A program made the translations under genes and the position numbers. Below, piece after piece: positions 1 to 64,000 of a stretch of 64,000 nt of DNA (positions are counted from its first letter, which is position 1; each line of letters starts with the position of its first letter). The DNA comes from a virus, in the IMG/VR virus record IMGVR_UViG_3300043409_001318, positions 1 through 64,000 of that record. The stretch is one strand, 5' to 3'. The notes under the pieces are model-generated. The model was not told the DNA's origin. It was given only the letters and a program-made list of their open reading frames with translations, and did no database searches.

Positions 1-2
1 AA

Positions 3-665
3 TCTCCTTTATATTCTGGTCTTGTTTTAGATTTAAAAAATGAAGATAAAACAAGTGATAGAACAAAACAAGTTAATTATTTAGAAGATCCAAACTTTGA
101 ATTCTTTGTTAAGAGAGTAGGGGAATATGGTTTTAAAGTAGACAAGAATATACCTTGGCGTATTGTATTTGATATTGAATCAATTAACGCAAGAAAGTAT
201 TTAGAACCATATGGATTAACAAACGTAAAACAATTTTTTGAAAAGTTCTATCAAAAAACAATTAATTTAGAATTACGATTAATACAAGAAGAAATCATAA
301 GAAGTTATAATGATTTTGTTAAATATAATCCAAAATACATAGAAGTAGTTAATTGCGAAGATATAGTAAAATATAGATTACCTTTAATAATAGAACAAGT
401 AAATATAGATGCTTATGAGTTAAGATGGAATAAATTTCATATGTTCTTAAAATTAAAAGAATTAAATATGATTAATAGTGAAGAAGAATACACTAAACAT
501 ATGAATAATCTTTCTCAAATATATTTTAGTGATAAAACAAGATTAACAGAATATGTTGAGAAAGAAACTAAATTTCTTAAAGCAAATGGATCAAATCCAA
601 AACTTTCTGCTGATTTTGGCTTGACCAGTTCCAAGGTTGATAGTAAACTCTACATCAAGTTCTAA
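3..665 (+). CDS. 5'-truncated conserved phage hypothetical protein
   Basis: The frame of ORF 441..665 is open back to position 3 (SPLYSGLVLDL...DPNFEFF...YGFKVDKNIPWRIVFD); the true start lies outside the window. Confidence 0.75.
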   Translation, partial: SPLYSGLVLDLKNEDKTSDRTKQVNYLEDPNFEFFVKRVGEYGFKVDKNIPWRIVFDIESINARKYLEPYGLTNVKQFFEKFYQKTINLELRLIQEEIIRSYNDFVKYNPKYIEVVNCEDIVKYRLPLIIEQVNIDAYELRWNKFHMFLKLKELNMINSEEEYTKHMNNLSQIYFSDKTRLTEYVEKETKFLKANGSNPKLSADFGLTSSKVDSKLYIKF

Positions 666-674
666 GGATACTAA

Positions 675-1820
675 ATGCTTGTTGAACCGCTCGATAATAA
701 GAATGAGTGCGTTGGCTTTTATTGCGAAGGACAAATTGTAAAAGAACCACCAAGTTTTACTGAGACTTGGAGTTATCACCCAGCATTTGAAAGTGATAGT
801 GAATATGCTTATTTGTATTGTAAAGACGACATTAATAAGTTTTGTCCCGAACTATACAAAAAAGATTGGAAGTATGTAAACGAACATATGAAGGCTTATT
901 TCAAGTCATTCATCGCTGCTAAAATTAATCTCGATCATAATTGTATTTTTGATATGATCCCTCATGAATTTCTAATTGAATATTATGAAGTAAAAACACA
1001 AATTGTAAGTCATATTCTTTCTAACTTTCCAAAACCAAAAGATTATGATTATCTTGTTGCTTTGTCCGAAGTTCTTTGGGATATTAAGTCTCGTCCTTTG
1101 AATGTAGATACAACTTCTTTAACAGAGAAGAAACACATTCAAAAGTATAATGATTTAAACCCTTATGTAAAATATGATATCTTTGGAACTAAAACAGGTA
1201 GACTATCAACTCAACCAAAGTCATTCCCTATTCTTCAGCTTGATAAAACACATCGTTCTATACTTCATCCTACAAATGATTGGTTTGTTGAACTTGATTA
1301 CAACGGAGCAGAAGTAAGAACTTTCTTGGCTCTTGCTGGTGTTGAGCAACCAGAAATAGATATTCACCAATGGAACGCAGATCACATTTATAATGGATCA
1401 AAAGATCGTGAAGAAGCCAAACTTTCTTTTCTTGCTTGGTTATATGGAGAAACTAAAAATGAAAAAGCTGAAGTCATTTACAATAAGCAGAAAGTTATTC
1501 AAGAATATTGGGACGGACAGAAAATTACTACATTCTACGGCATGGAAATACCTGCTGATAGTAAGCACGCTGTTAATTATCTTATCCAATCTACTTTCGC
1601 TCAGTTATCTCTTCGCCAAATGATTAAAGTGTTTGACTTTCTAAGAAGTCGTAAGTCTTATATTGCTTTTACGGTTCACGATAATATTGTAATTGATTTG
1701 GCCCAAGAAGATAAAAAAGATCTAAAGCAAATAATTGATATTTATTCTAATACTGATCTTGGGAAGTTCAAAGTAAACCTAAAAGCAGGGACAAATTACG
1801 GAGAATTAAAGAAGTTTTAA
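675..1820 (+). CDS. Minimal family A DNA polymerase (polymerase domain)
   Basis: TGRLS, motif A DYNGAEVR, motif B REEAKLSFLAWLYG, NYLIQST, motif C VHD. Confidence 0.8.
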   Translation: MLVEPLDNKNECVGFYCEGQIVKEPPSFTETWSYHPAFESDSEYAYLYCKDDINKFCPELYKKDWKYVNEHMKAYFKSFIAAKINLDHNCIFDMIPHEFLIEYYEVKTQIVSHILSNFPKPKDYDYLVALSEVLWDIKSRPLNVDTTSLTEKKHIQKYNDLNPYVKYDIFGTKTGRLSTQPKSFPILQLDKTHRSILHPTNDWFVELDYNGAEVRTFLALAGVEQPEIDIHQWNADHIYNGSKDREEAKLSFLAWLYGETKNEKAEVIYNKQKVIQEYWDGQKITTFYGMEIPADSKHAVNYLIQSTFAQLSLRQMIKVFDFLRSRKSYIAFTVHDNIVIDLAQEDKKDLKQIIDIYSNTDLGKFKVNLKAGTNYGELKKF

Positions 1821-1827
1821 CTATTTA
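1820..1827 (+). promoter_or_regulatory. ACTATTTA motif (candidate late promoter)
   Basis: Same octamer found upstream of about 11 genes; followed here by RBS AGGAG and ATG 1847. Confidence 0.55.
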
Positions 1828-1846
1828 AGTATGACAGGAGTTAAAA

Positions 1847-2203
1847 ATGGATCAAATTGTAATGCAGCTTATCCAGATGGAACAACAAATGCGTATATTC
1901 CACTGGCAAACAAAATCACATGCTCGTCATAAAGCGTTTGGTAAAGTATACTCAAACCTTGGAGATCTTATAGATACATTTGCAGAAGCTTGGATGGGAA
2001 GAAATGGAAGAGTACGAGTTACTGGACCAATTGAACTTCAAGATATTGGTGGAGACGTAGAAGGTATTGTAGATGGGTATATAGATACTCTTGTTGGCTT
2101 TACCGATATACTTGATCCACAAAAAGATACAGACCTTTTAAACATTCGTGATGAAATTTTAGGAGAGTTCAATAAACTTAAATACCTTCTAACCCTCAAA
2201 TAA
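1847..2203 (+). CDS. Ferritin/Dps-like four-helix phage protein (DUF5856-like)
   Basis: HWQTKSHARHKAF...Y..L.DLID.FAE..MG pattern. Confidence 0.55.
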   Translation: MDQIVMQLIQMEQQMRIFHWQTKSHARHKAFGKVYSNLGDLIDTFAEAWMGRNGRVRVTGPIELQDIGGDVEGIVDGYIDTLVGFTDILDPQKDTDLLNIRDEILGEFNKLKYLLTLK

Positions 2204-2217
2204 TGGATAACAAATAA

Positions 2218-3585
2218 ATGAAAAATACTATACTTCTTAAAGAAGGCAAAAATTATGCAGAGCTTACACTTCATTTTCCAGAAATGAAGGAACTTCAAAA
2301 ATTAATTGATCCACAAGATTTAGCTCCAAATGGTTTTGAAACTGAACCACATATAACTTTATTATATGGCTTTGATGATAGTGTAGTACCAGAAGATGTA
2401 CAGAAAATATTAGATAAAGTAAAGATATCATCGCTTAAAACAGATAAAATATCTTATTTTCCAGATTTTGGATCTGGAGAACCTTTAAAATTTGATATAA
2501 CTGATCCAGAAATAATGAATTTAAATAAACTATTACAAGCATTACCCCACCCAAGTACAACACACGAATATCGCCCTCATGTTACTATTGCTTACCTTAA
2601 AGCGGGTAGTGCTAAAAAATATGTTGAAGATCCAAGATTTAATTCATTAACGTTTGATTTAAAACCAAAAGAAGCAAAATACTCAAAAAATAAAGTAAAA
2701 ACTAAATTAAATTTAAATGAACAAAATAATACCCTAGTAATGGATAAAATACTTCAAAATTGGGATAAGTTCCTAAATGAGCAAACAGAGCCTTATCAAA
2801 GAAAGATGAAGGCAGGGCATAGTCGTAAAAAGAAAAGAGTTATAGGTCACGGAGGTCAAAAAGCTGGTCCTCCATATACCAAAAAACCTTCTATGGAACG
2901 TTCTAAATCTGCTCCTCCTATGGGAGAGGGTATATTAGATTTCTTTAAAAAAAAAGAAGAACCAATCACTATTCCTCCTTACACAGATTATAATGAAATA
3001 GGAAACACAGGAATATATGTTGGTAGATTTCCTATGGCTAAAGATAGTAAAGAAAATAGAGTATTCCAACCAGATGTATTAAAATTTGATAAAGTATATT
3101 TGGTTGCTGGTGAAGAAGTAGATTTCTTAAATGTAAGACAACCAAATGTTTTGAAAGAAAATGAAGGTAAAATAATTACTGGTAATTTTGATGATACTGC
3201 TACGCCAAAGTTAAACCAACTCCAAGAGATGGAAACTATGGCACAAGATATAGAAAAAGCAGAAGGACAAAAGATATTAGTTGCTTGTAGTGCTGGTAAA
3301 AATCGTTCATCAGCGGTAGCAGCAAGAGCAATAGTATTAAGAGAAGGTGGAATTAAAAGCGATCAAGACTTAGATCATATTGTTAATATGATAAGAAGCG
3401 CAAGAGGTCCAAGTGCCTTAGCTTATACTCACATGCATAAAACAGGTGCTGCAATTGATAAAAACAAACCACCTCAGCATGATGCCTTTATAAACTTTAT
3501 TAAGAATGGTCCATCTGCTCCCCTTGAAGAAGCCCTAAGAAGAGTTATAAGAAGATTGATTAGAGAGCAACATGGAAGAAAATGA
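2218..3585 (+). CDS. Fusion of a 2H phosphoesterase (gp57B/Acb1-like) and a dual-specificity/PTP-like phosphatase
   Basis: Two HxT motifs (PHITLLYG, PHVTIAYL); C-terminal CX5R motif ACSAGKNRS. Confidence 0.75.
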   Translation: MKNTILLKEGKNYAELTLHFPEMKELQKLIDPQDLAPNGFETEPHITLLYGFDDSVVPEDVQKILDKVKISSLKTDKISYFPDFGSGEPLKFDITDPEIMNLNKLLQALPHPSTTHEYRPHVTIAYLKAGSAKKYVEDPRFNSLTFDLKPKEAKYSKNKVKTKLNLNEQNNTLVMDKILQNWDKFLNEQTEPYQRKMKAGHSRKKKRVIGHGGQKAGPPYTKKPSMERSKSAPPMGEGILDFFKKKEEPITIPPYTDYNEIGNTGIYVGRFPMAKDSKENRVFQPDVLKFDKVYLVAGEEVDFLNVRQPNVLKENEGKIITGNFDDTATPKLNQLQEMETMAQDIEKAEGQKILVACSAGKNRSSAVAARAIVLREGGIKSDQDLDHIVNMIRSARGPSALAYTHMHKTGAAIDKNKPPQHDAFINFIKNGPSAPLEEALRRVIRRLIREQHGRK

Positions 3586-3976
3586 TACACCTAATTCAGT
3601 ATTGGTTATAGTTCAAAAAGGCAAAAAAATTCTTGTAGTAGAAAGATCCAAAACAGATGCTTGGATGCCTCTTCATTGGTCTTATCCGGGTGGTCATATT
3701 CAAAAGAATGAAACGCCTTATTATGCTGCGAAAAGAGAACTTGAAGAAGAAACTGGTATTAAAGCAAAGCATGTTGTATATACTGGAATTCGTAATACAG
3801 CTAACGGCAAAATGTATATCTATCTTTGTGATGAATTTGATAATGAAGTAAAATTAAACTTTGAACATTCAGATCACAAATGGATTACTTATGATGAAAT
3901 TGAAGACTTAAACAAGAAAACACCATTTATGAAACAAATTGCTGCTACTGCTCTTGAAATTCCTATGGGATACTAA
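3572..3976 (+). CDS. Nudix hydrolase
   Basis: Nudix box GGHIQKNETPYYAAKRELEEETGI. Confidence 0.9.
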   Translation: MEENDTPNSVLVIVQKGKKILVVERSKTDAWMPLHWSYPGGHIQKNETPYYAAKRELEEETGIKAKHVVYTGIRNTANGKMYIYLCDEFDNEVKLNFEHSDHKWITYDEIEDLNKKTPFMKQIAATALEIPMGY

Positions 3977-4782
3977 TGAATATAATTGGACTTGGTAAAA
4001 CAGGTTGTGTGATAGCAGAGAAATTTAGTAAGTATCCACAATATAAAGTATTTAAGTTATCAATAGAAGAGGGAAACATTGAAGAACAAACAACTCCAGA
4101 AGAATATGAGAGTAAAACAAGCCATGCTCCTTTTACTCTGGACGGTCCTATTGATTTTATTTTAAGTGGTGACGAAATTGTAATTGCTTCTTCCTTAAAA
4201 ATATTGGAGGGTTATAAAAATCATGAGATCAGAATTATATATATTAGACCTTCTCAACGCTTCACTACTGGATCTCAAAGAGCAACAGATAAGATTGTAT
4301 TTAATGTATTACAAGAGTATACACGTTCTAACAAGTTTGTCTCTTTCTATGTAATCAGTTATGAGATGGTAGCAAAAATGGTTGGTAAGATCCCGATTAT
4401 TGGATATTATGATAAACTAAATACGGTTATAGCAGATACAATCCATATGCTTAATTATCTCGATCATATTGAAGGTTCTATGGATACCTTTATGGATATG
4501 CCTACAACTTATTGTATGAAAACGATTGGTTTAATGGATATTGATACAGGAGTAGAAAACTTATTTTATGATCTTGACGAAGTAAGAGACAAGAGATACT
4601 ATTACTCCATCAACGAAGAGCAGTTAAACAATGATGGTGATTTGTTTGATAGTATAAACCAACAAGTAGAAGAAAGCATAACAGACCTTACCAAAGCGAT
4701 GTTCGGTGTTTATCCTTCTCAATACAAAGAAAATTATTGTTATGTTGTTTACTCTTCTCCACATATTCAAGGAATAAAATGA
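3976..4782 (+). CDS. Divergent tubulin/FtsZ-like protein
   Basis: N-terminal IIGLGKTGCVIA resembles the FtsZ/tubulin T1 loop; the GGGTGSG signature is absent. Confidence 0.5.
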   Translation: MNIIGLGKTGCVIAEKFSKYPQYKVFKLSIEEGNIEEQTTPEEYESKTSHAPFTLDGPIDFILSGDEIVIASSLKILEGYKNHEIRIIYIRPSQRFTTGSQRATDKIVFNVLQEYTRSNKFVSFYVISYEMVAKMVGKIPIIGYYDKLNTVIADTIHMLNYLDHIEGSMDTFMDMPTTYCMKTIGLMDIDTGVENLFYDLDEVRDKRYYYSINEEQLNNDGDLFDSINQQVEESITDLTKAMFGVYPSQYKENYCYVVYSSPHIQGIK

Positions 4783-5030
4783 AAGCGTATACAGGTATAT
4801 TTATGAAGAAAGATGGAAGTTCAAGGTCTATGAGTTTTGTTAAGGTAAAGGACTTGCCAGAAGCTTTCTTTGATGGTAAGATTAAAGGGACAGGGAAGCC
4901 AAGAACTCTGGCGGAAGGGTCCGAAATGGTTTATGATTTAGATGCTAAAGATTTTCGTGTCTTTAATCATAATACGGTCGTTGGCAACATTCTTGAAATA
5001 GAGCTTGACGATGATTTGCTAGTAGGATAG
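4779..5030 (+). CDS. WYL_2/DUF2693-like Sm/SH3 barrel protein
   Basis: FMKKDGSSRSM...YDLDAKDFRVF; ATG 4779 follows GGA. Confidence 0.55.
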   Translation: MKAYTGIFMKKDGSSRSMSFVKVKDLPEAFFDGKIKGTGKPRTLAEGSEMVYDLDAKDFRVFNHNTVVGNILEIELDDDLLVG

Positions 5031-5033
5031 AAT
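5005..5033 (+). promoter_or_regulatory. sigma70-like promoter for ssb
   Basis: TTGACG-N17-TAGAAT. Confidence 0.6.
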
Positions 5034-5097
5034 AACAATACGGCAGTTGAAGAGATTTGTTCAACTGATCTTAAAACAAACAACAAGGGGTATTAAA

Positions 5098-5889
5098 ATG
5101 GCACTAGATATGAGCAAGATGAAGAACAAGCTTGATAAGCTTGCTAACAATGGTAAAGAGGCTTCTACATCAGTAAGGTGGAAGCTGGAAGAGGGTCAAC
5201 ACTCTGTTCGTATTATTCCTACTGAAGATGGTGATCCATTCAAGGAACTTTACTTCCACTACAAGGTTGGTGGTAAGACCGTTCTTTGTCCCAAGAAGAA
5301 CTTTAATGATGAATGTCCTGTGTGTAATTTTGCTACACAGCTTTGGAAGGAAGGAACCGCTAGTGAAGATAAGTCAAGCCAGAAAATGGCTAAGGAACTA
5401 TTCCCCAAACAACGTTTTATGTCTCCTGTTCTAGTTCGTGGGGAAGAGGCTAAGGGTGTTCAAGTATGGGAATATGGCAAGCGTGCTTATGAAACTATGG
5501 TTGGACTTGTTCTCAATCCAGAGTATGGTGATATTACTGATCCACAAGATGGTCTTGACCTTGTAATTGATTATTCCAAACCTCCAATTGGAGCCAAAGA
5601 TCAATTCCCAGAGACAAAGATTACTCCTCGTCGTAAGTCTTCAGCACTTTGTTCACCAGAATATGGTGGTCCAGCTAAGTGTAAAGAACTTCTGGATACT
5701 ATCCCAGATTTCAGTAAGCTCTATCCTCGTCAAACCACACAAGAAGTCCAGAAGATTCTTGATGCTGCTTTAGCAACTGACGATAGCGCGGAAGATAGTA
5801 GCCGTGAAGTAATTCGCGAAGGTAAGTCAAAAAAGACAACTACAGGTGCAGAGTCAGTTGATTCTGCCTTTCAAGAATTCGCCAGCTAA
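5098..5889 (+). CDS. T4 gp32-like single-stranded DNA-binding protein
   Basis: VRIIP...FHY...VLCPK...CPVC, EYGDITDP, acidic tail; adjacent to recA. Confidence 0.75.
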   Translation: MALDMSKMKNKLDKLANNGKEASTSVRWKLEEGQHSVRIIPTEDGDPFKELYFHYKVGGKTVLCPKKNFNDECPVCNFATQLWKEGTASEDKSSQKMAKELFPKQRFMSPVLVRGEEAKGVQVWEYGKRAYETMVGLVLNPEYGDITDPQDGLDLVIDYSKPPIGAKDQFPETKITPRRKSSALCSPEYGGPAKCKELLDTIPDFSKLYPRQTTQEVQKILDAALATDDSAEDSSREVIREGKSKKTTTGAESVDSAFQEFAS

Positions 5890-5901
5890 TATACACTAAC
5901 T

Positions 5902-5938
5902 AAGCGGGTATATCTTTCGGGGTATGCCCGCTTTTTTC
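5902..5938 (+). terminator. Rho-independent terminator
   Basis: AAGCGGGTATATC/GGTATGCCCGCTT stem followed by a T-run. Confidence 0.8.
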
Positions 5939-5955
5939 ATAAACAAAGGAACAAA

Positions 5956-7086
5956 ATGGCTAGAAAATCTACAACTCAAACAACGACAAATGGTAAGCTA
6001 TCAATAGCTCAGTTAAGAGAGGCAATTAATAAGAAAGCGGGAATTGAAGTATCTTTTGATCTTTTAGAACAAAACCCCTCGGAAGTAGTTGAATGGATAC
6101 CAACAGGATCAGATGTTCTAGACTCAATTATTTGTAGAGGTAAAAAAGCTGGTATACCTGTTGGACGTATTACAGAATTGGCTGGTATTGAATCATCTGG
6201 TAAATCTTATTTTGCCGCACAAATAGCAGCTAATGCACAAAAAATGGGAATGACGGTAGTATATTTTGATTCGGAGTCAGCATTAGATCCTGCCTTTCTT
6301 TCAAAAGCAGGTTGTAATGTTGGAGAAATCATTTACACTCAAGCGATGAACATAGAGTTTGTTCTTGAAACTATCGAACAACTTCTTGGAGAAGGAGAAC
6401 ATTTCTTATTTATTCTTGACTCATTTGCTTTTACTCCTTCTCTTGCCGATCTTGAAGGAGATTTTAATCCACAATCTTCTATGGCTGTAAAACCAAGAAT
6501 TATGGCTAAGGGTCTTGCTAAACTTATTCAACCAATCGCAAATAAGAAAAGTTCGTTTCTTGTTCTTAATCAATTAAAACAAAACATTGTAATGGGACCA
6601 ACCGCTCATGTAGAAATGATGATAAACCCATACATTACTCCGGGTGGAAAAGCATTATCTTATTCATATTCTCTTAGAATTTGGCTTACACCTAAGAAAA
6701 GCAAAGCAAGTTTTGTTGTATCGCCAACTGGTTTTAGAATTGGATCAGAAACAAAATGTGTGTTAAAGAAATCAAGGTTTGGTACAGAAGGAAGAGAATG
6801 TTCGCTTAAACTTTTGTGGGGTGGAGAAAAGATTGAAGTATCCGATCATGAAGCTTGGCTTGATGTTCTTTCTAAATCCGATAGAGCCACAAGTGGAGCA
6901 TGGTGGAAACTTACTCTTCTTGATGGAACTACCAAGCAATTTAGATCAGCAGACTTTTCTAATGAACTTCAAAACCAAGATTTTAGAAATGCTGTTTTAA
7001 GTATTGTAGAAGAAGAACTTATTACTAAATTTGATAAACAAACGGGTAATGCTTCTAACTATTATAATATAGAAACAGAAGATTAA
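5956..7086 (+). CDS. recA: RecA/UvsX recombinase
   Basis: IPTGS, Walker A GIESSGKS, FDSE, LNQL, TPGGKAL, KKSRFG. Confidence 0.95.
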   Translation: MARKSTTQTTTNGKLSIAQLREAINKKAGIEVSFDLLEQNPSEVVEWIPTGSDVLDSIICRGKKAGIPVGRITELAGIESSGKSYFAAQIAANAQKMGMTVVYFDSESALDPAFLSKAGCNVGEIIYTQAMNIEFVLETIEQLLGEGEHFLFILDSFAFTPSLADLEGDFNPQSSMAVKPRIMAKGLAKLIQPIANKKSSFLVLNQLKQNIVMGPTAHVEMMINPYITPGGKALSYSYSLRIWLTPKKSKASFVVSPTGFRIGSETKCVLKKSRFGTEGRECSLKLLWGGEKIEVSDHEAWLDVLSKSDRATSGAWWKLTLLDGTTKQFRSADFSNELQNQDFRNAVLSIVEEELITKFDKQTGNASNYYNIETED

Positions 7087-7090
7087 AACA

Positions 7091-7134
7091 AAGGCTCTCT
7101 AAGGGTTGACTCTCTTAGGGAGCCTTGTTATTAT
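7091..7134 (+). promoter_or_regulatory. 15-bp hairpin whose loop is the -35 box of a sigma70-like promoter
   Basis: AAGGCTCTCTAAGGG-TTGACT-CTCTTAGGGAGCCTT; TTGACT-N17-TATTAT. Confidence 0.6.
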
Positions 7135-7158
7135 CTTGGTGTTGGAGAGAAGAACATC

Positions 7159-7575
7159 ATGGAGCCAGACCCGAAGCTGTCTAAGAAGAAGCAGCGTTAT
7201 ATTGAACTTGCAGCGCGTATTGCCCAGCAAACTGAATTCAAGGAGTATAAGCATGGTGCTATCCTTGTTCGTGCTGGTGCCGTAATCAATACTTCCTGTA
7301 ATAAGAATAAGTATAAGGCTTGGGCTAATCAGTTTCGTAAGAAGCAACATGGTCACGCTACTATTCATGCTGAGATTGGAGCTATTCTTGGTCTTGATCG
7401 TTCTCTAACAGAGGGCTCGACCATTTATGTTGTTCGCGTTGGTAAGTGTGGTGATTTGAAGAACTCTAAGCCTTGTCCTATGTGCGAAGCTGCTATGCAG
7501 TATGTGGGTATCAAGAAGGTTGTTTATTCCTCCGAAGATGGTAAGATTGAAACTATGAGGATTTACAATGAATAA
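7159..7575 (+). CDS. CMP/dCMP deaminase-family zinc protein
   Basis: HGAILV, HAEIGAI, PCPMC. Confidence 0.85.
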   Translation: MEPDPKLSKKKQRYIELAARIAQQTEFKEYKHGAILVRAGAVINTSCNKNKYKAWANQFRKKQHGHATIHAEIGAILGLDRSLTEGSTIYVVRVGKCGDLKNSKPCPMCEAAMQYVGIKKVVYSSEDGKIETMRIYNE

Positions 7576-7885
7576 GTATACTCCAAGCAAGTATGACCCT
7601 CACTCTTATCGTAATCCTTGGGAAACAGCCAAAGAGGGTTGCTGGGTTGTTAGAAAGAAAGATAATATAACTTCTACTCGCTACCTTAAAGATGAAGAAA
7701 TGATAGACGGCATGGAACAAATCCATTATGCTATGGCTGTTAGTAGTGATATAATGATGAACAAGATGTTAGATCTTCAAAATAGTGGTCGCTCTTTGTC
7801 TATTAGTGATATAGTGCTTGAAACTATCAATGAGATTGGAAAAGAAATCAACAGGAGGAAAAATGAGTTCAACGTGGGAAACTGA
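7568..7885 (+). CDS. Hypothetical protein
   Basis: ORF overlapping neighbours in operon fashion. Confidence 0.6.
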   Translation: MNKYTPSKYDPHSYRNPWETAKEGCWVVRKKDNITSTRYLKDEEMIDGMEQIHYAMAVSSDIMMNKMLDLQNSGRSLSISDIVLETINEIGKEINRRKNEFNVGN

Positions 7886-8234
7886 AATTACCGACAAGTA
7901 TCCAAAGACATTTGCCCGACTTAGGTATTTTGAATGTTCTGGTGGTTGGAAAGATCTTATTGCTGAAATCGCAGAAGTAAGCGAGAGACATAATAATACC
8001 CAGCAAAATAGTGATTATCATATTACAGCAGCACAAGTTAAGGAAAAGTTCGGAGGTCTTAGGTTTTATATTGATAGTGGAGAAGTATGCCCGGAAGAAG
8101 TTTATCTGGAAATCTCTAATGTTATTACCGAAGTAGAAGGTAGGTCTTATAAAACTTGTGAGGTTTGTGGAGAGCCAGCTATTAAAAGGAGAGAAAGGTC
8201 TTGGGTAAAAACACTTTGCGATAAGCATGTTTGA
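7863..8234 (+). CDS. Conserved phage protein (QVKEKFGGLRFY...CEVCG type)
   Basis: Motif recognised; RBS AGGAGG before ATG 7863. Confidence 0.7.
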   Translation: MSSTWETEITDKYPKTFARLRYFECSGGWKDLIAEIAEVSERHNNTQQNSDYHITAAQVKEKFGGLRFYIDSGEVCPEEVYLEISNVITEVEGRSYKTCEVCGEPAIKRRERSWVKTLCDKHV

Positions 8235-8448
8235 AAAAGGTAATTTAGTATGGATTAATAAATATAGTCCATCATTTACTTCACATCTATTAGCGGATAC
8301 TCCAATAGGGCAACAAACCTTATTTAAGGAGTATTCGCTTTTAGGTGTTATTATGGAAGTATACCCAGATATGTGTTATGTTTATACTACCGAAACTCAA
8401 AAATATAAATATATATATAAGGAGGATATTATTAAATGCCAAGACTAA
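8227..8448 (+). CDS. SH3/KOW-like microprotein
   Basis: MFEKGNLVWI...LGVIMEV. Confidence 0.5.
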   Translation: MFEKGNLVWINKYSPSFTSHLLADTPIGQQTLFKEYSLLGVIMEVYPDMCYVYTTETQKYKYIYKEDIIKCQD

Positions 8449-9398
8449 TGATCGTAGATGGATTAAATATGTTTATACGGGCTTATATAACAAATCCTTC
8501 ATTATCTCCAAACGGACAACCAGTTGGAGGAGTTATTGGAACAATTAATATTATCCAAAAACTTATTAAGCAAACTCAACCAGATCAAATTGTTATTTGT
8601 TGGGATGGTGAGAATGGTTCACAAAAACGTAAAAGTATGAATAAAGATTATAAAGAAGGTCGTAATCCTATTCGTCTTAATCGTGATGTAAGAAACTTAG
8701 ACGAAAACCAAGAAATTGAAAATAGGATTTGGCAGCAAACAAGAATAGCGCAATACTTTAATAATTTTCCTATTATTCAGTTTATGTATCCCAACATTGA
8801 AGCAGATGATTTAATTTCTTATGTTGCTACTCATTCTCATTATAGAGATTGGCAGAAAGTAATTGTATCCTCAGACAAAGATTTTATACAACTTGTTAAT
8901 GATAAAACTATTTTGTTTAGACCAATTCAAGAGCAAATTTTAACTACTAAGAAGATATTAACAGAATTTGGTGTTCATCCAAATAACTTTGCTTTGGCTA
9001 GGGCTGTTTCTGGTGATGCCTCCGACAATCTTAAAGGAGTTGGAGGGGTAGGAATGAAAACTCTTGCCAAGCGTGTTCCAATTCTTCAATCAAGTGAATT
9101 CTGCACGATAGATAAACTTGTTGAGTATTGTGCTAACCAAGATCAAAAGATTAAATGCTTTACCTCAATCGCATCAAACCGTGAGGCGATTAGCGACAAC
9201 TATCGCATCATGCAGTTAGCTTCTCCTCAAGTTTCATATCAAGTTAAAAGTCATATGAATGAAACGTTAGATACTTTTGAACCATTATTAAATCAATTAG
9301 AATATAAAAAAATGTCTATTCAAGATGGATTTGGAACGGTAGATCATACATTACTTATTACAACTATGAAGAGATTTGTGGCAAATGGAACTATATAA
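8436..9398 (+). CDS. 5'-3' exonuclease / flap endonuclease (PolA N-terminal or T4 RNase H-like)
   Basis: IVDGLN, WDG, EADD, SSDKDF, GDASDNLKGVGGVG. Confidence 0.9.
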   Translation: MPRLMIVDGLNMFIRAYITNPSLSPNGQPVGGVIGTINIIQKLIKQTQPDQIVICWDGENGSQKRKSMNKDYKEGRNPIRLNRDVRNLDENQEIENRIWQQTRIAQYFNNFPIIQFMYPNIEADDLISYVATHSHYRDWQKVIVSSDKDFIQLVNDKTILFRPIQEQILTTKKILTEFGVHPNNFALARAVSGDASDNLKGVGGVGMKTLAKRVPILQSSEFCTIDKLVEYCANQDQKIKCFTSIASNREAISDNYRIMQLASPQVSYQVKSHMNETLDTFEPLLNQLEYKKMSIQDGFGTVDHTLLITTMKRFVANGTI

Positions 9399-9401
9399 TG
9401 T

Positions 9402-10694
9402 ATGAACCAAAAATTAATATTAGAGAACTGGCGTAAATTTCTTAAAGAAGAATTAACCACAACACAACCAAGCGTATCAACAGCAAATGTTATTGATAAC
9501 AGTCAACAACAAGAAGAAGAAAAAATAGTAAGTGTCACGGCTGCAATAAATTCTAGTATAGAAACTGCTTTAAAATCACAAGAAGAAGTGATAAAAACAA
9601 TACCTAATAAACAAGCTGTAAAAGATTCTATTAAAAATTTAATAGATAAAATTCAACTAAGAGAAGAAAAGAATAAGAAAAATGCTGATGCCCAGCAACT
9701 TGATGTAAGAAATCCTAATTCAATACTTCCATTAATGAAAAAGTATTCTAAAATGCCTTCTGGTAGTCCCGGCCCAGATCAGATAACAAAGCAAAATTTA
9801 GCAAAAGACGAAACAAAAAAATTAATAGCTTCTTTACCTAGTACAAAAACAAATCCAACGCAAGCATTTATATCTTTGTTTAATATTTTTAATTCAGTTT
9901 TGTCTGAGGAAGATAAAGCTGAGGTTGCACAAGCATTAGAAAGATTACAACAAGCAGCATCCGAAACAACATCACAAGTTAAAGAAAATCTTGGAGTAAA
10001 AGCTTATCTTACGTTCCAAGATACTTTAAGTAAAATTGGAGGTGGTAGCGAAGCAAAAGGTATTGCTAAATTTGGTAACGGAGCTTTGATAATGGCTATA
10101 ACTGCTGGTATATTTTGTTTTATGAACGGTGATGCAGGCACAGCGGGCGGGATAGTAGCAGCAATACCTAAATTAATCTCCTCTTCAAAATCATCTGATA
10201 TACTTGGAATTATAGGTGCTGGTGCTGAAGCAGTTCAAGAAGCAAAGAAATCTAAATCTGGTGACCGCTGCACAAGAATAGCAAAACGTAAATATGATGT
10301 TTGGCCCTCTGCTTATGCTTCTGGAGCCGTTGTAAGGTGTCGTCAAGGAAAGATTTGGAAAGGCGTAAGCGAAAATGCCTCCAATCAAGAAATTGACGAC
10401 GCTTTATTATTAGAAGAAATAGAAGTAATAGAAGAAGCAAAAAAAAAAGCTTATAAACCAAACTTCTCAAAAGAAAAAGAACAAGGTCTTCACGGATGGT
10501 TTGCGAGAAATGATGGAAAAGGTTGGGTAAATTGTAGAACTGGTGGTCCTTGTGGAAGAGATAATGCTGATAAAGGTGGCAAATATCCAGCTTGCAGACC
10601 AACAAAAGCACAATGTAAATCTGCTGGTAAAGGCCCATTAAGAAAAAAGAAATCTTCTTCTCCAATATCGTGGACAAAAAAGAAAAAGGACTAA
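9402..10694 (+). CDS. Multi-module, probably virion-associated protein
   Basis: N-terminal ILENWRKFLKEE; C-terminal basic Cys modules YDVWPSAYASGAVVRCR and GLHGWF...GPCGR...YPACRP; ACTATATA variant at 9390. Confidence 0.65.
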   Translation: MNQKLILENWRKFLKEELTTTQPSVSTANVIDNSQQQEEEKIVSVTAAINSSIETALKSQEEVIKTIPNKQAVKDSIKNLIDKIQLREEKNKKNADAQQLDVRNPNSILPLMKKYSKMPSGSPGPDQITKQNLAKDETKKLIASLPSTKTNPTQAFISLFNIFNSVLSEEDKAEVAQALERLQQAASETTSQVKENLGVKAYLTFQDTLSKIGGGSEAKGIAKFGNGALIMAITAGIFCFMNGDAGTAGGIVAAIPKLISSSKSSDILGIIGAGAEAVQEAKKSKSGDRCTRIAKRKYDVWPSAYASGAVVRCRQGKIWKGVSENASNQEIDDALLLEEIEVIEEAKKKAYKPNFSKEKEQGLHGWFARNDGKGWVNCRTGGPCGRDNADKGGKYPACRPTKAQCKSAGKGPLRKKKSSSPISWTKKKKD

Positions 10695-10697
10695 TTA
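10690..10697 (+). promoter_or_regulatory. ACTAATTA motif (candidate late promoter)
   Basis: Recurrent motif directly before ATG 10702. Confidence 0.5.
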
Positions 10698-10701
10698 TAA
10701 T

Positions 10702-11454
10702 ATGACTAAATTTTCATCATTCAAAGAACAACAATTATTAACAGAAAGTTGGAGAAGATACAATAATATATTGGAAGAACAGGGCGAACCAGTTAAACCA
10801 AGCACTTATAACTCTAATAATAACGAAGATGAAGAAGAAGAAATATCTAAACCAGCGCAAAAAGATTTAAAAGCTTTCCAAGATAGACAACCTCAAATAA
10901 GCAATTTTACTCCACAAATAATATCCCAAAAAATAATTGAATTTTTAAAAACATTAAAAGGATTTGATTTACAAAAAAATAATGCTGTTGTTTTGAACTC
11001 ATTAAGAATACTAACAAATGAATTCACAAATGTATCTTCAAATCAAACAAAAAAACCAGTAGACAAACAAGCAATAAAACAACAATACTCACTACAACCA
11101 GCAAAACCAGCATTAGAAGAATCAATTTATGACAATGCTACATTAGAAGATGGAACTCTTGCTTGCCCTGCTTGCTTGGAGGAGTTACTTGAAAGTGATA
11201 GAACCCTTATTCAAGAAGCTAAATATCAAGGTAAAACCGTTACGCTTAATAAACCAATGAAAGGTGATGTTAAGAAATCAAAAGTTTATGTAAAGAACGG
11301 AAAAGGTAATGTTGTAAAAGTAAACTTTGGCGACAAGAATATGACAATTAAAAAGAATATACCAGCAAGACGTAAATCTTTTAGAGCCAGACATAAGTGT
11401 GATCAAAAGAAAGATAAAACTTCCGCTGGTTACTGGTCTTGTAAAGCTTGGTAG
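10702..11454 (+). CDS. Probably virion-associated protein with C-terminal RRKSFRARHKC...YWSC module
   Basis: Starts MTKFSSFKEQQLLTESWRRY; C-terminal basic Cys module of a type seen in large T4-like phages. Confidence 0.65.
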   Translation: MTKFSSFKEQQLLTESWRRYNNILEEQGEPVKPSTYNSNNNEDEEEEISKPAQKDLKAFQDRQPQISNFTPQIISQKIIEFLKTLKGFDLQKNNAVVLNSLRILTNEFTNVSSNQTKKPVDKQAIKQQYSLQPAKPALEESIYDNATLEDGTLACPACLEELLESDRTLIQEAKYQGKTVTLNKPMKGDVKKSKVYVKNGKGNVVKVNFGDKNMTIKKNIPARRKSFRARHKCDQKKDKTSAGYWSCKAW

Positions 11455-11483
11455 TTGACTTTCTTCCTTAGCCGTATTACTCT
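11455..11483 (+). promoter_or_regulatory. sigma70-like promoter for helicase-RNR
   Basis: TTGACT-N17-TACTCT. Confidence 0.5.
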
Positions 11484-11505
11484 CTAATTCCCAATAAGGT
11501 GTCTT

Positions 11506-12897
11506 ATGACAACAACAATCGAAAGAAACGATTTCAGTCGTTTTGGCCGCGCTTTTCAAGAAAATCTGGTTCAACTGATTTTGCTTGATCGTCCTTTTAG
11601 CGATCAAATTCGTGAAGTATTCTCAACAGAATTTCTTGAACTTAAATATCTACAATCTTTTGTAAATATTATCTTTAGTTATAAAGATAAATACAAGATC
11701 CATCCTACGTTTGATATTATGACTACGCTTGTTCGTACAGGTCTTGAAGATCAAAACGAAACAGTCCAAAAGCAAGTTCGTGACTTCTTTGCTCGTATTC
11801 ACGATAAGGAACCAGAGGGTGCCCAATTTATCAAAGAAACTTCACTTGATTTCTGTAAAAAACAGAAGTTGAAGGAAGCTATGTTGAAATCTGTTAAACT
11901 TCTTCAAACTGCTTCTTTTGATGAAATCTCAAAGACAATTAACGAAGCTCTAAAACTTGGCACTACCTCCGATTTTGGTTACGATTATCTTGTTGACTTT
12001 GAGAAAAGATTTCAACTTAAATCTCGTAATCCTCTATCAATGGGTTGGGCTGAGATTGATGAAATTTGTAAGGGTGGTCTTGGTTCTGGTGAGCTTGGAG
12101 TTGTAATTGCTCCTACAGGTGCTGGTAAATCAATGGTTCTTGTTCATCTTGGAACAGAAGCTATTAAAGCTGGTAAAACCGTTATTCATTATACCTTAGA
12201 ACTTGCTGACTCTGTTGTGGCTTCTCGCTATGATAGTTGCCTTACAGGTATTGAATTGAAAGATCTATTTTCATTCAAGGAACAAATTTTTCAATCAGTT
12301 CAAAATCTTGAAGGTAAATTGATTGTTAAGGAATATCCTACAAAATCAGCTTCTACCAATACTATCAAAATTCATCTTGAAAAGTTAAAGATGAAGGGCA
12401 TTAAGCCCGATATGATTATTGTTGACTACGGAGATCTTCTTCGTCCAATTTCAAACCAAAAAGAAAAAAGACAAGAACTTGAATCTATTTATGAAGAGTT
12501 GAGAGGATTAGCACAAGAAAATAGTTGCCCTGTTTGGACCGCATCACAAACAAATCGTTCTGGTCTAAACGCAGAAGTTATTACTATGGAAAGCATTAGC
12601 GAAGCATTTAATAAGTGCTTTGTAGCAGACTTTATTTGTTCTGTATCTCGCACAATAGAAGATAAGGCATCTAATACCGGTCGTATCTTTATTGCTAAAA
12701 ATCGTAATGGACCAGATGGAATTGTTTATCCAATCTTCATGGATACTTCTAATGTTAAGATTAAGATTTTACCATCGACAGGTGAGACACCATCGAGTAT
12801 ATTGGTAAAGAATTCAAAAGAACAAGAAGACAACTTGAAGAAGAAGTATTCAAAGTATAAGAAAAAATCTAAAACAGAAGGAGTAGAAGATGTTTAA
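11506..12897 (+). CDS. dnaB: Replicative DNA helicase, DnaB/gp41 family
   Basis: Walker A APTGAGKS, YTLEL, IIVDYGDLL, TASQTNR, IAKNRNG. Confidence 0.92.
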   Translation: MTTTIERNDFSRFGRAFQENLVQLILLDRPFSDQIREVFSTEFLELKYLQSFVNIIFSYKDKYKIHPTFDIMTTLVRTGLEDQNETVQKQVRDFFARIHDKEPEGAQFIKETSLDFCKKQKLKEAMLKSVKLLQTASFDEISKTINEALKLGTTSDFGYDYLVDFEKRFQLKSRNPLSMGWAEIDEICKGGLGSGELGVVIAPTGAGKSMVLVHLGTEAIKAGKTVIHYTLELADSVVASRYDSCLTGIELKDLFSFKEQIFQSVQNLEGKLIVKEYPTKSASTNTIKIHLEKLKMKGIKPDMIIVDYGDLLRPISNQKEKRQELESIYEELRGLAQENSCPVWTASQTNRSGLNAEVITMESISEAFNKCFVADFICSVSRTIEDKASNTGRIFIAKNRNGPDGIVYPIFMDTSNVKIKILPSTGETPSSILVKNSKEQEDNLKKKYSKYKKKSKTEGVEDV

Positions 12898-15295
12898 CAG
12901 AGAACAAGTAAACGCAGATAGCTTGTCATATTTTAATGGTGACGAACTTGCTGCTAATGTATTTACCACCAAATATGCTTTAAAAGCAAAAAATGGTAAG
13001 TATTTAGAATCAAATCCAAATCAAATGCACCAACGTATAGCCAAAGAATTTGCTCGTATTGAAGAAAAGTTTGGTGGCGATACTCAACTTGATTATGATA
13101 CAATTTACAATGATATTAAAAACTTTGGTTTTATCGTTCCACAAGGTTCGCCTATGTATGGAATTGGTAATAATGAGACGGTAGCATCACTATCAAATTG
13201 TGTTGTAGTTGCTTCACCAGAAGATAATGTTTCATCAATTATGGATTCTGGTAAGTATCTTGCTAATTTGTTTAAACGTCGTTGTGGAGTAGGTGTTGAT
13301 ATTTCAAACCTACGCCCAGAAGGAATGATTGTAAATAATTCAGCAGGCACCACAACAGGTGCTTGGTCTTTTGCTGACTTCTATTCTTATGTTTGTAGAA
13401 TGATCGGACAAAATGGTCGTCGTGGTGCTCTTATGATTTCTATTGATGTAAGACACCCAGATGTATTTAAATTCGTTAAGATGAAACAAGACTTAACAAA
13501 GGTAACAGGCGCAAATGTTTCAATTAAAATCTCAGACGACTTTATGGAAGCGGTGGAGCAAGATCAAGATTTTACTTTGCGATTTCCTGTTGATTCCATT
13601 ACTCCTACTTATTCTACGACTATTAGAGCCAGAGAGTTATGGAAGGATATTGTTGATTCCGCGACAAAAACAGCAGAACCCGGACTCTTAATGTGGGGAA
13701 ATATTGAGAAATATCTTCCAGCAGAAAGTTATAAAGATCATGGATTTAAAACACTTACAACTAATCCTTGTGGTGAAATCCCTCTTTCTGCTTATGACTC
13801 TTGCCGACTTATCTCAATAAATCTTAAATCATTTGTAGTAAATTCGTTCGATGATAATGCTTATTTTGATTTTGCTAAATTTGAAGTAGTTTCTAAACGT
13901 GCTATGCGCCTTTCGGACGATCTTATTGAACTTGAAATTGAAAAACTTACAAAGATTTTAAATGCTTGCGATACACCAGACGAAAAAGAACTTTGGACTA
14001 ACTTACTTAAAGCTTGTGTTAATGGACGTAGAACAGGTCTTGGAACACACGGATTAGCTGATGCCTTGGCTTGTATGAATATGCCTTATGATTCAGCAGA
14101 AGCACTTGTAATGATTGATAATATTTATCGCACTCTTAAAGAAACTGCTTATGAAGAGTCAGCTTCACTTGCTAAAGAACGTGGTTCCTTCCCTGTATTT
14201 GATTGGGAGCTTGAAAAAGATAATGCTTTTATTAAATCTCTCCCAATTCATATTCAAAATGGAATTAAGACATTTGGACGTAGAAATATCAGCATCCTAA
14301 CAAATGCTCCAACTGGTTCTGTTTCAATTATGTCTCAAACTTCTTCTGGACTTGAACCAGTATTCCGTAATTTCTATATTCGTCGTCGTAAACTTTCTCA
14401 TAACGAGCAAGATCAAATGGCAGCGTTTGTAGATGCTATGGGAGATAAATGGACTGAATATAAAGTTTATCATCATAACGTCCAACAATACTTAAAGAAC
14501 TTTGATACACAAAATATACCAGCATTTTTTACGGAGTCCGATGGTATTGATTGGAAACGTCGTGTTGAAATTCAAAGTGTAATTCAAAAACATATCGATC
14601 ACTCAATTTCTTCTACAATCAATCTTCCAAAAGGAACAAGTCCAGATGTAGTGTCGGAACTTTATCGTCTTGGATGGAAACTTGGACTTAAAGGGGTTAC
14701 CGTATATGTTGATGGTTCACGCGATGGTGTATTGATTACAGAAACAAAGAAAGAAGATTTCCCACAGCACAATGCTCCAAAACGTCCTCAAACACTTGAA
14801 ACTGATATTCACAATGTCACGGTAAAAGGCGAGAAGTGGACTATTCTTGTTGGTTTAATGAACGACAAGCCTTATGAAGTTCTTGGAGGATCAAATAAAA
14901 TTGTAGACCTTCCAAAGAACGCAAAGAAAGGAGAACTTGTAAAAGTATCTACTGGTAAAAATCAAGCTCGTTATGATTTGGTAGTTGATGATTTAACTAT
15001 TAAAGATGTATCCAAAGTCTTTGATAATCCAAATCATTCAGCCTTTACACGTTTGCTTTCTCTTTCACTTCGTCATGGTGCTCCAATCAATTATGTTGTA
15101 GAACAAATGCAGAAAGAGCAAGATGCTGATATGTTCTCATTTGCTCGTTCAATCGCAAGAGTTCTAAAACACTATGTTCCAGACGGTACAAAAGCCACAG
15201 GAAGCAAAACTTGTGGAGAATGTAATTCAACCAATTTAATTTATCAAGATGGTTGTGTTTCATGCTCGGATTGTGGAAATAGTAAATGCGGATAG
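12890..15295 (+). CDS. nrdJ: Class II (B12-dependent) ribonucleotide reductase
   Basis: SNC, RRGALM, NPCGEI, RRTGLG, APTGSVS, ISSTINLP; C-terminal Zn ribbon; no beta subunit nearby. Confidence 0.9.
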   Translation: MFNREQVNADSLSYFNGDELAANVFTTKYALKAKNGKYLESNPNQMHQRIAKEFARIEEKFGGDTQLDYDTIYNDIKNFGFIVPQGSPMYGIGNNETVASLSNCVVVASPEDNVSSIMDSGKYLANLFKRRCGVGVDISNLRPEGMIVNNSAGTTTGAWSFADFYSYVCRMIGQNGRRGALMISIDVRHPDVFKFVKMKQDLTKVTGANVSIKISDDFMEAVEQDQDFTLRFPVDSITPTYSTTIRARELWKDIVDSATKTAEPGLLMWGNIEKYLPAESYKDHGFKTLTTNPCGEIPLSAYDSCRLISINLKSFVVNSFDDNAYFDFAKFEVVSKRAMRLSDDLIELEIEKLTKILNACDTPDEKELWTNLLKACVNGRRTGLGTHGLADALACMNMPYDSAEALVMIDNIYRTLKETAYEESASLAKERGSFPVFDWELEKDNAFIKSLPIHIQNGIKTFGRRNISILTNAPTGSVSIMSQTSSGLEPVFRNFYIRRRKLSHNEQDQMAAFVDAMGDKWTEYKVYHHNVQQYLKNFDTQNIPAFFTESDGIDWKRRVEIQSVIQKHIDHSISSTINLPKGTSPDVVSELYRLGWKLGLKGVTVYVDGSRDGVLITETKKEDFPQHNAPKRPQTLETDIHNVTVKGEKWTILVGLMNDKPYEVLGGSNKIVDLPKNAKKGELVKVSTGKNQARYDLVVDDLTIKDVSKVFDNPNHSAFTRLLSLSLRHGAPINYVVEQMQKEQDADMFSFARSIARVLKHYVPDGTKATGSKTCGECNSTNLIYQDGCVSCSDCGNSKCG

Positions 15296-15310
15296 TTTAA
15301 AAACTTGACG

Positions 15311-15360
15311 ATAGCCTCCATGTTGGTTATTTTAATAGTAATCAATATGGAGGTTATTTT
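15311..15360 (+). terminator. About 20-bp hairpin: RNR terminator that also masks the next RBS
   Basis: ATAGCCTCCATGTTGGTTAT/GTAATCAATATGGAGGTTAT followed by a T-run; TTGACG at 15305. Confidence 0.7.
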
Positions 15361-15361
15361 T

Positions 15362-15589
15362 ATGTCTATCAAATGCAATCATTTAGTTCCAAATGGAGAA
15401 CAATATGAAAAATGTAATGTTGGAGAACCAAATAGTAAAACACATTACTGGATACCAACAGGAAATATAGAAGCTAAATTTAATAACACAATTAAAATTG
15501 ATTTTATTTGTAAATATTGTGATAAAAGAACTACAAGTTTTTTAAATAAAGAAGAATATGAATTAAACAAAAGAATAATAGGTGCATAA
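15362..15589 (+). CDS. Small Cys/His hypothetical protein
   Basis: GGAGG RBS, ATG 15362; CNH...C...HYW...CKYC. Confidence 0.6.
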   Translation: MSIKCNHLVPNGEQYEKCNVGEPNSKTHYWIPTGNIEAKFNNTIKIDFICKYCDKRTTSFLNKEEYELNKRIIGA

Positions 15590-15864
15590 TGTATTATCTA
15601 TCCCCACGAAACAACTACTTGCTAATAGAACCCTTAGAGGTTATAGAAGAGAAACCCCAGCAAGCTTTCCTTCTTCCAACTGATTACAAGCAAAAGGAAA
15701 GCCCATATAAAGTAATGCGGGTTATTGAAGATGCTAATGATAAATACGGACCAGAAAGTTTAATTTTGGTTCCTTCGCATATGATTGAGGAAGTTGAAAT
15801 AGAAAGCCAAAAGCACTACCTCATCCCACAGAATTATGTTATTGCTACCGTCACCAAGGAGTAG
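15589..15864 (+). CDS. groES: GroES-like co-chaperonin
   Basis: LSPRNNYLLIEP...FLLP...IIATV-like ending (YVIATV); 91 aa; GroEL also present. Confidence 0.6.
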   Translation: MYYLSPRNNYLLIEPLEVIEEKPQQAFLLPTDYKQKESPYKVMRVIEDANDKYGPESLILVPSHMIEEVEIESQKHYLIPQNYVIATVTKE

Positions 15865-15866
15865 GA

Positions 15867-16130
15867 ATGTCACAACAAGTCGTAATGTCAAAAGAAGATA
15901 ATATTGGAAGTTATATCCGTCAGCTTGCTGCTATTGAAGAGTGTATCACCCCATTTAAGGAACAAGCAAAAGACCTTCGTAAAGATTATGTAGAAAAGGG
16001 TTGGCTTACCAAAGACGATATTAAATCAGCAGTTCGCGCTTTTAGACTTTCCAAAGCAAAGATCAATATGGATCAACTTGTAGAAAGTCATAATACACTT
16101 GTAAGTAAGAACCTTATTAGCGAGGAATAA
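15867..16130 (+). CDS. DsbA/GapR-like small dsDNA-binding protein
   Basis: IRQLAAIEE...KEQAKDLRK...G...IKSAVRAFRL. Confidence 0.45.
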   Translation: MSQQVVMSKEDNIGSYIRQLAAIEECITPFKEQAKDLRKDYVEKGWLTKDDIKSAVRAFRLSKAKINMDQLVESHNTLVSKNLISEE

Positions 16131-16844
16131 ATGAAATCGATTGATATTTATGGTGATGGAATTGGTAAAGTTGAACTTGTAGAAAGTATGGGTTCAGATC
16201 TTACCATTGTTAATTCAGCGCGTGTAAGTTTTGGAAAGCACAAAGAAGAGTTAGATGATAAGGATGAAAAACTTATTGATTATCTTATTCGCCATAAACA
16301 TACTTCTGTATTGGAACATTGTCTTGTAACTTTTAGATTTAAGGTTCCTTTATTTATTCGTTCTCAACATCACAGGCATCGCACTTGGTCTTACAATGAG
16401 ATTTCCAGACGATATACTGAAGAAAACTTACAATTCTATGAGCCAAAAGAATTTAGAACACAGCATAAATCAAATCGACAAGCAAGCAATACTGAACTAA
16501 TTAATCCTTGGGTAGAAGAACCAGATCAATGGATACAAGGTCGTAGAGTTGATGATGCTGTTAAAGACCACCATCAAGAAAGTGTTAACCTTTATAACAA
16601 GTTGATGGAACTTGGTGTTTGTCGTGAACAAGCAAGAGGTGTTCTTCCTCAAAATCTTTATACGGAATACTACGGAACAGCAAATTTAGGTAATCTACTT
16701 AAATTTATTGACCTTAGAACGCATGAAGGAGCACAATGGGAAATTCAAGTTGTAGCACAGGCTTGTTTAGAGATTATAAGTGATCTCTATCCAAAAACCG
16801 TAGCAGCTTATCGTCGCGTTCTTGATGAAAAAAGAAACACTTAA
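16131..16844 (+). CDS. thyX: Flavin-dependent thymidylate synthase
   Basis: NSARVS, HTSVLEH, RHRTWSYNEISRRY, QARGVLP, LRTHEGAQWEI. Confidence 0.97.
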   Translation: MKSIDIYGDGIGKVELVESMGSDLTIVNSARVSFGKHKEELDDKDEKLIDYLIRHKHTSVLEHCLVTFRFKVPLFIRSQHHRHRTWSYNEISRRYTEENLQFYEPKEFRTQHKSNRQASNTELINPWVEEPDQWIQGRRVDDAVKDHHQESVNLYNKLMELGVCREQARGVLPQNLYTEYYGTANLGNLLKFIDLRTHEGAQWEIQVVAQACLEIISDLYPKTVAAYRRVLDEKRNT

Positions 16845-17754
16845 ATACGATAAAATAGTAATAGGTTCAACCCTTGAAGGTTTGCTTTATGCTTATCTTC
16901 ATGGGTTGCCTTTATTTTATGCGGTTGCTAAAACTCCTACTGATTTTGAGACTTTGGATATTGATGATAATTTTTGGGGTTCCTTAAACCATGAAAATAT
17001 ATCAACAACAATTAAAACCAATAAAGGTGAGATTACAATAGGTTCCAGCAAGTTAGAAGTATGGAATAAATTATTCTTTTCTTTATCTATGGCTGGTTTA
17101 ATTCCATGCACAAACGTTCAATCTTTAAGAATAGATGATGAATTAGTAAAAATAACTACAAAAAATAATAGATTAATTAAAATACAACCAAAAAACATTT
17201 TGTTATTTGATGATGAAGGTGTAGAAGGTTTAACAAGAGCTTATAAAACGAATAAAAGGCTTATTGTTTATGATTGGATAATATTTCACCATTTTATGCT
17301 TAACTTTGATTTTACTATGGTTCAAACAGAATGGGATTATTGTAATAAACTTTGGTTTCTAAATCCATTAGACGCACATAGACCTTGTGATGCTTGTTTA
17401 GTATCTTATGTAAGCGGTCAAACAGAATTACAAAATGACTTGACCGATTACATATTACGGTTTACATTAAAAAATATCTTTAAAGAACACAATATGAAAG
17501 GTTCTCTTAATGGTTTTCGTCCAAATGGAGCACAAAATTATAGACCCGTAAGTTATGAATTTGTAGCAAGACAAGTTGTAAAAGAAAAACCACACTTATA
17601 TTATGATTGGGATAACGTTAAGTCTATGACCCATCTAACTATCGAAGATATACTTAAAGATAAAAATAATACCAACTATGTGATGTATAAAACATGCTCG
17701 AAATTGACACAGAAAACAGGACAAATAAAGGAAGTTTTCATCTCGCAGGTATAG
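16822..17754 (+). CDS. Hypothetical protein with degenerate FAD-binding-like N-terminus
   Basis: YDKIVIGSTLEGLLYAY resembles a Rossmann beta-alpha start without GxGxxG. Confidence 0.45.
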   Translation: MMKKETLKYDKIVIGSTLEGLLYAYLHGLPLFYAVAKTPTDFETLDIDDNFWGSLNHENISTTIKTNKGEITIGSSKLEVWNKLFFSLSMAGLIPCTNVQSLRIDDELVKITTKNNRLIKIQPKNILLFDDEGVEGLTRAYKTNKRLIVYDWIIFHHFMLNFDFTMVQTEWDYCNKLWFLNPLDAHRPCDACLVSYVSGQTELQNDLTDYILRFTLKNIFKEHNMKGSLNGFRPNGAQNYRPVSYEFVARQVVKEKPHLYYDWDNVKSMTHLTIEDILKDKNNTNYVMYKTCSKLTQKTGQIKEVFISQV

Positions 17755-18569
17755 TTCCTGTATCTGGTGAAGCCTTAGATTTTAAAATGCCTTGGCACGA
17801 TAGTATGATGCCTATTGGACCAGATTATACGATGGTTGAAAGAGCAATATTAGAATGTGCTTGGGCTGGTTGTGAAACAATATGGGTTGTTTGTTATCCA
17901 GATGTTATGCCTCTTTTAAAACATAAAATAGGCAACTTTGTATATGAACCAGTAAATTCTTTTTATACAGGATATAACCCAGCAATAGGAGTTGTTAGAT
18001 CGGTTGAAAGGGTGCCTATCTTCTATGTGTCGGTTATGTCTAAGCATATCGGTAGAAGAGATAGTTTAGGCTTCTCAGCCTTACAGGGAGCTTACCACGC
18101 CTTTTATATTGGTTGGGTAATGTCTCGTTGGTATATCCCTCATATGTATTATGTTGCTTTCCCCTACGGTGTTTATCATCCAAAGCAATTAAAATATCAC
18201 AGAAAAGATCTTTCTGTAATTGATAAAAACTATTTAGTCACTTCCCCAGAAGGTAAAACCGTAATGGATGGAGAATATTTAGGATTTACATTTTCCAGAA
18301 GTCAATTTAAATTATTTAGAGATAGAATAAAACGTAAAATACCGGGACCAGATCCAAGAACTTATACCCTTGACGATATTTTTGTAAGTGATATCATTAC
18401 TGAACACGAACCAATACCCATCAAGAGTTACCACAATGTAGGAAGTTGGAAAACATATTGTGAGTATATGGGATCGGACCAAAGTAAATTCTATACTGCT
18501 GACGTTATAAAAAAGTATTTTAAAGATTTTAAACACACTATAATTGGAGAAACTGATGGGAATGTATGA
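17694..18569 (+). CDS. Sugar-nucleotidyltransferase-like (GT-A fold) protein
   Basis: LAGIVPVSG...MMPIG...MVERAILECAWAGCETIWVV. Confidence 0.55.
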   Translation: MLEIDTENRTNKGSFHLAGIVPVSGEALDFKMPWHDSMMPIGPDYTMVERAILECAWAGCETIWVVCYPDVMPLLKHKIGNFVYEPVNSFYTGYNPAIGVVRSVERVPIFYVSVMSKHIGRRDSLGFSALQGAYHAFYIGWVMSRWYIPHMYYVAFPYGVYHPKQLKYHRKDLSVIDKNYLVTSPEGKTVMDGEYLGFTFSRSQFKLFRDRIKRKIPGPDPRTYTLDDIFVSDIITEHEPIPIKSYHNVGSWKTYCEYMGSDQSKFYTADVIKKYFKDFKHTIIGETDGNV

Positions 18570-18999
18570 TACCGTTGAGATTGTTGAAAATATTGAAAAT
18601 GGGCCTCTTGTTGGAGAATATCAAACTAAATCTCTTGAAAATTCCCTATATACCTATTATATCAAGGATAATAGGCTTATCCTAAAAATGTATAAGTATG
18701 AAACCGTACCAGAGGAAGAACGAACACATCCTATTTTTGGTATACTTCGTAGTGTATATATTGGTGATAAAGACACAAATTATCATGGATGGATTGATAT
18801 TTATGGTGTTGATGAAACTTGGAAACTTAAATTTACTGATGGAGAATTAATGAAAAGCGAATTTGTAGAAGCACATACCAGAGATCCAGATAATTCAACT
18901 ATCGGATCTTTAGGAGAGAATAGTCAAGATCAAGAAGTTGAATACTGGACGGGTGAAGGTTATGTAGTGGAAGACGATAACGACAACTACGAGGGTTAA
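18556..18999 (+). CDS. Conserved phage hypothetical protein
   Basis: MGMYDTV...YQTKSLEN; GGAG RBS before ATG 18556. Confidence 0.6.
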   Translation: MGMYDTVEIVENIENGPLVGEYQTKSLENSLYTYYIKDNRLILKMYKYETVPEEERTHPIFGILRSVYIGDKDTNYHGWIDIYGVDETWKLKFTDGELMKSEFVEAHTRDPDNSTIGSLGENSQDQEVEYWTGEGYVVEDDNDNYEG

Positions 19000-19004
19000 A
19001 ATGC

Positions 19005-19051
19005 TTTTGATGCCTTTGCTTACTATTTATATATAAGTGGAGGCATCGAAA
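19005..19051 (+). promoter_or_regulatory. RBS-sequestering hairpin carrying the ACTATTTA motif (19022-19029) at its loop
   Basis: 18 contiguous pairs (4 G-U) from 19005-19022 with 19034-19051; covers GGAGG and the A of ATG. Confidence 0.7.
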
Positions 19052-19692
19052 TGAAAAAATTTAGTATTGATAATCAAATTGTAGACAAAGTTGGAGAATT
19101 TAAACTTACTAAAAGGTTTAATGATAAAACTGGATTTACTAATGGTTATTTGGTTGTTAAAGAATTAGCAGGTAGGAACAAACATTCGCAAGTAATTTGG
19201 AAATGTATGTGTAATGCTTGCGGCAGAGAAGATGTTTATGTTGTGAGTGGTGATTTAAAAAGAAATATTAGTTGTGGATGTTCAAGAAACAATACTAATA
19301 AACTTTCTACTAATCCACATCATCAATCAAACCAACAAAGTCCATATTGGAAAGGATATGGAGAGATTTCTGGTTATAAATTTTCTAAAATTATTCATAC
19401 AGCATCAAGAAGAAACATAGAATTCAATATAACAATTGAAGAAATATGGGAACTTTTCTTAAAGCAAAACAGAACTTGCACCCTATCTGGCGTTAAGTTA
19501 TACTTTGGAGCGAAAGGAAACGAGCTTGGCACGGCTTCCCTAGACAGAATAGATAGTAATAAAGGTTATCTATCTGGTAATATTCAGTGGGTTCATAAAC
19601 ATATTAACTCTATGAAGTTAGATCTCCAACAAGATCACTTCATAGAGTTATGTTGTATGGTAGCAAATACTAAAAGGAGTTTATTGGAATGA
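19051..19692 (+). mobile_element. Free-standing HNH-type homing endonuclease
   Basis: WKCMCNACG, SCGC, SLDRIDSNKGY...NIQWVHKHINSMK; overlaps the dnaE start. Confidence 0.75.
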
Positions 19693-22600
19693 CGACTAGC
19701 ACTATCCCGTTTGTAGGTCTACACGCTCATACTGGAATTGGAAGCATTTTTGATGGACTAGGAAAGCCAGAAGAGCATTTTGATTTTGCTTATTCTAACG
19801 GTGCAGATGCTATGGCTATCACAGAGCATGGTAATTGTAATTCCTTACCTTATGCTGTTGCTCACGTTAAGAAAATGCGTAAAGAAGGCAAAAACTTCAA
19901 ATACATTATGGGTGTTGAAGCTTACTTTATTCCTTCTATTACCGATTGGCGGGTAGAATATGAAAAGAACAAGCTTGAAAAGAAAGCAGTAAAAGATGAT
20001 GAAGCAGTTTCTGGTGCTACCGTTGAAGATGAAAATGCTTCCAAGAAAGAAATTAAATCACTTCTAAATCGCCGTCGTCACCTTGTTCTTTTGGCTCAAA
20101 ATCAAAAGGGTCTTAATAATATCTTCAAGCTTATTTCGGAGAGTTATAAGACTGAAAACTATTATCGTTATCCTCGTATGGATTTCGATATGTTGGAGAA
20201 GTATAACGAAGGTGTAATTGCGCTTTCTGCTTGCCTTGGTGGCGTTTATGCTGGTTGTTATTGGGAGAATAAGGACAAGGGTGAAGAAGCTATCCTTGAT
20301 GCTTTCCGTAATACAACTAAGCGTATGAATTCGATCTTTGGTGATCGTTGGTATGGTGAACTACAATGGAATAATGTTCCAGAACAACATATTCTAAATA
20401 AGTATATTATAAAAATGCAGGAAGAGTTTGGTATTGGGCTTGTTTCTACTTGTGATAGCCATTACCCAAATCCTAATGCTTGGAAGGACCGTGAGCTTTA
20501 TAAACGTCTTGGTTGGTTAGGAAAAGGTAAACCAGAGTGGGCCGAGGGTAATTCCGAGCTTCCTGCTGGTGTTGATGAAATTGGTTACGAGCTTTATCCA
20601 AAGAACGGCGATCAAATGTTTCAATCTTACCAAAAGTATTCTAAGGAATGTAATACAAATTATCAGCAAAGTTTAGTTCTTGAAAGTATTACAAATACTT
20701 ATAAGATCGCACACGAACGTATTGAAAACTTCATGCCAGATACAACGGTTCGTCTTCCAGAATTTGTTGTTCCTGCTGGTTTTACTGCTGGTGAAGCACT
20801 TAAAGAATATTCCCTTGAAGGTCTTCGTAAACTAAATCTTATGAAGCCAGATTATATTAAGCAATTAGAACAAGAACTTGAAGTTATTGAAGGTCGTGGT
20901 TTTAGTAAGTATTTCCTTACTATGAAAGCGATTAGTGATAAAGCACAAGGAATTCAATTAGTTGGTCCCGGTCGTGGTTCTGCTGCTGGTTCACTTGTTT
21001 CTTATGCTCTTGGAATTACACAAGTAGATCCAATTAAGCATGGGCTTCTATTTGAGCGATTTATGACGAAGAACCAAGAAGGTTTCCCAGATATCGATTA
21101 TGACGTAAGTGATCCTATGATACTTAAAGATCTTCTAATTAAGGAATGGGGTGATACTACCGTAGTTCCAATTTCTAACTGGAATACACTTCAACTAAAA
21201 TCTCTTGTTAAGGATATTAGTAAGTTCTATAATATTGAGTTCAAGGAAGTAAACGAAGTTACATCTAAAATGATGATTGAAGCAACACCTCTTGCCAAGA
21301 AAGAACATGGTATTAAGTCTGGTGTTTATACGCCTACATTTGAGGAAGTAAAGAAATATTCAGCAACTCTACAAACATTCTTGAAGAAGTATCCAAATAT
21401 CGCAGAACACGTTAATGCTCTTTACGGACAAGTTCGTTCTTGTTCTCGTCATGCTGGTGGTGTTGTAGTTGGTGAAAACTTAGACAAATACATGCCACTC
21501 ATTAACTCCGATGGTGTACGTCAAACTCCTTGGTCCGAAGGTCAAAACGTTCGTCATTTAGAGCCTATGGGTTTTATTAAATTCGATATTCTTGGTATTG
21601 CTTCTTTGCGAATGATTGAAGGTTCTATTCGTCATATTCTAAAACGTCATAAGGGTATTAAAAACCCAACTTTTGATGATGTAAAGACTTTCTATAATGA
21701 AAACCTCCATCCAGACGTTATTGATATGAACGACGCAAAGGTTTACAAGAATGTATTTGATGATGGTAATTTTGCTGGAGTATTTCAATTTACAGAGCGT
21801 CCCGTTCAAGAATTTGCGAGAAAGGTAAAGCCACGCAATATTATCGATTTATCAGCAATTACTTCTATTTATCGTCCCGGTCCTCTTGGAGCAGACGTAG
21901 ATAAAGATTATATTAAAGCAGTTGAAGAACCAGAAAGCATTAAATATATTCATCCAATCGCAAAAGAAGTTACAAAGCAAACTCATGGCTTTTTGATCTT
22001 CCAAGAGCAAATTGCTATTTTGGCTCACAAACTTGGTAAAGATGTTGATCTTGATGAAGGAAATAAACTTCGCAAACTTCTAACCAAGAAAGGAACAGGT
22101 AAAGGATTTGAAGAAAAGGACAAAATTCATGCTAAGTTTATCGAAGGTTGTACTGAAAAAGGTGTTGCCAAGCTTGAGGCACAGAGAATGTGGGAAACCT
22201 TTGAATATTTTTCGGGCTACGGTTTCAATAAATCTCATGCCGTTTGTTATTCGATCCTTTCATATCAATGTGCTTGGCTACTGACTTATTATAAAGCAGA
22301 ATGGTTTGCTGCTTTCTTGGATAAAGAAGATGCGAAGAACAAAGAATATGCTATCAATCTTGCTAAATCTATGGGTTTCAAAATTGAAAAACTAAACGTC
22401 AATACTTCTGGTTTGGTATGGGAAATTGGTGATGATGGAGAAACCCTAATTCAACCACTTTCTTCTATTAAAGGACTTGGTGATGTAGCAGTTCAGCAAA
22501 TCTTTAATAATCGTCCATTTAAAACAATTGAGGAGTTTTTGTTTAACGAGAATATTACATACAGCAAACTAAACAAGAAATCTATTGATGTTCTTGTTCG

Positions 22601-23108
22601 TTCTGGGGCTATGGATACATTAGTCGATAATCGATTTACAGGTGTTAAACATTTCTGGTCAGCGGTAGCAGTAGATCGCCCTCGTAAACTTAAAAACTTA
22701 ATTGATAATATTGAACTTTACAAACCAGAGGGAGATTTTAGCCAAGAAGAGAAGATCCAGTATTTAACAGAACTTACAGGTGTTTATCCAGTAAATCTTG
22801 TAGTTCCTGTTGAAATTATGATTAGGCTTGAAGAAAAGTTTGTTCCACCTCTTTCGGAGTACGATCATGAACTTGGACTTGCTTGGTTTATTGTTCGCGA
22901 GATTGTAAAGAAGAAAACTGCTAATGGTAAAGATTATTGGGTATTAAATGGTATTGATAGCACAAATACAGAAACCCAAGTTAAATGTTGGGGTATTAGA
23001 GAAAAAGATGTTGTGTTTCTAAATCGTCCTTACATGATTAAACCAAATCACGATGAATGGGGATTTAGTATTAACAATATAGCAAAGCAACTTAAATTGT
23101 TAGCATAA
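19689..23108 (+). CDS. dnaE: DNA polymerase III alpha subunit
   Basis: PHP domain (LHAHT, ITEHG, CDSHY), GRGSAAGSLV, PDIDYD, HAGGVV, KFDILG, YGFNKSHA. Confidence 0.97.
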   Translation: MTTSTIPFVGLHAHTGIGSIFDGLGKPEEHFDFAYSNGADAMAITEHGNCNSLPYAVAHVKKMRKEGKNFKYIMGVEAYFIPSITDWRVEYEKNKLEKKAVKDDEAVSGATVEDENASKKEIKSLLNRRRHLVLLAQNQKGLNNIFKLISESYKTENYYRYPRMDFDMLEKYNEGVIALSACLGGVYAGCYWENKDKGEEAILDAFRNTTKRMNSIFGDRWYGELQWNNVPEQHILNKYIIKMQEEFGIGLVSTCDSHYPNPNAWKDRELYKRLGWLGKGKPEWAEGNSELPAGVDEIGYELYPKNGDQMFQSYQKYSKECNTNYQQSLVLESITNTYKIAHERIENFMPDTTVRLPEFVVPAGFTAGEALKEYSLEGLRKLNLMKPDYIKQLEQELEVIEGRGFSKYFLTMKAISDKAQGIQLVGPGRGSAAGSLVSYALGITQVDPIKHGLLFERFMTKNQEGFPDIDYDVSDPMILKDLLIKEWGDTTVVPISNWNTLQLKSLVKDISKFYNIEFKEVNEVTSKMMIEATPLAKKEHGIKSGVYTPTFEEVKKYSATLQTFLKKYPNIAEHVNALYGQVRSCSRHAGGVVVGENLDKYMPLINSDGVRQTPWSEGQNVRHLEPMGFIKFDILGIASLRMIEGSIRHILKRHKGIKNPTFDDVKTFYNENLHPDVIDMNDAKVYKNVFDDGNFAGVFQFTERPVQEFARKVKPRNIIDLSAITSIYRPGPLGADVDKDYIKAVEEPESIKYIHPIAKEVTKQTHGFLIFQEQIAILAHKLGKDVDLDEGNKLRKLLTKKGTGKGFEEKDKIHAKFIEGCTEKGVAKLEAQRMWETFEYFSGYGFNKSHAVCYSILSYQCAWLLTYYKAEWFAAFLDKEDAKNKEYAINLAKSMGFKIEKLNVNTSGLVWEIGDDGETLIQPLSSIKGLGDVAVQQIFNNRPFKTIEEFLFNENITYSKLNKKSIDVLVRSGAMDTLVDNRFTGVKHFWSAVAVDRPRKLKNLIDNIELYKPEGDFSQEEKIQYLTELTGVYPVNLVVPVEIMIRLEEKFVPPLSEYDHELGLAWFIVREIVKKKTANGKDYWVLNGIDSTNTETQVKCWGIREKDVVFLNRPYMIKPNHDEWGFSINNIAKQLKLLA

Positions 23109-23113
23109 AGAAA

Positions 23114-23149
23114 GGTTCCTTACTATTTATTTGGTAAGGAACCATTTTT
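23114..23149 (+). terminator. dnaE terminator hairpin overlapping the ACTATTTA motif (23122-23129)
   Basis: GGTTCCTTAC/GTAAGGAACC stem, then ATTTTT. Confidence 0.7.
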
Positions 23150-23152
23150 ATT

Positions 23153-23704
23153 ATGAGAATAACAGAAGCACAATTAAGAAAAATCATTAGACAAAAAATA
23201 CAAGAAGTTATAAAACCCTATAGTAATGATCCTAATCCACCAAAAACATTTTCAGGTTCAGGAAGACAAGAAGCACAACCATTAGCTACATTTAAACTTG
23301 GAGAAATTTTAAAAGCTGTTATTCCAACTAACGATAAACATAAAGAAGAATTATCATCTTTTATAGCTTCATTAACTCAAGAACTTCAAAGATTAGGTGC
23401 AAAAAGTGCCCAAGAAGCTGTTAACATAATAAAAACAAATAAAGATACTGATGCAACTATAATAGAAAAAGGAGGCAAATATTATGTTAAAGCTCCAAAA
23501 TTTAATAATATTTTTATTGGGGATAAAAAACAAATTGTAGATTTTGCCAGAGTAACTGGTATTCAAGTTAAAAATTTACCAAAAGAAACTAAAGTTTATT
23601 CTGGATTACCACCAAAATCAAATGAGATGGGAGCACTTACAAATAAAATTCAAGGTGGAACCTACGGATTAGGAAAAGGGGTTAGAGAAAACAAAAGAAA
23701 GTAA
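23153..23704 (+). CDS. Late-type hypothetical protein
   Basis: MRITEAQLRKIIRQKIQE N-terminus; follows ACTATTTA. Confidence 0.65.
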   Translation: MRITEAQLRKIIRQKIQEVIKPYSNDPNPPKTFSGSGRQEAQPLATFKLGEILKAVIPTNDKHKEELSSFIASLTQELQRLGAKSAQEAVNIIKTNKDTDATIIEKGGKYYVKAPKFNNIFIGDKKQIVDFARVTGIQVKNLPKETKVYSGLPPKSNEMGALTNKIQGGTYGLGKGVRENKRK

Positions 23705-23713
23705 GATATCCAG

Positions 23714-23754
23714 TTGACTTCTCAGCCCTCCTTGGATAATCTGTCCTTGGAGGG
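23714..23754 (+). promoter_or_regulatory. sigma70-like promoter with the -10 in the loop of an RBS-masking hairpin
   Basis: TTGACT-N17-TAATCT; CCCTCC..GGA/TCC..GGAGGG. Confidence 0.6.
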
Positions 23755-23760
23755 TTTCTC

Positions 23761-24681
23761 TTGTCTACTAACCTTGGTTACGCCTGCATCAACATGCGTC
23801 TTTCTGAGCGTCCTGCTAAGCTTCGTGTGACTACCAATCGCACCATGATCCGCAAGACCTTTGACGAGCGTGGTATCAATTATGCCGCTCAGCTTGCTTA
23901 CCAGAATATTTGTGACCTTTATACCATCCTTGTTTGGAATACTGCTAACAATATCAAGTTTTATCGTATGTCGTCCGATATGATCCCTTGGGCTTCCGAA
24001 TATGGTGTTCGCAATCTTCCTAATATCGAACAAGTTGCTGCTATGCTTCGCAAGTGTGGTGATTATGCTACGTCTGTTGGTCAGCGTCTTACTTTTCATC
24101 CCGGTCCTTTCAACAAGCTTACTTCCTCCAATCCTTCTGTGACTTCTAATACTATTAGGGATCTTACTATTCACGCAGATATTCTTGATCTTATGGGTCT
24201 TTCTAATACTCATTACAACAAGATCAATATTCATGTTGGTGCGACCTACAAGGATAAGCCTATGGCTATTGCTCAATTCCTTAATAATTGGGATCTTGTT
24301 CCCGACAATGTTAAGTCCCGCTTTACTTTGGAGAACGATGATAAGCCCTCTCTCTACACTACTGAAGAGCTTTATAATCTCATTCACAAGCACACCAACA
24401 TTCCAATTGTATTTGATCACCATCATCATTCACTTCACAATGATGGTATGTCTTCTGCTGATGCACTTGCTATTGCCGTTTCTACTTGGGGTAATGTAAA
24501 GCCTGTTGTTCACTATTCACAATCGCGAGCAGTAGAACAAAATATCAAGTGCCCAGCACAAGCTCACTCCGATAGTTATTGGGAAACTATGGATATTCAC
24601 GGGCATGATGTAGATATTATGCTTGAGGCTAAGTTCAAGGAAATCGCACTATTTAAGTATCGCGATCTTCTTACTATTTAG
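23761..24681 (+). CDS. uvsE: UV damage endonuclease
   Basis: LGYACIN, FYRMSSD, RLTFHPG, INIHVG, LENDD, FDHHH, VHYSQS, HSD, MLEAK. Confidence 0.95.
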   Translation: MSTNLGYACINMRLSERPAKLRVTTNRTMIRKTFDERGINYAAQLAYQNICDLYTILVWNTANNIKFYRMSSDMIPWASEYGVRNLPNIEQVAAMLRKCGDYATSVGQRLTFHPGPFNKLTSSNPSVTSNTIRDLTIHADILDLMGLSNTHYNKINIHVGATYKDKPMAIAQFLNNWDLVPDNVKSRFTLENDDKPSLYTTEELYNLIHKHTNIPIVFDHHHHSLHNDGMSSADALAIAVSTWGNVKPVVHYSQSRAVEQNIKCPAQAHSDSYWETMDIHGHDVDIMLEAKFKEIALFKYRDLLTI

Positions 24682-24684
24682 TAT

Positions 24685-25080
24685 ATGGAAATAATACCTC
24701 TTATAATACTTGCTGCTGTGCCTATAATCATGTTAATATATATTGCTAGAAACGAAACAATAAGGAGCGATATGAGCACCAAAGTAAGTTTAAACTATGG
24801 TAAGCAACATCATCTTTACCAAGAAGTATTTGATGAGAAGCATGTATATTTAAAAGTTTATGGATGCGACTTTGAAGTATCCAAAGATAATGCTATGATC
24901 CAAATTCCTATTGAGTTATGGGAAAAGTTAGTAGCAGAATGGCCCGAATCTAAAAAGCGATGGATAGAAGATAATTCACATGAAGATTTTAGTGATGTAT
25001 CTTGGTTAGAATTTGGGTCTAATGCTAAATCAAGTGACGAAACAACTATTTTTGAGAGGAAAAATGAGCCTAAATCTTAA
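24685..25080 (+). CDS. Hypothetical protein with N-terminal TM segment
   Basis: Hydrophobic N-terminus. Confidence 0.55.
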   Translation: MEIIPLIILAAVPIIMLIYIARNETIRSDMSTKVSLNYGKQHHLYQEVFDEKHVYLKVYGCDFEVSKDNAMIQIPIELWEKLVAEWPESKKRWIEDNSHEDFSDVSWLEFGSNAKSSDETTIFERKNEPKS

Positions 25081-25489
25081 AGTTATTAAAATGAATGGAT
25101 TTGTTAATTTCAAGAACAGAGATAATGGTAATGCTGGATTTGATTTATATGCTACCGAAGAAGGTTCTATTGCGCCAAACGAAAGAATGATGGTTCCTGT
25201 GGGTATTTGTACTTCATTTGATCCAGAGTATTATATGCGTGTTGCTCCTCGTTCTGGATTAGCAGTAAAGAGTGGTATTAATGTTCTTGCTGGTGTTATT
25301 GATGCAAGTTACAGAGGAGAATGGAAGGTCATTCTTCATAATACAAGCACTACTTATTTTCATTTTGAAATTGGAGATAGAATTGCTCAAGCTATTCCAG
25401 AGAAGATTAGTACCGAAGAATTTACATTTGTGGAGAGGTTAAGTGAAACAAAACGTGCAGATGGTGGGTTTGGTTCAACAGGAACTTAA
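25064..25489 (+). CDS. dut: Trimeric dUTPase
   Basis: AGFDL, PRSGLA, GVIDASYRGE, GDRIAQ, RADGGFGSTG. Confidence 0.97.
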   Translation: MSLNLKVIKMNGFVNFKNRDNGNAGFDLYATEEGSIAPNERMMVPVGICTSFDPEYYMRVAPRSGLAVKSGINVLAGVIDASYRGEWKVILHNTSTTYFHFEIGDRIAQAIPEKISTEEFTFVERLSETKRADGGFGSTGT

Positions 25490-25694
25490 ATGCGGTGATC
25501 TGGTTCAATATCGTTTTTACGACCACCAGCCTTATATAGAAAATGGTATTTTTCTTCGTAAATTTTATGACACCAGAAGAGTAGGCGAAGAATTTGAAGA
25601 AGAACCAGTAGAAATGCATGAAGTTTATCTTTTTAATAGTGCTACATGCGAGAATGTTTTTTCCTTTGAATTGGAAGGGGTACTTAATGAATAA
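25443..25694 (+). CDS. SH3/KOW-like microprotein (start uncertain)
   Basis: LKCGDLVQYRF...GIFL. Confidence 0.45.
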   Translation: MKQNVQMVGLVQQELKCGDLVQYRFYDHQPYIENGIFLRKFYDTRRVGEEFEEEPVEMHEVYLFNSATCENVFSFELEGVLNE

Positions 25695-26160
25695 AATTGT
25701 ATGGTCTGCTGATAAAGATGAGTGGGCTACAAGTCAAGATTTTTATGATGGACTAAATGCTAAATATAATTTTACATTAGATCCATGTGCCGATATTATA
25801 AATGCGAAATGTCCCAAGTTTTACAATACGAATGATGATGGACTTTCTAAGGATTGGGGAGGAGAAATTGTATTTTGTAATCCTCCTTACTCAAAAGTTA
25901 AAGAATGGACGCATAAAGCACTTGAAGAAAGTAAAAAACCAAATACAAAAGTTGTTTTGTTAGTAGCAGCAAGAACAGATACTAAATTCTTTCATGATTA
26001 TTGCATGAAAGCCAATGAAATCCTTTTTGTTAAAGGAAGACTTAAATTTGGTGGCTCTACTAATTCAGCACCATTTCCATCTATGATTGTTGTTTTTGAC
26101 TCTTCACGATTTGGTCTTATGTTTGGACAGATGGATACCAAAGGAAAGGTAATTAGATGA
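25687..26160 (+). CDS. Phage DNA N6-adenine methyltransferase (Dam-like, orphan)
   Basis: DEWATSQ, FTLDPCA, VFCNPPY, ARTDT, GRLKFG, APFPS. Confidence 0.9.
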   Translation: MNKIVWSADKDEWATSQDFYDGLNAKYNFTLDPCADIINAKCPKFYNTNDDGLSKDWGGEIVFCNPPYSKVKEWTHKALEESKKPNTKVVLLVAARTDTKFFHDYCMKANEILFVKGRLKFGGSTNSAPFPSMIVVFDSSRFGLMFGQMDTKGKVIR

Positions 26161-27194
26161 AATCAGTTAAAAATGTTGATATTGTTTATGGTGCTTCTTG
26201 GGGCGATGAAGGCAAGGGTAAGATTACTCATGTTTTAGCATCAAAGAAAACTCATACGAGAAAAAACTATTATAATTTTGTTTGTAGGTTTCAAGGTGGT
26301 TCAAACGCGGGCCACACAATTTATCACGATGGTAAAAAGTATTCTACTCACATTGTTCCTGCTGGTGTATTTTACGGTATTACATCAGTTATCGGTCCTA
26401 ATTGCGTTGTAAATATTGATGCTTTTTATAAAGAAGTTGAAGAGTTAAAAACTGGTGGAATTGATACTTCACTTATTAAAATTCATCCTTTAGCACATAT
26501 CGTAACAAACGATCATATTGCTGAAGATAAAGCTACATTAGGGCACCTTGGCACAACTTCACAAGGTATTGCACCAGCATATCGAGACAAAGCCGCCAGA
26601 AAGGGTTTACTTGCCAAAGACAGCACAATAGATAAAAGTTATATCTTAACCGAAAAACTATATGGTAATATCTTATGCGAAGGGGCACAAGGATACCATC
26701 TTGACATAAATTATGGAAATTATCCATTTGTAACTTCAAGTGAATGTTTACCATACGGAGCTTGTTCATTAGGATTTGCACCACAGAGGATCAAAAGTAT
26801 ATATGCTTGTGCTAAGATTTATGACACAAGATCCGGTGAAGATCCTTTATTTCCAGCAACTTTACTTGAAGATCAAACCTTAAAATTTATTGGTGATTTA
26901 GGACAAGAATATGGAGTTACCACAGGACGTAGACGTAAAGTAAATTGGCTTAATCTTGATAAGTTAATTGAAGCAGTTGAAGTAGGTGGTGCTACTGATC
27001 TAATCGTTAATAAATGTGATATTTTACAGAAAGTTGGGGTATATCGCTTATTCCACAACTCTAATCTTGTAGAATTTGAGAGCCTTGAACAAATGAAAGA
27101 ATATATACAAATTTACTTATTTAAATCAAGCACTTTACTTAAAAGAGTGTTATTTAGTGGTAATCCAGAACTAATAGAAGGATTTGACCCATGA
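26157..27194 (+). CDS. purA: Adenylosuccinate synthetase (short form)
   Basis: WGDEGKGK, GGSNAGHT, EGAQG, PFVTSS, GVTTGRRR. Confidence 0.92.
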   Translation: MKSVKNVDIVYGASWGDEGKGKITHVLASKKTHTRKNYYNFVCRFQGGSNAGHTIYHDGKKYSTHIVPAGVFYGITSVIGPNCVVNIDAFYKEVEELKTGGIDTSLIKIHPLAHIVTNDHIAEDKATLGHLGTTSQGIAPAYRDKAARKGLLAKDSTIDKSYILTEKLYGNILCEGAQGYHLDINYGNYPFVTSSECLPYGACSLGFAPQRIKSIYACAKIYDTRSGEDPLFPATLLEDQTLKFIGDLGQEYGVTTGRRRKVNWLNLDKLIEAVEVGGATDLIVNKCDILQKVGVYRLFHNSNLVEFESLEQMKEYIQIYLFKSSTLLKRVLFSGNPELIEGFDP

Positions 27195-27442
27195 GTTCAC
27201 CAGCAAAAAAGATTAAAAAACAAAATCAACTTATCCAAGATAAAGTTATGTTATTTGATGCCCTACCAAATAAGTGTAATGGTTGTCAAGAAGACTATAA
27301 TAAACTTAATAAAGAGCAAGCCACAAATTGGTCTGTAATGGTGTTTAATGAAAGCAAGACCGTTAGATTATACTGCCCAACATGCTATAAAAATGTTCAA
27401 GCTTGGGCAGAGGATTTTGTTAAGGAGACGGAAAATGAGTAA
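27191..27442 (+). CDS. Hypothetical protein with two CxxC motifs
   Basis: CNGC...CPTC. Confidence 0.6.
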   Translation: MSSPAKKIKKQNQLIQDKVMLFDALPNKCNGCQEDYNKLNKEQATNWSVMVFNESKTVRLYCPTCYKNVQAWAEDFVKETENE

Positions 27443-27671
27443 CTATGATTACAGAGTTCCACCAGAAATGGTAGATCATCCAAAGCATTATAACGCTGGC
27501 ACTATTGAAGCTATTGCTCTAATCGAAGATCAAGGCTTAGGTGAAGCTTTTTGTGCTGGTAATGTTATGAAATATATTATGCGGTATAAACTTAAAGGAA
27601 CTCCACTTGAAGACCTTAAAAAAGTTAAATGGTATACAGAAAGGTTAATTAGTTATTATGAAAACAAATAA
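27435..27671 (+). CDS. DUF3310 / T7 gp1.7-like putative nucleotide kinase
   Basis: VDHPKHYN...FCAGNVMKYIMRY..K...EDLKKVKWY. Confidence 0.85.
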   Translation: MSNYDYRVPPEMVDHPKHYNAGTIEAIALIEDQGLGEAFCAGNVMKYIMRYKLKGTPLEDLKKVKWYTERLISYYENK

Positions 27672-28023
27672 ATCAGTTAAAGAGCTTAGTTATGAAGATT
27701 TTAATGAGATTACAAAATCAGACAAACCATATGTAATTAAATTTACAAATCCAACTTGTCACCTTTGTAAAGCTTTAGATCCAATCTTCAATGATATAGC
27801 AGAAGAATATAATGATAAATTTAAATTTGGGAACATTAATTCAAAAGCACAAAGAAAACTATTTCAACTATTTGGGATTGATGGTGTCCCAGAAATCTTC
27901 ATTATTGATGGTGATGATTTATACCATGTTGAATACCCAGACGATAATCCAGATCCAAAGTCGGGATATTCAAGAGATTATATTACTGAACACTTGGAAG
28001 GATATTTAAATGAACAATCTTGA
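27658..28023 (+). CDS. Thioredoxin-like protein
   Basis: CHLC, FGIDGVP. Confidence 0.8.
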   Translation: MKTNKSVKELSYEDFNEITKSDKPYVIKFTNPTCHLCKALDPIFNDIAEEYNDKFKFGNINSKAQRKLFQLFGIDGVPEIFIIDGDDLYHVEYPDDNPDPKSGYSRDYITEHLEGYLNEQS

Positions 28024-28201
28024 TAGAGCAGATATAAGAGAAGAAATCCTTTATTTCTTGGAGAAGGCATGGGTTAAAAATCCACATTTAAGGATTATGC
28101 AACTTCTTGGTAATGGTTTTACAGAAGGAGATAATTACTACGTTGACGATCAAGCAGTATTAGATTATCTTGTAAAGGTTGCTAACGAAGTGGAGGATTA
28201 A
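28010..28201 (+). CDS. Hypothetical protein
   Basis: W...P.LR..QL pattern; operon overlap. Confidence 0.55.
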   Translation: MNNLDRADIREEILYFLEKAWVKNPHLRIMQLLGNGFTEGDNYYVDDQAVLDYLVKVANEVED

Positions 28202-29235
28202 TGTTTCGTGAAGCCGTAACTTATGATGATGTATTAATGGTTCCTCAATTCAGTGATATTCAAAGTCGTAAAGAAGTAAACATCGGTAATTGGTTAGATG
28301 AAGAAAGAGGTTTATGGTTTAGCCTTCCTATTATATCTTCTCCTATGGATACGGTCACAGAAGACCAAATGGCTATTTTACTTAGTGGAATGGGTGGTCT
28401 TGGAATTATCCATCGGTATAATACTATCCAAAGACAATGCGAAATAGTAAAAATAGTTTCTAATGAAATTGTTGCTAATCAATTTGGTTGTGCTATTGGA
28501 ATTACAGGAGATTATATTGAAAGAGCAGAAGCATTATATAAAGAAGGTGTTAAAATTCTTTGCTTAGATGTTGCTCATGGTGACCATATTTTAATGAAAA
28601 AAGCCCTAATTACTCTTAGGGAGAGATTAGGCGATGGACCGCACCTTATGGCAGGAAATGTTGCGACGATTGATGGATTTAACAATCTCGCTTCTTGGGG
28701 TGCTAATTCAATTCGTGTCGGTATTGGTGGTGGTAGCATTTGTTCTACTCGTATTCAAACTGGTCACGGGGTTCCTTCTTTGGATTCTGTTATAGATTGT
28801 GCGAGGACGCCTTATAATGTTACGATTATTGCAGACGGTGGTATTAGAAATTCTGGTGATATGGTTAAAGCTCTTGGTGTGGGTGCTGATTTTTGTATGT
28901 TGGGTTCAGTTCTCGCTGGAAGCTCTAAAACTCCGGGTGAAATATATAATAACTCAATAACAGGAGAAGCTACTAAAATTTATCGTGGTATGGCTTCAAA
29001 AGACGCACAAATGGATTGGAGAGGTAAAACATCTTCACTTGAAGGGATCTCTACAATTATTAAATATAAAGGTGAGACAAATGCTATTATTAAACAAGTT
29101 GAAAATGGTATTCGCTCTGGCTTTTCTTATAGCGGAGCAAGAACTATTAACGAACTATGGGCTAAAGCTCGTTTTGTTAGACAAACCTCCTCTGGCGCGA
29201 GAGAAAGTGACACTCATATTTTAGCGAGAGCTTAA
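28201..29235 (+). CDS. guaB: IMP dehydrogenase / GMP reductase family, no CBS domains
   Basis: TYDDVL, SPMDTVT, DVAHG, AGNV, GIGGGSICSTR, IADGGI, YRGMAS; GuaB and GuaC cannot be separated by eye. Confidence 0.8.
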   Translation: MFREAVTYDDVLMVPQFSDIQSRKEVNIGNWLDEERGLWFSLPIISSPMDTVTEDQMAILLSGMGGLGIIHRYNTIQRQCEIVKIVSNEIVANQFGCAIGITGDYIERAEALYKEGVKILCLDVAHGDHILMKKALITLRERLGDGPHLMAGNVATIDGFNNLASWGANSIRVGIGGGSICSTRIQTGHGVPSLDSVIDCARTPYNVTIIADGGIRNSGDMVKALGVGADFCMLGSVLAGSSKTPGEIYNNSITGEATKIYRGMASKDAQMDWRGKTSSLEGISTIIKYKGETNAIIKQVENGIRSGFSYSGARTINELWAKARFVRQTSSGARESDTHILARA

Positions 29236-29579
29236 TGGAAGTAGTTAAACGACCAAGAACAGAAGTAGATAAATCTATTTTCAAAATAATTGCTTTTTAT
29301 GAGAGAATAGAAAATTCTGTTGAATTACTTGTTCGTCTTAAAAATGATGGCTTCAATGGTGCTCAATTTTTTCGTAGTATTATTGAAGCTTATTTATCAC
29401 ATGACCCTAAATTTATGGAATGGTTTAACACAAAACGTAAAACTCCTAAAAATAGAATTAAAAAAGTTCAAAAATTAGCAGAAGAAGGTAAAAGATTAGA
29501 AAGTGAATACTACTTATCTATTGAAGAAGTTGAAAATATTTTTGATATTATAGAAAATATTGAAGATATTGAATACTAA
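29235..29579 (+). CDS. Hypothetical protein
   Basis: TAATG-coupled ORF. Confidence 0.6.
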   Translation: MEVVKRPRTEVDKSIFKIIAFYERIENSVELLVRLKNDGFNGAQFFRSIIEAYLSHDPKFMEWFNTKRKTPKNRIKKVQKLAEEGKRLESEYYLSIEEVENIFDIIENIEDIEY

Positions 29580-29602
29580 AATAGGATTTTTGTAATTTAG
29601 AT

Positions 29603-29610
29603 ACTATTTA
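29603..29610 (+). promoter_or_regulatory. ACTATTTA motif (candidate late promoter)
   Basis: Recurrent motif; AGGAG RBS; ATG 29633. Confidence 0.55.
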
Positions 29611-29632
29611 ATTTTGTTAGGAGCAAAACAAC

Positions 29633-30229
29633 ATGAGCAGAAAGCCTTTATTATCCGAGAGTCAAGTAGCAAAGTGGATGAAACTTGCTAATATTGATAA
29701 GAATGCAACAAAGAATTTTCTTAATGAATCTAAATCAAATAAAAAAGTATTGAAAGAAAACTATGGTTCAATGGGTGCCCGTGAAGACGACGGTATGGGC
29801 ATGGAAGATGGAATGGGCGAAGAAGAAGAAGGTGGAATGGATATTGGCGACGGATCTATGGATGAAGATCCCTCCGTTGTCGGTGACGAAGAAATGGATA
29901 TGGATATGGAAGCCGGAGGAGACGAAGGCGAAGTAGAATTTGATTCAGTTGATGATCTTAAAACAGTCATTAAAGATGCCGTTAAATCAGCCCTAGAAGA
30001 ATTAGGTCTTGCCGATGATATGGGTGGCGACGAAGAGCCCGAAATGGATATGGAACAACCAGCAGAAGAAGAGGACAGCATGGAGGGAGGCGATGAAGGG
30101 GGTGATGAACCTGCCGAACCCGCTGAAGACGAGGAACAACTCGCAGAAGGTCTAGAAAACCTTGAAATCCTCACGGATAATGAAATAATTAACGAAGTAT
30201 TGAAAAGAGTTATACGCAGATTAGTTTGA
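29633..30229 (+). CDS. Highly acidic low-complexity protein (scaffold/internal-head candidate)
   Basis: Long D/E/M/G-rich core flanked by LLSE...FLNE...LKE and INEVLKRVIRRLV. Confidence 0.65.
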   Translation: MSRKPLLSESQVAKWMKLANIDKNATKNFLNESKSNKKVLKENYGSMGAREDDGMGMEDGMGEEEEGGMDIGDGSMDEDPSVVGDEEMDMDMEAGGDEGEVEFDSVDDLKTVIKDAVKSALEELGLADDMGGDEEPEMDMEQPAEEEDSMEGGDEGGDEPAEPAEDEEQLAEGLENLEILTDNEIINEVLKRVIRRLV

Positions 30230-30258
30230 TAATTGTCTCCTAGATAAAAAAATAAAGG

Positions 30259-30306
30259 TTGCTCTTTTGGCTACGCAGGATTATAATGATCCTGCGTAGT
30301 TTTTTT
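30259..30306 (+). terminator. Terminator hairpin with TATAAT in its loop
   Basis: CTACGCAGGAT-TATAATG-ATCCTGCGTAG-TTTTTTT; TTGCTC 17 nt upstream of TATAAT. Confidence 0.75.
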
Positions 30307-30319
30307 ATTTGGAGTATTA

Positions 30320-30700
30320 ATGTATCTCTCATGGATTTTATTTTTCGTAGCAGGTATTCTATTCTCAAAGATATTTTCTGGTTTTTTAGATATTGGAATT
30401 ACAACTCAATTTTCAAGATTAATGTTAGATCGTATTTTAATTCCCTTGATTATGATAGCACAGGAGTTAGAATACCTACGAGAGCTTAAGAAAGAAGTTC
30501 TCAAAGAAAAAGGTCTTGATGAACAACAGATACAATTTCAATTATCTTTGTTTGATAAGTGGTTTACAAACTGGAAGGAATCGATTATAGTATCATTCAT
30601 CATCGAAGCCCCACAACCAATCAAGGAGGATTTACCTTTTCATGATTGGGCTTCCACAACGAAGTATGTAGAAAAATTAATTAAACAAAAACGCATCTAG
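30320..30700 (+). CDS. Membrane-anchored hypothetical protein
   Basis: N-terminal hydrophobic helix. Confidence 0.6.
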   Translation: MYLSWILFFVAGILFSKIFSGFLDIGITTQFSRLMLDRILIPLIMIAQELEYLRELKKEVLKEKGLDEQQIQFQLSLFDKWFTNWKESIIVSFIIEAPQPIKEDLPFHDWASTTKYVEKLIKQKRI

Positions 30701-30708
30701 GAGACAAC

Positions 30709-31404
30709 ATGCTATTCAATAAAGGCAAGAAAGTTAACGACGACCACGAGCACGAAGATGAAGCAGAAGACGCAGAAGAAGAAAAGGGTAAGAAGCAATC
30801 TGCTTTCTCCCTTATTATGCCTTCGTCTGCTGGGGATAAACCAGATAGTCGCACAATTGGATTATTTGGAGAAGTAGAAGAAGGTAAAATTGCTCTTATT
30901 ATTAGTGCTATGATTGGATTGGCAGAAGACGCAGAAGTAGAAAATCCAATTAATCCAGATGATCCAGAAAGTGAAGTAGAAGTAATTAATCAACCAATTG
31001 AACTTCTACTAAATACTCCCGGTGGATCAGCCGACGATATGTTTGCTCTGTATGATATTATGCGAGTAATTAAGAATAAATGTGATATTGAAACCTTTGG
31101 TATTGGTAAAGTAATGTCTGCTGGAGTTCTTATTTTGGCAGCAGGAACAAAGGGTAAACGTAAGATTGGAAAGAATTGTCGTGTAATGATCCATTCTGTT
31201 ATTGGTGGAAATGTTGGACCTCTTCACAATCTTGAAAACGAAATGAACGAGATTAGATATGTTCAAACTGCTTATCTTAAAGCCTTAGCAGACGAAACCA
31301 ATATGACTTATCAGCAACTACGCAGAATGATTAATCGTAAAGTAAATGTTTATCTTTCAGCAGAAGAAGCAGTTAAGCTTGGTATTGCTGATATTGTCAT
31401 TTAA
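30709..31404 (+). CDS. clpP: ClpP-like protease subunit
   Basis: LNTPGG, IGKVMSAG (catalytic Ser), MIH, YLSAEEAVKLGIAD. Confidence 0.9.
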   Translation: MLFNKGKKVNDDHEHEDEAEDAEEEKGKKQSAFSLIMPSSAGDKPDSRTIGLFGEVEEGKIALIISAMIGLAEDAEVENPINPDDPESEVEVINQPIELLLNTPGGSADDMFALYDIMRVIKNKCDIETFGIGKVMSAGVLILAAGTKGKRKIGKNCRVMIHSVIGGNVGPLHNLENEMNEIRYVQTAYLKALADETNMTYQQLRRMINRKVNVYLSAEEAVKLGIADIVI

Positions 31405-31405
31405 T

Positions 31406-31413
31406 ACTATTTA
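31406..31413 (+). promoter_or_regulatory. ACTATTTA motif (candidate late promoter)
   Basis: Immediately before ATG 31419. Confidence 0.5.
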
Positions 31414-31418
31414 TTATC

Positions 31419-32708
31419 ATGAATAATCATAATGAATTAGACCAAATTGTAGAAAGCTTTTTAAGCCCTGCTCCTGTAAAAAAGAGTATGGGTCTTAAAG
31501 AGCTTTTTGCTCTATTTGAAGAAGTTGAAAGATTAAATGAAATACAAATAGGTGGTATGTTCCCAACCACTCCCGCAGACGAAAAACAATACGAAAAAGA
31601 GCCTCAAGCCATAACAGATTTTTATGAAATATTACAAAAAGTTCTTGGAGATGTAATAAACGTATCGTCCGCAGAAAGAGCTGAGACTAAAATAATTAAA
31701 TTAATTGATTATGTTAAACAGTTAAAAACTAAACGTATTAGTGGTGAAGAATTTTCTAAATCATTTGCTACAATTTTATTCGTTACTTCATTACACAAAA
31801 TGATTGAAAATATGTTCCCAGATACTCCATCAGTAGCTGGCTTTTCTTATGAAAAATTTATTTCCTTTGTTTTATCTGGTAATACTTCTATTTCTAACAA
31901 AGAGGATAGACACCCAATTTTTGATGTTTATCTACCCTCAACAAATGAATATTTATCTTTAAAGTTAAAAGCTAGAATAGAATTAGAAGGTTCTATTTCT
32001 AATCTATATAAATTTTTTACAGATACAAAATCTTATACTGTTATAAATCTTAACTCAAATAACGAAATCATTGATAGTGATGGAAAAATTTTAAGTTCTT
32101 CTAAAAAAATTACTTATATTGTTAGTATAAAACAACCAAATGAAGTTCTATATTATTCATATACTTTTGGTTTAAAAGAATTTATAAATATGTTAGGTAA
32201 AGAAAAAATAGAAGATTATAATTATCAAATTGAAAGACCCCAGCTTATTAAAAGGCTCAAAAATGAATATGACAACGCAACAAGAAAAATAATTTCACTT
32301 GAGGCAACAACCCCAATAGATCAAGAAAAAATAAATACGCAAAAAGATTTACAACTTCAAATATTAGGACAAATGAATAGAGTTTCAAAAGAAGGAGCAT
32401 TACAATTTAGATTTGGTTCAACCGTATTAAACAATACCGAAGGTATTGAGAAAATATTAAAAGGTAATATTTTATCAATATCAGCCGAAGATAAAGATAA
32501 AATTGTTGAAAATAATCAAAATATTTTCAATATAAACATTAAAAATATTATCGAACAATCAAATTTAGTATATTATAAAGTAAATAATTTCTTACTTACT
32601 CAAGGTGCAGAAACAGAAGCTAAGGATGCTTATAGTTCTGTTAAAATTTTAGAAACCAGCTTATTGAATTATTTACCTAAGAGAAAAGAAAATATTAAAC
32701 CTTCTTGA
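31419..32708 (+). CDS. Late-type hypothetical protein
   Basis: AT-rich codons; RLNE after an N-terminal leader; follows ACTATTTA. Confidence 0.65.
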   Translation: MNNHNELDQIVESFLSPAPVKKSMGLKELFALFEEVERLNEIQIGGMFPTTPADEKQYEKEPQAITDFYEILQKVLGDVINVSSAERAETKIIKLIDYVKQLKTKRISGEEFSKSFATILFVTSLHKMIENMFPDTPSVAGFSYEKFISFVLSGNTSISNKEDRHPIFDVYLPSTNEYLSLKLKARIELEGSISNLYKFFTDTKSYTVINLNSNNEIIDSDGKILSSSKKITYIVSIKQPNEVLYYSYTFGLKEFINMLGKEKIEDYNYQIERPQLIKRLKNEYDNATRKIISLEATTPIDQEKINTQKDLQLQILGQMNRVSKEGALQFRFGSTVLNNTEGIEKILKGNILSISAEDKDKIVENNQNIFNINIKNIIEQSNLVYYKVNNFLLTQGAETEAKDAYSSVKILETSLLNYLPKRKENIKPS

Positions 32709-32732
32709 CTTTTCCTAAAACAATATTATAAT
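32705..32732 (+). promoter_or_regulatory. sigma70-like promoter for groEL
   Basis: TTGACT-N16-TATAAT. Confidence 0.6.
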
Positions 32733-32751
32733 ACCCATATACGGAGTTTTT

Positions 32752-34320
32752 ATGAGTAAGCAATACTGCGATGGTCGCTCTTTAAGTGAAGCAATCCTAA
32801 AAGGCGCAAATATATTAGCAGATAACGTTTCTTCTACATTAGGACCAAGAGGAAGAACGGTTATTCTACATGAAAAAGGAAAAACACCAATCATTACGAA
32901 AGATGGTGTCACGGTAAGCAATTATGTTGAACTTTCAGATCCATTTGAGAATTTGGGAGCACAAGTAATTAAACAAGCTTCTCAACAAACTGCTACTCTT
33001 GCTGGTGATGGAACAACAACATCAGTCGTTCTTTCACGCGCAATTCTTCGTGAAGCACAGAAATATCTAATTGCTGGTGTTTCTCCTACCGAATTAAAAA
33101 GAGGAATAGATTTAGCCGTTGACGCTTTGGTAATTAGAATTGGAGAAATAGCACAACCAATTTCGTCCGAAGAAGAAATCGAACATATTGCTTCTATCTC
33201 TGCTAATAACGATAGAACAATTGGTAAATTAATTGCTACTGCGGTAGATAAGGTAGGTAAGGATGGTTCTATCACTATTGAAGAAGCACGGTCAGTCGAT
33301 ACTTCTCTTGATATTGTTGAAGGCTTTCGTTTCGATGCGGGATACCTTGCAGGAGCGTTCATCAACGACGAGAGACGAGGGGTAGTAAAATATGAAGACC
33401 CTTATATTCTTGTAACAGATCATAAATTTGACTCCGTTCAAGATATGTTGCCTGTTCTTGAATTAATCGCAAGAGAAGGAAAACCATTTGTAATTGTAGC
33501 AGATGAAATTGAAGGTCAAGCTCTTGCTGCTCTTATTATGAACGCTATGAGAGGCACAATGAAAGTTGCAGCCGTTAAAGCTCCTCGTTATGGTGAAGAG
33601 CGTAAAAACATTCTTAAAGACCTTGCTATTTCAGTAGGAGCAACTTTTGTTTCTCTTGAAAATAGTATGAAGATTGGCGATGTAAAACTCAAAGATTTTG
33701 GTCGTTCAAAGAAAATTGAAATTGCTAAAAACCTTACCACTATCGTAGGTGGAAAAGGTGATATGGAACAAGTTGACCAAAGAATTGAAACAATTAAAGC
33801 TGAACTTCAACAAACTGAATCAATTTACGAGTGTGAACGTCTACAAGAAAGAATTACTCGTCTTGCTTCTGGTATTGCGATTATTCGTGTAGGTGCTCCA
33901 ACTGAAATTGAAATGATTGAGAAGAAGCACCGTATTGAAGATGCCTTAGAAGCCGTCCGTAGTGCCCAACAGGAAGGTATAGTTGCTGGGGGTGGCGTAG
34001 CCCTCCTTAGAGCAGCAGAAGGGATTGTAGACCCAACAGGGAACGAAGAACAAGCACTTGGTTTCAAGATCATAATGAAGGCTATTGAAGAGCCTGTAAG
34101 ACAAATGGCCCTAAATTCTGGTGAGTCGCCAGACATTATTATTAGTATGATTAAAACAGAACATTCTAATTTTGGTTATGATTTCTTGGGTCGTTCTATG
34201 ATTAATATGGTTGAGAAGGGCATTATTGATCCAGCAAAGGTTACAAGATGTGCTCTTCAAAATGCAGCTTCAGCAGCAGGAACTCTAATCACAACTAACT
34301 ATGCTATTGTCCAAATTTGA
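32752..34320 (+). CDS. groEL: Chaperonin GroEL
   Basis: TLGPRG, ITKDGVTV, AGDGTTT, GGGVALLR, IIDPAKV; no GGM tail. Confidence 0.97.
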   Translation: MSKQYCDGRSLSEAILKGANILADNVSSTLGPRGRTVILHEKGKTPIITKDGVTVSNYVELSDPFENLGAQVIKQASQQTATLAGDGTTTSVVLSRAILREAQKYLIAGVSPTELKRGIDLAVDALVIRIGEIAQPISSEEEIEHIASISANNDRTIGKLIATAVDKVGKDGSITIEEARSVDTSLDIVEGFRFDAGYLAGAFINDERRGVVKYEDPYILVTDHKFDSVQDMLPVLELIAREGKPFVIVADEIEGQALAALIMNAMRGTMKVAAVKAPRYGEERKNILKDLAISVGATFVSLENSMKIGDVKLKDFGRSKKIEIAKNLTTIVGGKGDMEQVDQRIETIKAELQQTESIYECERLQERITRLASGIAIIRVGAPTEIEMIEKKHRIEDALEAVRSAQQEGIVAGGGVALLRAAEGIVDPTGNEEQALGFKIIMKAIEEPVRQMALNSGESPDIIISMIKTEHSNFGYDFLGRSMINMVEKGIIDPAKVTRCALQNAASAAGTLITTNYAIVQI

Positions 34321-34321
34321 T

Positions 34322-34329
34322 ACTAATTA
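34322..34329 (+). promoter_or_regulatory. ACTAATTA motif (candidate late promoter)
   Basis: Recurrent motif; GGAGGG RBS; ATG 34368. Confidence 0.45.
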
Positions 34330-34367
34330 AAGTATACAAATTTACTTTGTGATGGAGGGTCTTATCT

Positions 34368-34655
34368 ATGGCTACAGGTTCCGAACTTAACGAGCTAAAA
34401 GAAGCCATAACGGCACTTGATAAAAAAGTAGATAGAATGATGAGTTCTATTGAAAATCTTAAAGAAAAGCAAGATGATGTAGCCAAAGACATAAGCAAAA
34501 TAAAAGAAGCGGTATACCATCCAGATGAAGGTTTATACGCAAGAATAAAGATATTAGAAACGTGGAAAGAAACCCAATCAAAGGTTAGTTGGATTGCTAT
34601 AACTACCGTATTTGGTTTAGCAGTTAAGCAATTATGGGATATACTAACAAATTAA
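34368..34655 (+). CDS. Coiled-coil protein with C-terminal TM helix (XhlA/holin-like candidate)
   Basis: Heptad region, then WIAITTVFGLAV. Confidence 0.4.
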   Translation: MATGSELNELKEAITALDKKVDRMMSSIENLKEKQDDVAKDISKIKEAVYHPDEGLYARIKILETWKETQSKVSWIAITTVFGLAVKQLWDILTN

Positions 34656-34667
34656 TAGAGGTGTTAA

Positions 34668-34958
34668 TTGAAAGTAAAAATTTCTTATACAGTAGAACTT
34701 GATGAAGTCCCCAATCAAGTTTATAAGTATTTGTTTAACCAAAGTGATATGTCTTTGGATAAAACGTTAGAAGGTGTATTAAAATTAATCCGTGAAGGTA
34801 ATGTTGAAAGTGCCTTGGAAGATATAGATCTTTTTAGAAAAGATCTTGCTAAATTAGATCTTAAGTTAGACGACGCACAATCGATCCTTGACGGCTACAT
34901 GAAGACGCGCTATGGTAATAACGTAGCAGAGAGCCCCGATGAACAACACAAAGTATGA
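34668..34958 (+). CDS. Hypothetical coiled-coil protein
   Basis: AGAGG RBS, TTG start. Confidence 0.55.
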   Translation: MKVKISYTVELDEVPNQVYKYLFNQSDMSLDKTLEGVLKLIREGNVESALEDIDLFRKDLAKLDLKLDDAQSILDGYMKTRYGNNVAESPDEQHKV

Positions 34959-35166
34959 AATAGGACAGCCAATAACTGTTCTGGCTTCATGCGATCTGTT
35001 TTACCCAACCATTAAAAACCCCAATAATTATAAAAAGTCCGAAGCTCCTTTGCTTGGATGGTTTGTTGAGGGTAATGATACAACCGTGACTATTATGACG
35101 GTTGATGATGGACGATATTGGCAAACTCAGTTAGATAGTATTAGAAACTACATGGAGACAAAATGA
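34939..35166 (+). CDS. SH3/KOW-like microprotein
   Basis: YEIGQPITV. Confidence 0.45.
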   Translation: MNNTKYEIGQPITVLASCDLFYPTIKNPNNYKKSEAPLLGWFVEGNDTTVTIMTVDDGRYWQTQLDSIRNYMETK

Positions 35167-35438
35167 TTCAACTTACAGAAGTAATTGAGAACACAGCAGG
35201 TAAGTATATGGTTAGATCAGTTTATATTAATCCTACCCAAGTTGTTATGGTTCGTGAAGACGTTAGATTGGGATCTATTATGGCCGAAGGTAAACTTGAT
35301 CTTGGGTTTACTCCAAATATGCGTTTTTCTCGCATTACGGTAAGAGGCGGAACAAGTAATTATGATGTTGTTGTTGCTGGTGACCCTACAATAGTATATG
35401 AGAAGGTAAATACTTCTAAAACTCTGCTAAAGGGTTAA
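35163..35438 (+). CDS. Conserved phage hypothetical protein
   Basis: MIQLTEV...VYINPTQVVMVRE. Confidence 0.6.
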   Translation: MIQLTEVIENTAGKYMVRSVYINPTQVVMVREDVRLGSIMAEGKLDLGFTPNMRFSRITVRGGTSNYDVVVAGDPTIVYEKVNTSKTLLKG

Positions 35439-35441
35439 ACC

Positions 35442-35705
35442 ATGCACATAGCTTATTATCATATTCATGCTCTTGGAGATTGTGAATATTGCCTTGATGC
35501 ACTTAAACTTCTTCAAGATAATGGTTATCAATATGTTTTAACTCTTTATGATAAATCACCAGAAGCTTTGAATTTCATTAAATATACTATGGATCATCCA
35601 ACGGTTCCAATTATTTATGAGTATCGAAAAGATAAAAGTATTAGGAAAATTGGTGGTTATACAGAGTTGAAGAAGGAGCTTGACAGCCTCCACGAACAGG
35701 AATAG
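35442..35705 (+). CDS. Glutaredoxin-like protein
   Basis: CEYC, TVPII, IGGYTEL. Confidence 0.8.
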   Translation: MHIAYYHIHALGDCEYCLDALKLLQDNGYQYVLTLYDKSPEALNFIKYTMDHPTVPIIYEYRKDKSIRKIGGYTELKKELDSLHEQE

Positions 35706-35708
35706 AAT
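35680..35708 (+). promoter_or_regulatory. sigma70-like promoter
   Basis: TTGACA-N17-TAGAAT. Confidence 0.65.
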
Positions 35709-35731
35709 ACTAAACAAAGGTAGGAGATAGC

Positions 35732-36340
35732 ATGGGTCGCCCAAAGGGTTCTAAGAACAAGCCTAAGAATGTTGAAGTTGAGGTTGAAACTAAGCAAGAA
35801 GAGGTTAAGGTAGTGGCAAGCGAAGAGCCAAAGAAGGAACGCAAGCCAAGGATCACCAAGAGGGTTAAGAATGAAGAAGAAGACGATGGTAATACTATCG
35901 TTGATGAAGGGGCCGCTCAAGCTCGTAAGAACCTTGATGATAGAACACTTGATCCTTTTGCGATGCTTACACTTGAAAAGTTTGAATGTGAATTTGTTGC
36001 CCTCACAGAGCGTCTAACTCCTGTTGAGGAAAATAGTGAGATTAAGAATGGCCGCTATTCAAGTTCTTATTACCCTATTAAGAATTGTAATTACACCGTT
36101 TGGCCTGTTTTGGCTTATATCAATGTTGACGTTGACGCGCTAAGAACAAAGGGTTATGTTGATAAGGTAATCTACGCTGGTTGTATTAATCACCTTTCTT
36201 CCCAAATGAATGGTAAGAAGCGCAAGTATGGTAATCTTTTCCCATTTAGTTTTGCTTTTAAGGAAGATAAGATTATTGCTACTTTCATTACAGACGACCG
36301 AAAGAATAAGAACTTTTGGGGAGAAGGCGTAGGTTCTTAG
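35732..36340 (+). CDS. AT-hook-containing hypothetical protein
   Basis: MGRPKGSKNK. Confidence 0.6.
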   Translation: MGRPKGSKNKPKNVEVEVETKQEEVKVVASEEPKKERKPRITKRVKNEEEDDGNTIVDEGAAQARKNLDDRTLDPFAMLTLEKFECEFVALTERLTPVEENSEIKNGRYSSSYYPIKNCNYTVWPVLAYINVDVDALRTKGYVDKVIYAGCINHLSSQMNGKKRKYGNLFPFSFAFKEDKIIATFITDDRKNKNFWGEGVGS

Positions 36341-36383
36341 ATTATAGAAAGTAAAGATAAAATCATTTTATAAGGAGAAATAA

Positions 36384-36770
36384 ATGAAATGCGTTAAAGA
36401 GCACATAGTAGCCCCTTGGGGTTGGCAAGAAATCATCCAAAAGAATGATAAATATGTTATGAAGCAAATTCATATTAATCCGGGTAAGCGTTTGTCTCTC
36501 CAATACCATGAGAACAAAACAGAAACGATTTTCTGTATGTCCGACGAAGCAATCGTGTGGACGAAACGCTCAGCAGAGGATACAGAAACAAAGAAGATAA
36601 CGCTTAAGTATGGCGAAGCCTTCCACGTTCAAGCCGGACAAATTCATCGCTTTACGGCAGGATTTAAAGCAGTTGATTTGATTGAAGTATCTACACCAGA
36701 ACTTGATGATATAGTTCGTCTTGAAGATGATTATAACCGTATTTCTACAACCACCACAACACAGGAGTAA
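36384..36770 (+). CDS. Cupin, mannose-6-phosphate isomerase C-terminal type
   Basis: PWG, GKRLSLQYH, IHRF, EVSTPELDDIVRLEDDY. Confidence 0.85.
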   Translation: MKCVKEHIVAPWGWQEIIQKNDKYVMKQIHINPGKRLSLQYHENKTETIFCMSDEAIVWTKRSAEDTETKKITLKYGEAFHVQAGQIHRFTAGFKAVDLIEVSTPELDDIVRLEDDYNRISTTTTTQE

Positions 36771-36773
36771 TTA

Positions 36774-37061
36774 ATGACTTTCGCACACACCGCTATCCAG
36801 ACCACCGATATTGAGAATAATATTGATGTAGACGTTAATCGTTCTTATTCTACATTTGACGTTCGCATTGTTCGTAATTCAGTTAGTAAGCGTAAGTTCT
36901 CTAATCGCCTTAGTGTGACTATTCCCGATGGACGTAGTGAAAGCACTTTCCATCTTACTATTCGTGAGGCAAATGCTCTTCGTAAGTTTTTGAATGAAAA
37001 TCTTGATGAAGGTGTTAATGGTTCTGCTATGGTTTCCATGAGTATGCGTGAGGCAAGCTGA
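36774..37061 (+). CDS. Hypothetical protein
   Basis: AGGAG RBS; beta-rich, then a helix. Confidence 0.6.
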   Translation: MTFAHTAIQTTDIENNIDVDVNRSYSTFDVRIVRNSVSKRKFSNRLSVTIPDGRSESTFHLTIREANALRKFLNENLDEGVNGSAMVSMSMREAS

Positions 37062-37062
37062 A

Positions 37063-37458
37063 ATGACAACACCACAAGGAGAAACCTATATGAATATCGC
37101 ACAAGCAATTGATCGTCTTTATGCTGATACTTTCCCTCTTGCTTCTTATCCTCCACCAAGGGCTACACTTAGTAATGTAGACTTTGTATATAACGAAAAG
37201 AGCAGGGTTTATACAGCCACTATTGATGCAGCGGGAGCAGATAAGACAAAGTTTAATGTAAGTATTTCTAATAGAACACTTACCGTTTCTTATCGTGCTA
37301 CCGAAGGGTTCCGTTGTCGTTCCTTTAACTATTCCTTCAGCCTTGGACGAGATATCAACGTCTCGGAGTCAGTTGGAGAGTATAAGGATGGGGTTTTGAG
37401 AGTTGACGTTCATACAACCACAGAACGTAATGATACAGTCAACGTCACCATTCATTAA
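37063..37458 (+). CDS. Hsp20 small heat-shock protein
   Basis: AGADKTKFNVSI...LTV...FNYSFSL...GEYKDGVLRV. Confidence 0.8.
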   Translation: MTTPQGETYMNIAQAIDRLYADTFPLASYPPPRATLSNVDFVYNEKSRVYTATIDAAGADKTKFNVSISNRTLTVSYRATEGFRCRSFNYSFSLGRDINVSESVGEYKDGVLRVDVHTTTERNDTVNVTIH

Positions 37459-37472
37459 GTAATTATATAATT

Positions 37473-37505
37473 AAGCCGTCAAAGGGTTCGCCTTTTGGCG
37501 GTTTT
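37473..37505 (+). terminator. Rho-independent terminator, UUCG loop
   Basis: GCCGTCAAAGGG-TTCG-CCTTTTGGCGGT-TTT. Confidence 0.8.
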
Positions 37506-37517
37506 CTTGTATTTAAA

Positions 37518-37525
37518 ACTAATTA
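37518..37525 (+). promoter_or_regulatory. ACTAATTA motif (candidate late promoter)
   Basis: Lies after the terminator and before the 37546-46950 operon. Confidence 0.55.
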
Positions 37526-37545
37526 ATTGGTAAGGAAAAGTATAA

Positions 37546-40500
37546 ATGTCAAACTTTAATAATCTTTGGAATAACTGGTATAGTACAAAAGTTTTAACTG
37601 AGATGAAGAAGAGAACAAGAGATAGAGTTGTAGCAATATCTAAAAAAATAAAAGAAGAAGCTGGATTAGAAGGACTTAATGATAGTTATACAAGAATGGC
37701 AGCTTTTCCAGAGATATTTGGTGATAAATTAAGAATAGTTGTTGAATCTCAAGATAGTGAACTTGTAATTATGTCTAAATATCTTGGCAGTCTTCAACAA
37801 TTAGTTGCCGCCAGTTTAAAAGATAAAAAAGAAAAGGGTTTTTTAAAACCACCTTACTTTGGAAGTTCTTTTATTACCGATCAAACAATTGCTAAAGAAA
37901 CTAAAAGAAGATTACAAGAAGATGGTGGTGGAACATACGAAATTGACGTTGTATATTACCAACCAACTTTAATAATTCAATATGTTAACATGCAAGAACA
38001 ACAAAAGAAAGAAATTTTTTCTCTTCTTAAAGCGTTTAACAAATTTAAAATGAAAGAAGCAGCAGATTATTGGGGTAAAATTCAATCTAAATATACAAAA
38101 GATAAAGATTTTATAAATAATTTAACAACACAATGGTTTGCAATTAATAAAAGCGATCAAGAACGAAAAATGAAATACGGAGGTGAAAGAAAAGCTATTG
38201 TTTATTCCCGTGCTCCTATTGACGTTTTAAGAATGTCTGACCATCCCATGATTTCTTCTTGTCACTCCCAAGGTGGAGGTTACTTTCAATGCGCTGTTCA
38301 AGAAGCGATTAGAGGAGGTGCTATTGCTTATTCAGTTAATCAAGAAGACATACAAAAAATTATTGATGAAGATAGATTACAAGACATAGAAATATTTGAA
38401 GATAATGAAAGAGGGGTAAAAGGTATTAATCCAGATGGTAGAATTAGAATTAGAAGAATGTTTGATACTGATACCAAACAAGAGTATGCCTTACCAGAGA
38501 TAAGAATATACGGTACTCCACCTGCTTCTTTCCAAAATAGTGTTTTAAGTTGGTCAGCAGAAAATCAAAAATCTAAATTTACAAATTTAGAAACTGGTGA
38601 ATTTCAATTACCAGAGATTAAAAATGCTATAAGAGTTGGTGGTTCTTATGAAGATAATTACGCACCAGATCTTTATAATAGATTAGCTAAGAAAGTTGCT
38701 AATTCTTTTGGAATTAAAGATGAAGATGTTCCAAATTCCAATGTTTATATTCAAAGTGTCACCGTTGATGAAGGCTTGGATTTAATGAGTAATTGCGAAA
38801 GAATTTCAAGAAATATACGAAACGAAATGGTAACTTTTGATATGACAAGACTAGCAGATTATAAAATTATATGTAAAAATAATGGTAAGACAGGTATCGC
38901 ATTTACAAGAGAAGGTCGTACAGAAGAATTTAATGATGAATTCAATGATGAATTTGTTGCGATAGAATTTAATTTCAAATATGAAATACATCAAAATAAT
39001 ATTAAAGGAAAACTTAAAACTGAATTAAACAACGATATAATAAAACAAATAATTAATAAAGGTGGTGAGATATCACCGGATTTTTATTTCTATAAATTAT
39101 ATAAATTACTAAATTTAGAAGGAACAGAATTCAAACCACGCAGAAACGGTCCACACTTGGTTTTTGAAGCAGATGCAAATTTAACCTTTAAAACCGTAGA
39201 AGAATTACGAACATTAAAAAATGAAATATTTAATTACGATAATGATGATAATAATTATCGTAATTTTGAAAGAACTGGTATAGCATTAGATTTTATAGAA
39301 ATGCAGCCATTTGACACAGCATACGCTAAACGTTTATTTAGAGATGTAAAAAATAGTGATTATATGTTCTATTATGAGAGTTCTTATGGTTCTTATAATG
39401 GTTCTACGGTATTATTGGCTCCACCAAGCGAATCTTCACGATCTGAAAGAACAAAAGCATATGATCGTGGTAATCTTAAACAAACAGATATGTTCCCTAC
39501 AATATATAATGGTTTTCTTGAAGGTATAGTGGAATATTTTTATGTTTATTCAATTCCAAAAGAAGCTTTAAGAGCTTCTTTAAAATATCCTACAAAAGAA
39601 AGACACCCAGATGGAGTAGTTTATCGCGCTTTGAAAATAGAGGCTAATCGAAAGAAAGAAGAAATAATGAGAGATATTCAAAAAGTTGTTTATGATATGC
39701 CAGACAAAATTATTAATAGTTTTGGTAGATTAGCACAATCAATTATAGAATTTGGCCCAACGGTAAGAAACCCAGAAGTTATAATCAACAATGAAACTGG
39801 TGAAGCTGATATTGAGAGAGATATTCAAATTGCCTTTACCCTTAAAATAAATCTTTCCACAAGCCTTAGTTCTGATCAACAAGAACAAGCTTTAAAACTT
39901 GTTGAATATTTTTACAATAACTTTTATAAATTTAGAGACAATTTAGAAGAACAATTAATTAATGATCTAAAACAAAAGGGTAGTCAGTTAGTAAAAAGTC
40001 TTATGTCCGATGCTTATCTCAAAGGTATAAAGGGTGAAAAACCTTTAGCAGACCCAATAGCAGAGATAAGACAATTAGACATACCAAACATAATGAAACA
40101 ATTAGAACAACCAGTTATCCAACAAGCAAGAGAAAGTTGGGAAAATTCAAATGGGATAACTACTGATTTAAAAGTTCCTTTTTTTGCTACGACTACAGAC
40201 GAACAAATGATAAGAGTTTATTATTCTTCTACCACTAACTACAAAAAAGTAAATCCATTAGAAGAAAACCTTTTTTATCTGGATTTTAAAATAGAGTATT
40301 TTAAATCAGGTACTAGCACTTATTTAATGATTAAATGTCCTATGATATTTCAACATACTTCTATAAGTGATATGAATGTTCAAGCTCTAACTATGGAAGA
40401 AATAATAGCTGATTTAGCATCGTCTATAGTGACTACTAATTATCGTGCTAAGGCTTCTAAAACAACTTACCAAGAACAAGAAAAGTATTTAGCTGGTAAA

Positions 40501-40704
40501 GAAAGCCAGATGGTATTTGATATAAGTAAGGAAACAAAAGAATTAATACAAACAAGACAAAAAGCAAAGGCAACAAAGGCAGATAAAGATGCGGCTATTG
40601 CTGCAACCACAGAAGACGAAAAACAAATGAAAATGTTTGAACGTAAGATGAATAAGAAACTAATTAAGGAAAGACTTATTAAGTGGTATAAAAGGAATTC
40701 ATAA
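37546..40704 (+). CDS. Large uncharacterised protein, paralogue 1 (SRAPIDVLRMSD-SCHS-YFxCA core)
   Basis: 1052 aa; core shared with the next two ORFs. Confidence 0.8.
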   Translation: MSNFNNLWNNWYSTKVLTEMKKRTRDRVVAISKKIKEEAGLEGLNDSYTRMAAFPEIFGDKLRIVVESQDSELVIMSKYLGSLQQLVAASLKDKKEKGFLKPPYFGSSFITDQTIAKETKRRLQEDGGGTYEIDVVYYQPTLIIQYVNMQEQQKKEIFSLLKAFNKFKMKEAADYWGKIQSKYTKDKDFINNLTTQWFAINKSDQERKMKYGGERKAIVYSRAPIDVLRMSDHPMISSCHSQGGGYFQCAVQEAIRGGAIAYSVNQEDIQKIIDEDRLQDIEIFEDNERGVKGINPDGRIRIRRMFDTDTKQEYALPEIRIYGTPPASFQNSVLSWSAENQKSKFTNLETGEFQLPEIKNAIRVGGSYEDNYAPDLYNRLAKKVANSFGIKDEDVPNSNVYIQSVTVDEGLDLMSNCERISRNIRNEMVTFDMTRLADYKIICKNNGKTGIAFTREGRTEEFNDEFNDEFVAIEFNFKYEIHQNNIKGKLKTELNNDIIKQIINKGGEISPDFYFYKLYKLLNLEGTEFKPRRNGPHLVFEADANLTFKTVEELRTLKNEIFNYDNDDNNYRNFERTGIALDFIEMQPFDTAYAKRLFRDVKNSDYMFYYESSYGSYNGSTVLLAPPSESSRSERTKAYDRGNLKQTDMFPTIYNGFLEGIVEYFYVYSIPKEALRASLKYPTKERHPDGVVYRALKIEANRKKEEIMRDIQKVVYDMPDKIINSFGRLAQSIIEFGPTVRNPEVIINNETGEADIERDIQIAFTLKINLSTSLSSDQQEQALKLVEYFYNNFYKFRDNLEEQLINDLKQKGSQLVKSLMSDAYLKGIKGEKPLADPIAEIRQLDIPNIMKQLEQPVIQQARESWENSNGITTDLKVPFFATTTDEQMIRVYYSSTTNYKKVNPLEENLFYLDFKIEYFKSGTSTYLMIKCPMIFQHTSISDMNVQALTMEEIIADLASSIVTTNYRAKASKTTYQEQEKYLAGKESQMVFDISKETKELIQTRQKAKATKADKDAAIAATTEDEKQMKMFERKMNKKLIKERLIKWYKRNS

Positions 40705-43283
40705 TGAACGATAAAAAAGATTACCAAGTATTATGGGAAGGCTTTATTTCCAATAAAAAAATGTTATTGAATGAAATGGAAGGGCAGTATATGAATTTAA
40801 TTTCTAATGCTACTGCCTATGCCGAAAGCCACCCAGAATTACTACCATTCAAAGAAGTGTTTGGTAATGATTTAAGAAAAGTTATTCCATTCCAACAAAA
40901 GAATGTAGATAAAATTGCTTATCTTTTAAGTATATTTAAATTATTTTCAAGAACAACAGAAGGGAAGCAATATTTAGTACCACAAGTTCAACCAACCACC
41001 GTAAAAGTTAAAAGACAACGCCAAGGTGGTGGTGAAACTTACGAACAAGAACAAACCTTAAATCAACTTGTAGCGGTACATACCTTTATAGATCAAATGG
41101 GTAATTCAAAAACAAGAAATTTGACGATTGTTAATAGTCTAAAATTATTAAATGGTGCTTATAAAAAGTATTTAGAAAAGTCAAATCAAGATCCAAATTC
41201 TGTAAATGTCTCCCAATTTACTATATTAAAAGTATTAGATACTATACCAAGAATGATAGATTGGTGGCAGAAAAATCAATCAAAAATTAATCAAGATCCA
41301 GAAATAGCACAATTATCAAAAGATCTTTCTGACGATATGAGCCAAGAAGCTTGGAAAATGTTTGATACGATTGATGAAAATGAAGGTGCTGGCGAGATAA
41401 CTTCTAAATATTCTATTGTTCTTTCAAGAGTTCCTGTTGATGTGTTAAGAATGTCGGACCATGAAGGGATTAGTTCATGCCATTCTCAACCAAAGAACTA
41501 TGGATCAAATGGATACTTTTATTGTGCTATAGCAGAAGCACAAAATCAAGGTGCTATTGCTTATGTTGTTAATACAGAAGATTTGGAGAATATAGATTTA
41601 AAATCAAAGGAAATCTTTGTAGACCGTGAAAGATCAATAGGAGGAATTAGACCATTATCTCGTATTCGTCTTAGAACTTTAAAAGATACTTCCACAGATC
41701 AAACTATTGCTGTTCCAGAACAAAAGATATATGGTTTATTAATTAATGGTTTTCAAGAATTTATAGATAAATATACGGCTCAATCTCAAAAAGAAATGTT
41801 TGTAGAGCAAGACGAAGATGGAACAAAACAATTAAAACTTCCAATACAAAGAAATCTTACTTATGTTGGTGGTTCTTGGCAAGATAGTCAAATAGGTAGA
41901 AACTTTAAAAGAATGTTAGATTATATAACTGGTTTAGGTGAAGTTAAACCAACCGAAGAACAAAAATTATTGATTAATGATTTTGCTGCGATAAGTGTTA
42001 GATACTCTGGAAATGATACTCAATACGAAGATGATGATGAAGATTATGATGAAGACAATAATGATGAAGACGATCAAAGAGAAGCAGCAGAACAAGAATA
42101 TTACGATCAAATAAGACGAGGAGCTTTTAATACAGATAATTCTTTTATATTTAGAAGTTCTAATTTTAATTGGGTTTGGGGTGAGGGAGTTGAACTAAAA
42201 CTTGTAGCATATACAAAAATTCCAATAGAAACATCTTCATTAAGTAAGAAATATTTTGTTAACGGAGAAGTAGATACAGAAACATTATGTAGTGATATTT
42301 TATCCGCAATAGTAGATAAAGCAGATAAATCTGAAGTAAAAGTTCAACTTGATTACCCAGACGTTGCTATTGATGAAAGTGAAACATATATACAAGGCGA
42401 TAAAGATGATAAATATTTAACACTTAATTTATTTTATATTGAAGATGATATATCAGATATAGGAACATTTGGTTCTCACATATCGGACTTTATCCAATTT
42501 TATAATTCAATAGATAGTTTAGAAGATATATTAAAAGTCTATTTAATAGATAATGGTATTATTAGTGATGGAACATTTAGTATAAGTCAAAGAATAGCAA
42601 ACTTAAAAAATTCTTTTGATCGTGATAAACAAAGAAACTTTACTTATATTGGTGGTGATAAATTTGAGTTTCGTCCTATAACTAATACACAACTTGTTGA
42701 TAGTTCTAAAACTGGAGTATTGTTAACAAAAATTAATGTAGAAGATTATAGAGATATTCGTCATAATTTTGATAGTAGTTTTAATGAAGATATAGTAAGA
42801 TCTTTTGTTAGGGAACAAGAGAAAACACTATCAAGTGCCTATAATAGTTTACAACGAAATTTATTCGATAATATACCAGCTAATTATTTATCTGAATTTA
42901 CAGAACAGGAAAAATTTTCTTTCCTTGGTATTACTGGTGCTTTTAGTGTTGAACTTAAATTTGTTTATATGACCGAAGATATGAAAACAGCAATAGTAAT
43001 GAAAGATAGCGAAGAAGCTAAAATAGTTGGTATTTATGCGGTTCCTGTTATAACAATTGATAGTAAGAAATCACCAGAAGCATTATTGGGACTTATAAAT
43101 TATATGTATATGGTTGATGAAGACCCAGAACAATTTATAGATTTATTATACCTCTCATTTAAGATAGCAGCAAGTCAATATTCTGATCTTAATAATGCTA
43201 TTTCTAAATTGACTGAAAGAAGAAAAAGAGTTATTAAAGAAAGGCTGAAGAATTGGTATAGAAAGAATAAAGGAATTATTTAA
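40704..43283 (+). CDS. Large uncharacterised protein, paralogue 2
   Basis: 859 aa; SRVPVDVLRMSDHEGISSCHS...YFYCA. Confidence 0.8.
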   Translation: MNDKKDYQVLWEGFISNKKMLLNEMEGQYMNLISNATAYAESHPELLPFKEVFGNDLRKVIPFQQKNVDKIAYLLSIFKLFSRTTEGKQYLVPQVQPTTVKVKRQRQGGGETYEQEQTLNQLVAVHTFIDQMGNSKTRNLTIVNSLKLLNGAYKKYLEKSNQDPNSVNVSQFTILKVLDTIPRMIDWWQKNQSKINQDPEIAQLSKDLSDDMSQEAWKMFDTIDENEGAGEITSKYSIVLSRVPVDVLRMSDHEGISSCHSQPKNYGSNGYFYCAIAEAQNQGAIAYVVNTEDLENIDLKSKEIFVDRERSIGGIRPLSRIRLRTLKDTSTDQTIAVPEQKIYGLLINGFQEFIDKYTAQSQKEMFVEQDEDGTKQLKLPIQRNLTYVGGSWQDSQIGRNFKRMLDYITGLGEVKPTEEQKLLINDFAAISVRYSGNDTQYEDDDEDYDEDNNDEDDQREAAEQEYYDQIRRGAFNTDNSFIFRSSNFNWVWGEGVELKLVAYTKIPIETSSLSKKYFVNGEVDTETLCSDILSAIVDKADKSEVKVQLDYPDVAIDESETYIQGDKDDKYLTLNLFYIEDDISDIGTFGSHISDFIQFYNSIDSLEDILKVYLIDNGIISDGTFSISQRIANLKNSFDRDKQRNFTYIGGDKFEFRPITNTQLVDSSKTGVLLTKINVEDYRDIRHNFDSSFNEDIVRSFVREQEKTLSSAYNSLQRNLFDNIPANYLSEFTEQEKFSFLGITGAFSVELKFVYMTEDMKTAIVMKDSEEAKIVGIYAVPVITIDSKKSPEALLGLINYMYMVDEDPEQFIDLLYLSFKIAASQYSDLNNAISKLTERRKRVIKERLKNWYRKNKGII

Positions 43284-46108
43284 TGTCGAAGAACACTCAT
43301 CATTATAACTGGAATTTGTGGTCAAGCAAGAACAAAAAGTTAACAGAAAGAAAGAAAGTTTTGTTAAAAGAGATGGACGAGCAGTTTATTGATATGATAG
43401 AACCAGCTATTATTGCTGCTGGTTCGGGAGCAAATAAAAACTTTGCTCCTTATTTTAATAACAAGAATAGACTTGTAATTAATTATGATGAATCAAAAGT
43501 TAATTATATTGCTACATTAGGCGCATTATGTAGTAATTACATTAAAGAAACAATAGCAAGACAATCCAAATCTTATCAAGCTACTGATGTTTATAAACAA
43601 GATAGACAACAAGTAGATGATATATTAGCAAAAGTAAGAGAGGATGATCCCCACTCTCATTACAGAGAAGAAAGGTTATTTGGTTATGTGAGATATCCAG
43701 TATTAGATTCTATTAACTTTAATATATCACAAAAAGAAACTATACAAACTGGTGTGGGCGTTGGTGGTGTTGGAACAATAGAGAAAAAAATAACTATATA
43801 TGAACCTGTTCTTGAATATAAAGTCACTAAACCAATATTAATTGGAAGTGAAAAGTATTCAGATCTAAATAGACAAAGCACTACTACTTTTGTTTCTACT
43901 TTTGGAGAAATTCTTAACAGGAATAAAGAAAAAGAATTGTTTAATGAATGGAATGGAGCAAAAGGTATAAGTTCACTTAGAGAAAGTATTTGTCAAGATG
44001 GTGAGGTTGTTAAACAAGCTAAAAAAGAATTTCTTAAAATAAATGAAAGTACAGAAACTTTAAAATTATCATTAAGTAAAAGTTTAGAAGCAAAAGCAAG
44101 TGAATATTCTATTGTTATTTCAAGAGCACCTATCGATGTTTTAAGAATGTCCGACTTTGTTGGTATGGAGTCATGCCATTCTACTGGTCGTGAATATTTT
44201 TATTGTGCTCTTGCTGAATCAAGAAATCAAGGGGCTGTTGCTTATCTTGTAAAGACAGAAGATCTTAAAAAAGTAAATCTAAATGATGAAGAAATATTTA
44301 ATGACCGTCAAAGAAGGGTAGGAGGTATAAATCCAATATCAAGAGTTAGACTTAGAAGAATTTATGATGAAGCATTGAAAAGCGATTATATGGTTGTAGA
44401 AGACGCAATTTATGGTTCCAGAAAAGCTTTCTTTGTTGATACAATAAAAAAATGGGCTTCAAATATTCAAAAAGATGTGTTTGCTTTGGGAAACACACCA
44501 GAAGATATTTATATTCCAGATCCAGATGATATAACTTTAAAGGGTGGAAGTTATACTGACTTGGACCAAAGTGGTTTAGCAAAAGAAATAAGAGATATTA
44601 TTTCTAATTCTATTAAATTAAAATTTGGAAATGAGGTATTAGAACAATATAAAACACAAATTGAATCAATTCGATATATTCAATATACAGGTCAAGAAAA
44701 TGAAAATGAATTAAGTACAGATTGTAGTGATGCTGAAAACCTTAAAGATAGTTGGGAAGACACGGTAAGTAGAGTAGGATATGTTAGTAGTGTTGCGTTT
44801 GATGTAATTTGTAATGGTAGTGGTTTAGATCGTATAGAAATGAATATTGAATTAGAAAGTATTGTAATTGGTAATGGTGAAGAATATAATAATAAGAAAC
44901 GTCGTTTTAATATGACGAAAGTAAAAGAATTATTACAAGGTGGTCATTACCATACTTCATATAGAACCGATGCGATGTTAACAGAAAAGTTGGAAAAATA
45001 CTTTAATAAAATTCCTCACTTTAAAGATCTGGTAGGATATGATGTTGAAGGAAATGTTGTTATAAGTGATGATAGAATAGAGTATACAATAAAATTTATA
45101 GGTAATTATCCAACCTCAAGTGAAGCAGAATATTTATCCGGTAGATTTTATAATGTATTAAAGAAATATGATCTTTATGAATTTGAAGAAGTTTGTTTAG
45201 AATTTGCTGAAGAAATGGGATTGCTTGAAGACCAACCATTTGATATAGCAAACGAATATTCCTTAGAAAAATTTGCTGAAGATCTTTTTAAATCAAGAAA
45301 TCATTTTAGATATAATGAAGGAGAAAGTGAAGAAGGTACAAAAGACGTATATTCTTTAATGGGAAATCCAGAAGGACAAGGACCATCTACAAACAATTCT
45401 CCAATAATAGGAATTATTCCATTTGAATATGAACTTAGAGAGAAGTTTATGGAACTATTCCAATATGGCTCTACTAACTTTCAAGTTTCTTTTAGAAATA
45501 AATTTAGTAATAAAATGTATAAATTAAATTCTTCTGTTGATGAACTTGCTTTACCAAGAGAATATAGTAGTAGACAATATCAAATTCCTATGGGTAAACA
45601 AGGAGACTACGGAAAAGCACTAAGAGCCGTAGCACCATCAGCAAGGATGCCGGATGATGAAAGCTTAAGCATTGTTTTAACTGCTGGAGAAGAAAATACA
45701 TTCCAACAAGCACGAAATACAAAACAAATTGAAGTTAAATTATTGTTAGACATACACATAAATGAAGAAATGCAGTCCGAAAACGAAATTATGAGTACCA
45801 TGAACTTTATGGATATATATGGTGGCGAGAAGTATGATGAACTTATAGGCTTAGCCACAGAAGCATTTAAAGAAGCTTGGAAACAATTTGGATTTGAGAT
45901 GGATAGACTTATTTCTAAATTAAGTGAACCAAAACAAAAGAAACCAGATGATTTTTCTTCATTAGAAGCTGGTGTTCAAACAGGTAATCTTCCGCTTTAT
46001 ACTATGAAGTCTGTTGAACAACCAGAAGATAAGAACGAAGCAAAGAAGAATAAGAAACTACTTATTAATGAAAGATTTAAGCGTTTGCTAAGGAACATGA
46101 AAAAATGA
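43283..46108 (+). CDS. Large uncharacterised protein, paralogue 3
   Basis: 941 aa; SRAPIDVLRMSDFVGMESCHS...YFYCA. Confidence 0.8.
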   Translation: MSKNTHHYNWNLWSSKNKKLTERKKVLLKEMDEQFIDMIEPAIIAAGSGANKNFAPYFNNKNRLVINYDESKVNYIATLGALCSNYIKETIARQSKSYQATDVYKQDRQQVDDILAKVREDDPHSHYREERLFGYVRYPVLDSINFNISQKETIQTGVGVGGVGTIEKKITIYEPVLEYKVTKPILIGSEKYSDLNRQSTTTFVSTFGEILNRNKEKELFNEWNGAKGISSLRESICQDGEVVKQAKKEFLKINESTETLKLSLSKSLEAKASEYSIVISRAPIDVLRMSDFVGMESCHSTGREYFYCALAESRNQGAVAYLVKTEDLKKVNLNDEEIFNDRQRRVGGINPISRVRLRRIYDEALKSDYMVVEDAIYGSRKAFFVDTIKKWASNIQKDVFALGNTPEDIYIPDPDDITLKGGSYTDLDQSGLAKEIRDIISNSIKLKFGNEVLEQYKTQIESIRYIQYTGQENENELSTDCSDAENLKDSWEDTVSRVGYVSSVAFDVICNGSGLDRIEMNIELESIVIGNGEEYNNKKRRFNMTKVKELLQGGHYHTSYRTDAMLTEKLEKYFNKIPHFKDLVGYDVEGNVVISDDRIEYTIKFIGNYPTSSEAEYLSGRFYNVLKKYDLYEFEEVCLEFAEEMGLLEDQPFDIANEYSLEKFAEDLFKSRNHFRYNEGESEEGTKDVYSLMGNPEGQGPSTNNSPIIGIIPFEYELREKFMELFQYGSTNFQVSFRNKFSNKMYKLNSSVDELALPREYSSRQYQIPMGKQGDYGKALRAVAPSARMPDDESLSIVLTAGEENTFQQARNTKQIEVKLLLDIHINEEMQSENEIMSTMNFMDIYGGEKYDELIGLATEAFKEAWKQFGFEMDRLISKLSEPKQKKPDDFSSLEAGVQTGNLPLYTMKSVEQPEDKNEAKKNKKLLINERFKRLLRNMKK

Positions 46109-46950
46109 TAATGGAAAGCATATTAAATAATTGGAAAGGCTTTCTCAAAGAAGGCTTTACAGAAGAAGGAACCCCAGACCTTAAATACTATGCTTTCGAT
46201 TGGGATGATAATATAGCCTTTATGCCTACCAAAATTATTCTTCTTGATACAGAGGGTAATGAAGTAGGGATGGCTACCGATCATTTTGCGGAGTATAGAA
46301 CAGAGATAGGTAAGAAAGAGTTTGAATATGAGGGGCACACAATAAAAGACTTTGCTCCATTCCCATTTAGAAATTTTAGAGTTGAAGGTGATACTCAATT
46401 CTTACAAGACGTTATGACTGCTAAATTAGGACCATCATTTCCAGACTTTAAAGAATGTGTTGAAGGTGCTTCTATATTTGCTATAATTACAGCAAGAGGT
46501 CATAATCCAGAAACTCTTAAAGAAGCTTGTAAAAAGTATATTCTTTCTGGTTATGGTGGAATTAATACAGAACAAGTTATATCAAATATTAAAAAATATA
46601 ATGAATTGTATAAATCTTCTGGCTCAACAGATAATTCTAAATTAGTAGATGATTATTTACAAATTTGTAAATTTCATCCTGTAACGTTTGGAGAAGGAAG
46701 CGCAGCAAACCCAGAGCAATTAAAAGTAGTTGCTTTAAATAACTTTATTCAATATGTTAATACAGAAGTAAAGAAAGTTAAAAAACACGCTCAAAAAGGT
46801 TCTAAAATTAAAATAGGTTTCTCCGACGATGATTTCAAGAATATTGAAGCGATGATATCTCACTTTGGGTCAAGAGACGAAAAAGGTAAATTTAAAGCTG
46901 GACGACCACAATCATTAAAGATAAAGTATACAGGCAAACCCCGTGGATAA
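46105..46950 (+). CDS. HAD-superfamily phosphatase-like protein
   Basis: Motif I FDWDD, motif II ITARG, motif IV GFSDDD. Confidence 0.75.
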   Translation: MIMESILNNWKGFLKEGFTEEGTPDLKYYAFDWDDNIAFMPTKIILLDTEGNEVGMATDHFAEYRTEIGKKEFEYEGHTIKDFAPFPFRNFRVEGDTQFLQDVMTAKLGPSFPDFKECVEGASIFAIITARGHNPETLKEACKKYILSGYGGINTEQVISNIKKYNELYKSSGSTDNSKLVDDYLQICKFHPVTFGEGSAANPEQLKVVALNNFIQYVNTEVKKVKKHAQKGSKIKIGFSDDDFKNIEAMISHFGSRDEKGKFKAGRPQSLKIKYTGKPRG

Positions 46951-47146
46951 GGATAAGCAAATCCAATTACTTCAAAATAAAATAAAGTTGTTAGAGGATT
47001 TGCTTACTGAGTCAAATGAAGAATGTAAATTACTTTGGGATTATTTGGATGAAGTAAGGGAAAATGAAAAAGCCCTTATGAAAGAAATACAAATTGCCGT
47101 AGATCACTATATTGTGACTAAAATGAAACCTGTTGGTGACGCTTAA
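46943..47146 (+). CDS. Small coiled-coil hypothetical protein
   Basis: GTG start, operon overlap. Confidence 0.55.
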   Translation: MDKDKQIQLLQNKIKLLEDLLTESNEECKLLWDYLDEVRENEKALMKEIQIAVDHYIVTKMKPVGDA

Positions 47147-47190
47147 ATAACTTTGTCTAACTTTGTCTATGCTTTTACCCTCTTATCAAA

Positions 47191-47198
47191 ACTAATTA
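47191..47198 (+). promoter_or_regulatory. ACTAATTA motif (candidate late promoter)
   Basis: Recurrent motif before ORF 47222. Confidence 0.4.
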
Positions 47199-47221
47199 CT
47201 TTCCTATGGGGGTAATATGAA

Positions 47222-47551
47222 TTGTCTAAACATAAGAAAAGAGGTATACAGGTAGGTGACCCTGTAAAACTAAAAATAAGCAGATCATCAAGACCACCAA
47301 GAAGAGTGGAAACCCCAGAAGAATTAGGGATAGGAACCGTTGTTGAAAAACTAACAGGACTTTTTCTATATCCTCACGAAAAAAATATTATATTTGAATA
47401 TGATAGCGAATTAGATCCTAATTATATTAGTTATAAAAGTTCCAAAGAAAAAGAAGTAGAACAAACTTCAATATGTAAAGTTTATTGGTTTGGAATAGAT
47501 AAAGACAAATGGGAATATGAAAAAGATTTAGAAGTCTTGACGGATAACTGA
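47222..47551 (+). CDS. SH3/KOW-like protein
   Basis: IQVGDPVKLK...GIGTVVE...KVYWF. Confidence 0.55.
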   Translation: MSKHKKRGIQVGDPVKLKISRSSRPPRRVETPEELGIGTVVEKLTGLFLYPHEKNIIFEYDSELDPNYISYKSSKEKEVEQTSICKVYWFGIDKDKWEYEKDLEVLTDN

Positions 47552-47570
47552 AAGGGGTTAAAGTGTGGCT

Positions 47571-47744
47571 ATGGAAAAGACTACAAGAAGCACTCAAAAG
47601 GGCTCTGCTCGTCGGGAACACTTTAAGAGGGGCAATACCCCATCTATGTGGAGAGGTTCAGCCAAGACCTTTACAGATAGGCGCAAGCAGGATAATAGAA
47701 ACAAGTGTCGTCGCAGAGGCCAAGAAAGAAATGAAGATATTTAG
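47571..47744 (+). CDS. Small basic protein (not in ORF track)
   Basis: MEKTTRSTQKGSARREHFKRGNTPSMWRGSAKTFTDRRKQDNRNKCRRRGQERNEDI; TTGACG promoter at 47537. Confidence 0.55.
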   Translation: MEKTTRSTQKGSARREHFKRGNTPSMWRGSAKTFTDRRKQDNRNKCRRRGQERNEDI

Positions 47745-47979
47745 AACAGGTGATCTTGTAAGAACAATAGGTCATTGGGATGGTTGGGTTACCCTTGGAA
47801 TTGCTTATAGTTATGAAGATTGGTTAGAAGCTTCAAAAGAACAAGACAGCGAACACAATAGGCGTTATGTGTATATACAAACCATTTCGGGCAAGCAAGT
47901 AGAAAAACACCCAGAGTCCGGTTATGAATTAGGTGGGTTTTACCCAGATAATCTTGAAAGAATTTCCACAACGGAGTAA
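47731..47979 (+). CDS. SH3/KOW-like microprotein
   Basis: MKIFRTGDLVRT; likely true start of track ORF 47563. Confidence 0.55.
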   Translation: MKIFRTGDLVRTIGHWDGWVTLGIAYSYEDWLEASKEQDSEHNRRYVYIQTISGKQVEKHPESGYELGGFYPDNLERISTTE

Positions 47980-48116
47980 AAATGGAAAAGAAGATGCGCG
48001 GATCTTATGTAGATGGTTCTTATGTTCCAGCACAAGAGGAGCAGGTAGTTGTTAAGGTTATTAGTCTTAAAAATCCAAAGACGCTTGACAATAAAGATAA
48101 GAAGTAATAAGAGGGA

Positions 48117-48575
48117 TTGATGGAAAGAGAAGAATGGAAAAGTAATTTCACAGAAGAAATGAGAGAATATTTTTATCGTGCTCTCTTTTTCCATAAGAAG
48201 GACCATAGAAATAAGAAGAATTCACTTAACAGAATTGTATATAAATATATAATTCCTAAACATGAATTAGAAAACATAGAATATTATAGTATAATCCCAA
48301 CTGAAGGCGAATATAAAAGAGTAATAACAAATCGTAATTTTGTTAAATACTGCGAAAGAAGAAACAAAAGATTTAATGTTGGCGATTTGGTTTGGTATAT
48401 GTTACACTATGGTCCAAGTAAAGAACGTGTCGCTATCGTTACAAATATACGAGATTATTCAAGTGGTTGGATATACACCATTAAATATATTGCTAATGGT
48501 GATGAAGTATCAGTATCCTCCGATGGAGTTATAGGTGTTGAAGCCAGAAATCTTGATAAAGAAAATGACTATTAG
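48117..48575 (+). CDS. Hypothetical protein with C-terminal SH3/KOW-like domain
   Basis: RFNVGDLVWY...AIVTNI...YTIKY; TTGACA promoter at 48085. Confidence 0.6.
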   Translation: MMEREEWKSNFTEEMREYFYRALFFHKKDHRNKKNSLNRIVYKYIIPKHELENIEYYSIIPTEGEYKRVITNRNFVKYCERRNKRFNVGDLVWYMLHYGPSKERVAIVTNIRDYSSGWIYTIKYIANGDEVSVSSDGVIGVEARNLDKENDY

Positions 48576-48652
48576 AAACTCCTTGACTTTGTTAATAAAA
48601 GTGTTATATATAATTGTTGGCTATTTGATAGGTTTGGCTTATAGAGGTTTTG

Positions 48653-48880
48653 TGGGTTAGGGATTAGATAGACTTTAAATATATATTTGTTTAGGTTGTA
48701 GGCTACTATCAACCTTGTTACCTCCAAACACTAGGTTTAAATCTAAGGGATTACCTATTAATTCCTGTTTGACGATTTAAACTGAAGTTGGGTTTGTGTG
48801 GAAGGGCAGTAACGTAAATTAGAATGTAGCTAGTCCGAGAGTAACAAAGATACTCTTACTTTTATCTAATCCCTAATCCA
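48653..48880 (+). ncRNA. Candidate structured non-coding RNA (about 230 nt)
   Basis: 20-bp closing helix 48653-48672/48861-48880 plus three internal hairpins; ORF-free; TTGACT promoter at 48583. Confidence 0.6.
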
Positions 48881-48900
48881 TTTTACTACATGAGGTTTAA

Positions 48901-49425
48901 ATGCTGGAAGTTATTTGTGGTGGAATGTTTGCCGGTAAATCCGAACTTCTTATCCAAAGACTAAATCGAGCTGGATATGCGAAGAAGAATATTATTGCTT
49001 TTAAGCCAGCAATAGATAATCGATATTCAATAACCGAAATTGCTTCTCATTCGGGACATACCTATAAATCAGTAGCAGTTAAATCGGCTACTGATATTAC
49101 CGATTACATTACAAATGATATTGATGTAATTGGAATTGATGAAGCACAATTCTTTGATGATTATATTATTGAACTTGTTGAGATATTATCCAGCAAAGTT
49201 GATATTTATGTAGCAGGATTAGATTTAGATAGTGCTGGTAAGCCGTTTGGTAGTATGCCTTACTTGCTTGCTATCGCTGATAAGGTTACTAAGGTATCTG
49301 CCGTCTGTATGAAGTGTGGTGCTGATGCTACACGTTCTCAAAGACTTGTTGATAGTAAAGAACAGGTTATGGTAGGAGCAAATGGAACCTATGAAGCAAG
49401 ATGCCGAAAGTGTTGGACCCCCTAA
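48901..49425 (+). CDS. tdk: Thymidine kinase
   Basis: GGMFAGKS, FKPAIDNRY, IDEAQF, AGLDLD, CMKCG, YEARCRKC. Confidence 0.97.
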   Translation: MLEVICGGMFAGKSELLIQRLNRAGYAKKNIIAFKPAIDNRYSITEIASHSGHTYKSVAVKSATDITDYITNDIDVIGIDEAQFFDDYIIELVEILSSKVDIYVAGLDLDSAGKPFGSMPYLLAIADKVTKVSAVCMKCGADATRSQRLVDSKEQVMVGANGTYEARCRKCWTP

Positions 49426-49639
49426 ATATTCTCTTGGTCAAATAGTTGTAGCAGATCTTTCACTTGATAAGGTTATTGGTTATGTTATTGAAGTCCAAGA
49501 AGATAACTTTGGAAACTTTAATGGATGGTATAAAATATATGATCTTTATGCTGGAACATTTCCTCCACAATTTGAAGCAAAAGAGGATTGGATAGAAACC
49601 TATGAAGAATTTTCAGATCGGAGACATTCTAAAATATAA
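49382..49639 (+). CDS. SH3/KOW-like microprotein
   Basis: KYSLGQIV...IGYVIEV. Confidence 0.5.
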   Translation: MEPMKQDAESVGPPKYSLGQIVVADLSLDKVIGYVIEVQEDNFGNFNGWYKIYDLYAGTFPPQFEAKEDWIETYEEFSDRRHSKI

Positions 49640-49817
49640 TAAGGGAGAGTATATTATTAATTACTTTCTTGTTGTTAATAGAACAGAAATCAAATCTAAT
49701 CTTCATCATGCTGGATATCTTGTCGAGTATAAGATAAAGAACATGGAAACAGATGGAATTAATATTATATTTAGTGATGATAAAGTTATAAGCAGATTTG
49801 TGAGGCAAAATGAATAA
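49602..49817 (+). CDS. SH3/KOW-like microprotein
   Basis: MKNFQIGDILKY. Confidence 0.6.
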   Translation: MKNFQIGDILKYNKGEYIINYFLVVNRTEIKSNLHHAGYLVEYKIKNMETDGINIIFSDDKVISRFVRQNE

Positions 49818-50013
49818 TCAAATTAAACTTGGTGATATCGTTCATGTTGCGATGAACCCGGATATTATGGCTTACGTCACAGATATTCGTAGTCAAAAAG
49901 ATACACAAGAAGCATTTAAAAATCTATACTATGTTGAGTTTTTTAGTGGTCCCCTTACAGAAGGAAAGCATGTAACTTATTATTATGCTCACGAAATTAG
50001 AAAGGTTACTTAA
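49810..50013 (+). CDS. SH3/KOW-like microprotein
   Basis: IKLGDIVHV...YYVEFF...RKVT. Confidence 0.6.
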   Translation: MNNQIKLGDIVHVAMNPDIMAYVTDIRSQKDTQEAFKNLYYVEFFSGPLTEGKHVTYYYAHEIRKVT

Positions 50014-50303
50014 TGCGCTGGAGATATGGAATAATTAAAGATACAAAAAAGCATAAATCAAAAGAATACACAGAATATTTTATTGGTGAAGTATATTATA
50101 CTGATGATCCAAATAAAGCAACAATGTGTTCCGGTGAAGGATATTTCCCCAGCATTGAAGAAGAAGCAATACCTCAAACAGAAGAACAAATTATTGAAGG
50201 ATTTAAGAAAGAAATCCAAAAGATTTTAAATGATATTGAAGGCAACAAAATAATTGATGCTGATGGTCCATTTGATAGATTGAAGAAGAAAGAAAGACCT
50301 TGA
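50013..50303 (+). CDS. Hypothetical protein
   Basis: TAATG-coupled; WRYGII...IGEVYY. Confidence 0.6.
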   Translation: MRWRYGIIKDTKKHKSKEYTEYFIGEVYYTDDPNKATMCSGEGYFPSIEEEAIPQTEEQIIEGFKKEIQKILNDIEGNKIIDADGPFDRLKKKERP

Positions 50304-50347
50304 CGATCTCTCTAAACTGATTAAGTAGAAGAAGAAGGAGAAAGAAA

Positions 50348-50650
50348 ATGACCATTGACCTTGAGGATATCGAGTCACGCATCAAGCACACTTCCGAGAA
50401 CGACTATGCGTGGTTGCTGGGCACGCACGGGGGGGCTGCGCTCGTCGCGGAGGTGGAGCGTCTACGTCTTGACCTTGCTGATATTGAGCACGCCTATAAA
50501 TTTGCTTGCGATAAGGCAAAGTTGCTGGAGCGTCAAGCCGTGGTGGCGTGGCTGCGGGAGGAAGGTTCGATCAACAGTATACTATCACCGCTGAAAGGTG
50601 CAGCCGACGAGATCGAACGCGGCGACCACCTTAGAGAGAATGAAAAATGA
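50348..50650 (+). CDS. GC-rich hypothetical protein
   Basis: AEVERLR; ERQAVVAWLR...IERGDH; own promoter and RBS. Confidence 0.65.
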   Translation: MTIDLEDIESRIKHTSENDYAWLLGTHGGAALVAEVERLRLDLADIEHAYKFACDKAKLLERQAVVAWLREEGSINSILSPLKGAADEIERGDHLRENEK

Positions 50651-50811
50651 ACATCGACAACACCGAACAGATTGGGGCTGATCGTGAACGTCAAGCAATT
50701 GTAATATTTCTGCGAGCAAGTGCGAAAAGCCGTGCAACAGGATCAGAAATAAGATTACTTCAAGATCAAGCAACGCGAATTGAACGAGGAGAACACCAAA
50801 ATGAAAGTTAA
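50647..50811 (+). CDS. Small paralogue of the preceding ORF's C-terminus (not in track)
   Basis: RERQAIVIFLR...IERGEH; ATGA overlap. Confidence 0.55.
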   Translation: MNIDNTEQIGADRERQAIVIFLRASAKSRATGSEIRLLQDQATRIERGEHQNES

Positions 50812-51016
50812 AGCAACTCTATATATTCAAAAGATAATTTGGATTGAACATCAAGTAGAAGTAGAAGCATATAATAAAGATGAAATCAATAATGTAATTG
50901 AAGATGCTTTTGGTGATTGGTCCGATAAACAAGAAGATAATAATGATCCAGCAGTATCTTATGAACTTGATGATTATGGTTGGGAAGACCTTGACGAGAA
51001 CTTCAGCAAGGGATAA
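50801..51016 (+). CDS. Acidic hypothetical protein
   Basis: GAGGAG RBS before ATG 50801. Confidence 0.55.
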   Translation: MKVKATLYIQKIIWIEHQVEVEAYNKDEINNVIEDAFGDWSDKQEDNNDPAVSYELDDYGWEDLDENFSKG

Positions 51017-51039
51017 GATAGAAACATGAAGGAGAGAAG

Positions 51040-51129
51040 ATGCTGATCCTAATGATGTTTGCTTGTCTTATCCAAGATCGTTATATAAATCACGATACAA
51101 CAGAATTTGAGGATACCGCGACTGAATAA
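51040..51129 (+). CDS. 29-aa lipoprotein-like microprotein (not in track)
   Basis: MLILMMFAC...; TTGACG-N17-TAAGAT at 50991-51019; AAGGAG RBS. Confidence 0.45.
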   Translation: MLILMMFACLIQDRYINHDTTEFEDTATE

Positions 51130-51195
51130 AGAAAGTTAAAGAAACCCTTGACGAGAGACAACGAAGAGGGTACATTGAAAGGGTGAGGAGAAGAA

Positions 51196-51408
51196 ATGAC
51201 CGCTATCCAAATCGCAGACCTAATTGACCTTGTTGTTGAAACTTCTGTTGATGGTGCTAAATGGACTGATACTGAAATTCAACGATTTTCAAATCTTAAT
51301 CGTGCTCTATGGGATTTAGCGCATAAAAATAATATTAAGAAAGAGGTTGATTTTATTTTATATGAACGCTCTGTGCTTAAAGTGATAAAATCTCTTGACG
51401 CTCCTTGA
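51196..51408 (+). CDS. Hypothetical protein
   Basis: TTGACG-N17-TACATT at 51148; GAGGAG RBS. Confidence 0.6.
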   Translation: MTAIQIADLIDLVVETSVDGAKWTDTEIQRFSNLNRALWDLAHKNNIKKEVDFILYERSVLKVIKSLDAP

Positions 51409-51431
51409 TAGAGTGGTTAAGATAGAGAAGG

Positions 51432-51455
51432 AAGCAGAGAGGTTCAAGTCCTCTC
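51432..51455 (+). repeat. T-arm-like 24-bp repeat, copy 1
   Basis: AAGCAGAGAGGTTCAAGTCCTCTC, just downstream of TTGACG-N17-TAAGAT. Confidence 0.8.
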
Positions 51456-51800
51456 AACTGAATAATGCCTGTGCCTATGACAGTTAGAACAGAGAAGAAC
51501 ACACTTATCAAGTTCTGCTATCATAGTTTCAAGCTTAACAATTCTCATTTTGCTCCAATCAATATCTTTTGAAGCAGGATCTAAATGATGAAAATCGTAA
51601 ACATATGGAGGATAAACTTGGTTACAATCCAAACATTTTCCTCCTTTGTAATTAATAGCCCATTCGCGTCTTTGTTTCCACTTATCGTTTGAAACTTTGT
51701 CTTTACAAACTTTACAGTGACTATAAACACCTTTTTTTCTATCTTTTTGTTTATAGAATTCGTTAATATCTTTTTCTTGATTACATTTAGTGCATAGCAT
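51444..51800 (-). mobile_element. HNH endonuclease, the only convincing minus-strand gene
   Basis: CTKC, CKVC, CLDC, DFHH, LCSNCH; GGAGG RBS and ACTATTTA (51818-51825, minus strand) upstream of ATG 51800. Confidence 0.8.
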
Positions 51801-51907
51801 TTTATTGCCTCCACTAATAAATAGTAGGATAGAAAGAAAACTTCTCTCCAAGAAAAGAAAAAAAGACACTTGACAAGCGAAACGAGACACAATAGATTAG
51901 ATAGTGA

Positions 51908-51931
51908 AAGCAGAGAGGTTCAAGCCCTCTC
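51908..51931 (+). repeat. T-arm-like 24-bp repeat, copy 2
   Basis: AAGCAGAGAGGTTCAAGCCCTCTC, just downstream of TTGACA-N17-TAGATT. Confidence 0.8.
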
Positions 51932-51937
51932 GTTAAT

Positions 51938-52014
51938 GTGGGGATAGCTCAAATGGATAGAGCAAAAGTTTTCTACACTTTAGGTTGAAGGTTCAAGTCC
52001 TTCTCTCCACGCCA
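51938..52014 (+). tRNA. tRNA-Arg(UCU)
   Basis: Cloverleaf folded by hand; loop TTTCTAC; encoded CCA. Confidence 0.92.
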
Positions 52015-52081
52015 CTTTAACAATATGCTATACCGATTATGATGCTTTTAAAAGCTCGTTTAAACCAACTGTAAACATTAT

Positions 52082-52158
52082 CCACCTTTAGCTCAGTTGG
52101 TCAGAGCAATAAGCTTATATCTTATCGGTCCCCCGTTCAAATCGGGGAAGGTGGACCA
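52082..52158 (+). tRNA. tRNA with UAU anticodon (Ile)
   Basis: Stem ATAAG/CTTAT, loop CTTATAT; CCA. Confidence 0.9.
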
Positions 52159-52221
52159 ATCAGCTTGAAACTACTTGACACCTTTGCGAAGCGTGTTAAA
52201 GTATAGGCAAGCAAACAGTAC

Positions 52222-52307
52222 GGCTCCTTGGTGGAATGGTATACACAGCAGACTTAAAATCTGTCGCCCTCACGGGCTTGCGAGTTCAAGTCTCGCAGGA
52301 GCCACCA
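52222..52307 (+). tRNA. tRNA-Leu(UAA)
   Basis: Loop CTTAAAA, long variable arm, CCA. Confidence 0.93.
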
Positions 52308-52313
52308 CTTTTT

Positions 52314-52400
52314 GGGAAGATGGTGTAATGGTAGCCACGACAGACTCAAAATCTGTTGCTTAACGTAAGCGTAAGGGTTCAAGTCCCTTTCTTCCCACCA
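52314..52400 (+). tRNA. tRNA-Leu(CAA)
   Basis: Loop CTCAAAA, long variable arm, CCA. Confidence 0.93.
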
Positions 52401-52406
52401 CATTAC

Positions 52407-52492
52407 GGAGAATTAGTCTAATTGGTAAGGCAACGGATTTGAAATCCGTCGAGGTAAAACTCTTACACGTTCAAGTCGTGTATTCTCCGCCA
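52407..52492 (+). tRNA. tRNA-Ser(UGA)
   Basis: Loop TTTGAAA, long variable arm, G73, CCA. Confidence 0.93.
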
Positions 52493-52497
52493 TTTTA

Positions 52498-52573
52498 GGG
52501 ACGGTAGCTCAGTTGGTAGAGCAAGGGCCTTTTAAGCCCAAGGTCGTGGGATCGTGCCCCACCCGTCCCACCA
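52498..52573 (+). tRNA. tRNA-Lys(UUU), atypical T-loop
   Basis: Loop CTTTTAA; T-loop ATCGTGC; CCA. Confidence 0.88.
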
Positions 52574-52579
52574 CTTTTT

Positions 52580-52655
52580 GCCTGTATAGCTCAGTTGGTA
52601 GAGCACTATCTTTGTAAGCTAGTGGTCACCCGTTCAAATCGGGTTACAGGCTCCA
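52580..52655 (+). tRNA. tRNA-Thr(UGU)
   Basis: Loop TTTGTAA; one anticodon-stem mismatch; CCA. Confidence 0.9.
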
Positions 52656-52660
52656 CATAC

Positions 52661-52735
52661 GGTCCCATCGTCTAGTGGTTAAGACTCCAGCTTTTCACGC
52701 TGGCAATCGGAGTTCAATTCTCCGTGGGACTACCA
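52661..52735 (+). tRNA. tRNA-Glu(UUC)
   Basis: Loop TTTTCAC; CCA. Confidence 0.93.
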
Positions 52736-52739
52736 TTTT

Positions 52740-52815
52740 GGCACTATAGCTCAGTTGGTAGAGCAAGCGTTTCATACACGTTCGGTCACTTGTTCAAATC
52801 AAGTTAGTGCCACCA
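52740..52815 (+). tRNA. tRNA-CAU (probably elongator Met)
   Basis: Loop TTCATAC; paired G1-C72, so not initiator; CCA. Confidence 0.85.
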
Positions 52816-52828
52816 TAAAGTTAATTAG

Positions 52829-52913
52829 GGGAGCATCGCATAGCGGCAATTGCAAGGGACTGTAAATCCTTTCTCATACGAGTTCGTTGGTTCGAGTCCA
52901 ACTGTTCCCACCA
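52829..52913 (+). tRNA. tRNA-Tyr(GUA)
   Basis: Loop CTGTAAA, long variable arm, CCA. Confidence 0.93.
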
Positions 52914-52919
52914 TTTTAT

Positions 52920-52996
52920 TCCCGATTAGCTCAGTTGGTTAGAGCAACGGACTGTTAATCCGTGGGTCGTGTGTTCAAATCACACATCGGGAGCCA
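52920..52996 (+). tRNA. tRNA-Asn(GUU)
   Basis: Loop CTGTTAA; U1-A72, G73; CCA. Confidence 0.93.
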
Positions 52997-53016
52997 TTTA
53001 GAAAAAGAGAAATAAA

Positions 53017-53652
53017 ATGTATGAATTTCTTAAAGAAGTTAGGGAACTTAAATATACTTCTAATTCATATTCGGACGCAAAGCATGAAAATGAAGTAAAA
53101 AACTTGTTAATTAAGCATGGATTTTCTGAAAAAATCATAGATACTAAAAAGCTACCTGTTATGGCTATTCGTGACTCTTTACTTGAAGAAGAACAAACAT
53201 ATATTGATATTATACAAAATAATGAATTTGTATATCAATTTTGTGGTAAGAATGATTCACCAGATTTTATTTTAAAGTTAAATGATAAATTTTATTTTAT
53301 AGAATGTAAAACTAATAAAAGTGCTTCGTTCCCTGTATACAATAGCGGAAAACCAAAGCAAAAATATATATATATTTTTAGTAGTGGTAAATATAATCAA
53401 ACAACTTTCTTTTGGGGTAGAGATATAATAACAAAAGAAAAAGATCGTCTGTTTTCAAACCTAATAGAAAAAATAAATAAAACGATCAAAGAGACTGAGT
53501 TAGATCCTGCTTGGGAAGATGATGTTGGACTTGGTTTCTATTGTAGAGCGATGTATCATCATATTGGTAAATCTGATAAAACTGATTATATTAAACATAA
53601 GTATAGAACAACCCGTGAGGAAAACGTACTAAATGAATTCTTACAAAATTGA
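53017..53652 (+). CDS. PD-(D/E)xK nuclease, probable type II restriction endonuclease
   Basis: SPDF...FIECKT...YNSG; overlaps the MTase gene. Confidence 0.65.
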   Translation: MYEFLKEVRELKYTSNSYSDAKHENEVKNLLIKHGFSEKIIDTKKLPVMAIRDSLLEEEQTYIDIIQNNEFVYQFCGKNDSPDFILKLNDKFYFIECKTNKSASFPVYNSGKPKQKYIYIFSSGKYNQTTFFWGRDIITKEKDRLFSNLIEKINKTIKETELDPAWEDDVGLGFYCRAMYHHIGKSDKTDYIKHKYRTTREENVLNEFLQN

Positions 53653-54481
53653 AAATGGTAACTGTTTGGAAGTTATTAAAAATCATCAAGATGAAAGTTT
53701 TGATGCCTGTATAACTGATCCGCCATATGGTATGGGAATGGAATTTTGGGATCATTCAGTACCATCTGTAGATATTTGGAAAGAAATTTATAGGGTATTA
53801 AAACCCGGTTCTTTTTGTCTAGCTTTTTGTAGCCCTCAATTATACCATAGACTAGCTCTTAACATAGAAGATGCTGGTTTCAAAATTCAAGATCAAATTA
53901 TGTGGATGAGCACTACCAAAATGCCAAAAGTAAATAAGCTAAAACCAGCTCATGAACCTATTGTTGTAGCTCAAAAACTTTTTAGTGGAACTATAGAAAG
54001 CAACTTTAATAAATATGGAGTTGGTAAAATAGATATTGAAAGTGTTAGAATACCTTGGGATAAAGAACCTCCTAAAAATTGGGTAGCACAAGGTTCTAAA
54101 CGTAGAACTTTTGGGAAGCAAGGTAATACAAAAGGTGGTGCTGATATCTATGGAAAGGTGGATGCTAATATTAACGGAAGATACCCTTCTAATATTGTTG
54201 GCGAAACTCTGTCTGAACATCAAAAATATTTTTATGCTCCAAGAGTAACATCAAAAGAAAGACTAGAGTTTAACGATCATCCAACTCCAAAACCAATTAG
54301 CTTAATGGAATATCTAATAAAGATTTATTGTCCAAAAGATAAACTAGTATTAGATCCTTTCTGTGGTAGTGGCTCCACAGGTATTGCCGCTCTCTTAAAT
54401 GAAAGAAATTTTCATGGTATTGAAATGGAACAGAAATATTGTGAAATAGCAGAAAAGAGAATAGAAAACTATCTAAATTAA
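53633..54481 (+). CDS. beta-class N4C/N6A DNA methyltransferase
   Basis: ITDPPY, HPTPKP, VLDPFCGSGST. Confidence 0.93.
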   Translation: MNSYKIENGNCLEVIKNHQDESFDACITDPPYGMGMEFWDHSVPSVDIWKEIYRVLKPGSFCLAFCSPQLYHRLALNIEDAGFKIQDQIMWMSTTKMPKVNKLKPAHEPIVVAQKLFSGTIESNFNKYGVGKIDIESVRIPWDKEPPKNWVAQGSKRRTFGKQGNTKGGADIYGKVDANINGRYPSNIVGETLSEHQKYFYAPRVTSKERLEFNDHPTPKPISLMEYLIKIYCPKDKLVLDPFCGSGSTGIAALLNERNFHGIEMEQKYCEIAEKRIENYLN

Positions 54482-54542
54482 AAGAAGATTTAATTAAAAC
54501 ACCCCATTTAAAATCTGTTTAATATAAATTTAAATTAATAAT

Positions 54543-54580
54543 AAAACCCCTTAATCACAAAATGGTTAAGGGGTTTTTCT
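54543..54580 (+). terminator. Rho-independent terminator (possibly bidirectional)
   Basis: AAAACCCCTTAATCA/TGGTTAAGGGGTTTT. Confidence 0.8.
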
Positions 54581-54591
54581 TTTTATCCCCC

Positions 54592-54619
54592 TTGACTTCT
54601 TCTTCAGCCACGATAAGAT
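54592..54619 (+). promoter_or_regulatory. sigma70-like early promoter
   Basis: TTGACT-N16-TAAGAT. Confidence 0.6.
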
Positions 54620-54625
54620 TGAAGC

Positions 54626-54826
54626 ATGATGAAAAGAAAGAACAGGTTTGATGTTGGAGACATTATCAAATTTAATTCTACACATGATTTGTCTAGTTAT
54701 TATTATCTAATTGTAGGAGAAGAAACAGAGAATTATTCAGACAATTATTTAGTTCTTTGCTTTGGTGATGGTTATGAATATCCTCTTGAAAAAAGCAACT
54801 CTCACTTCTATGATAAGGTGTCCTAA
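54626..54826 (+). CDS. SH3/KOW-like microprotein
   Basis: RFDVGDIIKF...KVS*. Confidence 0.65.
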   Translation: MMKRKNRFDVGDIIKFNSTHDLSSYYYLIVGEETENYSDNYLVLCFGDGYEYPLEKSNSHFYDKVS

Positions 54827-55050
54827 TGCTTCAAATTGGTGATTTGGTTGAATTAGTAAAACATATTGCTCTAAAAAATCAAGACCGCTATAAGGCTGAC
54901 CAACTCTATAAACCTTCTAATGTTTATGGACTTATTACTAAAATCTCCAGCGGTTATTATGATAACAAAGTAAACTATTATACCGTTATGTGGCTTACAA
55001 CGGGCGATAGTTATAAGTATGAAGCAGAAGAATTAGTAAAGGTATCATAA
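54826..55050 (+). CDS. SH3/KOW-like microprotein
   Basis: MLQIGDLVELV...YGLIT...YTVMW...KVS*. Confidence 0.7.
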   Translation: MLQIGDLVELVKHIALKNQDRYKADQLYKPSNVYGLITKISSGYYDNKVNYYTVMWLTTGDSYKYEAEELVKVS

Positions 55051-55253
55051 TGAAGTATAAAATTGGTGATATTCTTTGTTATGAAGATAAATTTGAAAAT
55101 ACTATTGTTGGTTCAGTACATTTTCTTATTACTGATGTGGATGTGGACGAAGTGCTATATTATTTTATGTGTCTTGATGAAGAAGTTGATCCAAATGCGT
55201 CATATAGTATAACTTTTGTTGATAGTTCCCCAAAATGGAGGAAGGTATCATAA
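55050..55253 (+). CDS. SH3/KOW-like microprotein
   Basis: MKYKIGDIL...KVS*. Confidence 0.7.
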   Translation: MKYKIGDILCYEDKFENTIVGSVHFLITDVDVDEVLYYFMCLDEEVDPNASYSITFVDSSPKWRKVS

Positions 55254-55459
55254 TGAAGTATAAAATCGGAGATATCTGCTATTATCGTGGATATCTCGCA
55301 AAAATTCCAAAATATGTTTTAATTGTTGATGAAGTAAGAGAGGGTCTTAAAGAAATGATATTTTTGGAAGATGGTTATAGATTTGTCGGCAAAGAACTTT
55401 ATTTATTGCCCCTTGACTTCCTTCGAAAGATTGATAAGGTAGAAGAAGAGGAAGCCTAA
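55253..55459 (+). CDS. SH3/KOW-like microprotein
   Basis: MKYKIGDICY...PLDFLRKID. Confidence 0.7.
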   Translation: MKYKIGDICYYRGYLAKIPKYVLIVDEVREGLKEMIFLEDGYRFVGKELYLLPLDFLRKIDKVEEEEA

Positions 55460-55683
55460 TGTTCCAAATTGGTGACCTTGTTCAAGTGAAAACACGCCTC
55501 AAAAACGATGCAGATAATCGACAATTAGTAGGAATTGTTGAAAGTGTTGTAGACGGTAAAGTTGGCGTTCGTTATTTAAATACTAATGACTTTGGATTTC
55601 ATATTTATAGTGGTATTACAGTTTACACAAATCCCCTTGACTATCTTCGAAAGATTGATAGTATTGTTGAAAAGGTAAAGTAA
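55459..55683 (+). CDS. SH3/KOW-like microprotein
   Basis: MFQIGDLVQV...VGIV...PLDYLRKID. Confidence 0.7.
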   Translation: MFQIGDLVQVKTRLKNDADNRQLVGIVESVVDGKVGVRYLNTNDFGFHIYSGITVYTNPLDYLRKIDSIVEKVK

Positions 55684-55684
55684 A

Positions 55685-56011
55685 ATGGAAATCCCCCTTA
55701 CTTATTCTTCGCAAGCAGTTAAGGCCCGTGGAAATAATATTAATGAGAAACTACAATATCTTATTAATTGGTATACAAAAACAGGTAAGGATATTGAACC
55801 TTCTTGGGAATTTCAACGAGAACTTATGGAGTTTACAAAGCATTGGACTTTTGGACTTATCCAGCTTATGCGCGAAACTCCCGAAGAAACAAAGGAAGAA
55901 ATTATTAATCATCTACCGGATATTGAATATGTAATAATGAATTCTAAAAAGTCAGCTAATACGGTAGGTGCTATGTATCTTTATTGTGAACTACAAAATA
56001 TTGTGAGGTAA
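55685..56011 (+). CDS. Hypothetical protein
   Basis: AAGGT RBS. Confidence 0.6.
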   Translation: MEIPLTYSSQAVKARGNNINEKLQYLINWYTKTGKDIEPSWEFQRELMEFTKHWTFGLIQLMRETPEETKEEIINHLPDIEYVIMNSKKSANTVGAMYLYCELQNIVR

Positions 56012-56012
56012 T

Positions 56013-56210
56013 ATGATTTTTTCTCTTTTAATTATGTCTATTGGTTTTACCGCTTTTTGTATTCTCCATGAGGAAATCCCACCAAAAAAGCAAATTGTTC
56101 TTAAAATTCCAATCATTCCTGTTGTTGTCGATTTGATAGAAGATGATTATGTTTCAGATCCCGAAGAGATTGATCCTCCAACAATGATAATGCCAAGGAA
56201 GCAAAAATGA
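56013..56210 (+). CDS. Small membrane protein
   Basis: GAGGT RBS; N-terminal hydrophobic helix. Confidence 0.5.
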   Translation: MIFSLLIMSIGFTAFCILHEEIPPKKQIVLKIPIIPVVVDLIEDDYVSDPEEIDPPTMIMPRKQK

Positions 56211-56434
56211 AGTTGACTGAATATCTAAATAATTCTATCACCGATGAAACTTCTGTAATTTTTGGAAAGTTTGGAGCAATTGAAAGTTTTAATTTAAATC
56301 CTAATGAAAAAGTAAAAGTTCTTACTCAAAAGATTATGAGGGACAAAAAGTATTTCTCAATCGATACCTTGACGGTCAACAAGAGTGGAGATATCTTGTT
56401 GATTGAAAGCGGAGATAAGAAGTGGGTGCCGTAA
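56207..56434 (+). CDS. Hypothetical protein
   Basis: ATGA overlap. Confidence 0.5.
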   Translation: MKLTEYLNNSITDETSVIFGKFGAIESFNLNPNEKVKVLTQKIMRDKKYFSIDTLTVNKSGDILLIESGDKKWVP

Positions 56435-56634
56435 AGTTTAATTATGGGGATCTTGTCACCATTCAAGTAAATTATAGTAAATCTAATACTAATTTTGCGC
56501 GTCAAGGCTCCATAGGAATTATTATTGAACCAACAAAAGATTATACTCGCGGTTCTAATGTTGTGAAGGTATTTGGTAGTGATGATGAATGGTATCTTAG
56601 AAATAATGAAATGGATCTTCTTCATCGTGCTTGA
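56422..56634 (+). CDS. SH3/KOW-like microprotein
   Basis: KFNYGDLVTI...IGII. Confidence 0.6.
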   Translation: MGAVKFNYGDLVTIQVNYSKSNTNFARQGSIGIIIEPTKDYTRGSNVVKVFGSDDEWYLRNNEMDLLHRA

Positions 56635-56684
56635 CGGCTAAACGATAATGGTGATATACTTTTGGTTGAGAGTGGAGAACAAAG

Positions 56685-56909
56685 ATGAGTTCCCTAAAAT
56701 ATGCTGCTGGTGATATTGTTGTAAACTTTAATATTGGTGATATTGTTATTGTTAACTCCGAAGCATATGAAGAAGCTTTTGTAGGTGAAATAGGATATGT
56801 AGCATCAATGCCTTATCTATCTTTTTCATATATTACGTTTTTTAGTGATCCAGAACAAGAGATATTGTTTAAGAACTCCGAAATCTTTCTTAAACCTCTT
56901 GACGGCTAA
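56685..56909 (+). CDS. SH3/KOW-like microprotein
   Basis: FNIGDIVIV...GEIGYV. Confidence 0.6.
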   Translation: MSSLKYAAGDIVVNFNIGDIVIVNSEAYEEAFVGEIGYVASMPYLSFSYITFFSDPEQEILFKNSEIFLKPLDG

Positions 56910-56944
56910 ACAACAACAGGCTAAGGTATAAGCATCGGAGGAAA
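56899..56944 (+). promoter_or_regulatory. Promoter-RBS cassette, copy 1
   Basis: TTGACG-N17-TAAGGTATAAGCATCGGAGGAAA; last 23 bp identical at 61502-61524. Confidence 0.7.
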
Positions 56945-57258
56945 TGATGATGAATAACCGTCCCGAAATTGGCGATATGATTATGCTTCTTCGTCCCGAA
57001 ATCCGCGAACTTCCTCCCAAGGTTCGTCGTGGTCGTCCTCCCAAGGTTCCGCGTATTGAAACGGAAACTACTTGGCACGACGACGTTGAAGCAATCATTC
57101 TTAGTGGTCCTACGCAGGGAATTTCGTCCGATGGTGAAGATTATTGGCTGGAGTGGTTGACCCAGCGACTTGACAACGGAAAGAAGTGTGTTATTAGTAG
57201 TGGCGGCAGAGGATACATGAGTAATACCTTCCGTATTGTGCGAAGGGCAAATGAGTGA
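56944..57258 (+). CDS. SH3/KOW-like protein with inserted AT-hook-like motif
   Basis: RPEIGDMIML...RRGRPPK. Confidence 0.6.
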   Translation: MMMNNRPEIGDMIMLLRPEIRELPPKVRRGRPPKVPRIETETTWHDDVEAIILSGPTQGISSDGEDYWLEWLTQRLDNGKKCVISSGGRGYMSNTFRIVRRANE

Positions 57259-57455
57259 AGAAATTTGTAAAGAATAGTGTATGGTTTGCTTCACCAACCA
57301 ACGAAACCAAACCATTTTATTTTATTGTAATTCGTCCTCGCCCTATGGATATGAAGATTTCTATTTACAATTTTGATAGTGGCGAAATCAAAGAAAACTA
57401 TTATTTTAAATATGAAGAGATGGACCTAAATTATATCTTGACGAGGATTGACTAA
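57255..57455 (+). CDS. Hypothetical microprotein
   Basis: GTGA overlap. Confidence 0.5.
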   Translation: MKKFVKNSVWFASPTNETKPFYFIVIRPRPMDMKISIYNFDSGEIKENYYFKYEEMDLNYILTRID

Positions 57456-57655
57456 TGCGAAAGTTCTTTAAGGATGTTGTGCTTGGCGATATTCTAATTT
57501 CAAAGCAGAGTATCAGCGGTATTAACTTTGTTGGAGTTGTTGAAACTATCGAACATGCACCAAAGCAATCTGTATCGATTAGAACTTTTCGCGAAGGCAA
57601 GACTTATATTATTCATGGTTCTTCAATTGGAGATACATGGGAAATTGTGACGTAA
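57455..57655 (+). CDS. SH3/KOW-like microprotein
   Basis: VVLGDILIS...VGVV. Confidence 0.55.
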   Translation: MRKFFKDVVLGDILISKQSISGINFVGVVETIEHAPKQSVSIRTFREGKTYIIHGSSIGDTWEIVT

Positions 57656-57673
57656 ACAATAAAGGAAATTAAC

Positions 57674-57880
57674 ATGAAACTAATGCATGGTGATATACTT
57701 GTATACAAAAGTAATTTGTTCTTCGTTCTAAACCCTTCTCGTTTAGTATATGATGATGGTTCTTTTTTAGTGCTCGTCCAAAATTTAGAAGATAGTGGAG
57801 ATTTTAGAAACATTAATTCTACATACCATCTTGACAGCGGTATGTGGACCCGATACAATAACCAAACAAAGGAGAACTAA
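57674..57880 (+). CDS. SH3/KOW-like microprotein
   Basis: MKLMHGDILVY. Confidence 0.55.
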   Translation: MKLMHGDILVYKSNLFFVLNPSRLVYDDGSFLVLVQNLEDSGDFRNINSTYHLDSGMWTRYNNQTKEN

Positions 57881-57881
57881 A

Positions 57882-58088
57882 TTGACTTTCCGTGGCTTTT
57901 TCAATGATGATGCGAAGAGTGATAATGATAGTGATGTGATTATTTGTTCCGTTCATGGAGAATACCCAGCTTCTATGAAGGCTTTTGGGTGTCCCGAATG
58001 TGTTAAGGAAGCAGAAGACGAAGAGCAAGAAGAAGAAATGCTTAATAAGTCTAAAATTGCTCGCTTTAATACTCCAAGGAAGCGATAA
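57882..58088 (+). CDS. Small Zn-ribbon-like protein
   Basis: GGAG RBS, TTG 57882; CSVHG...CPEC. Confidence 0.5.
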   Translation: MTFRGFFNDDAKSDNDSDVIICSVHGEYPASMKAFGCPECVKEAEDEEQEEEMLNKSKIARFNTPRKR

Positions 58089-58252
58089 TGCCTATTTACA
58101 ATGATTTAACTGAAAAAGAAATAATCCAAAATCTTGTTGAAGATAAGATTTTACTTGAAGCAAAAGTAAAGCAGTTAGAAGCAGAAGTAAAAGGTCTTAA
58201 ACAAACAGACAGAAAATCTAAAATTATTCCTATCTACAATTTGGGAGATTAA
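58088..58252 (+). CDS. Small coiled-coil protein (not in track)
   Basis: MPIYNDL...LEAKVKQLEAEVKGL; TAATG overlap. Confidence 0.5.
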   Translation: MPIYNDLTEKEIIQNLVEDKILLEAKVKQLEAEVKGLKQTDRKSKIIPIYNLGD

Positions 58253-58292
58253 TCAAAAGCATCAAATATTTAATTGATTTTGATGCTTTTGA
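58253..58292. repeat. Perfect 14-bp inverted repeat
   Basis: TCAAAAGCATCAAA/TTTGATGCTTTTGA, upstream of ACTATTTA at 58304. Confidence 0.8.
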
Positions 58293-58330
58293 CGTAGTTT
58301 AAAACTATTTATTTCATAGGAGAAAATTCT

Positions 58331-59035
58331 ATGGAAGAAAATATAAAACTAAAAGAACAAAAAAAAAGATGGTATCAAGCCAATAAAGAACGGCTCAATC
58401 AAAAACAAAAAGAGCGTAACGAAGTCAATAAAGAACTAATAAGAGAAAGAAAAAAAAGATACGGGCAAGAAAATAAAGAAAAGATTTCAAATTTTAAAAA
58501 AGAGTGGTATCTTAAAAACAAAGAGAGAATTTTAGAAAATAGAAAAGAATATTATGAAAGTAATAAAGAACAAATAACTAAATATAAAAAAGAGTGGCAT
58601 CTAAAAAATAGACCAAAACGCTTGTTAGAGTTTAAAAGATATAATGAAGAAAACCAAGATAAAATTAAACAACAAAAAGCAATTTACAAAAGTAAATATC
58701 CAAACAAAAACAAAGAAAGTTCTTCTGCGTACAGACGTAAATATTTTGATAAGTTTAAAAGATATAGTATTACAAAATATGGGATTACGATTAAACAATA
58801 TCAAGATTTATTAGATAAACAATTACATAAATGCTATATATGTAAAATTGAAACCAAGAAGAACGGAAGAAGGTTATGTATAGACCACGATCATATTAAT
58901 GGTAAAGTTAGGGGTTTGTTGTGTAATCTTTGTAATTCCATATTAGGCTACGCAAAAGATAATATTGAAATATTACAAAACGCAATAAAATATTTACAAG
59001 AACCTCCATTCCAATCGGTTGACGAGGTAAAGTAA
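58331..59035 (+). mobile_element. EndoVII-type HNH homing endonuclease with N-terminal repeats
   Basis: CYIC...CIDHDH..GKVRGLLCNLCN; about 15-aa K.WY..NKE repeats. Confidence 0.85.
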
Positions 59036-59053
59036 ACAGATTAAGAGGTTTCT

Positions 59054-59254
59054 ATGAACGACCGAACCCTTTATGAATTCCAAATTGGGGATATTGTAGC
59101 CCATCGCATGAATGAGAATTTGACGGGGATCGTTCTTGAAACCAAATTTCTAAATCATAAAGATAGAGAAATTCTTTATATTTGTTGGTTTGCCGAAGGT
59201 CCAGCATCTAAAAAGCGTTATCCAGCCGCACATATCGTAAAGGTATCGTCGTGA
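59054..59254 (+). CDS. SH3/KOW-like microprotein
   Basis: FQIGDIVAH...TGIV...ICWF...KVSS*. Confidence 0.7.
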   Translation: MNDRTLYEFQIGDIVAHRMNENLTGIVLETKFLNHKDREILYICWFAEGPASKKRYPAAHIVKVSS

Positions 59255-59448
59255 AATATGAAATTGGGGATATTGTAAGATTGAAAGATACTAAGTTAAT
59301 TGGTATTGTTTTAGATTTTCACTTAGAACCAAATTCATCTTCAATTTTTGACGCTCAATCTTATCTTGAAATTCTTTTATTTCATAATAATATTTCCATG
59401 AAATATACATATTTTCCCCATTATGATAATTTTGAGAAGATATCATAA
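59251..59448 (+). CDS. SH3/KOW-like microprotein
   Basis: MKYEIGDIVRL...IGIV...KIS*. Confidence 0.7.
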   Translation: MKYEIGDIVRLKDTKLIGIVLDFHLEPNSSSIFDAQSYLEILLFHNNISMKYTYFPHYDNFEKIS

Positions 59449-59469
59449 ATTTTTATAGGAGAAACTAAA

Positions 59470-59550
59470 ATGTCTGTTGATCCTTTTTTGATTGTAGTTT
59501 TTTTAGGTTTTTTCTTCGCTATCTATTCTGCTGCGAAACTTCGTCTTTAA
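59470..59550 (+). CDS. 26-aa single-TM microprotein (not in track)
   Basis: AGGAG RBS; MSVDPFLIVVFLGFFFAIYSAAKLRL. Confidence 0.45.
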   Translation: MSVDPFLIVVFLGFFFAIYSAAKLRL

Positions 59551-59602
59551 CCCTTGCGCTCTTCCTACAACCCGTTAAGATTAGTTTGAAGAGAGGAAGA
59601 AA

Positions 59603-60223
59603 ATGAAAGGCTATCGTCGTCAGTCTAAATGCTCTTTCTGCTCCACCGTGGGTCATAATCGACGGGGCTGCGAATTATTTAAAAGTTCCAGAAACCAAAT
59701 TGTAGAGAAATATAAGATTTTCCGTGCAAAATGGTGGGAAGCTTACAAAGATCTTCCTTATGGCTATGGAACTATTTACGAACACGCGCTTGGAAGTTAT
59801 TGCCACAACGAAAAAGGACAATGGACCCGTTGCGAAGTTAATAATCTACTTACCGATACCATTGTGGGTATTATGCTTCCAAGCCTTATTAATGAAAGCG
59901 GAAATCTTATTGTTTCGGCTTTTTCTAATATTGAAGATAAAAGTAAGCACAATTATATTGAACTTCCTTTTGTTAAGGGATACATTACGGAATACTCCCG
60001 CAGAATAAACTCTCATGGATTTACTTATTGCGCTTTTCAAGAACCTTTTGAGAAGAATATTCTTTCTTTTGGAGCGACCCTTGCGGAAAGTGTAGACCGG
60101 GATAAGCTGAAGGAGTGGTTGGAAGCCGAAGATCTTCACAAGTCTTATAGGTTTATGGACCCTTCAACTTCTTACGATAATCTTATGGAAGGTTATGGAA
60201 TGAATACTGAAATCGTCGGGTAA
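59603..60223 (+). CDS. CCHC zinc-knuckle protein
   Basis: CSFCSTVGHNRRGC. Confidence 0.7.
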   Translation: MKGYRRQSKCSFCSTVGHNRRGCELFKSSRNQIVEKYKIFRAKWWEAYKDLPYGYGTIYEHALGSYCHNEKGQWTRCEVNNLLTDTIVGIMLPSLINESGNLIVSAFSNIEDKSKHNYIELPFVKGYITEYSRRINSHGFTYCAFQEPFEKNILSFGATLAESVDRDKLKEWLEAEDLHKSYRFMDPSTSYDNLMEGYGMNTEIVG

Positions 60224-60288
60224 AAGAAACTTGAAATCGTCCTTGACGGTGGACTTCAACGGGTTAATAGTAGAAGACAAGGGAGGAA

Positions 60289-61023
60289 ATGATGGGATCG
60301 TGCCGTTTCTGTGGAAGCAAAGGACATAATCGTAATGGTTGCCCCGATGTTGCGGCTCACGCTGCCAGCGGCAAGGCAAAGATCGTAGAAGGACAGGATC
60401 GCTATTCTCTTGATTGGAGGGAGCGTTTCGCGGTTTCTATCCAAGAGAACAAGGCTACCCGTTCTGCTCGTGTATCTACTTCTCCTCGCAAGTGTTCCTA
60501 TTGCTCCGTAGCGGGTCATACGCGCGCAACCTGCACTACTCTTGTTGAGGATCGGCAAGCAGCTTTCAATCACGAAAAGACGTTCCGCACTAATTTTGTG
60601 AATTGGGTTGCTAATAGCGGAATTGGTATTGGAACAATTCTAACTCGTCAAATGTGGGATAATACAGAGTTTTCGCTGCTTGTGCTTGGTGTGGATTACA
60701 AAACAATCAATATTTTGAATACTCATGGAAGTAATGTTATTCGCGCGCAGTATCTTAATCGTGTTGGTTGGGAAAATGAGGTAGGAAATTACAATATTGC
60801 TCCAATTAAATCTTTTGGGTTTGAAATTTCCGCTCCTGCTTCTTCCGTTCCTGTTCCCGAAAGTTTCCTAAATGAAGAAGTAATTAAGAATTTGGTTGAT
60901 GGTTGGTTTGATGGAAAAAGCACGCGCTCTTCTCGTTGGGATAATTATAACGCTGGTTGTTTCCGCGTAGGTCGGCCCGATCTTACGGATTTGAGCGAGA
61001 AGGCAAAGATTTACGCAGTTTAG
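60289..61023 (+). CDS. Protein with two CCHC zinc knuckles
   Basis: CRFCGSKGHNRNGC and CSYCSVAGHTRATC. Confidence 0.75.
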   Translation: MMGSCRFCGSKGHNRNGCPDVAAHAASGKAKIVEGQDRYSLDWRERFAVSIQENKATRSARVSTSPRKCSYCSVAGHTRATCTTLVEDRQAAFNHEKTFRTNFVNWVANSGIGIGTILTRQMWDNTEFSLLVLGVDYKTINILNTHGSNVIRAQYLNRVGWENEVGNYNIAPIKSFGFEISAPASSVPVPESFLNEEVIKNLVDGWFDGKSTRSSRWDNYNAGCFRVGRPDLTDLSEKAKIYAV

Positions 61024-61032
61024 AAATTATTT

Positions 61033-61069
61033 AGCCCTCCTTGACTTCCGGGTCTTGGAGGGCTAATCA
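61033..61069 (+). promoter_or_regulatory. sigma70-like promoter with the -35 enclosed in a hairpin
   Basis: AGCCCTCC-TTGACT...-GGAGGGCT; TTGACT-N17-TAATCA. Confidence 0.55.
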
Positions 61070-61086
61070 TTAGTGGGAGACGAAAA

Positions 61087-61299
61087 ATGAAGTTCGATGT
61101 TGAAGAAGCAATTGAAGAAATCCTTGTCGAAGGTTTTAGCGAGGGAGATCTTTTGCGAGCGGTCCTTGCAGTTCTTCCAAAAAGTGATATTGCTGAAATT
61201 CTAAATTCAGCCGAAGAACACCTTTTTGCTGGTAAGGAAGAAGAGGAAGAAGATTGGGATAGCGACGAAGATCAAATTGACGAGGAAGAAGAATTCTAA
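61087..61299 (+). CDS. Very acidic microprotein
   Basis: E/D-rich; GGGAG RBS. Confidence 0.6.
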   Translation: MKFDVEEAIEEILVEGFSEGDLLRAVLAVLPKSDIAEILNSAEEHLFAGKEEEEEDWDSDEDQIDEEEEF

Positions 61300-61490
61300 T
61301 GCTTAACGTCGGAGATCTTGTTGAAGTAATTTACAGGCAAAATAAACCTGCGATCATAATCTCCATTTTTAAGGAAAGAGACAATAAAGATAAATTTAAA
61401 GAACTGAAAACTTATTATGTCGTTAAACATTTTGAGGATGAAGGAACAGGAGAATGGTTGGAAACTTCGCTCCGACGCTTGACGGCTTGA
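61299..61490 (+). CDS. SH3/KOW-like microprotein
   Basis: MLNVGDLVEV...YYVV. Confidence 0.65.
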   Translation: MLNVGDLVEVIYRQNKPAIIISIFKERDNKDKFKELKTYYVVKHFEDEGTGEWLETSLRRLTA

Positions 61491-61524
61491 AAGCACAAGG
61501 ATAAGGTATAAGCATCGGAGGAAA
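61479..61524 (+). promoter_or_regulatory. Promoter-RBS cassette, copy 2
   Basis: TTGACG-N17-TAAGGTATAAGCATCGGAGGAAA. Confidence 0.7.
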
Positions 61525-61527
61525 GAA

Positions 61528-61824
61528 ATGGCTGGTGAAAGACTTTGCGGGAATTGTGGTGAGCCTAACCATAACCGGCGCACTTGTAAAAACCTCGCAA
61601 AAGCTCCAGCCGTAAGGGAGGTCGCCCCTTTTCCCCAAATCCCTGCTATTCCTTTTAAGCAGGTTGAACGGGTAGAATATGAGGGTGACCTCCCGATAGT
61701 CGATATGACGCCTTGCCTTCTTCGACTAAAAGGTTATACCCAAATCTGTTCGGGGTCGTTCCGTATGACCGTTCCCGATGATACCACCTTCGATCAAATC
61801 TCTAACTATGTCTTTTGGAGATAA
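61528..61824 (+). CDS. CCHC zinc-knuckle protein
   Basis: CGNCGEPNHNRRTC. Confidence 0.7.
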   Translation: MAGERLCGNCGEPNHNRRTCKNLAKAPAVREVAPFPQIPAIPFKQVERVEYEGDLPIVDMTPCLLRLKGYTQICSGSFRMTVPDDTTFDQISNYVFWR

Positions 61825-61825
61825 T

Positions 61826-62044
61826 ATGCGAGAATACCAGCGGTTCAACCTTGGAGATATTGTCAAGCATAAGTATCAAAATAATCATGGTTATATTTTT
61901 AAGGTTCATAGTCCATATTATGCCGTGCTTAACCCTCACAACGAAGCTTATACGGTTATATGGTTTAACGAAGACCTTAACGACCGTCTAAGGTATGGAT
62001 ACGATCAAATCGAACTTGGCGATATTATCGTAAAGGTGTCCTAA
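61826..62044 (+). CDS. SH3/KOW-like microprotein
   Basis: RFNLGDIVKH...YTVIWF...KVS*. Confidence 0.7.
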   Translation: MREYQRFNLGDIVKHKYQNNHGYIFKVHSPYYAVLNPHNEAYTVIWFNEDLNDRLRYGYDQIELGDIIVKVS

Positions 62045-62235
62045 TGTTCCAAATCGGTGATATTGTTGAACTTTATAACTCCGAAGAAGATAAAGTTCAT
62101 ACAGGTATGATATCTTCCAATATTATGGCTTCTACTTGGCATGATGAAGAAGAAGAATATTATAAAGTTGTTTGGTTTGATGAAAAAAATTCCTTGACGG
62201 AAGAACATTATTCTAATCTTGAAAAGGTATCCTAA
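62044..62235 (+). CDS. SH3/KOW-like microprotein
   Basis: MFQIGDIVEL...YKVVWF...KVS*. Confidence 0.7.
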   Translation: MFQIGDIVELYNSEEDKVHTGMISSNIMASTWHDEEEEYYKVVWFDEKNSLTEEHYSNLEKVS

Positions 62236-62393
62236 TGCTCCAAATTGGCGATATCGTAAATTTTAGTTATCTTACGGGTTTTGTAGTAAAACTTGACAAA
62301 GATCATTTTTGGATTAAGTGGTTTGATCTGGAAGAAGAATATGCTTATCATCTTTCCCAAGAAACACTTTTTCTAATCAAAAAGGTATCGTAA
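62235..62393 (+). CDS. 52-aa SH3/KOW-like microprotein (not in track)
   Basis: MLQIGDIVNF...IKWF...KKVS*. Confidence 0.7.
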   Translation: MLQIGDIVNFSYLTGFVVKLDKDHFWIKWFDLEEEYAYHLSQETLFLIKKVS

Positions 62394-62563
62394 TGTTTCA
62401 AATTGGTGATATTGTAATGATGGAGGAAGATAAACAAGAGGGAGAAATTTACGGATATGTGACCGAATTTGAAGAAGAAACCCTTTATCTTTGCGTTTCT
62501 TGGTTTGACGGGCAAAAAAGCATAGAATTCCCTAATCATGTGAAAAAGGTAGAAAATGGCTAA
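62393..62563 (+). CDS. 56-aa SH3/KOW-like microprotein (not in track)
   Basis: MFQIGDIVMM...YGYV...VSWF...KKVENG*. Confidence 0.7.
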   Translation: MFQIGDIVMMEEDKQEGEIYGYVTEFEEETLYLCVSWFDGQKSIEFPNHVKKVENG

Positions 62564-62804
62564 ACTTCCCGATTACATCGACAAAACCGATAAACGTGCT
62601 ATTGCTGAATACTTCATAAAGCAACGAGAACTTCAAGAATATGAGAAATATTATCTTGAAGCAATAAATAATCTTGAAAAGCCATATATCGACCTTTATG
62701 GAGATTTTAACCGGTATACTACCGAAATTGGGGATCATCTTATCTCGCAAGGCTGGAAGGTTGAGAATATAGCCCTTCTTACTTGGAGAATTTGGAAACC
62801 TTGA
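62556..62804 (+). CDS. Hypothetical protein
   Basis: AAGGT RBS. Confidence 0.55.
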   Translation: MAKLPDYIDKTDKRAIAEYFIKQRELQEYEKYYLEAINNLEKPYIDLYGDFNRYTTEIGDHLISQGWKVENIALLTWRIWKP

Positions 62805-62860
62805 AAAGTTCCTTGACGCTTTAGAACAACAGGTTAAGTAGAAAACCCCAAGGAGAACAA

Positions 62861-63016
62861 ATGACCGACCTTTTCATGGAAATCCTCAACCCTACGCTTG
62901 AACCTGTTTCCTCCGATTATCAGTTGACGGACGAAGAAGCAGATGCTATGGTGAATGATGATGATGCCCTGCTAATCTTCGCTGCTTCTGTCTACCCTCA
63001 CATTTTGTGGAATTAA
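62861..63016 (+). CDS. 51-aa acidic microprotein (not in track)
   Basis: TTGACG promoter at about 62813; AAGGAG RBS. Confidence 0.55.
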   Translation: MTDLFMEILNPTLEPVSSDYQLTDEEADAMVNDDDALLIFAASVYPHILWN

Positions 63017-63041
63017 ACTAACAACTTTTTTTGGAGTTAAA

Positions 63042-63176
63042 ATGTCTGCTATCGAACGCTATTATTCTACACTTTCTCCTATGGGACCGTGGTGCGCTGA
63101 AGATGAAGATGATACTACCCCTATGAGCGAGGAAGAAATCGCTATTGCCTATGAAGTAGCGATGCAAGACTTCTAA
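63042..63176 (+). CDS. 44-aa acidic microprotein (not in track)
   Basis: GGAG RBS; EDEDD...SEEE. Confidence 0.5.
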   Translation: MSAIERYYSTLSPMGPWCAEDEDDTTPMSEEEIAIAYEVAMQDF

Positions 63177-63279
63177 ATGAAAAATCCACCTAATTCAACG
63201 GGGCCTCCCTAACTTTCTTGAGTTTAGCCCTTGCACCCTTTCAGCAACCCGTTAAGAGGAAGAAGAGGAGAAAAGAGAA

Positions 63280-63519
63280 ATGTGGACGAGAAAGCAAATT
63301 GAGACTATGCTTCAACAGGACGGAGCGGTCAATCAAGCCGTTATATCCCTTGCGAGGAACGTCGATCTTCTTCCCGAAAAGACCCGTTCTTACGTTATTA
63401 ATTGGGGAAATTGGGTAGCAAGCGGCAAAACCCTTAGCGGGAAGCACCTTGTAAACGCCCGTCGAACTTGCATTTTCAACTCCAAGACCCTTACCGCAAT
63501 CGCAAATAAGGAGGTTTAA
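63280..63519 (+). CDS. Conserved-type phage early protein
   Basis: W...GKTLSGKHL..ARR...L..IAN; GAGGAG RBS. Confidence 0.65.
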   Translation: MWTRKQIETMLQQDGAVNQAVISLARNVDLLPEKTRSYVINWGNWVASGKTLSGKHLVNARRTCIFNSKTLTAIANKEV

Positions 63520-63520
63520 T

Positions 63521-63655
63521 ATGGATAATTGGGAAGAGCAGAAAAAGAAAGATATTGAATTCATGGATAAGCTTACTTTTGTCCTTGCTTCTGCCGCAAG
63601 TTGCTATATAGTCTTTTACTTTATCCCTATGGTTATCCATAAGATTTTCTTCTAA
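63521..63655 (+). CDS. 44-aa TM microprotein (not in track)
   Basis: AAGGAGG RBS; C-terminal hydrophobic helix. Confidence 0.5.
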   Translation: MDNWEEQKKKDIEFMDKLTFVLASAASCYIVFYFIPMVIHKIFF

Positions 63656-63711
63656 AAGTTCCTTGACGCTCTTTGTAGATCGGTTAATCTCTAAAACGAA
63701 GGAGAAAGAAA

Positions 63712-63867
63712 ATGTTCATCGTCGCGGTTCACGATTGGAATACTAACGAGGTCAAATACGCTGGTCCCTTTGACTTCGTAAACGCTGCTATAGTATGGAT
63801 TGACGAGCAAGCAAAAAACGATAACGAAGATATTGATTACGAGATTTGCCCGCTTAAGGCTCCGTAG
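63712..63867 (+). CDS. 51-aa microprotein (not in track)
   Basis: TTGACG promoter at 63663; AAGGAG RBS. Confidence 0.55.
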   Translation: MFIVAVHDWNTNEVKYAGPFDFVNAAIVWIDEQAKNDNEDIDYEICPLKAP

Positions 63868-63937
63868 TTCAAAAATCTTGAAAACTTCCTTGACGGCTCC
63901 CCGAAACGCATTAAGTGGATGAAGAAGGAGAAAGAAA

Positions 63938-64000
63938 ATGGCTGGTAATTCTGCTTGGGTCCGCATGGAACGGCTTCTTGAGATTGGTTTTACTCACGAA
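63938..64000 (+). CDS. 3'-truncated ORF
   Basis: TTGACG promoter at about 63890; AAGGAG RBS; MAGNSAWVRM... Confidence 0.5.
   Translation, partial: MAGNSAWVRMERLLEIGFTHE

Follow-up and report, generated by a model that had tools for sequence, protein, structure and literature searches.

Two conserved classes of short N-terminal leader in an uncultured far-T4 myovirus: candidate capsid-targeting propeptides

The question raised by this locus is whether similar short peptides at the ends of different proteins belong to a common system, and whether that system could direct the proteins into the phage head. The window, a stretch of 64,000 nucleotides, is the first 64 kb of the 184-kb genome of an uncultured far-T4 myovirus. 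An earlier note on the window had described leaders ending in (L/I)xE, together with a basic C-terminal helix, as a two-ended address code on unrelated late proteins, and all of the peptides that it quoted are present in the DNA where it placed them. The in-window leaders, carrier genes and promoter motifs given below are on the plus strand. Megablast of 20 kb against phages gave no match, and a literature search found no paper that contains the leader strings.

We found two conserved classes of short N-terminal leader on approximately 14 mostly unrelated proteins. Class A has the form M-x-x-(L/I)(L/F)-E-N-W-x-x-(F/Y)(L/I)-x-E and is present on seven genes, three in the window and four outside; the N, W and E are invariant and (L/I)-x-E is found in all seven. 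Class B has the form (I/L)TExx(L/I)(R/K)Q(I/V)I(K/R)EE(I/L) and is also present on seven genes, one in the window and six outside, three of them directly 3' of the prohead protease gene described below. Five of the seven class B leaders contain I-(K/R/Q)-E, plus another hydrophobic-x-E about six residues further on. In a six-frame search of the 184-kb genome, class A members scored 20.7-24 bits compared to 6.5 for the next best match, and class B members 25.9-31.2 bits compared to 8.6, which places the members 14-17 bits above the highest-scoring non-member. All members are N-terminal, with a Met one to four residues upstream (two to four in class A). Unsupervised clustering of N-termini also recovered the leader genes, with 67 pairs over threshold versus 15 in internal-window controls. 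The leaders that the earlier note had pointed to at 9402, 46105, the internal ATG at 2740 (class A) and 23153 (class B) are thus non-random, as judged by the gap in profile scores and by N-terminal clustering. Because 43% of random 30-residue windows in this AT-rich proteome contain a bare [LIVF]xE, the fact that a peptide ends in LxE carries no weight by itself, and the terminal Glu of the leaders is meaningful only through its fixed position.

When the leaders were removed and the carriers compared with one another, only the proteins encoded at 74924 and 75791 were paralogous, apart from three giant proteins discussed below; a match between 23153 and 156293 was marginal. The claim that the carriers are unrelated therefore holds for most class A and class B proteins and fails for the giant proteins at 37546, 40704 and 43283, which are paralogs of each other. 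We also added variants from relatives to the class A profile to broaden it, aiming at 10702, 79355, 80381 and the giant trio. Seed extraction was poor, the resulting profile was weaker, and the looser members were still missed.

The leaders are conserved in relatives. Four of five complete related genomes have several copies of each leader class (class A, 3-7 genes per genome; class B, 1-6). In 80 related loci there were 82 class B matches, all on the coding strand, and in 62 of these a Met was at position -2. Relatives with a protease of only 62-66% identity retain the leaders. Codons within the leaders vary synonymously, and conservation does not extend into the flanking DNA; the synonymous variation indicates that the leaders are under selection at the level of the peptide.

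The in-window class A and class B genes are located among replication and nucleotide-metabolism genes. Within the window there was no class A or class B match in any recognisable replication enzyme, as the earlier note had stated. Outside the window, an A-like protein is a DEDDh exonuclease that PHROGs groups with polymerase exonuclease subunits. Class A, as read from the sequences of its carriers, marks larger proteins spread over the genome, including at least two predicted phosphatases. Class B is found mostly on small proteins whose genes surround the protease gene and that are likely core or internal proteins.

One class A carrier is the product of 46105-46950. Its leader, MESILNNWKGFLKE (46111..46152), scored 22.8 bits, and the true start of the gene is probably the ATG at 46111. 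An AlphaFold model of the protein had an overall pLDDT of 86.7, with the leader (pLDDT below 50) as an unpacked appendage outside the confident HAD fold. The best fold match was the 3'-phosphatase of T4 Pnkp (Z 11.0, rmsd 3.1, 132 residues), followed by 1ltq (Z 10.0) and many HAD entries. There was no match in Pfam, and Foldseek alone gave weak results. In an alignment of the family, D30, D32, T127 and D239-D241 were invariant, corresponding to the HAD motif I, DxDx(T/V/N), and later motifs. The modelled Rossmann-like fold and these motifs place 46105 among the HAD-superfamily phosphatases. Matches to 46105 came only from uncultured huge phages. The leader in this family of 5070 proteins ranges from full class A to the seven-residue MKRQLKE, with the position of (L/I)xE kept throughout, and the E-G-(F/I) that follows is conserved even where the leader has only seven residues. 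Homologs with short leaders are encoded in tail modules, between the sheath and tube genes.

A second predicted phosphatase is encoded by ORF 2218-3585, which contains a class A leader, MDKILQNWDKFLNE (2740..2781; 21.7 bits), in its interior. The ORF is a fusion of a 2H/LigT-like phosphoesterase (residues 9-136; PF13563, 29.5 bits), the leader, and a DSP/PTP-like phosphatase with a CX5R motif (CSAGKNR). Support for the C-terminal half came from phrog_10650 (1.8e-8), from DSPc (22.3 bits) and Y_phosphatase (20.0 bits), both below their curated cut-offs, and from weak matches to PTP structures in the PDB (E 0.03-0.2). In four relatives a stop codon directly precedes the Met at 2740. The 'internal' leader is, on this comparison, the ancestral start of a protein once encoded by a separate gene, which was later fused with a 2H domain.

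The remaining in-window carriers could not be assigned a function. The class A leader MNQKLILENWRKFLKE (9402..9449; 20.7 bits), with ACTATATA upstream at 9390-9397, begins a 430-residue protein (9402-10694) that had no Pfam, PHROG or atlas assignment. The class B leader MRITEAQLRKIIRQKIQE (23153..23206; 25.9 bits), with ACTATTTA at 23122-23129, begins a 183-residue protein (23153-23704); atlas look-ups for this protein and for 9402 gave scores below the stated noise level. Two other N-termini that had been listed as leaders did not rise above background in the profiles. One, LLTESWRRYNNILEE, is a loose A-like N-terminus on a 250-residue protein (10702..11454; ACTAATTA at 10690-10697) that clustered with the leaders only at a permissive threshold that also admits false links. 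The other is on a very acidic protein of 198 residues (29633..30229; 36% D+E without the N-terminus; ACTATTTA at 29603-29610), and its similarity to the leaders was not significant. The idea of a general enzyme cargo is not supported: two of the candidate cargo proteins are predicted phosphatases, 46105 with its HAD/T4-Pnkp-like fold and 2218 with its weak DSP/PTP similarity and CX5R motif, and no function could be assigned to 9402, 23153, 10702, 29633 or the giant trio.

The giant trio consists of proteins of 1052 residues (37546..40704; N-terminal LWNNWYSTKVLTE followed by M, C-terminal KKLIKERLIKWYKRNS), 859 residues (40704..43283; N-terminal VLWEGFISNKKMLLNE followed by M, C-terminal VIKERLKNWYRK) and 941 residues (43283..46108; N-terminal WNLW...VLLKE followed by M, C-terminal LINERFKRLLRN). 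They are 30-33% identical to each other over approximately 400 residues (E 1e-35 to 1e-41), and because they are paralogs, their common termini are inherited. In the family as a whole, all 15 members, which are 23-61% identical, have the Glu of (L/I/V)xE, and its column is among approximately 28 that do not vary. A model of the shared domain was of moderate quality (pLDDT 69.6) and had an amphipathic leader helix. The best PDB match to its fold was GNAT-like with a Z of 5.5, which is within noise; BFVD returned only uncharacterised jumbo-phage proteins, and tblastn with the core of the domain gave no match.

The C-terminal half of the proposed address code did not hold up. Of the five proteins said to share a basic C-terminal helix, three are the giant paralogs, leaving ORF 2218, with LEEALRRVIRRLIRE (3523..3567; conserved in orthologs L084-L087), and 29633, with INEVLKRVIRRLV (30188-30226). 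These two proteins do share [KR][KR]VI[KR][KR]L, which in 1.29 million residues scanned was found elsewhere only in 2218 orthologs. We considered whether the helix is a relocated class B core, given the likeness by eye of LRRVIRRL to LRQVIRKII. A core profile built from 58 sequences scored 29633 at 0.8 bits and did not match 2218, and this idea was rejected. A motif present in two independent proteins and one paralog family, and distinct by profile from the class B core, gives no support to a two-ended code.

As had been claimed, each of the listed genes lies directly or operonically behind ACTA(T/A)TTA or its variant ACTATATA. The copy ACTAATTA at 37518..37525 heads the 37546-46950 operon, with further copies at 1820, 10690, 23122 and 29603 and the ACTATATA variant at 9390. 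In the genome the motif is strand-biased (48 copies on the plus strand, 11 on the minus strand) and mostly 1-40 nt before gene starts, including those of tail, baseplate, tube and head/scaffold genes. From this positioning we infer that it is a late promoter. Some copies are 4-5 nt in front of an ATG and may produce leaderless mRNAs. Its direct association with the strong leader genes was modest (5 of 13 versus 29 of 212; Fisher p = 0.03). A candidate gp55-like late sigma factor had no PHROG match, and none was recognised. The motif is also present upstream of the 19051/Pol III alpha operon.

The genome encodes the kind of protease that a T4-style leader system would use. A search for a prohead protease, suggested in the earlier note, identified a Peptidase_S77 gene (T4 gp21 family, PF03420) at genome positions 154097-154690, whose product scored 97.8 bits (cut-off 27) and matched phrog_207 at 2.1e-53; its catalytic His and Ser align with His85 and Ser140 of T4 gp21. 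The T4-type head genes include a portal (Portal_T4, gp20, 256.8 bits) and a Gp23 capsid protein (244.8 bits), in the same order as in Mel-JY01 and T4. The gene at 165639-166682, next to the capsid gene, is a candidate scaffold by position and composition. Among cultured relatives, the capsid protein is closest to that of Mel-JY01, with no more than 36.6% identity over its full length, and the T4 gp23 maturation site FLTE/AEIGG (the slash marks the cut) aligns with LLRE/SNS here and LISE/ANR in Mel-JY01. Strong leaders are absent from Mel-JY01. By eye, class A resembles the gp23 propeptide helix (T4 LLNKWKPLLEG versus LLKKWEKTGLLEG of the capsid protein here); the capsid N-terminus was not among the top class A matches, and mimicry of this helix remains only an idea.

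The reading that we favor, at slightly better than even odds (roughly 0.55), is that the class A and class B leaders are capsid-targeting propeptides of the T4 type that are cut off after Glu. The leader genes would be transcribed together with structural genes from the ACTA[TA]TTA promoters. By analogy with T4, the short amphipathic leader would bind the scaffolding core as the prohead assembles, and the protein behind it would thereby become part of that core. The gp21-type serine protease would then cut after the leader-ending Glu, at (L/I)-x-E, freeing the mature protein, which would be kept in the head and exit with the DNA at infection. Mature 46105 would then begin with G-F-T-E-E-G, and the mature 2740 product with Q-T-E-P-Y. 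The location of the in-window class A and class B genes among genes for replication and nucleotide metabolism, and the A-like DEDDh exonuclease, count against this reading.

To our knowledge, the T4 capsid targeting sequence (CTS), reportedly described for the internal proteins by Mullaney and Black in 1996, is the only well-studied means of directing foreign proteins into the head of a tailed phage, and has been used as a delivery tool. In T4 the CTS has 10 residues; gp21 removes the CTS of IPI, IPII and IPIII and the propeptides of Alt, gp22, gp24 and gp21 by cutting after (L/I)-x-Glu, and Alt is processed at both ends (PMC9026906). The T4 N-termini used for comparison were taken from NC_000866. 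In T4, changing the Glu of the site to Asp blocks the cut. The leaders here are similar in that a short N-terminal peptide starting with M-K/x and ending in (L/I)-x-E is present on otherwise unrelated proteins, some of them, like Alt, enzymes, and in that the leader genes, like ipI-III and alt, are scattered outside the main structural clusters. The homologous S77 protease with its catalytic His and Ser, and the conserved (L/I)xE at the gp23 maturation site, are further points in common. The resemblance is in form only, as there is no profile similarity to the CTS MKTYQEFIAE: on 80 kb of T4 DNA that included ipI-III, gp22, gp24 and alt, the class A and class B profiles gave at most 9.1 bits, with unrelated ORFs as the top matches. 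In addition, T4 has one 10-residue leader on three or four carriers, whereas here there are two classes of 14-20 residues on approximately 14 carriers, including 100-kDa proteins and phosphatases.

Two other systems are comparable in part. In encapsulins, a short cargo-loading peptide addresses unrelated enzymes into an HK97-fold shell; these peptides are usually C-terminal and uncleaved and bind the shell protein directly, and the likeness, a short terminal peptide on unrelated enzymes, implies no homology. In the giant phages phiKZ, 201phi2-1 and SPN3US, the gp175/gp245 proteases are diverged gp21 homologs, and inner-body or ejection proteins are processed by removal of propeptides (PMC5694885, PMC7411985). 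These phages also have families of large paralogous proteins, which are packaged in the head, and many of their head-internal proteins are cut after Glu by the gp21-family protease. Their sites are (S/A/G)-x-E or A-x-E, however, and their propeptides are long with no shared short leader, whereas here the gp21 homolog is much closer and the head genes are T4-type.

A more specific form of the targeting proposal, which we consider doubtful, is sorting through two channels. Class B would take small core or internal proteins into the head, and class A, together with the divergent form on the giant paralogs, would load end-processing enzymes: the Pnkp-like 3'-phosphatase, the PTP-type phosphatase with its fused 2H phosphoesterase, a protein resembling nucleotidyltransferases and possibly the DEDDh exonuclease. 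These would be injected before gene expression as a kit for RNA/DNA repair or against host defences. If so, the in-frame 2H fusion upstream of the internal leader of ORF 2218 would be a natural example of a cargo that enters within a propeptide, and a cargo of end-healing enzymes would point to counter-defence before any phage gene is expressed. More generally, if the targeting proposal is correct, two longer leaders on at least 12 unrelated proteins in a far-T4 lineage common in metagenomes would show that the capsid-targeting principle is general and evolvable. The leaders would then serve as new orthogonal packaging tags and would allow the proteins that an uncultured phage injects to be predicted from sequence.

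The leaders could instead be permanent, uncleaved N-terminal helices that function in oligomerisation, in association with nucleic acid or membranes, or in another part of the virion, with the Glu playing a structural role. We consider this unlikely. In the models, the leaders form amphipathic helices, the conserved E-G-(F/I) of the 46105 family suggests that the Glu could belong to the mature protein, and short-leader homologs in tail modules would fit a site other than the head. These points are countered by the leader of 46105, which is not packed on the fold, by the presence of the same leader on unrelated folds, and by the length, position and terminal motif, all of which resemble T4 propeptides.

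It is also unlikely, in our estimate, that the leaders are docking helices for another phage-encoded partner, with a role in folding, turnover or the assembly of intracellular complexes. Candidate partners are a Cpn60 chaperonin (229 bits, at 32752) and a ClpP-family protease (112 bits, at 30709), both within the window, and a DUF2201 metallopeptidase/VWA + AAA pair, of which the metallopeptidase/VWA gene is just upstream of the class A cluster. Several leader genes are among replication genes, and Cpn60 is encoded in exactly the four of five related complete genomes that have leaders. It is absent from the fifth, G004 (211 kb), which has no shared leader (30 N-terminal pairs versus 27 in the control). 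With five genomes, of which G004 is the most distantly related, this pattern is confounded with phylogeny, and ClpP is encoded in all five, G004 included. Moreover, the position-fixed Glu after L/I agrees with the S77 rule, and class B genes cluster around the S77 gene rather than Cpn60 or ClpP. For GroEL-type chaperonins, we know of no linear N-terminal tag. G004 also encodes an S77 protease, so this protease does not imply a leader system; the lack of enrichment of shared N-termini in G004 also led us to reject the idea that each S77 lineage has its own leader.

We consider it very improbable that gene shuffling produced the shared termini as a side effect, by spreading a 5' cassette with no targeting function. 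Duplications did give rise to the 74924/75791 pair and the giant trio, and promoter, short spacer and leader are often found together, as if they travel as a unit. A cassette of this kind does not fit with the synonymous codon differences in the leaders, the lack of conservation in the flanking DNA, or the persistence of the leaders in relatives with a divergent protease. A variant, in which the leader is a recognition tag for a modifying enzyme such as a radical-SAM protein, found no PF04055 match in the 184-kb genome, with positive controls that worked. Lastly, we give almost no credence to a chance likeness in an AT-rich proteome rich in K, E, L, I and N: despite the high background of [LIVF]xE, and although chance stands for the N-terminus of 29633 and possibly that of 10702, it is refuted for the 14 strong members by the 14-17 bit gap, the N-terminal position of every member, the scores of at most 9.1 bits on T4 and Mel-JY01 control DNA, and conservation in relatives.

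Profiles built from the clearest copies and a six-frame scan of the whole genome defined two families of N-terminal leader peptides, class A and class B, both of which are real and strong. Class A (consensus x-L-L-E-N-W-K-x-F-L-K-E, with N, W and E invariant) has seven members scoring 20.7-24.0 bits, and the next best match in the scan scored 6.5 bits. Three start in the window, at 9402, at 46105 (probably the ATG at 46111) and at the internal ATG at 2740 of ORF 2218; the others start at genome positions 72363, 73655, 74924 and 75791. Class B (consensus x-T-E-x-x-L-R-Q-I-I-x-E-E-I) also has seven members, with scores of 25.9-31.2 bits and a next best match of 8.6 bits. One starts in the window, at 23153, and six at genome positions 77000, 78638, 147539, 154705, 155122 and 156293, the last three directly behind the prohead protease gene. 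A Met was present 1-4 residues ahead of the profile match in all 14 members. When the N-terminal 24 residues of all genes were compared without supervision, the same gene set emerged, with 67 pairs over threshold compared to 15 for internal control windows. Neither profile exceeded 9.1 bits on 122 kb of DNA from T4 and Microcystis phage Mel-JY01, and the matches there were to unrelated ORFs.

The earlier note had described similar leaders, ending in (L/I)xE, on unrelated late proteins. The peptides it quoted are all present where it had placed them, and the observation stands for the two families, but not for the N-termini of genes 10702 and 29633 or for three giant genes (37546, 40704 and 43283). 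Neither profile retrieves 10702 or 29633, and 10702 is drawn into the leader cluster only when the threshold is loose enough to let in false links too. The giant genes, taken to be unrelated, are paralogs (30-33% identity over ~400 residues, E 1e-35 to 1e-41), so the likeness of their N- and C-termini comes from common descent and does not represent a tag carried by unrelated proteins. Because bare [LIVF]xE turns up in 43% of 30-residue windows drawn at random from the proteome and in 55% of N-termini, ending in LxE is informative only when the Glu has a fixed position. When the 14 carriers were stripped of their leaders and compared by BLAST, clear similarity was found only between 74924 and 75791 (34%, 1.6e-39); that between 23153 and 156293 was marginal (E 0.004). 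Judged by these comparisons, the claim of unrelated carriers holds for roughly six bodies in each class.

Within the leaders, codons vary synonymously (Leu TTA/CTT/CTA/CTC, Glu GAA/GAG, Asn AAC/AAT, and Phe and Tyr codons) and the flanking DNA is not conserved, indicating that the peptide itself is what is kept. Among 80 IMG/VR loci around homologous protease genes (61-96% identity), there were 82 class B matches of at least 12 bits, distributed over 43 loci and all on the coding strand, with a Met exactly two residues upstream in 62. The carriers are ~70-350 residues long and occupy several positions around the head module. Class A variants were found in the same 80 loci, for example METIFENWSKFLDE, MKKLFENWRKHLNE and MKLIMENWNRYLTE. 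Class A genes number 3-7 and class B genes 1-6 in each of four complete related genomes (189-204 kb), and a fifth, more distant one (G004, 211 kb) has no genes of either class.

The window covers the opening 64 kb of one 184,352-bp virus contig, with nearly all genes on the + strand and a G+C content of ~34%. Genes for the large terminase, a T4-type portal (PF07230, 256.8 bits), a gp21-type prohead protease (PF03420 Peptidase_S77, 97.8 bits; genome 154097-154690), a gp23-type major capsid protein (PF07068, 244.8 bits), and the sheath, tube and baseplate lie outside the window. The best full-length match of the capsid protein among cultured phages is to Mel-JY01 (36.6% identity); identity to Rhodothermus phage RM378 is 33.5%, and no close relative was found among cultured phages. 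These low identities make this a distant ("far-T4") myovirus. The S77 protease retains the His and Ser that are catalytic in T4 gp21, and the T4 gp23 maturation site FLTE/AEIGG aligned with LLRE/SNS in this phage and LISE/ANR in Mel-JY01. A ribosomal protein S21 gene (phrog_21469, 3.3e-8) lies within the head module, outside the window (genome 157275-157562; L002:12275-12562). In Mel-JY01 an RpsU is annotated in the syntenic place, after the prohead protease.

In T4, the 10 N-terminal residues of IPIII are enough for packaging, gp21 cleaves after L/I-x-E, other basic proteins of T-even phages carry sequences like the capsid targeting sequence (CTS), and both ends of Alt are processed (PMC9026906). 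The corresponding T4 N-termini (from NC_000866) are MKTYQEFIAE/A in IPII and IPIII, MLKEQLIAE/A in gp22, MAKINELLRE/S in gp24, MELITELFDE/D in Alt and MNEPQLLIE/T in gp21. The leaders described here share position, general form and terminal motif with the T4 CTS and propeptides. Unlike the CTS, they are 14-20 residues long, fall into two classes and mark many more and larger proteins, and there is no detectable sequence similarity. None of the leader strings was found in the literature searched. The two-leader system is a variant on the T4-type leader principle already known. Capsid targeting and cleavage is the best-supported mechanism, a wholly inferential reading at slightly better than even odds (roughly 0.55).

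Alternatively, the leader helix may have a role in which it is not cleaved. A minority alternative is that the leaders serve a role linked to the Cpn60 chaperonin, which is encoded in the window (32752-34320) along with a ClpP-family protease (30709-31404): Cpn60 is present in exactly four of the five related complete genomes, the four with leaders, but the odd genome of the five is the most distant, making a chaperonin role inseparable from shared ancestry. S77 and ClpP are present in all five genomes. Since G004 has the S77 protease and lacks the shared leaders, S77 does not imply a shared-leader system. Another rival, in which the leaders would be tags for a radical-SAM enzyme, was checked as well, and the genome proved to have no radical-SAM gene.

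The class A leader at 2740 lies in the middle of ORF 2218-3585, in which a 2H/LigT-type phosphoesterase module (PF13563, 29.5 bits) is joined in frame upstream. In all four relatives carrying the gene, a stop codon immediately precedes M-D-K-I-L-Q-(N/S)-W, and the match is confined to residues 174-455. It follows that the leader-phosphatase was ancestrally a stand-alone gene, with the leader as its N-terminus. A Nudix gene (3572-3976; PF00293, 75 bits) overlaps the 3' end of the ORF. The string PSMERSKSAPP(M/A)GE is common to the ORF (window 2887-2937, residues 224-240) and the C-terminus of L100:1199-3775, a distant homolog of the giant paralogs on another phage contig.

The 46105 family comprises 5,070 proteins with no Pfam domain, and its conserved core begins (L/I)-x-E-G-(F/I)-x-x-E-G-T-P-D-x-K-Y-Y-A-F-D-W-D-D-N. 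A full class A leader precedes the core Glu in the closest members; more distant members have just ~7 basic residues (MKRQLKE/GF, MSLRRRLRE/GF), with (L/I)xE still in place. Short-leader homologs (MKxQLKE N-terminus; L105-L108) lie between tail sheath and tube/baseplate genes on myovirus contigs of 185-219 kb, an unusual position for an enzyme gene, and this marks the family as a late, structural-module one. AlphaFold gave a confident model for 46105 (pLDDT 86.7, pTM 0.84), with leader residues 1-14 below 50. In fold comparisons the model came closest to the T4 Pnkp 3'-phosphatase domain (Z 11.0, rmsd 3.1, 132 residues), along with many other HAD phosphatases, and the invariant residues of the family agree with HAD motifs.

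Homologs of the giant paralogs on diverse phage contigs all open with a short amphipathic, aromatic segment and then (L/I/V)-x-E (for example MKHLLESWRSYERKVLTEE, MLLLKEYIRKFLNEI and MNLLEIFIRELLKEI), and this Glu is one of ~28 invariant columns (15 sequences, 23-61% identity). The basic C-terminal helix is retained in closer relatives only. The conserved core (SRAPIDVLRMSDH..SSCHS..YFxCA..; window 37546-46108) had no Pfam, PHROG or convincing PDB fold match, and in BFVD it resembles uncharacterised jumbo-phage proteins (Dickeya JA29, Agrobacterium Atu_ph07).

Five proteins had been credited with a shared basic C-terminal helix; three are the giant paralogs, and the likeness persists for 2218 and 29633, which have [KR][KR]VI[KR][KR]L at the extreme C-terminus. 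Elsewhere in 1.29 million residues scanned, this motif occurs only in 2218 orthologs, and it represents two proteins and no family. A relocated class B core was ruled out as its source (0.8 bits). The proposed "two-ended address" is weak. So is the general proposal of enzyme cargo, because an enzymatic fold could be assigned in only two carriers, both phosphatases, one of them now fused to the 2H phosphoesterase.

As the earlier note proposed, all the genes it listed lie directly or operonically behind the ACTA[TA]TTA motif, which has 48 copies on the + strand versus 11 on the - strand, mostly intergenic and 1-40 nt ahead of start codons. ACTATTTA is the commonest among the 280 permutations of its letters, and in related locus L086 it lies just upstream of the stand-alone leader-phosphatase gene. 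Genes behind ACTA[TA]TTA include baseplate, tail, tube, scaffold-candidate and head genes, and also the Pol III alpha operon. The association with leaders is modest: the motif directly precedes 5 of 13 strong leader genes versus 29 of 212 (p = 0.03). No gp55-type late sigma factor was recognised, so we call these genes late from their position only. At several sites ACTA[TA]TTA or ACTATATA lies just 4-5 nt before the ATG (window 9390-9402, 10690-10702 and 31406-31419; genome 73642, 74911, 80368, 81952 and 174928); should the motif act as a -10-like late promoter, the mRNAs made there would have almost no 5' leader or none at all.

An N-terminal CCHC zinc-knuckle-like motif (C-x2-C-G-x3-H-N-x3-C) is common to four proteins (window 59603, 60289 and 61528; genome 64666), and a family of small SH3-like proteins starting (F/Y)xIGD(I/L)V is expanded at 47-63 kb.

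What the first reader, a model, noticed from the sequence alone, without database searches (positions are those of the whole stretch)
2218..3976. 2H phosphoesterase plus dual-specificity phosphatase polyprotein next to a Nudix hydrolase: candidate anti-signalling payload
Seen: one ORF joins a 2H domain (PHITLLYG/PHVTIAYL) to a CX5R phosphatase (CSAGKNR). The linker has LNE sites, a second targeting-like peptide and a basic patch. A Nudix gene overlaps its 3' end. Known: T4 gp57B/Acb1 is a 2H phosphoesterase that degrades CBASS cyclic nucleotides; 2H enzymes also include RNA 2',3'-cyclic phosphodiesterases. Inference: a cleavable, possibly pre-packaged kit that removes nucleotide second messengers, RNA end phosphates or host phospho-signals. 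I know of no description of this fusion.
Basis: partly seen in the sequence, partly recalled or inferred. Interest (0 to 1): 0.85.

Follow-up and report, generated by a model that had tools for sequence, protein, structure and literature searches.

The report
Tagged phage 2H-phosphatase fusion enzyme
An uncultured freshwater phage has fused an enzyme that opens cyclic phosphates to one that removes the freed phosphate, at a gene slot where related phages place different enzymes behind the same conserved "address" peptide; it is probably a kit for trimming RNA or signal-nucleotide ends, but neither the target nor the delivery route is shown.

Summary
ORF 2218-3585 (455 aa) joins an intact 2H phosphoesterase to an intact Cys phosphatase (C357-x5-R363, general acid D326). 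A MutT-like Nudix gene overlaps its end by 14 nt.

**The fusion is real.** Three diverged relatives (84, 55 and 44% identity, independent assemblies) keep the frame across in-frame linker indels.

**How it arose.** A ~0.5-kb 2H cassette sits in front of the start codon of an older gene. It is flanked by the only two copies of TAATGGATAA on this strand of the genome.

**The older gene fills a polymorphic slot** (DUF5856 -> X -> Nudix).
- X always starts with an amphipathic helix tag and a ~50-aa basic, disordered, highly conserved module.
- The body of X varies between relatives: none, unknown, phosphatase, DUF5661+phosphatase, or 2H+phosphatase.
- Elsewhere the same module is attached to Nudix and Pol-beta nucleotidyltransferase proteins.

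**Most likely chemistry:** two-step removal of cyclic or terminal phosphates from RNA or oligonucleotide ends.

**Acb1-type signal degradation** stays possible. However, the 2H domain is closest to uncharacterised Flavobacteriia-phage 2H proteins and fails the Acb1 and LigT family cut-offs.

**Virion packaging** is only suggested, by a T4-type prohead protease in the genome and seven proteins sharing the tag.

The scan's other notes on this genome flag the shared tags, and I tested them in part.

The parts
1820..1828 (+). Promoter-like motif ACTATTTAA, 18 nt upstream of the DUF5856 start; heads the operon
   Evidence: The core ACTATTTA occurs 32 times on + and 7 times on -. 24 of the 32 lie 3-51 nt upstream of an ORF start. 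It is also present 11 nt before the phosphatase ATG in relative L002, which lacks DUF5856 and 2H.
1847..2203 (+). DUF5856 gene (118 aa), the upstream neighbour in nearly all relatives
   Evidence: PF19174 at 8.9e-20. Synteny. A separate protein, P0067, fuses 2H with DUF5856.
2201..2210 (+). Left copy of the 10-nt direct repeat TAATGGATAA (DUF5856 stop plus the first 8 nt of the old phosphatase ORF)
   Evidence: There are only two copies on the + strand of the 184-kb genome, at 2201 and 2738. The unfused relative L008 reads TAATGGATAA straight into the phosphatase gene.
2203..2217 (+). Remnant 4-codon mini-ORF (old start codon plus 3 codons and a stop), directly followed by the 2H ATG
   Evidence: Read from the sequence. 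That it keeps a stop/start coupling chain is inference.
2218..3585 (+). Whole fused ORF, 455 aa
2218..2712 (+). 2H phosphoesterase domain (aa 1-165), HxT at H45 and H121
   Evidence: Pfam 2_5_RNA_ligase2 at 1.4e-7 for the domain alone. AF2 pLDDT 93. Z 12-14 to Usb1, LigT, CPDase and Acb1.
2713..2739 (+). Linker (aa 166-174), starts with L-N-E, carries in-frame indels between fused relatives
   Evidence: Alignment A1
2738..2747 (+). Right copy of the direct repeat TAATGGATAA; its TAA is out of frame, so the 2H frame runs into the old ATG (M175)
2740..2781 (+). Amphipathic helix tag (aa 175-188), the N-terminus of the stand-alone gene
   Evidence: A tag-like pattern occurs 8 times in the genome. 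Seven of these are at N-termini of unrelated proteins, counting M175 here. AF2 predicts a short helix.
2782..2931 (+). Basic, disordered, highly conserved ~50-aa module (aa 189-238; pI 10.6)
   Evidence: Nearly invariant in relatives whose catalytic domains are only 33-45% identical. pLDDT below 50. Portable to other proteins.
2977..3513 (+). Cys (DSP-type) phosphatase domain (aa 254-432): D326, C357, R363
   Evidence: Z 15.5, rmsd 2.6 A over 140 residues to Tk-PTP. D326 aligns with the Asp of the IPDFTAP loop in ShufPTP and Tk-PTP. PHROG 10650 at 1.8e-8.
3514..3582 (+). C-terminal basic amphipathic helix (aa 433-455; pI 11.7); ends 3 codons earlier than in relatives
3572..3976 (+). MutT-like Nudix hydrolase (134 aa), overlaps by 14 nt; constant downstream partner of the slot
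   Evidence: PF00293 at 7.6e-21. Best NCBIfam match is MutT, 49 bits against a cut-off of 148. Synteny.
3976..4782 (+). Conserved 268-aa protein with no family match; always follows the Nudix gene
   Evidence: No Pfam, PHROG or NCBIfam hit. Synteny as for the Nudix gene.

Best explanation
The ORF is a genuine, selectively maintained fusion of two active enzymes that most likely act in sequence on nucleic-acid or oligonucleotide ends.

1. The 2H domain opens a 2',3'-cyclic phosphate, or cuts a 3'-5' bond through such an intermediate. This leaves a terminal 2'/3'-phosphomonoester.
2. The Cys phosphatase (nucleophile C357, general acid D326, R363) removes that phosphate.
3. The co-translated MutT-like Nudix hydrolyses a pyrophosphate linkage on the same class of substrates. 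Candidates are a 5'-triphosphate or cap, or nucleoside triphosphates.

The fusion arose when a 2H cassette was inserted, in frame, in front of the start codon of the gene filling a polymorphic slot (DUF5856 -> X -> Nudix). That slot sits in the replication and nucleotide-metabolism region of a phage group with a T4-type head protease.

The constant part of X is an N-terminal helix tag plus a basic disordered module. This acts as an address: it either tethers the enzyme to RNA or DNA, or directs it to a common phage partner. The enzymatic body is exchangeable.

**Shown:** domain identity, intact catalytic residues, reality and origin of the fusion, slot polymorphism, and portability of the module.

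**Inferred:** the order of the reactions, the substrate (RNA ends or linearised cyclic oligonucleotides from host defence), the role of the Nudix, and what the address binds.
For: **Catalytic competence.** The HxT/HxT tetrad is invariant in 76 relatives. C, G, N, R and S of the P-loop and D326 are invariant or nearly so. The models are confident.

**Sequential logic.**
- Acb1-type and LigT-type 2H enzymes both leave terminal phosphates through a cyclic intermediate (PMC9117128; PMC9503650).
- A general-acid-bearing DSP fits a phosphomonoester on a sugar hydroxyl (established PTP mechanism).
- Pfam lists 2H-SAK and PTP-SAK families, both described as domains of Swiss Army Knife proteins.
- The nearest 2H relatives are fused to CCA/poly(A) polymerase heads.

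**Fusion maintained.** There are four lineages with in-frame linker indels. The insertion scar is a 10-nt repeat present only twice on this strand of the genome.

**Slot and address.** The same position holds 123-, 257-, 281-350-, 313- and 455-498-aa genes, all starting with the tag and the module. The module is also found on Nudix, Pol-beta NTase and DUF5661 proteins. These partners act on nucleotides or RNA ends. The module and the C-terminal tail are strongly basic (pI 10.6 and 11.7).

**Context.** The phage carries 11 tRNA genes.
Against: - No biochemical data exist for this clade.
- The complete 184-kb genome has no RNA ligase (Rnl1, Rnl2, RtcB), no AAA_33 polynucleotide kinase and no KptA. 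A self-contained phage RNA-repair pathway is therefore missing. The control search for the Rnl1 model matched nothing in any control genome, so that one absence is weak.
- The phosphatase fold does not indicate a substrate; all DSP subfamilies are tied.
- Protein phosphatase activity is not excluded.
- Some relatives carry the address with no enzyme at all, so the address may have a function of its own, unrelated to catalysis.
- 2H and phosphatase could act on different targets.
Confidence: 0.45

Rival explanations
1. Acb1-like counter-defence. The 2H domain degrades cyclic oligonucleotide immune signals (CBASS, type III CRISPR and similar). The phosphatase and Nudix are independent additions that clear products or other signals.
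For: - The best solved sequence matches of the family profile are the Acb1-group enzymes PDE-9 and FBB1 Acb1.
- Foldseek's top PDB hit is PDE-9.
- 59 of 76 nearest relatives hit Pfam Acb1.
- The 2H part is present or absent between phages whose phosphatases are 84-93% identical, as expected for an arms-race gene.
- Phage 2H enzymes of many clades cleave messengers (bioRxiv 10.1101/2025.08.21.671373).
Against: - The query itself has no Acb1 Pfam hit.
- TM-scores to named Acb1 models are 0.50-0.68, against 0.72-0.82 for uncharacterised Flavobacteriia-phage 2H proteins.
- Z-scores are tied with LigT, CPDase and Usb1.
- Two structural groups in the 2025 survey cleaved none of 18 messengers.
- Known Acb1 action needs no phosphatase.
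Confidence: 0.3
2. Packaged payload (this concerns delivery and is compatible with either chemistry). The helix tag works like the T4 capsid targeting sequence. The protein is loaded into proheads, cut by the T4-type protease at the L-N-E sites into 2H and phosphatase parts, and injected with the DNA.
For: - The genome encodes a Peptidase_S77 (T4 gp21-type) protease (8e-29).
- Seven unrelated proteins share an N-terminal tag ending in (L/I)xE. The tag is conserved on orthologues in relatives.
- The locus is polymorphic, with a constant leader and variable bodies. T-even internal proteins are described the same way (PMC3012670).
- The flanks are basic, like T4 internal proteins.
- 2H domains are fused to MuF or portal proteins, or lie inside ~1000-aa phage proteins annotated as structural or capsid-morphogenesis proteins (PMC5512222).
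Against: - The gene lies in the replication operon, not the head module.
- The tag is internal in the fused form.
- The basic module also occurs at the C-terminus of Nudix proteins.
- The number of (L/I)xE sites is not above chance.
- An earlier, untested note reports a different shared leader on head-module proteins, which could be the real targeting signal.
- There are no virion proteome data.
Confidence: 0.25
3. Nucleotide salvage, like the bifunctional CpdB. 2',3'-cyclic NMPs from host RNA breakdown are converted to 3'-NMP and then to nucleosides. The Nudix sanitises or trims the NTP pools for phage DNA synthesis.
For: - The operon sits among nucleotide-metabolism genes: dCMP deaminase, RNR, ThyX-type synthase, PurA-like synthetase and a GMP-reductase-like gene.
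- The best Nudix matches are MutT-type NTP pyrophosphatases.
Against: - The long basic disordered module and tail point to a polymer or partner rather than free nucleotides.
- The 2H part comes and goes between near-identical phages.
- Enzyme-less versions of the slot gene exist.
Confidence: 0.12
4. ADP-ribose cyclic phosphate clearance. 2H opens Appr>p, the phosphatase removes the 1''-phosphate, and the Nudix splits ADP-ribose.
For: Each step is a known activity of its superfamily (PMC9503650). More distant slot phosphatases hit the PTP-NADK family.
Against: There is no KptA/Tpt1 in the genome to make Appr>p. I did not search for Macro or sirtuin genes. The Nudix is MutT-like rather than ADPR-type.
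Confidence: 0.05
5. The fusion is an assembly error, a sequencing error or a recent frameshift, and has no function.
For: The right junction carries TAATG in another frame, so a 1-nt shift could in principle create or break the fusion.
Against: Fused ORFs appear in independent assemblies at 84, 55 and 44% identity. Catalytic motifs are conserved and indels are multiples of three.
Confidence: 0.02

Closest known systems
Acb1 / phage 2H phosphodiesterases (T4 gp57B, FBB1 Acb1, PDE-9 of Burkholderia phage BCSR5)
   Same: 2H fold, the HxT/HxT tetrad and a shared Y-x-P-H-x-T-x-x-Y signature at the second motif. These are the best solved sequence matches of the family profile. The enzymes are metal-independent and leave phosphate-terminated products.
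   Different: The query fails the Acb1 Pfam model. Structural similarity is lower than to uncharacterised Maribacter and Tenacibaculum phage 2H proteins. Where Acb1 has its lid, this domain continues into a linker and a second enzyme. No substrate is known.
RNA end-healing enzymes: T4 Pnkp, the 2H and DSP-PTPase domains of 'Swiss Army Knife' proteins (Pfam PF22547, PF22784), LigT/ThpR
   Same: They follow the same logic: open the cyclic phosphate, then remove the phosphomonoester. The two Pfam SAK families are described as domains of the same protein type.
   Different: This ORF matches neither SAK family and is below the LigT equivalog cut-off (20.6 against 65.7 bits). The phage has no RNA ligase or polynucleotide kinase. 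T4 Pnkp uses a HAD phosphatase rather than a Cys phosphatase (own knowledge).
T4 internal proteins and Alt, with their capsid targeting sequence
   Same: A short N-terminal leader ending in (L/I)xE is shared by unrelated proteins. The locus is polymorphic, with a constant leader and diverse bodies. A gp21-type protease is present.
   Different: The gene lies in the replication region, the leader is internal in the fusion, an additional 50-aa basic module can also sit at a C-terminus, and there is no virion evidence.
Small atypical dual-specificity phosphatases (Tk-PTP, ShufPTP, VHR, DUSP23)
   Same: Fold (Z 13-15.5), the CX5R loop, and a general-acid Asp about 31 residues upstream.
   Different: Sequence identity is 12-22%. 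It falls below the Pfam DSPc cut-off. It carries N- and C-terminal basic extensions. The P-loop has Asn before Arg, as in RNA triphosphatases (own knowledge), yet it keeps the general acid those enzymes lack.

Membership tests
2H phosphoesterase superfamily | Two H-x-T/S motifs on an internally duplicated fold | tested here: met
   H45-I-T47 and H121-V-T123. Both His are invariant in 76 relatives. Pfam PF13563 scores 29.5 bits against a cut-off of 27. Z 12-14 to many solved 2H enzymes.
Acb1 (PF23474) | Match to the family model above its cut-off (27 bits) | tested here: not met
   No Acb1 hit for the query at E <= 0.1, nor for the domain alone at E <= 0.001. 59 of 76 nearest relatives do hit it at E <= 0.001.
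Acb1 (PF23474) | Closest structural neighbours are Acb1 enzymes; terminal lid with stacking aromatics | tested here: inconclusive
   Z 12.3 (FBB1) and 12.0 (PDE-9), tied with LigT, CPDase and Usb1. TM 0.50-0.68 to named Acb1 models against 0.72-0.82 to other phage 2H proteins. I could not evaluate lid residues from the model summary.
Acb1 (PF23474) | Cleavage of cyclic di- and trinucleotides; protection from CBASS | not testable with these tools
   Needs enzyme assays and phage challenge.
LigT/ThpR RNA 2',3'-cyclic phosphodiesterase (TIGR02258) | Equivalog score cut-off | tested here: not met
   20.6 bits against a cut-off of 65.7.
Cys-based PTP/DSP superfamily | CX5R P-loop, general-acid Asp, PTP fold | tested here: met
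   C357...R363. D326 aligns with the Asp of ShufPTP and Tk-PTP. Z 15.5 over 140 residues. Pfam DSPc scores only 22.3 bits against a cut-off of 33.5, so this is a divergent member.
RNA 5'-triphosphatase branch of DSPs (BVP, PIR1/DUSP11, capping enzyme) | No general-acid Asp (own knowledge); closest fold matches | tested here: inconclusive
   PIR1 and BVP are among Foldseek's top hits, but tied with many DSPs, and they are not in the top VIA rows. An invariant Asp is present at the general-acid position, which argues against this branch.
Nudix hydrolases / MutT | Nudix box G-x5-E-x7-R-E-U-x-E-E-x-G-U; family model | tested here: met
   The box is found at residues 41-63. PF00293 scores 75 bits against a cut-off of 21.1. 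The MutT equivalog is not met (49 against 148 bits), so the specificity is open.
T4-type capsid-targeted internal proteins | Common N-terminal leader on unrelated proteins, ending at a gp21-type (L/I)xE site; gp21-type protease encoded | tested here: met
   Seven N-terminal occurrences of the tag. S77 protease at genome position 154166-154612, 97 bits against a cut-off of 27.
T4-type capsid-targeted internal proteins | Presence in virions and cleavage after the leader | not testable with these tools
   No isolate or virion proteome is available.
Swiss Army Knife RNA-repair proteins (PF22547 2H-SAK, PF22784 PTP-SAK) | Match to the SAK-specific domain models | tested here: not met
   Neither family appears for the query at E <= 0.1. 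One relative of each domain gives a weak hit.

The most novel reading that the evidence does not exclude
The helix tag plus basic module is a cargo-loading and ejection address. A group of uncultured freshwater and marine phages uses it to load interchangeable nucleotide- and RNA-end-modifying enzymes into the head: 2H phosphodiesterase, Cys phosphatase, Nudix and Pol-beta nucleotidyltransferase. The 2H-phosphatase ORF would then be a polyprotein cut by the T4-type protease at its L-N-E sites. Signal-degrading or RNA-healing enzymes would enter the cell with the DNA, before any phage gene is expressed.
Probability: 0.2. Interest if true: 0.8.

Novelty: new variant of a known kind. Interest (0 to 1): 0.55.

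Why it matters
Phage 2H enzymes are now recognised as major tools against nucleotide-based immunity, and their multidomain forms are barely studied.

This case gives a natural fusion in which a second enzyme should act on the 2H product, which makes substrate and pathway directly testable.

More broadly, it exposes a polymorphic gene slot. One ultra-conserved, disordered address peptide is combined there with different nucleotide- and RNA-end enzymes, across many uncultured lake and ocean phages.

Two outcomes are possible:
- If the address is a capsid-loading or nucleic-acid-tethering signal, it would define a set of early-acting phage effectors and offer a handle for finding more.
- If it is not, the address is still an unexplained, strongly selected peptide worth a binding screen.

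Tried and rejected
- **Phage genome collection.** A DNA search found no match. A protein search found only the 2H part, at no more than 39% identity, and no fusion.
- **Window ORFs.** BLAST of the leader, the N-terminus and the C-terminal tail against all window ORFs found only tag-level similarity. The basic module and tail are unique to this gene in the genome.
- **210-aa gene in L006.** I tested the gene between PolA and DUF5856 as a possible separate 2H gene. hhalign gave probability 1.9%, so I rejected it.
- **RNA-repair partners.** Genome searches for KptA, Rnl2, Rnl1, AAA_33 kinase and RtcB found none. The Rnl1 model matched nothing in any control genome, so that result is weak.
- **T4 late promoter.** TATAAATA is not enriched upstream of genes: 2 of 17 copies on +.
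- **Atlas feature searches.** The phosphatase returned only generic small viral DSP clusters. The enzyme-less slot protein returned only unnamed viral clusters below 0.9.
- **Literature.**
  - No paper combines phage, dual specificity phosphatase and Acb1.
  - None mentions DUF5856 or DUF5661.
  - BCSR5 was not found by name.
  - The supplements of the 2025 survey mention no Maribacter or Tenacibaculum proteins.
  - The Burroughs and Aravind 2016 paper on Swiss Army Knife proteins is not held. What I say about it rests on Pfam family names and my own memory.
- **N-terminus of the 2H domain as a first targeting peptide.** It does not fit the tag pattern and is missing in relative P0019, so I rejected it.
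- **Not run.** I did not run a complex prediction, because no defined partner was available.
Full report
**Setting**

The window is the first 64 kb of a 184,352-bp virus record that CheckV rates as complete. Nearly all genes lie on the + strand and G+C is about 33%. No isolate in the phage collection is related at the DNA level.

The region around the finding is a replication and nucleotide-metabolism block. It holds a split PolA, gp32, a UvsX/RecA-type recombinase, dCMP deaminase, a 5'-3' exonuclease, DnaB, RNR and thymidylate synthase. It also holds DnaE, a short PurA-like synthetase, a GMP-reductase-like gene, ClpP and GroEL. There are 11 tRNA genes at 51.9-53.0 kb.

**Observation**

ORF 2218-3585 encodes 455 aa. 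The main features are:
- **2H domain, residues 1-165.** It has both HxT motifs, at H45 and H121.
- **Phosphatase, residues 254-432.** It is a Cys phosphatase with C357-x5-R363.
- **Nudix ORF, 3572-3976.** It overlaps by 14 nt and has a complete Nudix box.

AlphaFold2 models are confident. The 2H domain has pLDDT 93. The phosphatase core has block means of 79-95 over model residues 81-220, while its first ~70 residues are disordered.

DALI-like scores confirm both folds:
- The 2H domain scores Z 12-14 to Usb1, archaeal and E. coli LigT, plant CPDase, Acb1 and PDE-9.
- The phosphatase scores Z 15.5 to Tk-PTP and 13-15 to many DUSPs.

The family's invariant D326 aligns with the Asp of the IPDFTAP loop of ShufPTP and Tk-PTP. 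It lies 31 residues before the Cys, which is the general-acid position in this enzyme class (established PTP knowledge).

**The fusion is real and has a visible origin**

The large protein database holds fused relatives at 84% (466 aa), 55% (430 aa) and 44% (498 aa) identity. It also holds about thirty stand-alone phosphatases that start exactly at M175 of this ORF. The fused relatives differ in the linker by in-frame indels and keep all catalytic motifs.

Gene order in relatives:
- L002 (phosphatase 93% identical): PolA is followed directly by the stand-alone phosphatase, with neither DUF5856 nor 2H.
- L008, L006 and L011: DUF5856 is followed by the stand-alone gene through a TAATG overlap.

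In the window, the string TAATGGATAA is the DUF5856 stop plus the first eight bases of the old gene. It occurs at 2201 and again at 2738, and nowhere else on this strand of the genome. Between the two copies lie a 4-codon remnant ORF and the 2H cassette. At the right copy the TAA is out of frame, so the 2H frame reads into the old ATG.

The old Met is kept in all four fused lineages. An additional internal start giving the free phosphatase is therefore possible, but this is inference.

**The slot and its address**

The position between DUF5856 and the Nudix gene is polymorphic. Relatives carry one of the following there:
- a 123-aa protein with no enzyme (L014);
- a 257-aa protein with an unknown body (L016);
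- phosphatases of 281-350 aa;
- a DUF5661-phosphatase of 313 aa;
- the 2H-phosphatase fusions.

All begin with an amphipathic helix and a ~50-aa basic module. That module is nearly invariant even where the catalytic domains share only 33-45% identity.

Searching with the 65-aa leader alone found 93 proteins. Besides phosphatases, they include:
- Nudix proteins carrying the module at their C-terminus;
- a Pol-beta-type nucleotidyltransferase;
- DUF5661 proteins;
- bodies without any family match.

The module is basic (13 K/R in 50 residues, pI 10.6) and the C-terminal helix even more so (pI 11.7). A small two-Cys element moves between positions in relatives.

Within this genome the helix tag pattern occurs eight times, seven of them at N-termini of unrelated proteins. 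The orthologous tag on the gene after the 5'-3' exonuclease is conserved across the phage group.

The operon is headed by ACTATTTAA. The core ACTATTTA is strongly strand-biased (32 against 7 copies) and lies just upstream of 24 ORFs across the genome.

**What kind of 2H enzyme**

| Test | Result |
|---|---|
| Profile of 76 nearest stand-alone relatives against solved structures | PDE-9 2.4e-6; FBB1 Acb1 4.2e-5; archaeal LigT-like 2.5e-3; plant CPDase 0.03 |
| Those 76 relatives against Pfam | 59 hit Acb1; 71 hit the generic 2_5_RNA_ligase2 family |
| The query itself against Pfam Acb1 | no hit |
| The query against the LigT equivalog | 20.6 bits, cut-off 65.7 |
| Predicted viral structures | Maribacter phage Colly_1 TM 0.78-0.82; Tenacibaculum phage PTm1 0.69-0.76; named Acb1 proteins 0.50-0.68 |

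A 2025 preprint shows that phage 2H enzymes form many clades with different messenger specificities. Two of its structural groups were inactive on all 18 messengers tested. It found 13 of 75 enzymes to be multidomain (HAD, RNase, acetyltransferase, hydrolase, protease), with no Cys phosphatase listed.

The domain is therefore a member of the phage 2H radiation next to Acb1. It is not a demonstrated Acb1.

**Mechanism**

Both Acb1-type and LigT-type reactions pass through a 2',3'-cyclic phosphate and leave a terminal phosphomonoester. A DSP with a general acid is suited to remove a phosphate from a sugar hydroxyl. The RNA-triphosphatase branch lacks that acid (own knowledge), and fold ranks do not single that branch out.

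A fusion of the two is best explained by consecutive steps on one substrate. Several lines point to RNA or oligonucleotide ends:
- the basic flanks of the phosphatase;
- the enzymes found with the same address (Nudix, nucleotidyltransferase);
- 2H relatives fused to CCA/poly(A) polymerase heads;
- the two Pfam 'Swiss Army Knife' families for 2H and DSP-PTPase domains.

Against a classical repair pathway, the genome has no RNA ligase, polynucleotide kinase, RtcB or KptA.

I give the two-step end-processing reading 0.45. Signal degradation in the strict Acb1 sense gets 0.3. These two overlap in chemistry. The Nudix is MutT-like but below every equivalog cut-off, so its substrate is open.

**Delivery**

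The genome encodes a T4 gp21-type prohead protease. T-even internal proteins are described as diverse defence proteins that share only a capsid targeting sequence. 2H domains fused to MuF or portal proteins have been predicted to be injected effectors. Large phage proteins annotated as structural or capsid-morphogenesis proteins also carry a similar 2H fold.

The tag pattern and the polymorphic slot fit that picture.

Several points count against it:
- the gene sits in the replication operon;
- the tag is internal in the fusion;
- the basic module can be C-terminal;
- the (L/I)xE count is not above chance;
- an earlier untested note reports another shared leader in the head module.

I put packaging at 0.25.

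**Novelty and verdict**

The domains and the general idea of multidomain 2H enzymes are known. New here:
- this particular fusion in a phage;
- its insertion scar;
- above all, the polymorphic slot with a portable, ultra-conserved address joined to several nucleotide- and RNA-end enzymes.

None of this appeared in the literature I could search. I class it as a new variant of a known kind, of moderate interest. The next experiments are clear.

Noticed in passing
window 26157-27194 and 28201-29235: A short (345 aa) PurA-like adenylosuccinate synthetase sits about 1 kb upstream of a GMP-reductase/IMPDH-like gene. PHROG places it in the family named for PurZ. The NCBIfam PurZ model gives 113 bits against a cut-off of 300, and PurA models give about 246 bits against cut-offs near 400. 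It may indicate purine remodelling or a 2-aminoadenine genome.
   Followed up: partly
genome-wide; window 1820, 19022, 23122, 24648, 24673, 29603, 31406, 58304: The motif ACTATTTA occurs 32 times on the + strand and 7 times on the - strand. 24 of the + copies lie 3-51 nt upstream of ORF starts, in replication, tagged-gene and structural regions. It is probably a phage promoter element.
   Followed up: partly
window 9402, 46105; genome 72363, 73655, 74924, 75791: Six further unrelated proteins start with the same amphipathic tag (hydrophobic pair, x, N/E, W, x, x, F/Y, L/I, x, E). The one after the 5'-3' exonuclease keeps the tag in six related phages.
   Followed up: partly
genome 154166-154612 (outside the window; L013): A T4 gp21-type prohead protease (Peptidase_S77, 8e-29) in a phage that replicates with DnaE plus a split PolA rather than a family B polymerase.
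   Followed up: partly
window 30709-31404 and 32752-34320: Phage-encoded ClpP (PF00574, 3.5e-32) and a GroEL-type chaperonin (PHROG 5725, 8e-140) lie close together.
   Followed up: no
relatives P0012, P0018-P0022, P0027, P0028, P0200, P0206, P0225 (not in this genome): A ~45-aa basic element with two Cys appears after the address module in some slot proteins and at the C-terminus in others, like a mobile mini-domain. No copy exists in this genome.
   Followed up: partly
window 3577-3585: The ORF stops three codons earlier than in relatives, which end in three further residues after G-R-K. The old tail is still readable after the stop.
   Followed up: no
protein P0067 (499 aa, metagenomic): Another protein fuses a closely related 2H domain with DUF5856, the family encoded just upstream of this ORF. 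This hints at a functional link between the two.
   Followed up: no
window 3976-4782: A conserved 268-aa protein always follows the Nudix gene. It has a Gly-rich N-terminus and no match in Pfam, PHROGs or NCBIfam.
   Followed up: no
locus L011 15808-16942: One relative carries a large gene with an ART-PolyVal domain, a polyvalent-protein ADP-ribosyltransferase, a few kb downstream of the slot.
   Followed up: no

What the first reader, a model, noticed from the sequence alone, without database searches (positions are those of the whole stretch)
37546..46108. Three tandem giant paralogues with an unrecognised Cys/His core and divergent C-terminal halves
Seen: 1052, 859 and 941 aa ORFs coupled by TAATG overlaps. 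They share about 330 N-terminal residues: F.E.F....R.V, a Gly-rich hairpin, SR(A/V)P(I/V)DVLRMSD(H/F)...SCHS...YFxCA..E...GA(I/V)AY.V..ED...EIF.D..R...GI.P..R(I/V)R(I/L)R...IYG...GGS(Y/W).D. The following 500-700 aa are unalignable, and each ends with the xxER(L/F) tail. Invariant D, C, H, C, E and R residues suggest an enzyme or metal site. Inference: a conserved catalytic or delivery module fused to variable specificity domains (polymorphic-effector logic), made late and possibly injected with the DNA. I cannot assign a family.
Basis: partly seen in the sequence, partly recalled or inferred. Interest (0 to 1): 0.86.

Follow-up and report, generated by a model that had tools for sequence, protein, structure and literature searches.

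The report
Three paralogous virion proteins, unnamed family
Three back-to-back giant genes in this T4-headed marine phage belong to a large unnamed protein family; distant relatives in two cultured jumbo phages were found by mass spectrometry in purified virions, so these proteins are probably packed into the head and may be delivered with the DNA, but what their conserved core does is unknown.

Summary
ORFs 37546-40704, 40704-43283 and 43283-46108 (1052, 859 and 941 aa) overlap by TAATG. They share about 375 N-terminal residues and a basic tail.

The core defines a large phage-only family of 1078 cluster representatives. It has no Pfam, PHROG, NCBIfam or PDB sequence match, and about 24 residues are nearly invariant. 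A confident AlphaFold model (pLDDT 86) has no solved-structure match. The only resemblance is a weak GNAT-like topology (Z 5.7 or less).

The model does match uncharacterised proteins of cultured jumbo phages. One is Pseudomonas phage Lu11, which also has three tandem copies. Two distant relatives were found in purified virions in published mass spectrometry:
- Atu_ph07 gp394: 18 unique peptides, 41% coverage.
- RsoM2USA ORF132: one of about ten major gel bands.

This genome has a T4-type gp23 capsid protein and gp21 protease. The family carries a nearly universal [LI]-x-E just before the folded domain, and the three paralogues also have an [LI]-x-E before their tail.

Profile comparison shows that the C-terminal halves of B and C are diverged homologues of the family's common C-terminal region. 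They are not unrelated cargo domains. A's half remains unplaced.

Best reading: packaged, probably processed and ejected, virion proteins. Biochemistry is unknown.

The parts
37473..37504 (+). Terminator-like hairpin (14 pairs plus a T run) that closes the upstream unit. The A-B-C-281aa block starts after it.
37546..40704 (+). Paralogue A, 1052 aa. Leader residues 1-19 (LWNNWYSTKVLTE), folded N-terminal module about residues 22-385, a 677-aa C-terminal half of unplaced origin, and the tail KKLIKERLIKWYKRNS.
38170..38664 (+). Core of A (residues 209-373) carrying the invariant R-P-D-RMSD / SCH / C-A-E / E-F-D / RxRxR / YG / GG-Y-D constellation.
40704..43283 (+). Paralogue B, 859 aa. Leader VLWEGFISNKKMLLNE. 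The C-terminal half is homologous to the family's main C-terminal type. Tail KRVIKERLKNWYRKNKGII.
41388..41894 (+). Core of B.
43283..46108 (+). Paralogue C, 941 aa. Leader YNWNLWSSKNKKLTERKKVLLKE. The first ~250 residues of its C-terminal region (the 517 aa after the core) align to the family's main type over 180 columns (region residues 38-253). Tail KKLLINERFKRLLRNMKK.
44084..44569 (+). Core of C.
46105..46950 (+). Fourth gene of the block (281 aa), overlapping C by ATGA. It starts with the strict T4-CTS-like leader MIMESILNNWKGFLKE. No Pfam or PHROG match.

Best explanation
A, B and C are diverged whole-length paralogues of a large, unnamed, phage-only family of virion proteins found mostly in large and jumbo phages with T4-type heads.

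Most likely mechanism. Step (1) is shown only for distant homologues; steps (2)-(4) are inferred.
1. The proteins are built into the particle.
2. They are probably built into the prohead core. An N-terminal aromatic leader would target them there, as the T4 capsid targeting sequence does.
3. The gp21-type prohead protease cuts after the nearly universal [LI]-x-E (A E19, B E24, C E22 or E30). It may also cut at the [LI]-x-E about 10-13 residues from the C-terminus, as happens at both ends of T4 Alt.
4. The mature proteins leave with the DNA at infection.

The conserved N-terminal module has two parts: a long beta-hairpin domain, and an alpha/beta core with GNAT-like topology. The core's invariant Asp/Glu, Cys-His...Cys and same-face RxRxR residues look like a ligand, metal or phosphate-binding site. 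It is possibly a new enzyme. Its chemistry is unknown.
For: Family and homology:
- 1078 cluster representatives at E 0.001 or better.
- 217 IMG/VR stretches.
- Only 2 MAG contigs among 185,579 species genomes.
- Copy number in relatives is 1-3.

Structure:
- The AlphaFold model of A residues 1-385 has pLDDT 86.3.
- Foldseek against predicted viral structures gives E 1e-15 to 4e-4 to uncharacterised proteins of Dickeya phage JA29, Atu_ph07 and Lu11 (I1TQL5 and I1TQL6).
- hhalign of the family against Lu11_0207-0209 plus Atu_ph07 gives 98.7%, E 3e-16.
- HMM E-values are 1.3e-7 for Atu_ph07 and 6.6e-18 for RsoM2USA ORF132.

Virion evidence from the literature:
- Atu_ph07 AUZ95153 is gp394 of PMC6102473 Table S5. 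It was found in purified virions with 18 unique peptides and 41% coverage. The mapping was checked with seven molecular-weight matches.
- RsoM2USA ORF132 (76.6 kDa) is one of about ten major virion bands identified by LC-MS/MS (PMC8504454).

T4-type head:
- Peptidase_S77 at G000:154166-154612 (E 8e-29) and Gp23 (E 9e-60).
- Peptidase_S77 is present in 8 of 10 other records that carry a family member.
- gp21 cuts after L/I-X-E, and Alt is cut at both ends (PMC9026906).

Leader and tail:
- In 73 family N-termini the position of A L17 is L or I in 65 of 69 sequences, and E19 is E in 67 of 69.
- In the model it lies before the first confident helix (residues 22-39); residues 1-17 have low pLDDT.
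- RsoM2USA ORF132 starts MKTFKQFLNTLME. T4 ipII and ipIII start MKTYQEFIAE.
- The co-transcribed fourth gene and six other proteins of this genome start with W-x-x-[FY]-[LI]-x-E. Counting an eighth ORF with Y-x-x-Y-L-x-E, 8 match the strict pattern against about 1.5 expected.
Against: - No virion data exist for this phage or its close relatives. The two mass-spectrometry hits are distant homologues: the shared region is about 130 columns, and several 'invariant' residues differ.
- Mass spectrometry shows presence in particles. It does not show location in the head, processing or ejection.
- The genes sit among replication, nucleotide-metabolism and chaperone genes, far from the head and tail genes at 154-168 kb.
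- In relative L078 a family member lies between a replication-module gene and DnaB.
- L/I-x-E is a short motif. A, B and C have 14, 9 and 14 such sites.
- The residues after E19 ([IVM]-[ST]) are also conserved, so the motif could simply start the fold.
- The leaders of A, B and C fit the T4 pattern only loosely.
- Lu11 and a 618-kb relative show no Peptidase_S77 match.
- T4, GAP32 and PaBG show no family member.
Confidence: 0.55

Rival explanations
1. They are intracellular (non-virion) enzymes of the replication or nucleotide-metabolism programme. The invariant core would act on DNA, RNA or nucleotides inside the infected cell. The virion detections of distant homologues would then be carry-over or a different use of the fold.
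For: - Neighbours in the window are ClpP, GroEL, Hsp20 and a cupin protein. Further upstream lie DnaB, RNR, DnaE and UvsX.
- Across relatives the commonest neighbours are NUDIX, GroEL, DnaB and RNR.
- About 24 near-invariant polar residues, including RxRxR and several acidic residues, fit an active site.
- Some relatives carry a NUDIX fusion or a weak pol-beta nucleotidyltransferase fusion.
Against: - Atu_ph07 gp394 has 18 unique peptides, which places it among the better-covered virion proteins.
- RsoM2USA ORF132 is a visible Coomassie band.
- Gene order in jumbo phages is poorly modular. In the Atu_ph07 study, virion proteins outside three large clusters are scattered across the genome (PMC6102473).
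- The leader and L/I-x-E features would be unexplained.
Confidence: 0.2
2. They are structural, non-ejected parts of the particle, such as tail, baseplate, fibre or decoration proteins. The fast-evolving C-terminal halves would contact the host surface.
For: - Mass spectrometry does not localise the homologues.
- One relative carries Peptidase_M23, a typical cell-wall-degrading virion domain.
- Rapid C-terminal divergence is typical of host-contact proteins.
- Atu_ph07 and its relatives are 'hairy' phages with many unassigned structural proteins (PMC6102473).
Against: - No fibre, beta-helix or other tail-associated domains were found by Pfam or PHROGs.
- The genes are not near the tail or baseplate genes.
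- The near-invariant charged core is unusual for a purely structural protein.
- The nearly universal [LI]-x-E at the N-terminus and the CTS-like start of RsoM2USA ORF132 point to the head core.
Confidence: 0.15
3. Polymorphic-effector logic. A constant delivery module would carry unrelated, exchangeable effector domains in A, B and C.
For: - There are 27 C-terminal similarity clusters among 261 family members.
- Some relatives carry fusions to NUDIX, M23 or DUF7178.
- A's C-terminal half matches nothing.
Against: - 184 of 261 C-terminal regions form one cluster.
- B and C are remote homologues of that type: 98% (E 3e-13, 322 columns) and 94%. B against C gives 89%. The reversed-profile control gives E above 0.29.
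- No recognisable effector or toxin domain is present in A, B or C.
- No immunity-like partner gene is apparent.
Confidence: 0.1

Closest known systems
Atu_ph07 gp394 (AUZ95153), RsoM2USA ORF132 and Lu11_0207/0208/0209: uncharacterised 'hypothetical proteins' of cultured jumbo phages
   Same: - The N-terminal core is homologous: hhalign 98.7%, Foldseek E as low as 1e-6, and shared S-x-x-P-x-D-h-x-x-M-S, S-C, AY, G-R, YG..PGF and Y-D-D motifs.
- Lu11 also has three tandem copies of 627, 887 and 899 aa.
- The C-terminal extensions are long and variable.
- Two members are proven virion proteins.
   Different: - In that branch H240 becomes M, C249 is lost, the E-F-D loop is lost, and RxRxR becomes RxLxK.
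- The N-terminal beta-hairpin region aligns poorly.
- The Atu_ph07 C-terminus is made of DUF4116 repeats.
T4 Alt (packaged ADP-ribosyltransferase) and its tandem paralogues in T-even phages
   Same: - Large size (682 aa).
- Packaged in a T4-type head.
- Propeptides are removed by gp21 at both ends after L/I-x-E.
- Ejected with the DNA.
- Many T-even genomes hold 2-3 Alt-like copies that share the N-terminal part.
   Different: - No detectable homology: hhalign probability is 0.4% and the family HMM finds nothing in T4.
- No ART domain or R-S-E motif.
- The predicted fold is not ART-like.
[quoted passage not shown]
   Same: - Unrelated proteins share a short N-terminal leader with aromatic residues three apart, followed by [IL]-x-E (MKTYQEFIAE).
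- The fourth gene of this block and six others in the genome have W-x-x-[FY]-[LI]-x-E.
- A, B and C have a looser version of the same pattern.
   Different: - A, B and C are about ten times larger than the IPs.
- In A, B and C the aromatic pair and the L-x-E are 4-8 residues apart.
- Neither targeting nor cleavage has been tested.
GNAT (GCN5-related N-acetyltransferase) fold
   Same: - The core's order of secondary structure is beta1-alpha-alpha-beta2-(alpha)-beta3-beta4-alpha-beta.
- All top 50 structural neighbours of the core-only model are GNAT-superfamily proteins.
   Different: - The scores are weak: Z 5.7 or less and Foldseek E 0.027 or worse, within the range the tool calls uninformative.
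- No Pfam GNAT match.
- No Q/R-x-x-G-x-G/A motif.
- The invariant residues are unlike those of GNATs.

Membership tests
Unnamed jumbo-phage virion protein superfamily (Atu_ph07 gp394, RsoM2USA ORF132, Lu11_0207-0209) | Homologous N-terminal core with the shared motifs P-x-D-h-x-x-M-S, S-C, AY, G-R, YG..PGF and Y-x-D | tested here: met
   hhalign of A5 against A6 gives 98.7%, E 3e-16, 126 columns. HMM E-values are 1.3e-7 and 6.6e-18. Foldseek against BFVD gives E 1e-15 to 4e-4.
Unnamed jumbo-phage virion protein superfamily (Atu_ph07 gp394, RsoM2USA ORF132, Lu11_0207-0209) | Physical presence in purified virions | not testable with these tools
   This is shown only for Atu_ph07 gp394 and RsoM2USA ORF132 in the literature. 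No proteomics exist for this uncultured phage.
T4-type capsid-targeted, gp21-processed internal proteins | The phage encodes a gp21-type (Peptidase_S77) prohead protease and a gp23-type capsid protein | tested here: met
   PF03420 scores 97 bits and PF07068 scores 198 bits, both in the same genome.
T4-type capsid-targeted, gp21-processed internal proteins | N-terminal propeptide of about 10-19 aa with two aromatic residues three apart, ending in L/I-x-E | tested here: inconclusive
   A has W8..W11 then LTE19. B has W11..F14 then LNE24. C has W10..W13 then LTE22 and LKE30. [LI]-x-E is 94-97% conserved across the family. The spacing is looser than in T4, and the motif could belong to the fold.
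T4-type capsid-targeted, gp21-processed internal proteins | Cleavage by the prohead protease and ejection with the DNA | not testable with these tools
   This needs virion mass spectrometry, N-terminal mapping and an ejection assay.
T4 Alt / ADP-ribosyltransferase | ART fold with the R-S-E catalytic motif, or sequence homology to Alt | tested here: not met
   There is no Pfam ART match. hhalign against T4 Alt gives probability 0.4%. The only ART rows in the fold searches are negligible (pertussis toxin S1 and EcPltA, probability 0.10-0.18, TM 0.18-0.24).
GNAT acyl-CoA N-acyltransferases | GNAT fold with the acetyl-CoA pyrophosphate-binding motif Q/R-x-x-G-x-G/A between beta4 and alpha3 | tested here: inconclusive
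   Best VIA Z is 5.7 (rmsd 3.7, 101 residues aligned). Best Foldseek E is 0.027. At the equivalent place the family has R-x-Y-G-x-x-x-P-G-F, which is not the GNAT motif. No Pfam match.
Polymorphic toxin or effector systems | Constant N-terminal trafficking module with unrelated, swappable C-terminal toxin domains and cognate immunity genes | tested here: not met
   The C-terminal halves of B and C are homologous to the family's common C-terminal type. No toxin domain and no immunity-like gene were found.

The most novel reading that the evidence does not exclude
The invariant core is a new enzyme fold with no solved relative. On this reading, T4-headed large phages pack it into the capsid in one to three diverged copies and inject it with the DNA. 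It would then carry out a so far unknown modification of a host or phage macromolecule, or of a nucleotide cofactor, in the first seconds of infection. Candidate catalytic features are an Asp/Glu metal site, the Cys-His...Cys cluster and an RxRxR phosphate-binding strand.
Probability: 0.25. Interest if true: 0.8.

Novelty: new variant of a known kind. Interest (0 to 1): 0.55.

Why it matters
Packaged-and-injected proteins are a phage's first move against the host. In T4 they are small anti-restriction proteins and the Alt ADP-ribosyltransferase.

This report describes a family of more than a thousand sequence clusters. It has a confidently predicted fold with no solved relative and a near-invariant polar site. 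It is abundant in marine and soil large phages, and distant members in two cultured jumbo phages are virion proteins, yet every member is annotated 'hypothetical'.

Linking the marine clade to mass-spectrometry-verified virion proteins makes the question testable in existing culture systems (Atu_ph07, RsoM2USA, Lu11). The recurrence of three tandem copies in two distant lineages suggests either functional specialisation or a hetero-oligomer.

Tried and rejected
Library and sequence searches that found nothing meaningful:
- Pfam, PHROGs and NCBIfam on the full proteins, and Pfam and PHROGs on 18 or 73 family members one by one. No consistent family appeared; the Tropomodulin and RE_HindIII rows are noise.
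- PDB sequence profiles. Best hits were L22 at E 0.13 and mandelate racemase at E 2.
- tblastn of B and of a 687-aa relative against 50,697 phage records found no match. An 810-aa relative hit only a short, unrelated CW-GY motif of cyanophages.
- ESM Atlas returned only unnamed viral clusters for the core, and nothing for B's C-terminal half.

Structure searches:
- Fold searches against the PDB for both models gave nothing above Z 5.7.

Hypotheses rejected:
- ART (R-S-E). The stretch 'SRAPIDVL' recalls 'SRPPDEI' of cholera and pertussis toxins from memory. However, the spacing from R to the S-x-S is about 16 residues where ARTs have 40 or more, the fold is not ART, and there is no Alt homology.
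- Primase, polymerase and nuclease readings. No motif or fold support was found.
- ClpP at 30709 as the prohead protease. It is a Clp protease by Pfam. The true gp21-type protease is at 154 kb.
- T4 late promoter. TATAAATA occurs 7 times in the window against 10 expected. One copy minus its last base (TATAAAT) overlaps A's start codon, too close to serve as its promoter; there is none further upstream in the leader.

Tools that could not be run:
- Complex prediction (A with B N-terminal modules) could not be reached in five tries, so no result exists.
Full report
**What is there**

Three + strand ORFs lie at 37546-40704 (A, 1052 aa), 40704-43283 (B, 859 aa) and 43283-46108 (C, 941 aa). A/B and B/C overlap as TAATG. 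C overlaps the next gene (46105-46950, 281 aa) as ATGA. Each junction has an AAGGAA Shine-Dalgarno inside the end of the upstream gene. A 14-pair terminator-like hairpin at 37473-37504 precedes A, so the four genes look like one unit.

The three proteins align over their first ~375-430 residues at 33-35% identity, and at 42-47% in a 165-aa core. Pairwise BLASTP of the remaining 460-680 residues finds only the short basic tail.

**The genome**

The window is the first 64 kb of a 184,352-bp IMG/VR virus record that CheckV rates complete. The window encodes:
- a DnaE-type polymerase, DnaB, RNR and UvsX;
- a PurZ-like enzyme;
- ClpP, GroEL and Hsp20;
- 11 tRNAs.

The polymerase is only about 30% identical to any cultured phage. 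Outside the window the genome has a T4-type head system:
- a Peptidase_S77 (gp21-like) prohead protease at 154166-154612;
- a Gp23 major capsid protein at 166912-168426.

The capsid protein has an L-R-E just before the segment that, as I recall the T4 sequence, corresponds to the mature N-terminus of gp23. No alignment to T4 gp23 was made.

**The family**

A profile of the shared region finds 1078 cluster representatives at 50% identity, 624 of them below 1e-30. It also finds 217 IMG/VR stretches, on contigs of up to 618 kb. Only two MAG contigs match among 185,579 species genomes. The family is essentially phage-only. At least one member comes from Tara Oceans seawater samples.

Pfam, PHROGs, NCBIfam and PDB sequence searches name nothing.

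In 266 cores, 24 positions are 97-100% conserved:
- R-x-P-x-D-x-x-R-M-S-D;
- S-C-H, then C-A-x-x-E;
- R-x-R-x-R on one strand;
- Y-G, Q, and G-G-x-Y-x-D.

E-x-F-x-D-x-x-R (87-93% conserved) lies between C-A-x-x-E and the R-x-R-x-R strand.

Typical members are about 690-950 aa, with the core starting at residue 120-240. Copy number per locus is 1-3, and A-, B- and C-type orthologues recur together in the closest relatives.

**Structure**

With a 73-sequence alignment, AlphaFold2 gives a confident model of A residues 1-385 (pLDDT 86.3, pTM 0.78). Its parts are:
- a poorly ordered leader (residues 1-20, with a weak helix at 4-12);
- a helical segment;
- a domain of long beta-hairpins (106-159);
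- helices (160-210);
- the alpha/beta core (216-385).

Neither Foldseek nor the exhaustive VIA search finds a convincing solved relative. The best whole-model results are Foldseek E 0.03 and Z 5.2. For the core alone, all top 50 neighbours are GNAT-superfamily proteins, but at Z 5.7 or less. The tool itself rates that range as uninformative. I therefore call the topology GNAT-like and do not claim membership. The GNAT CoA-binding motif is absent.

**Link to cultured phages and to virions**

Against predicted viral structures, the model hits 12 uncharacterised proteins at E 1e-15 to 4e-4. They include two from Dickeya phage JA29, one from Agrobacterium phage Atu_ph07, and I1TQL5 and I1TQL6. The last two are 887 and 899 aa, the lengths of Pseudomonas phage Lu11_0208 and Lu11_0209.

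Lu11 carries three tandem paralogues, Lu11_0207/0208/0209, of 627, 887 and 899 aa. That is the same arrangement as in this window.

Homology is confirmed by sequence:
- The family HMM finds Atu_ph07 AUZ95153 at E 1.3e-7.
- The family HMM finds RsoM2USA ORF132 at E 6.6e-18.
- hhalign of the family against the Lu11-plus-Atu_ph07 alignment gives 98.7%, E 3e-16.

Two of these homologues have published virion proteomics.

Atu_ph07 AUZ95153 (55.10 kDa) is gp394 in Table S5 of Attai et al. 2018 (PMC6102473). I established the numbering offset from seven exact molecular-weight matches in the same region. It was found in purified virions with 18 unique peptides and 41% coverage.

RsoM2USA ORF132 was computed here as 76.62 kDa; the paper gives 76.64. 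It is one of about ten Coomassie-visible virion bands identified by LC-MS/MS (PMC8504454).

**T4-style targeting and processing logic**

T4 gp21 cleaves after L/I-X-E. The 10-residue capsid targeting sequence of IPIII depends mainly on residues 4 and 7 for targeting, and on residues 8 and 10 for cleavage. Alt loses propeptides at both ends (PMC9026906). T4 ipII and ipIII begin MKTYQEFIAE.

In this genome, eight + strand ORFs have Ar-x-x-Ar-[LI]-x-E in their first 25 residues, against about 1.5 expected. Seven of them read W-x-x-[FY]-[LI]-x-E. One of the seven is the gene that overlaps C.

A, B and C have a looser form, in which an aromatic pair three apart is followed 4-8 residues later by L-x-E. 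Across 73 family N-termini that L/I is 94% conserved and the Glu 97% conserved. It lies just before the first confident helix of the model.

RsoM2USA ORF132 starts MKTFKQFLNTLME-A, which is close to the T4 sequence.

The conserved tail of A, B and C contains I-K-E, I-K-E and I-N-E, 10-13 residues from the end. Many ~810-aa relatives end in a W-K-x-[FY]-L peptide instead.

Peptidase_S77 is present in 8 of 10 other records that carry a family member, including Atu_ph07 and RsoM2USA. It is absent from Lu11 and from a 618-kb contig.

These points are consistent with head targeting and processing, but none is proof. L/I-x-E occurs 9-14 times per protein by chance. The conserved Glu may belong to the fold. 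Part of the tail is constrained by the downstream ribosome-binding site.

**C-terminal halves**

Among 261 family C-terminal regions, 184 fall into one BLAST cluster. A, B and C fall into three separate small clusters.

Profile-profile comparison with the tails trimmed off gives:
- main type against B: 98.0%, E 3e-13, 322 columns;
- main type against C: 94.3%, E 1e-7, 180 columns;
- B against C: 89.4%, E 2e-6;
- A against anything: not significant;
- reversed-profile controls: E 0.29-0.78.

B and C are therefore whole-length diverged paralogues of a ~700-aa ancestor, not a constant module joined to foreign domains. A is either further diverged or partly replaced.

Genuine fusions exist in distant relatives: NUDIX, Peptidase_M23, DUF7178 and a weak pol-beta nucleotidyltransferase.

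**What the core might do**

The marine clade's invariants suggest a ligand, metal or phosphate-binding site:
- three acidic positions;
- Cys-His...Cys;
- three arginines alternating on one strand, and so on the same face.

In the Lu11/Atu_ph07/RsoM2USA branch, His, the second Cys, the E-F-D loop and two of the three arginines are replaced. The P-x-D, M-S, S-C, G-R, Y-G and Y-x-D positions persist.

Either the chemistry differs between the branches, or the universally conserved role is architectural. I put about 0.3-0.35 on catalysis.

**Verdict**

Observation: confirmed.

Interpretation: partly supported.
- The virion or injected reading gains literature-backed support through homologues.
- The polymorphic-cargo reading is weakened.
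- Catalysis and late timing are untested.

This is a new, unnamed family within a known kind, namely packaged proteins of T4-type heads. Its fold has no solved relative.

An earlier first-reader note (e1-5877248) describes this same stretch read in an overlapping window. Notes e1-5859682 and e1-5877249 gave the shared-leader lead, which I tested here.

Noticed in passing
window 9402-10694 and 46105-46950; same genome (G000) 72363, 73655, 74924, 75791, 80381, 181063: Eight otherwise unrelated + strand ORFs carry Ar-x-x-Ar-[LI]-x-E within their first 25 residues (expected about 1.5). Seven read W-x-x-[FY]-[LI]-x-E. This has the same spacing as the T4 capsid targeting sequence MKTYQEFIAE, and the phage has a gp21-type protease.
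   Followed up: partly
L072-L093 (IMG/VR relatives), C-termini of the ~810-aa family members: The same W-K-x-[FY]-L peptide sits at the extreme C-terminus of many relatives (for example ...NESLVSNWKDYLKL). Their N-termini instead carry a CW-GY motif shared with small cyanophage proteins such as S-RIM8 gp114. The peptide seems to work at either end.
   Followed up: partly
window 26157-27194: A 345-aa protein matches phrog_1211 (E 3e-68), a PurZ-type adenylosuccinate synthetase homologue. The phage DNA may therefore contain 2-aminoadenine.
   Followed up: no
window 30709-37458: A proteostasis cluster lies just upstream of the paralogues: ClpP (Pfam CLP_protease, E 3.5e-32), a 429-aa unknown, GroEL (phrog_5725, E 8e-140), a 95-aa ORF at 34368-34655 that co-occurs with GroEL in 8 relatives, a cupin protein and Hsp20. 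GroEL is next to a family member in 13 related loci.
   Followed up: partly
L110 (Pseudomonas phage Lu11, 161124-168496): Lu11_0207, 0208 and 0209 are three tandem paralogues of the same superfamily. All are annotated as hypothetical. This mirrors the triple in this window in a distant lineage.
   Followed up: yes
L078:5365-7581: A close relative (DnaB 84% and RNR 80% identical) has a 738-aa family member inserted between the homologue of window gene 10702-11454 and DnaB. The window has no gene at that place, so the family's position in the genome is mobile.
   Followed up: no
window 51938-52996: A tight array of 11 tRNA genes: Arg, Ile, Leu x2, Ser, Lys, Thr, Glu, Met, Tyr and Asn.
   Followed up: no
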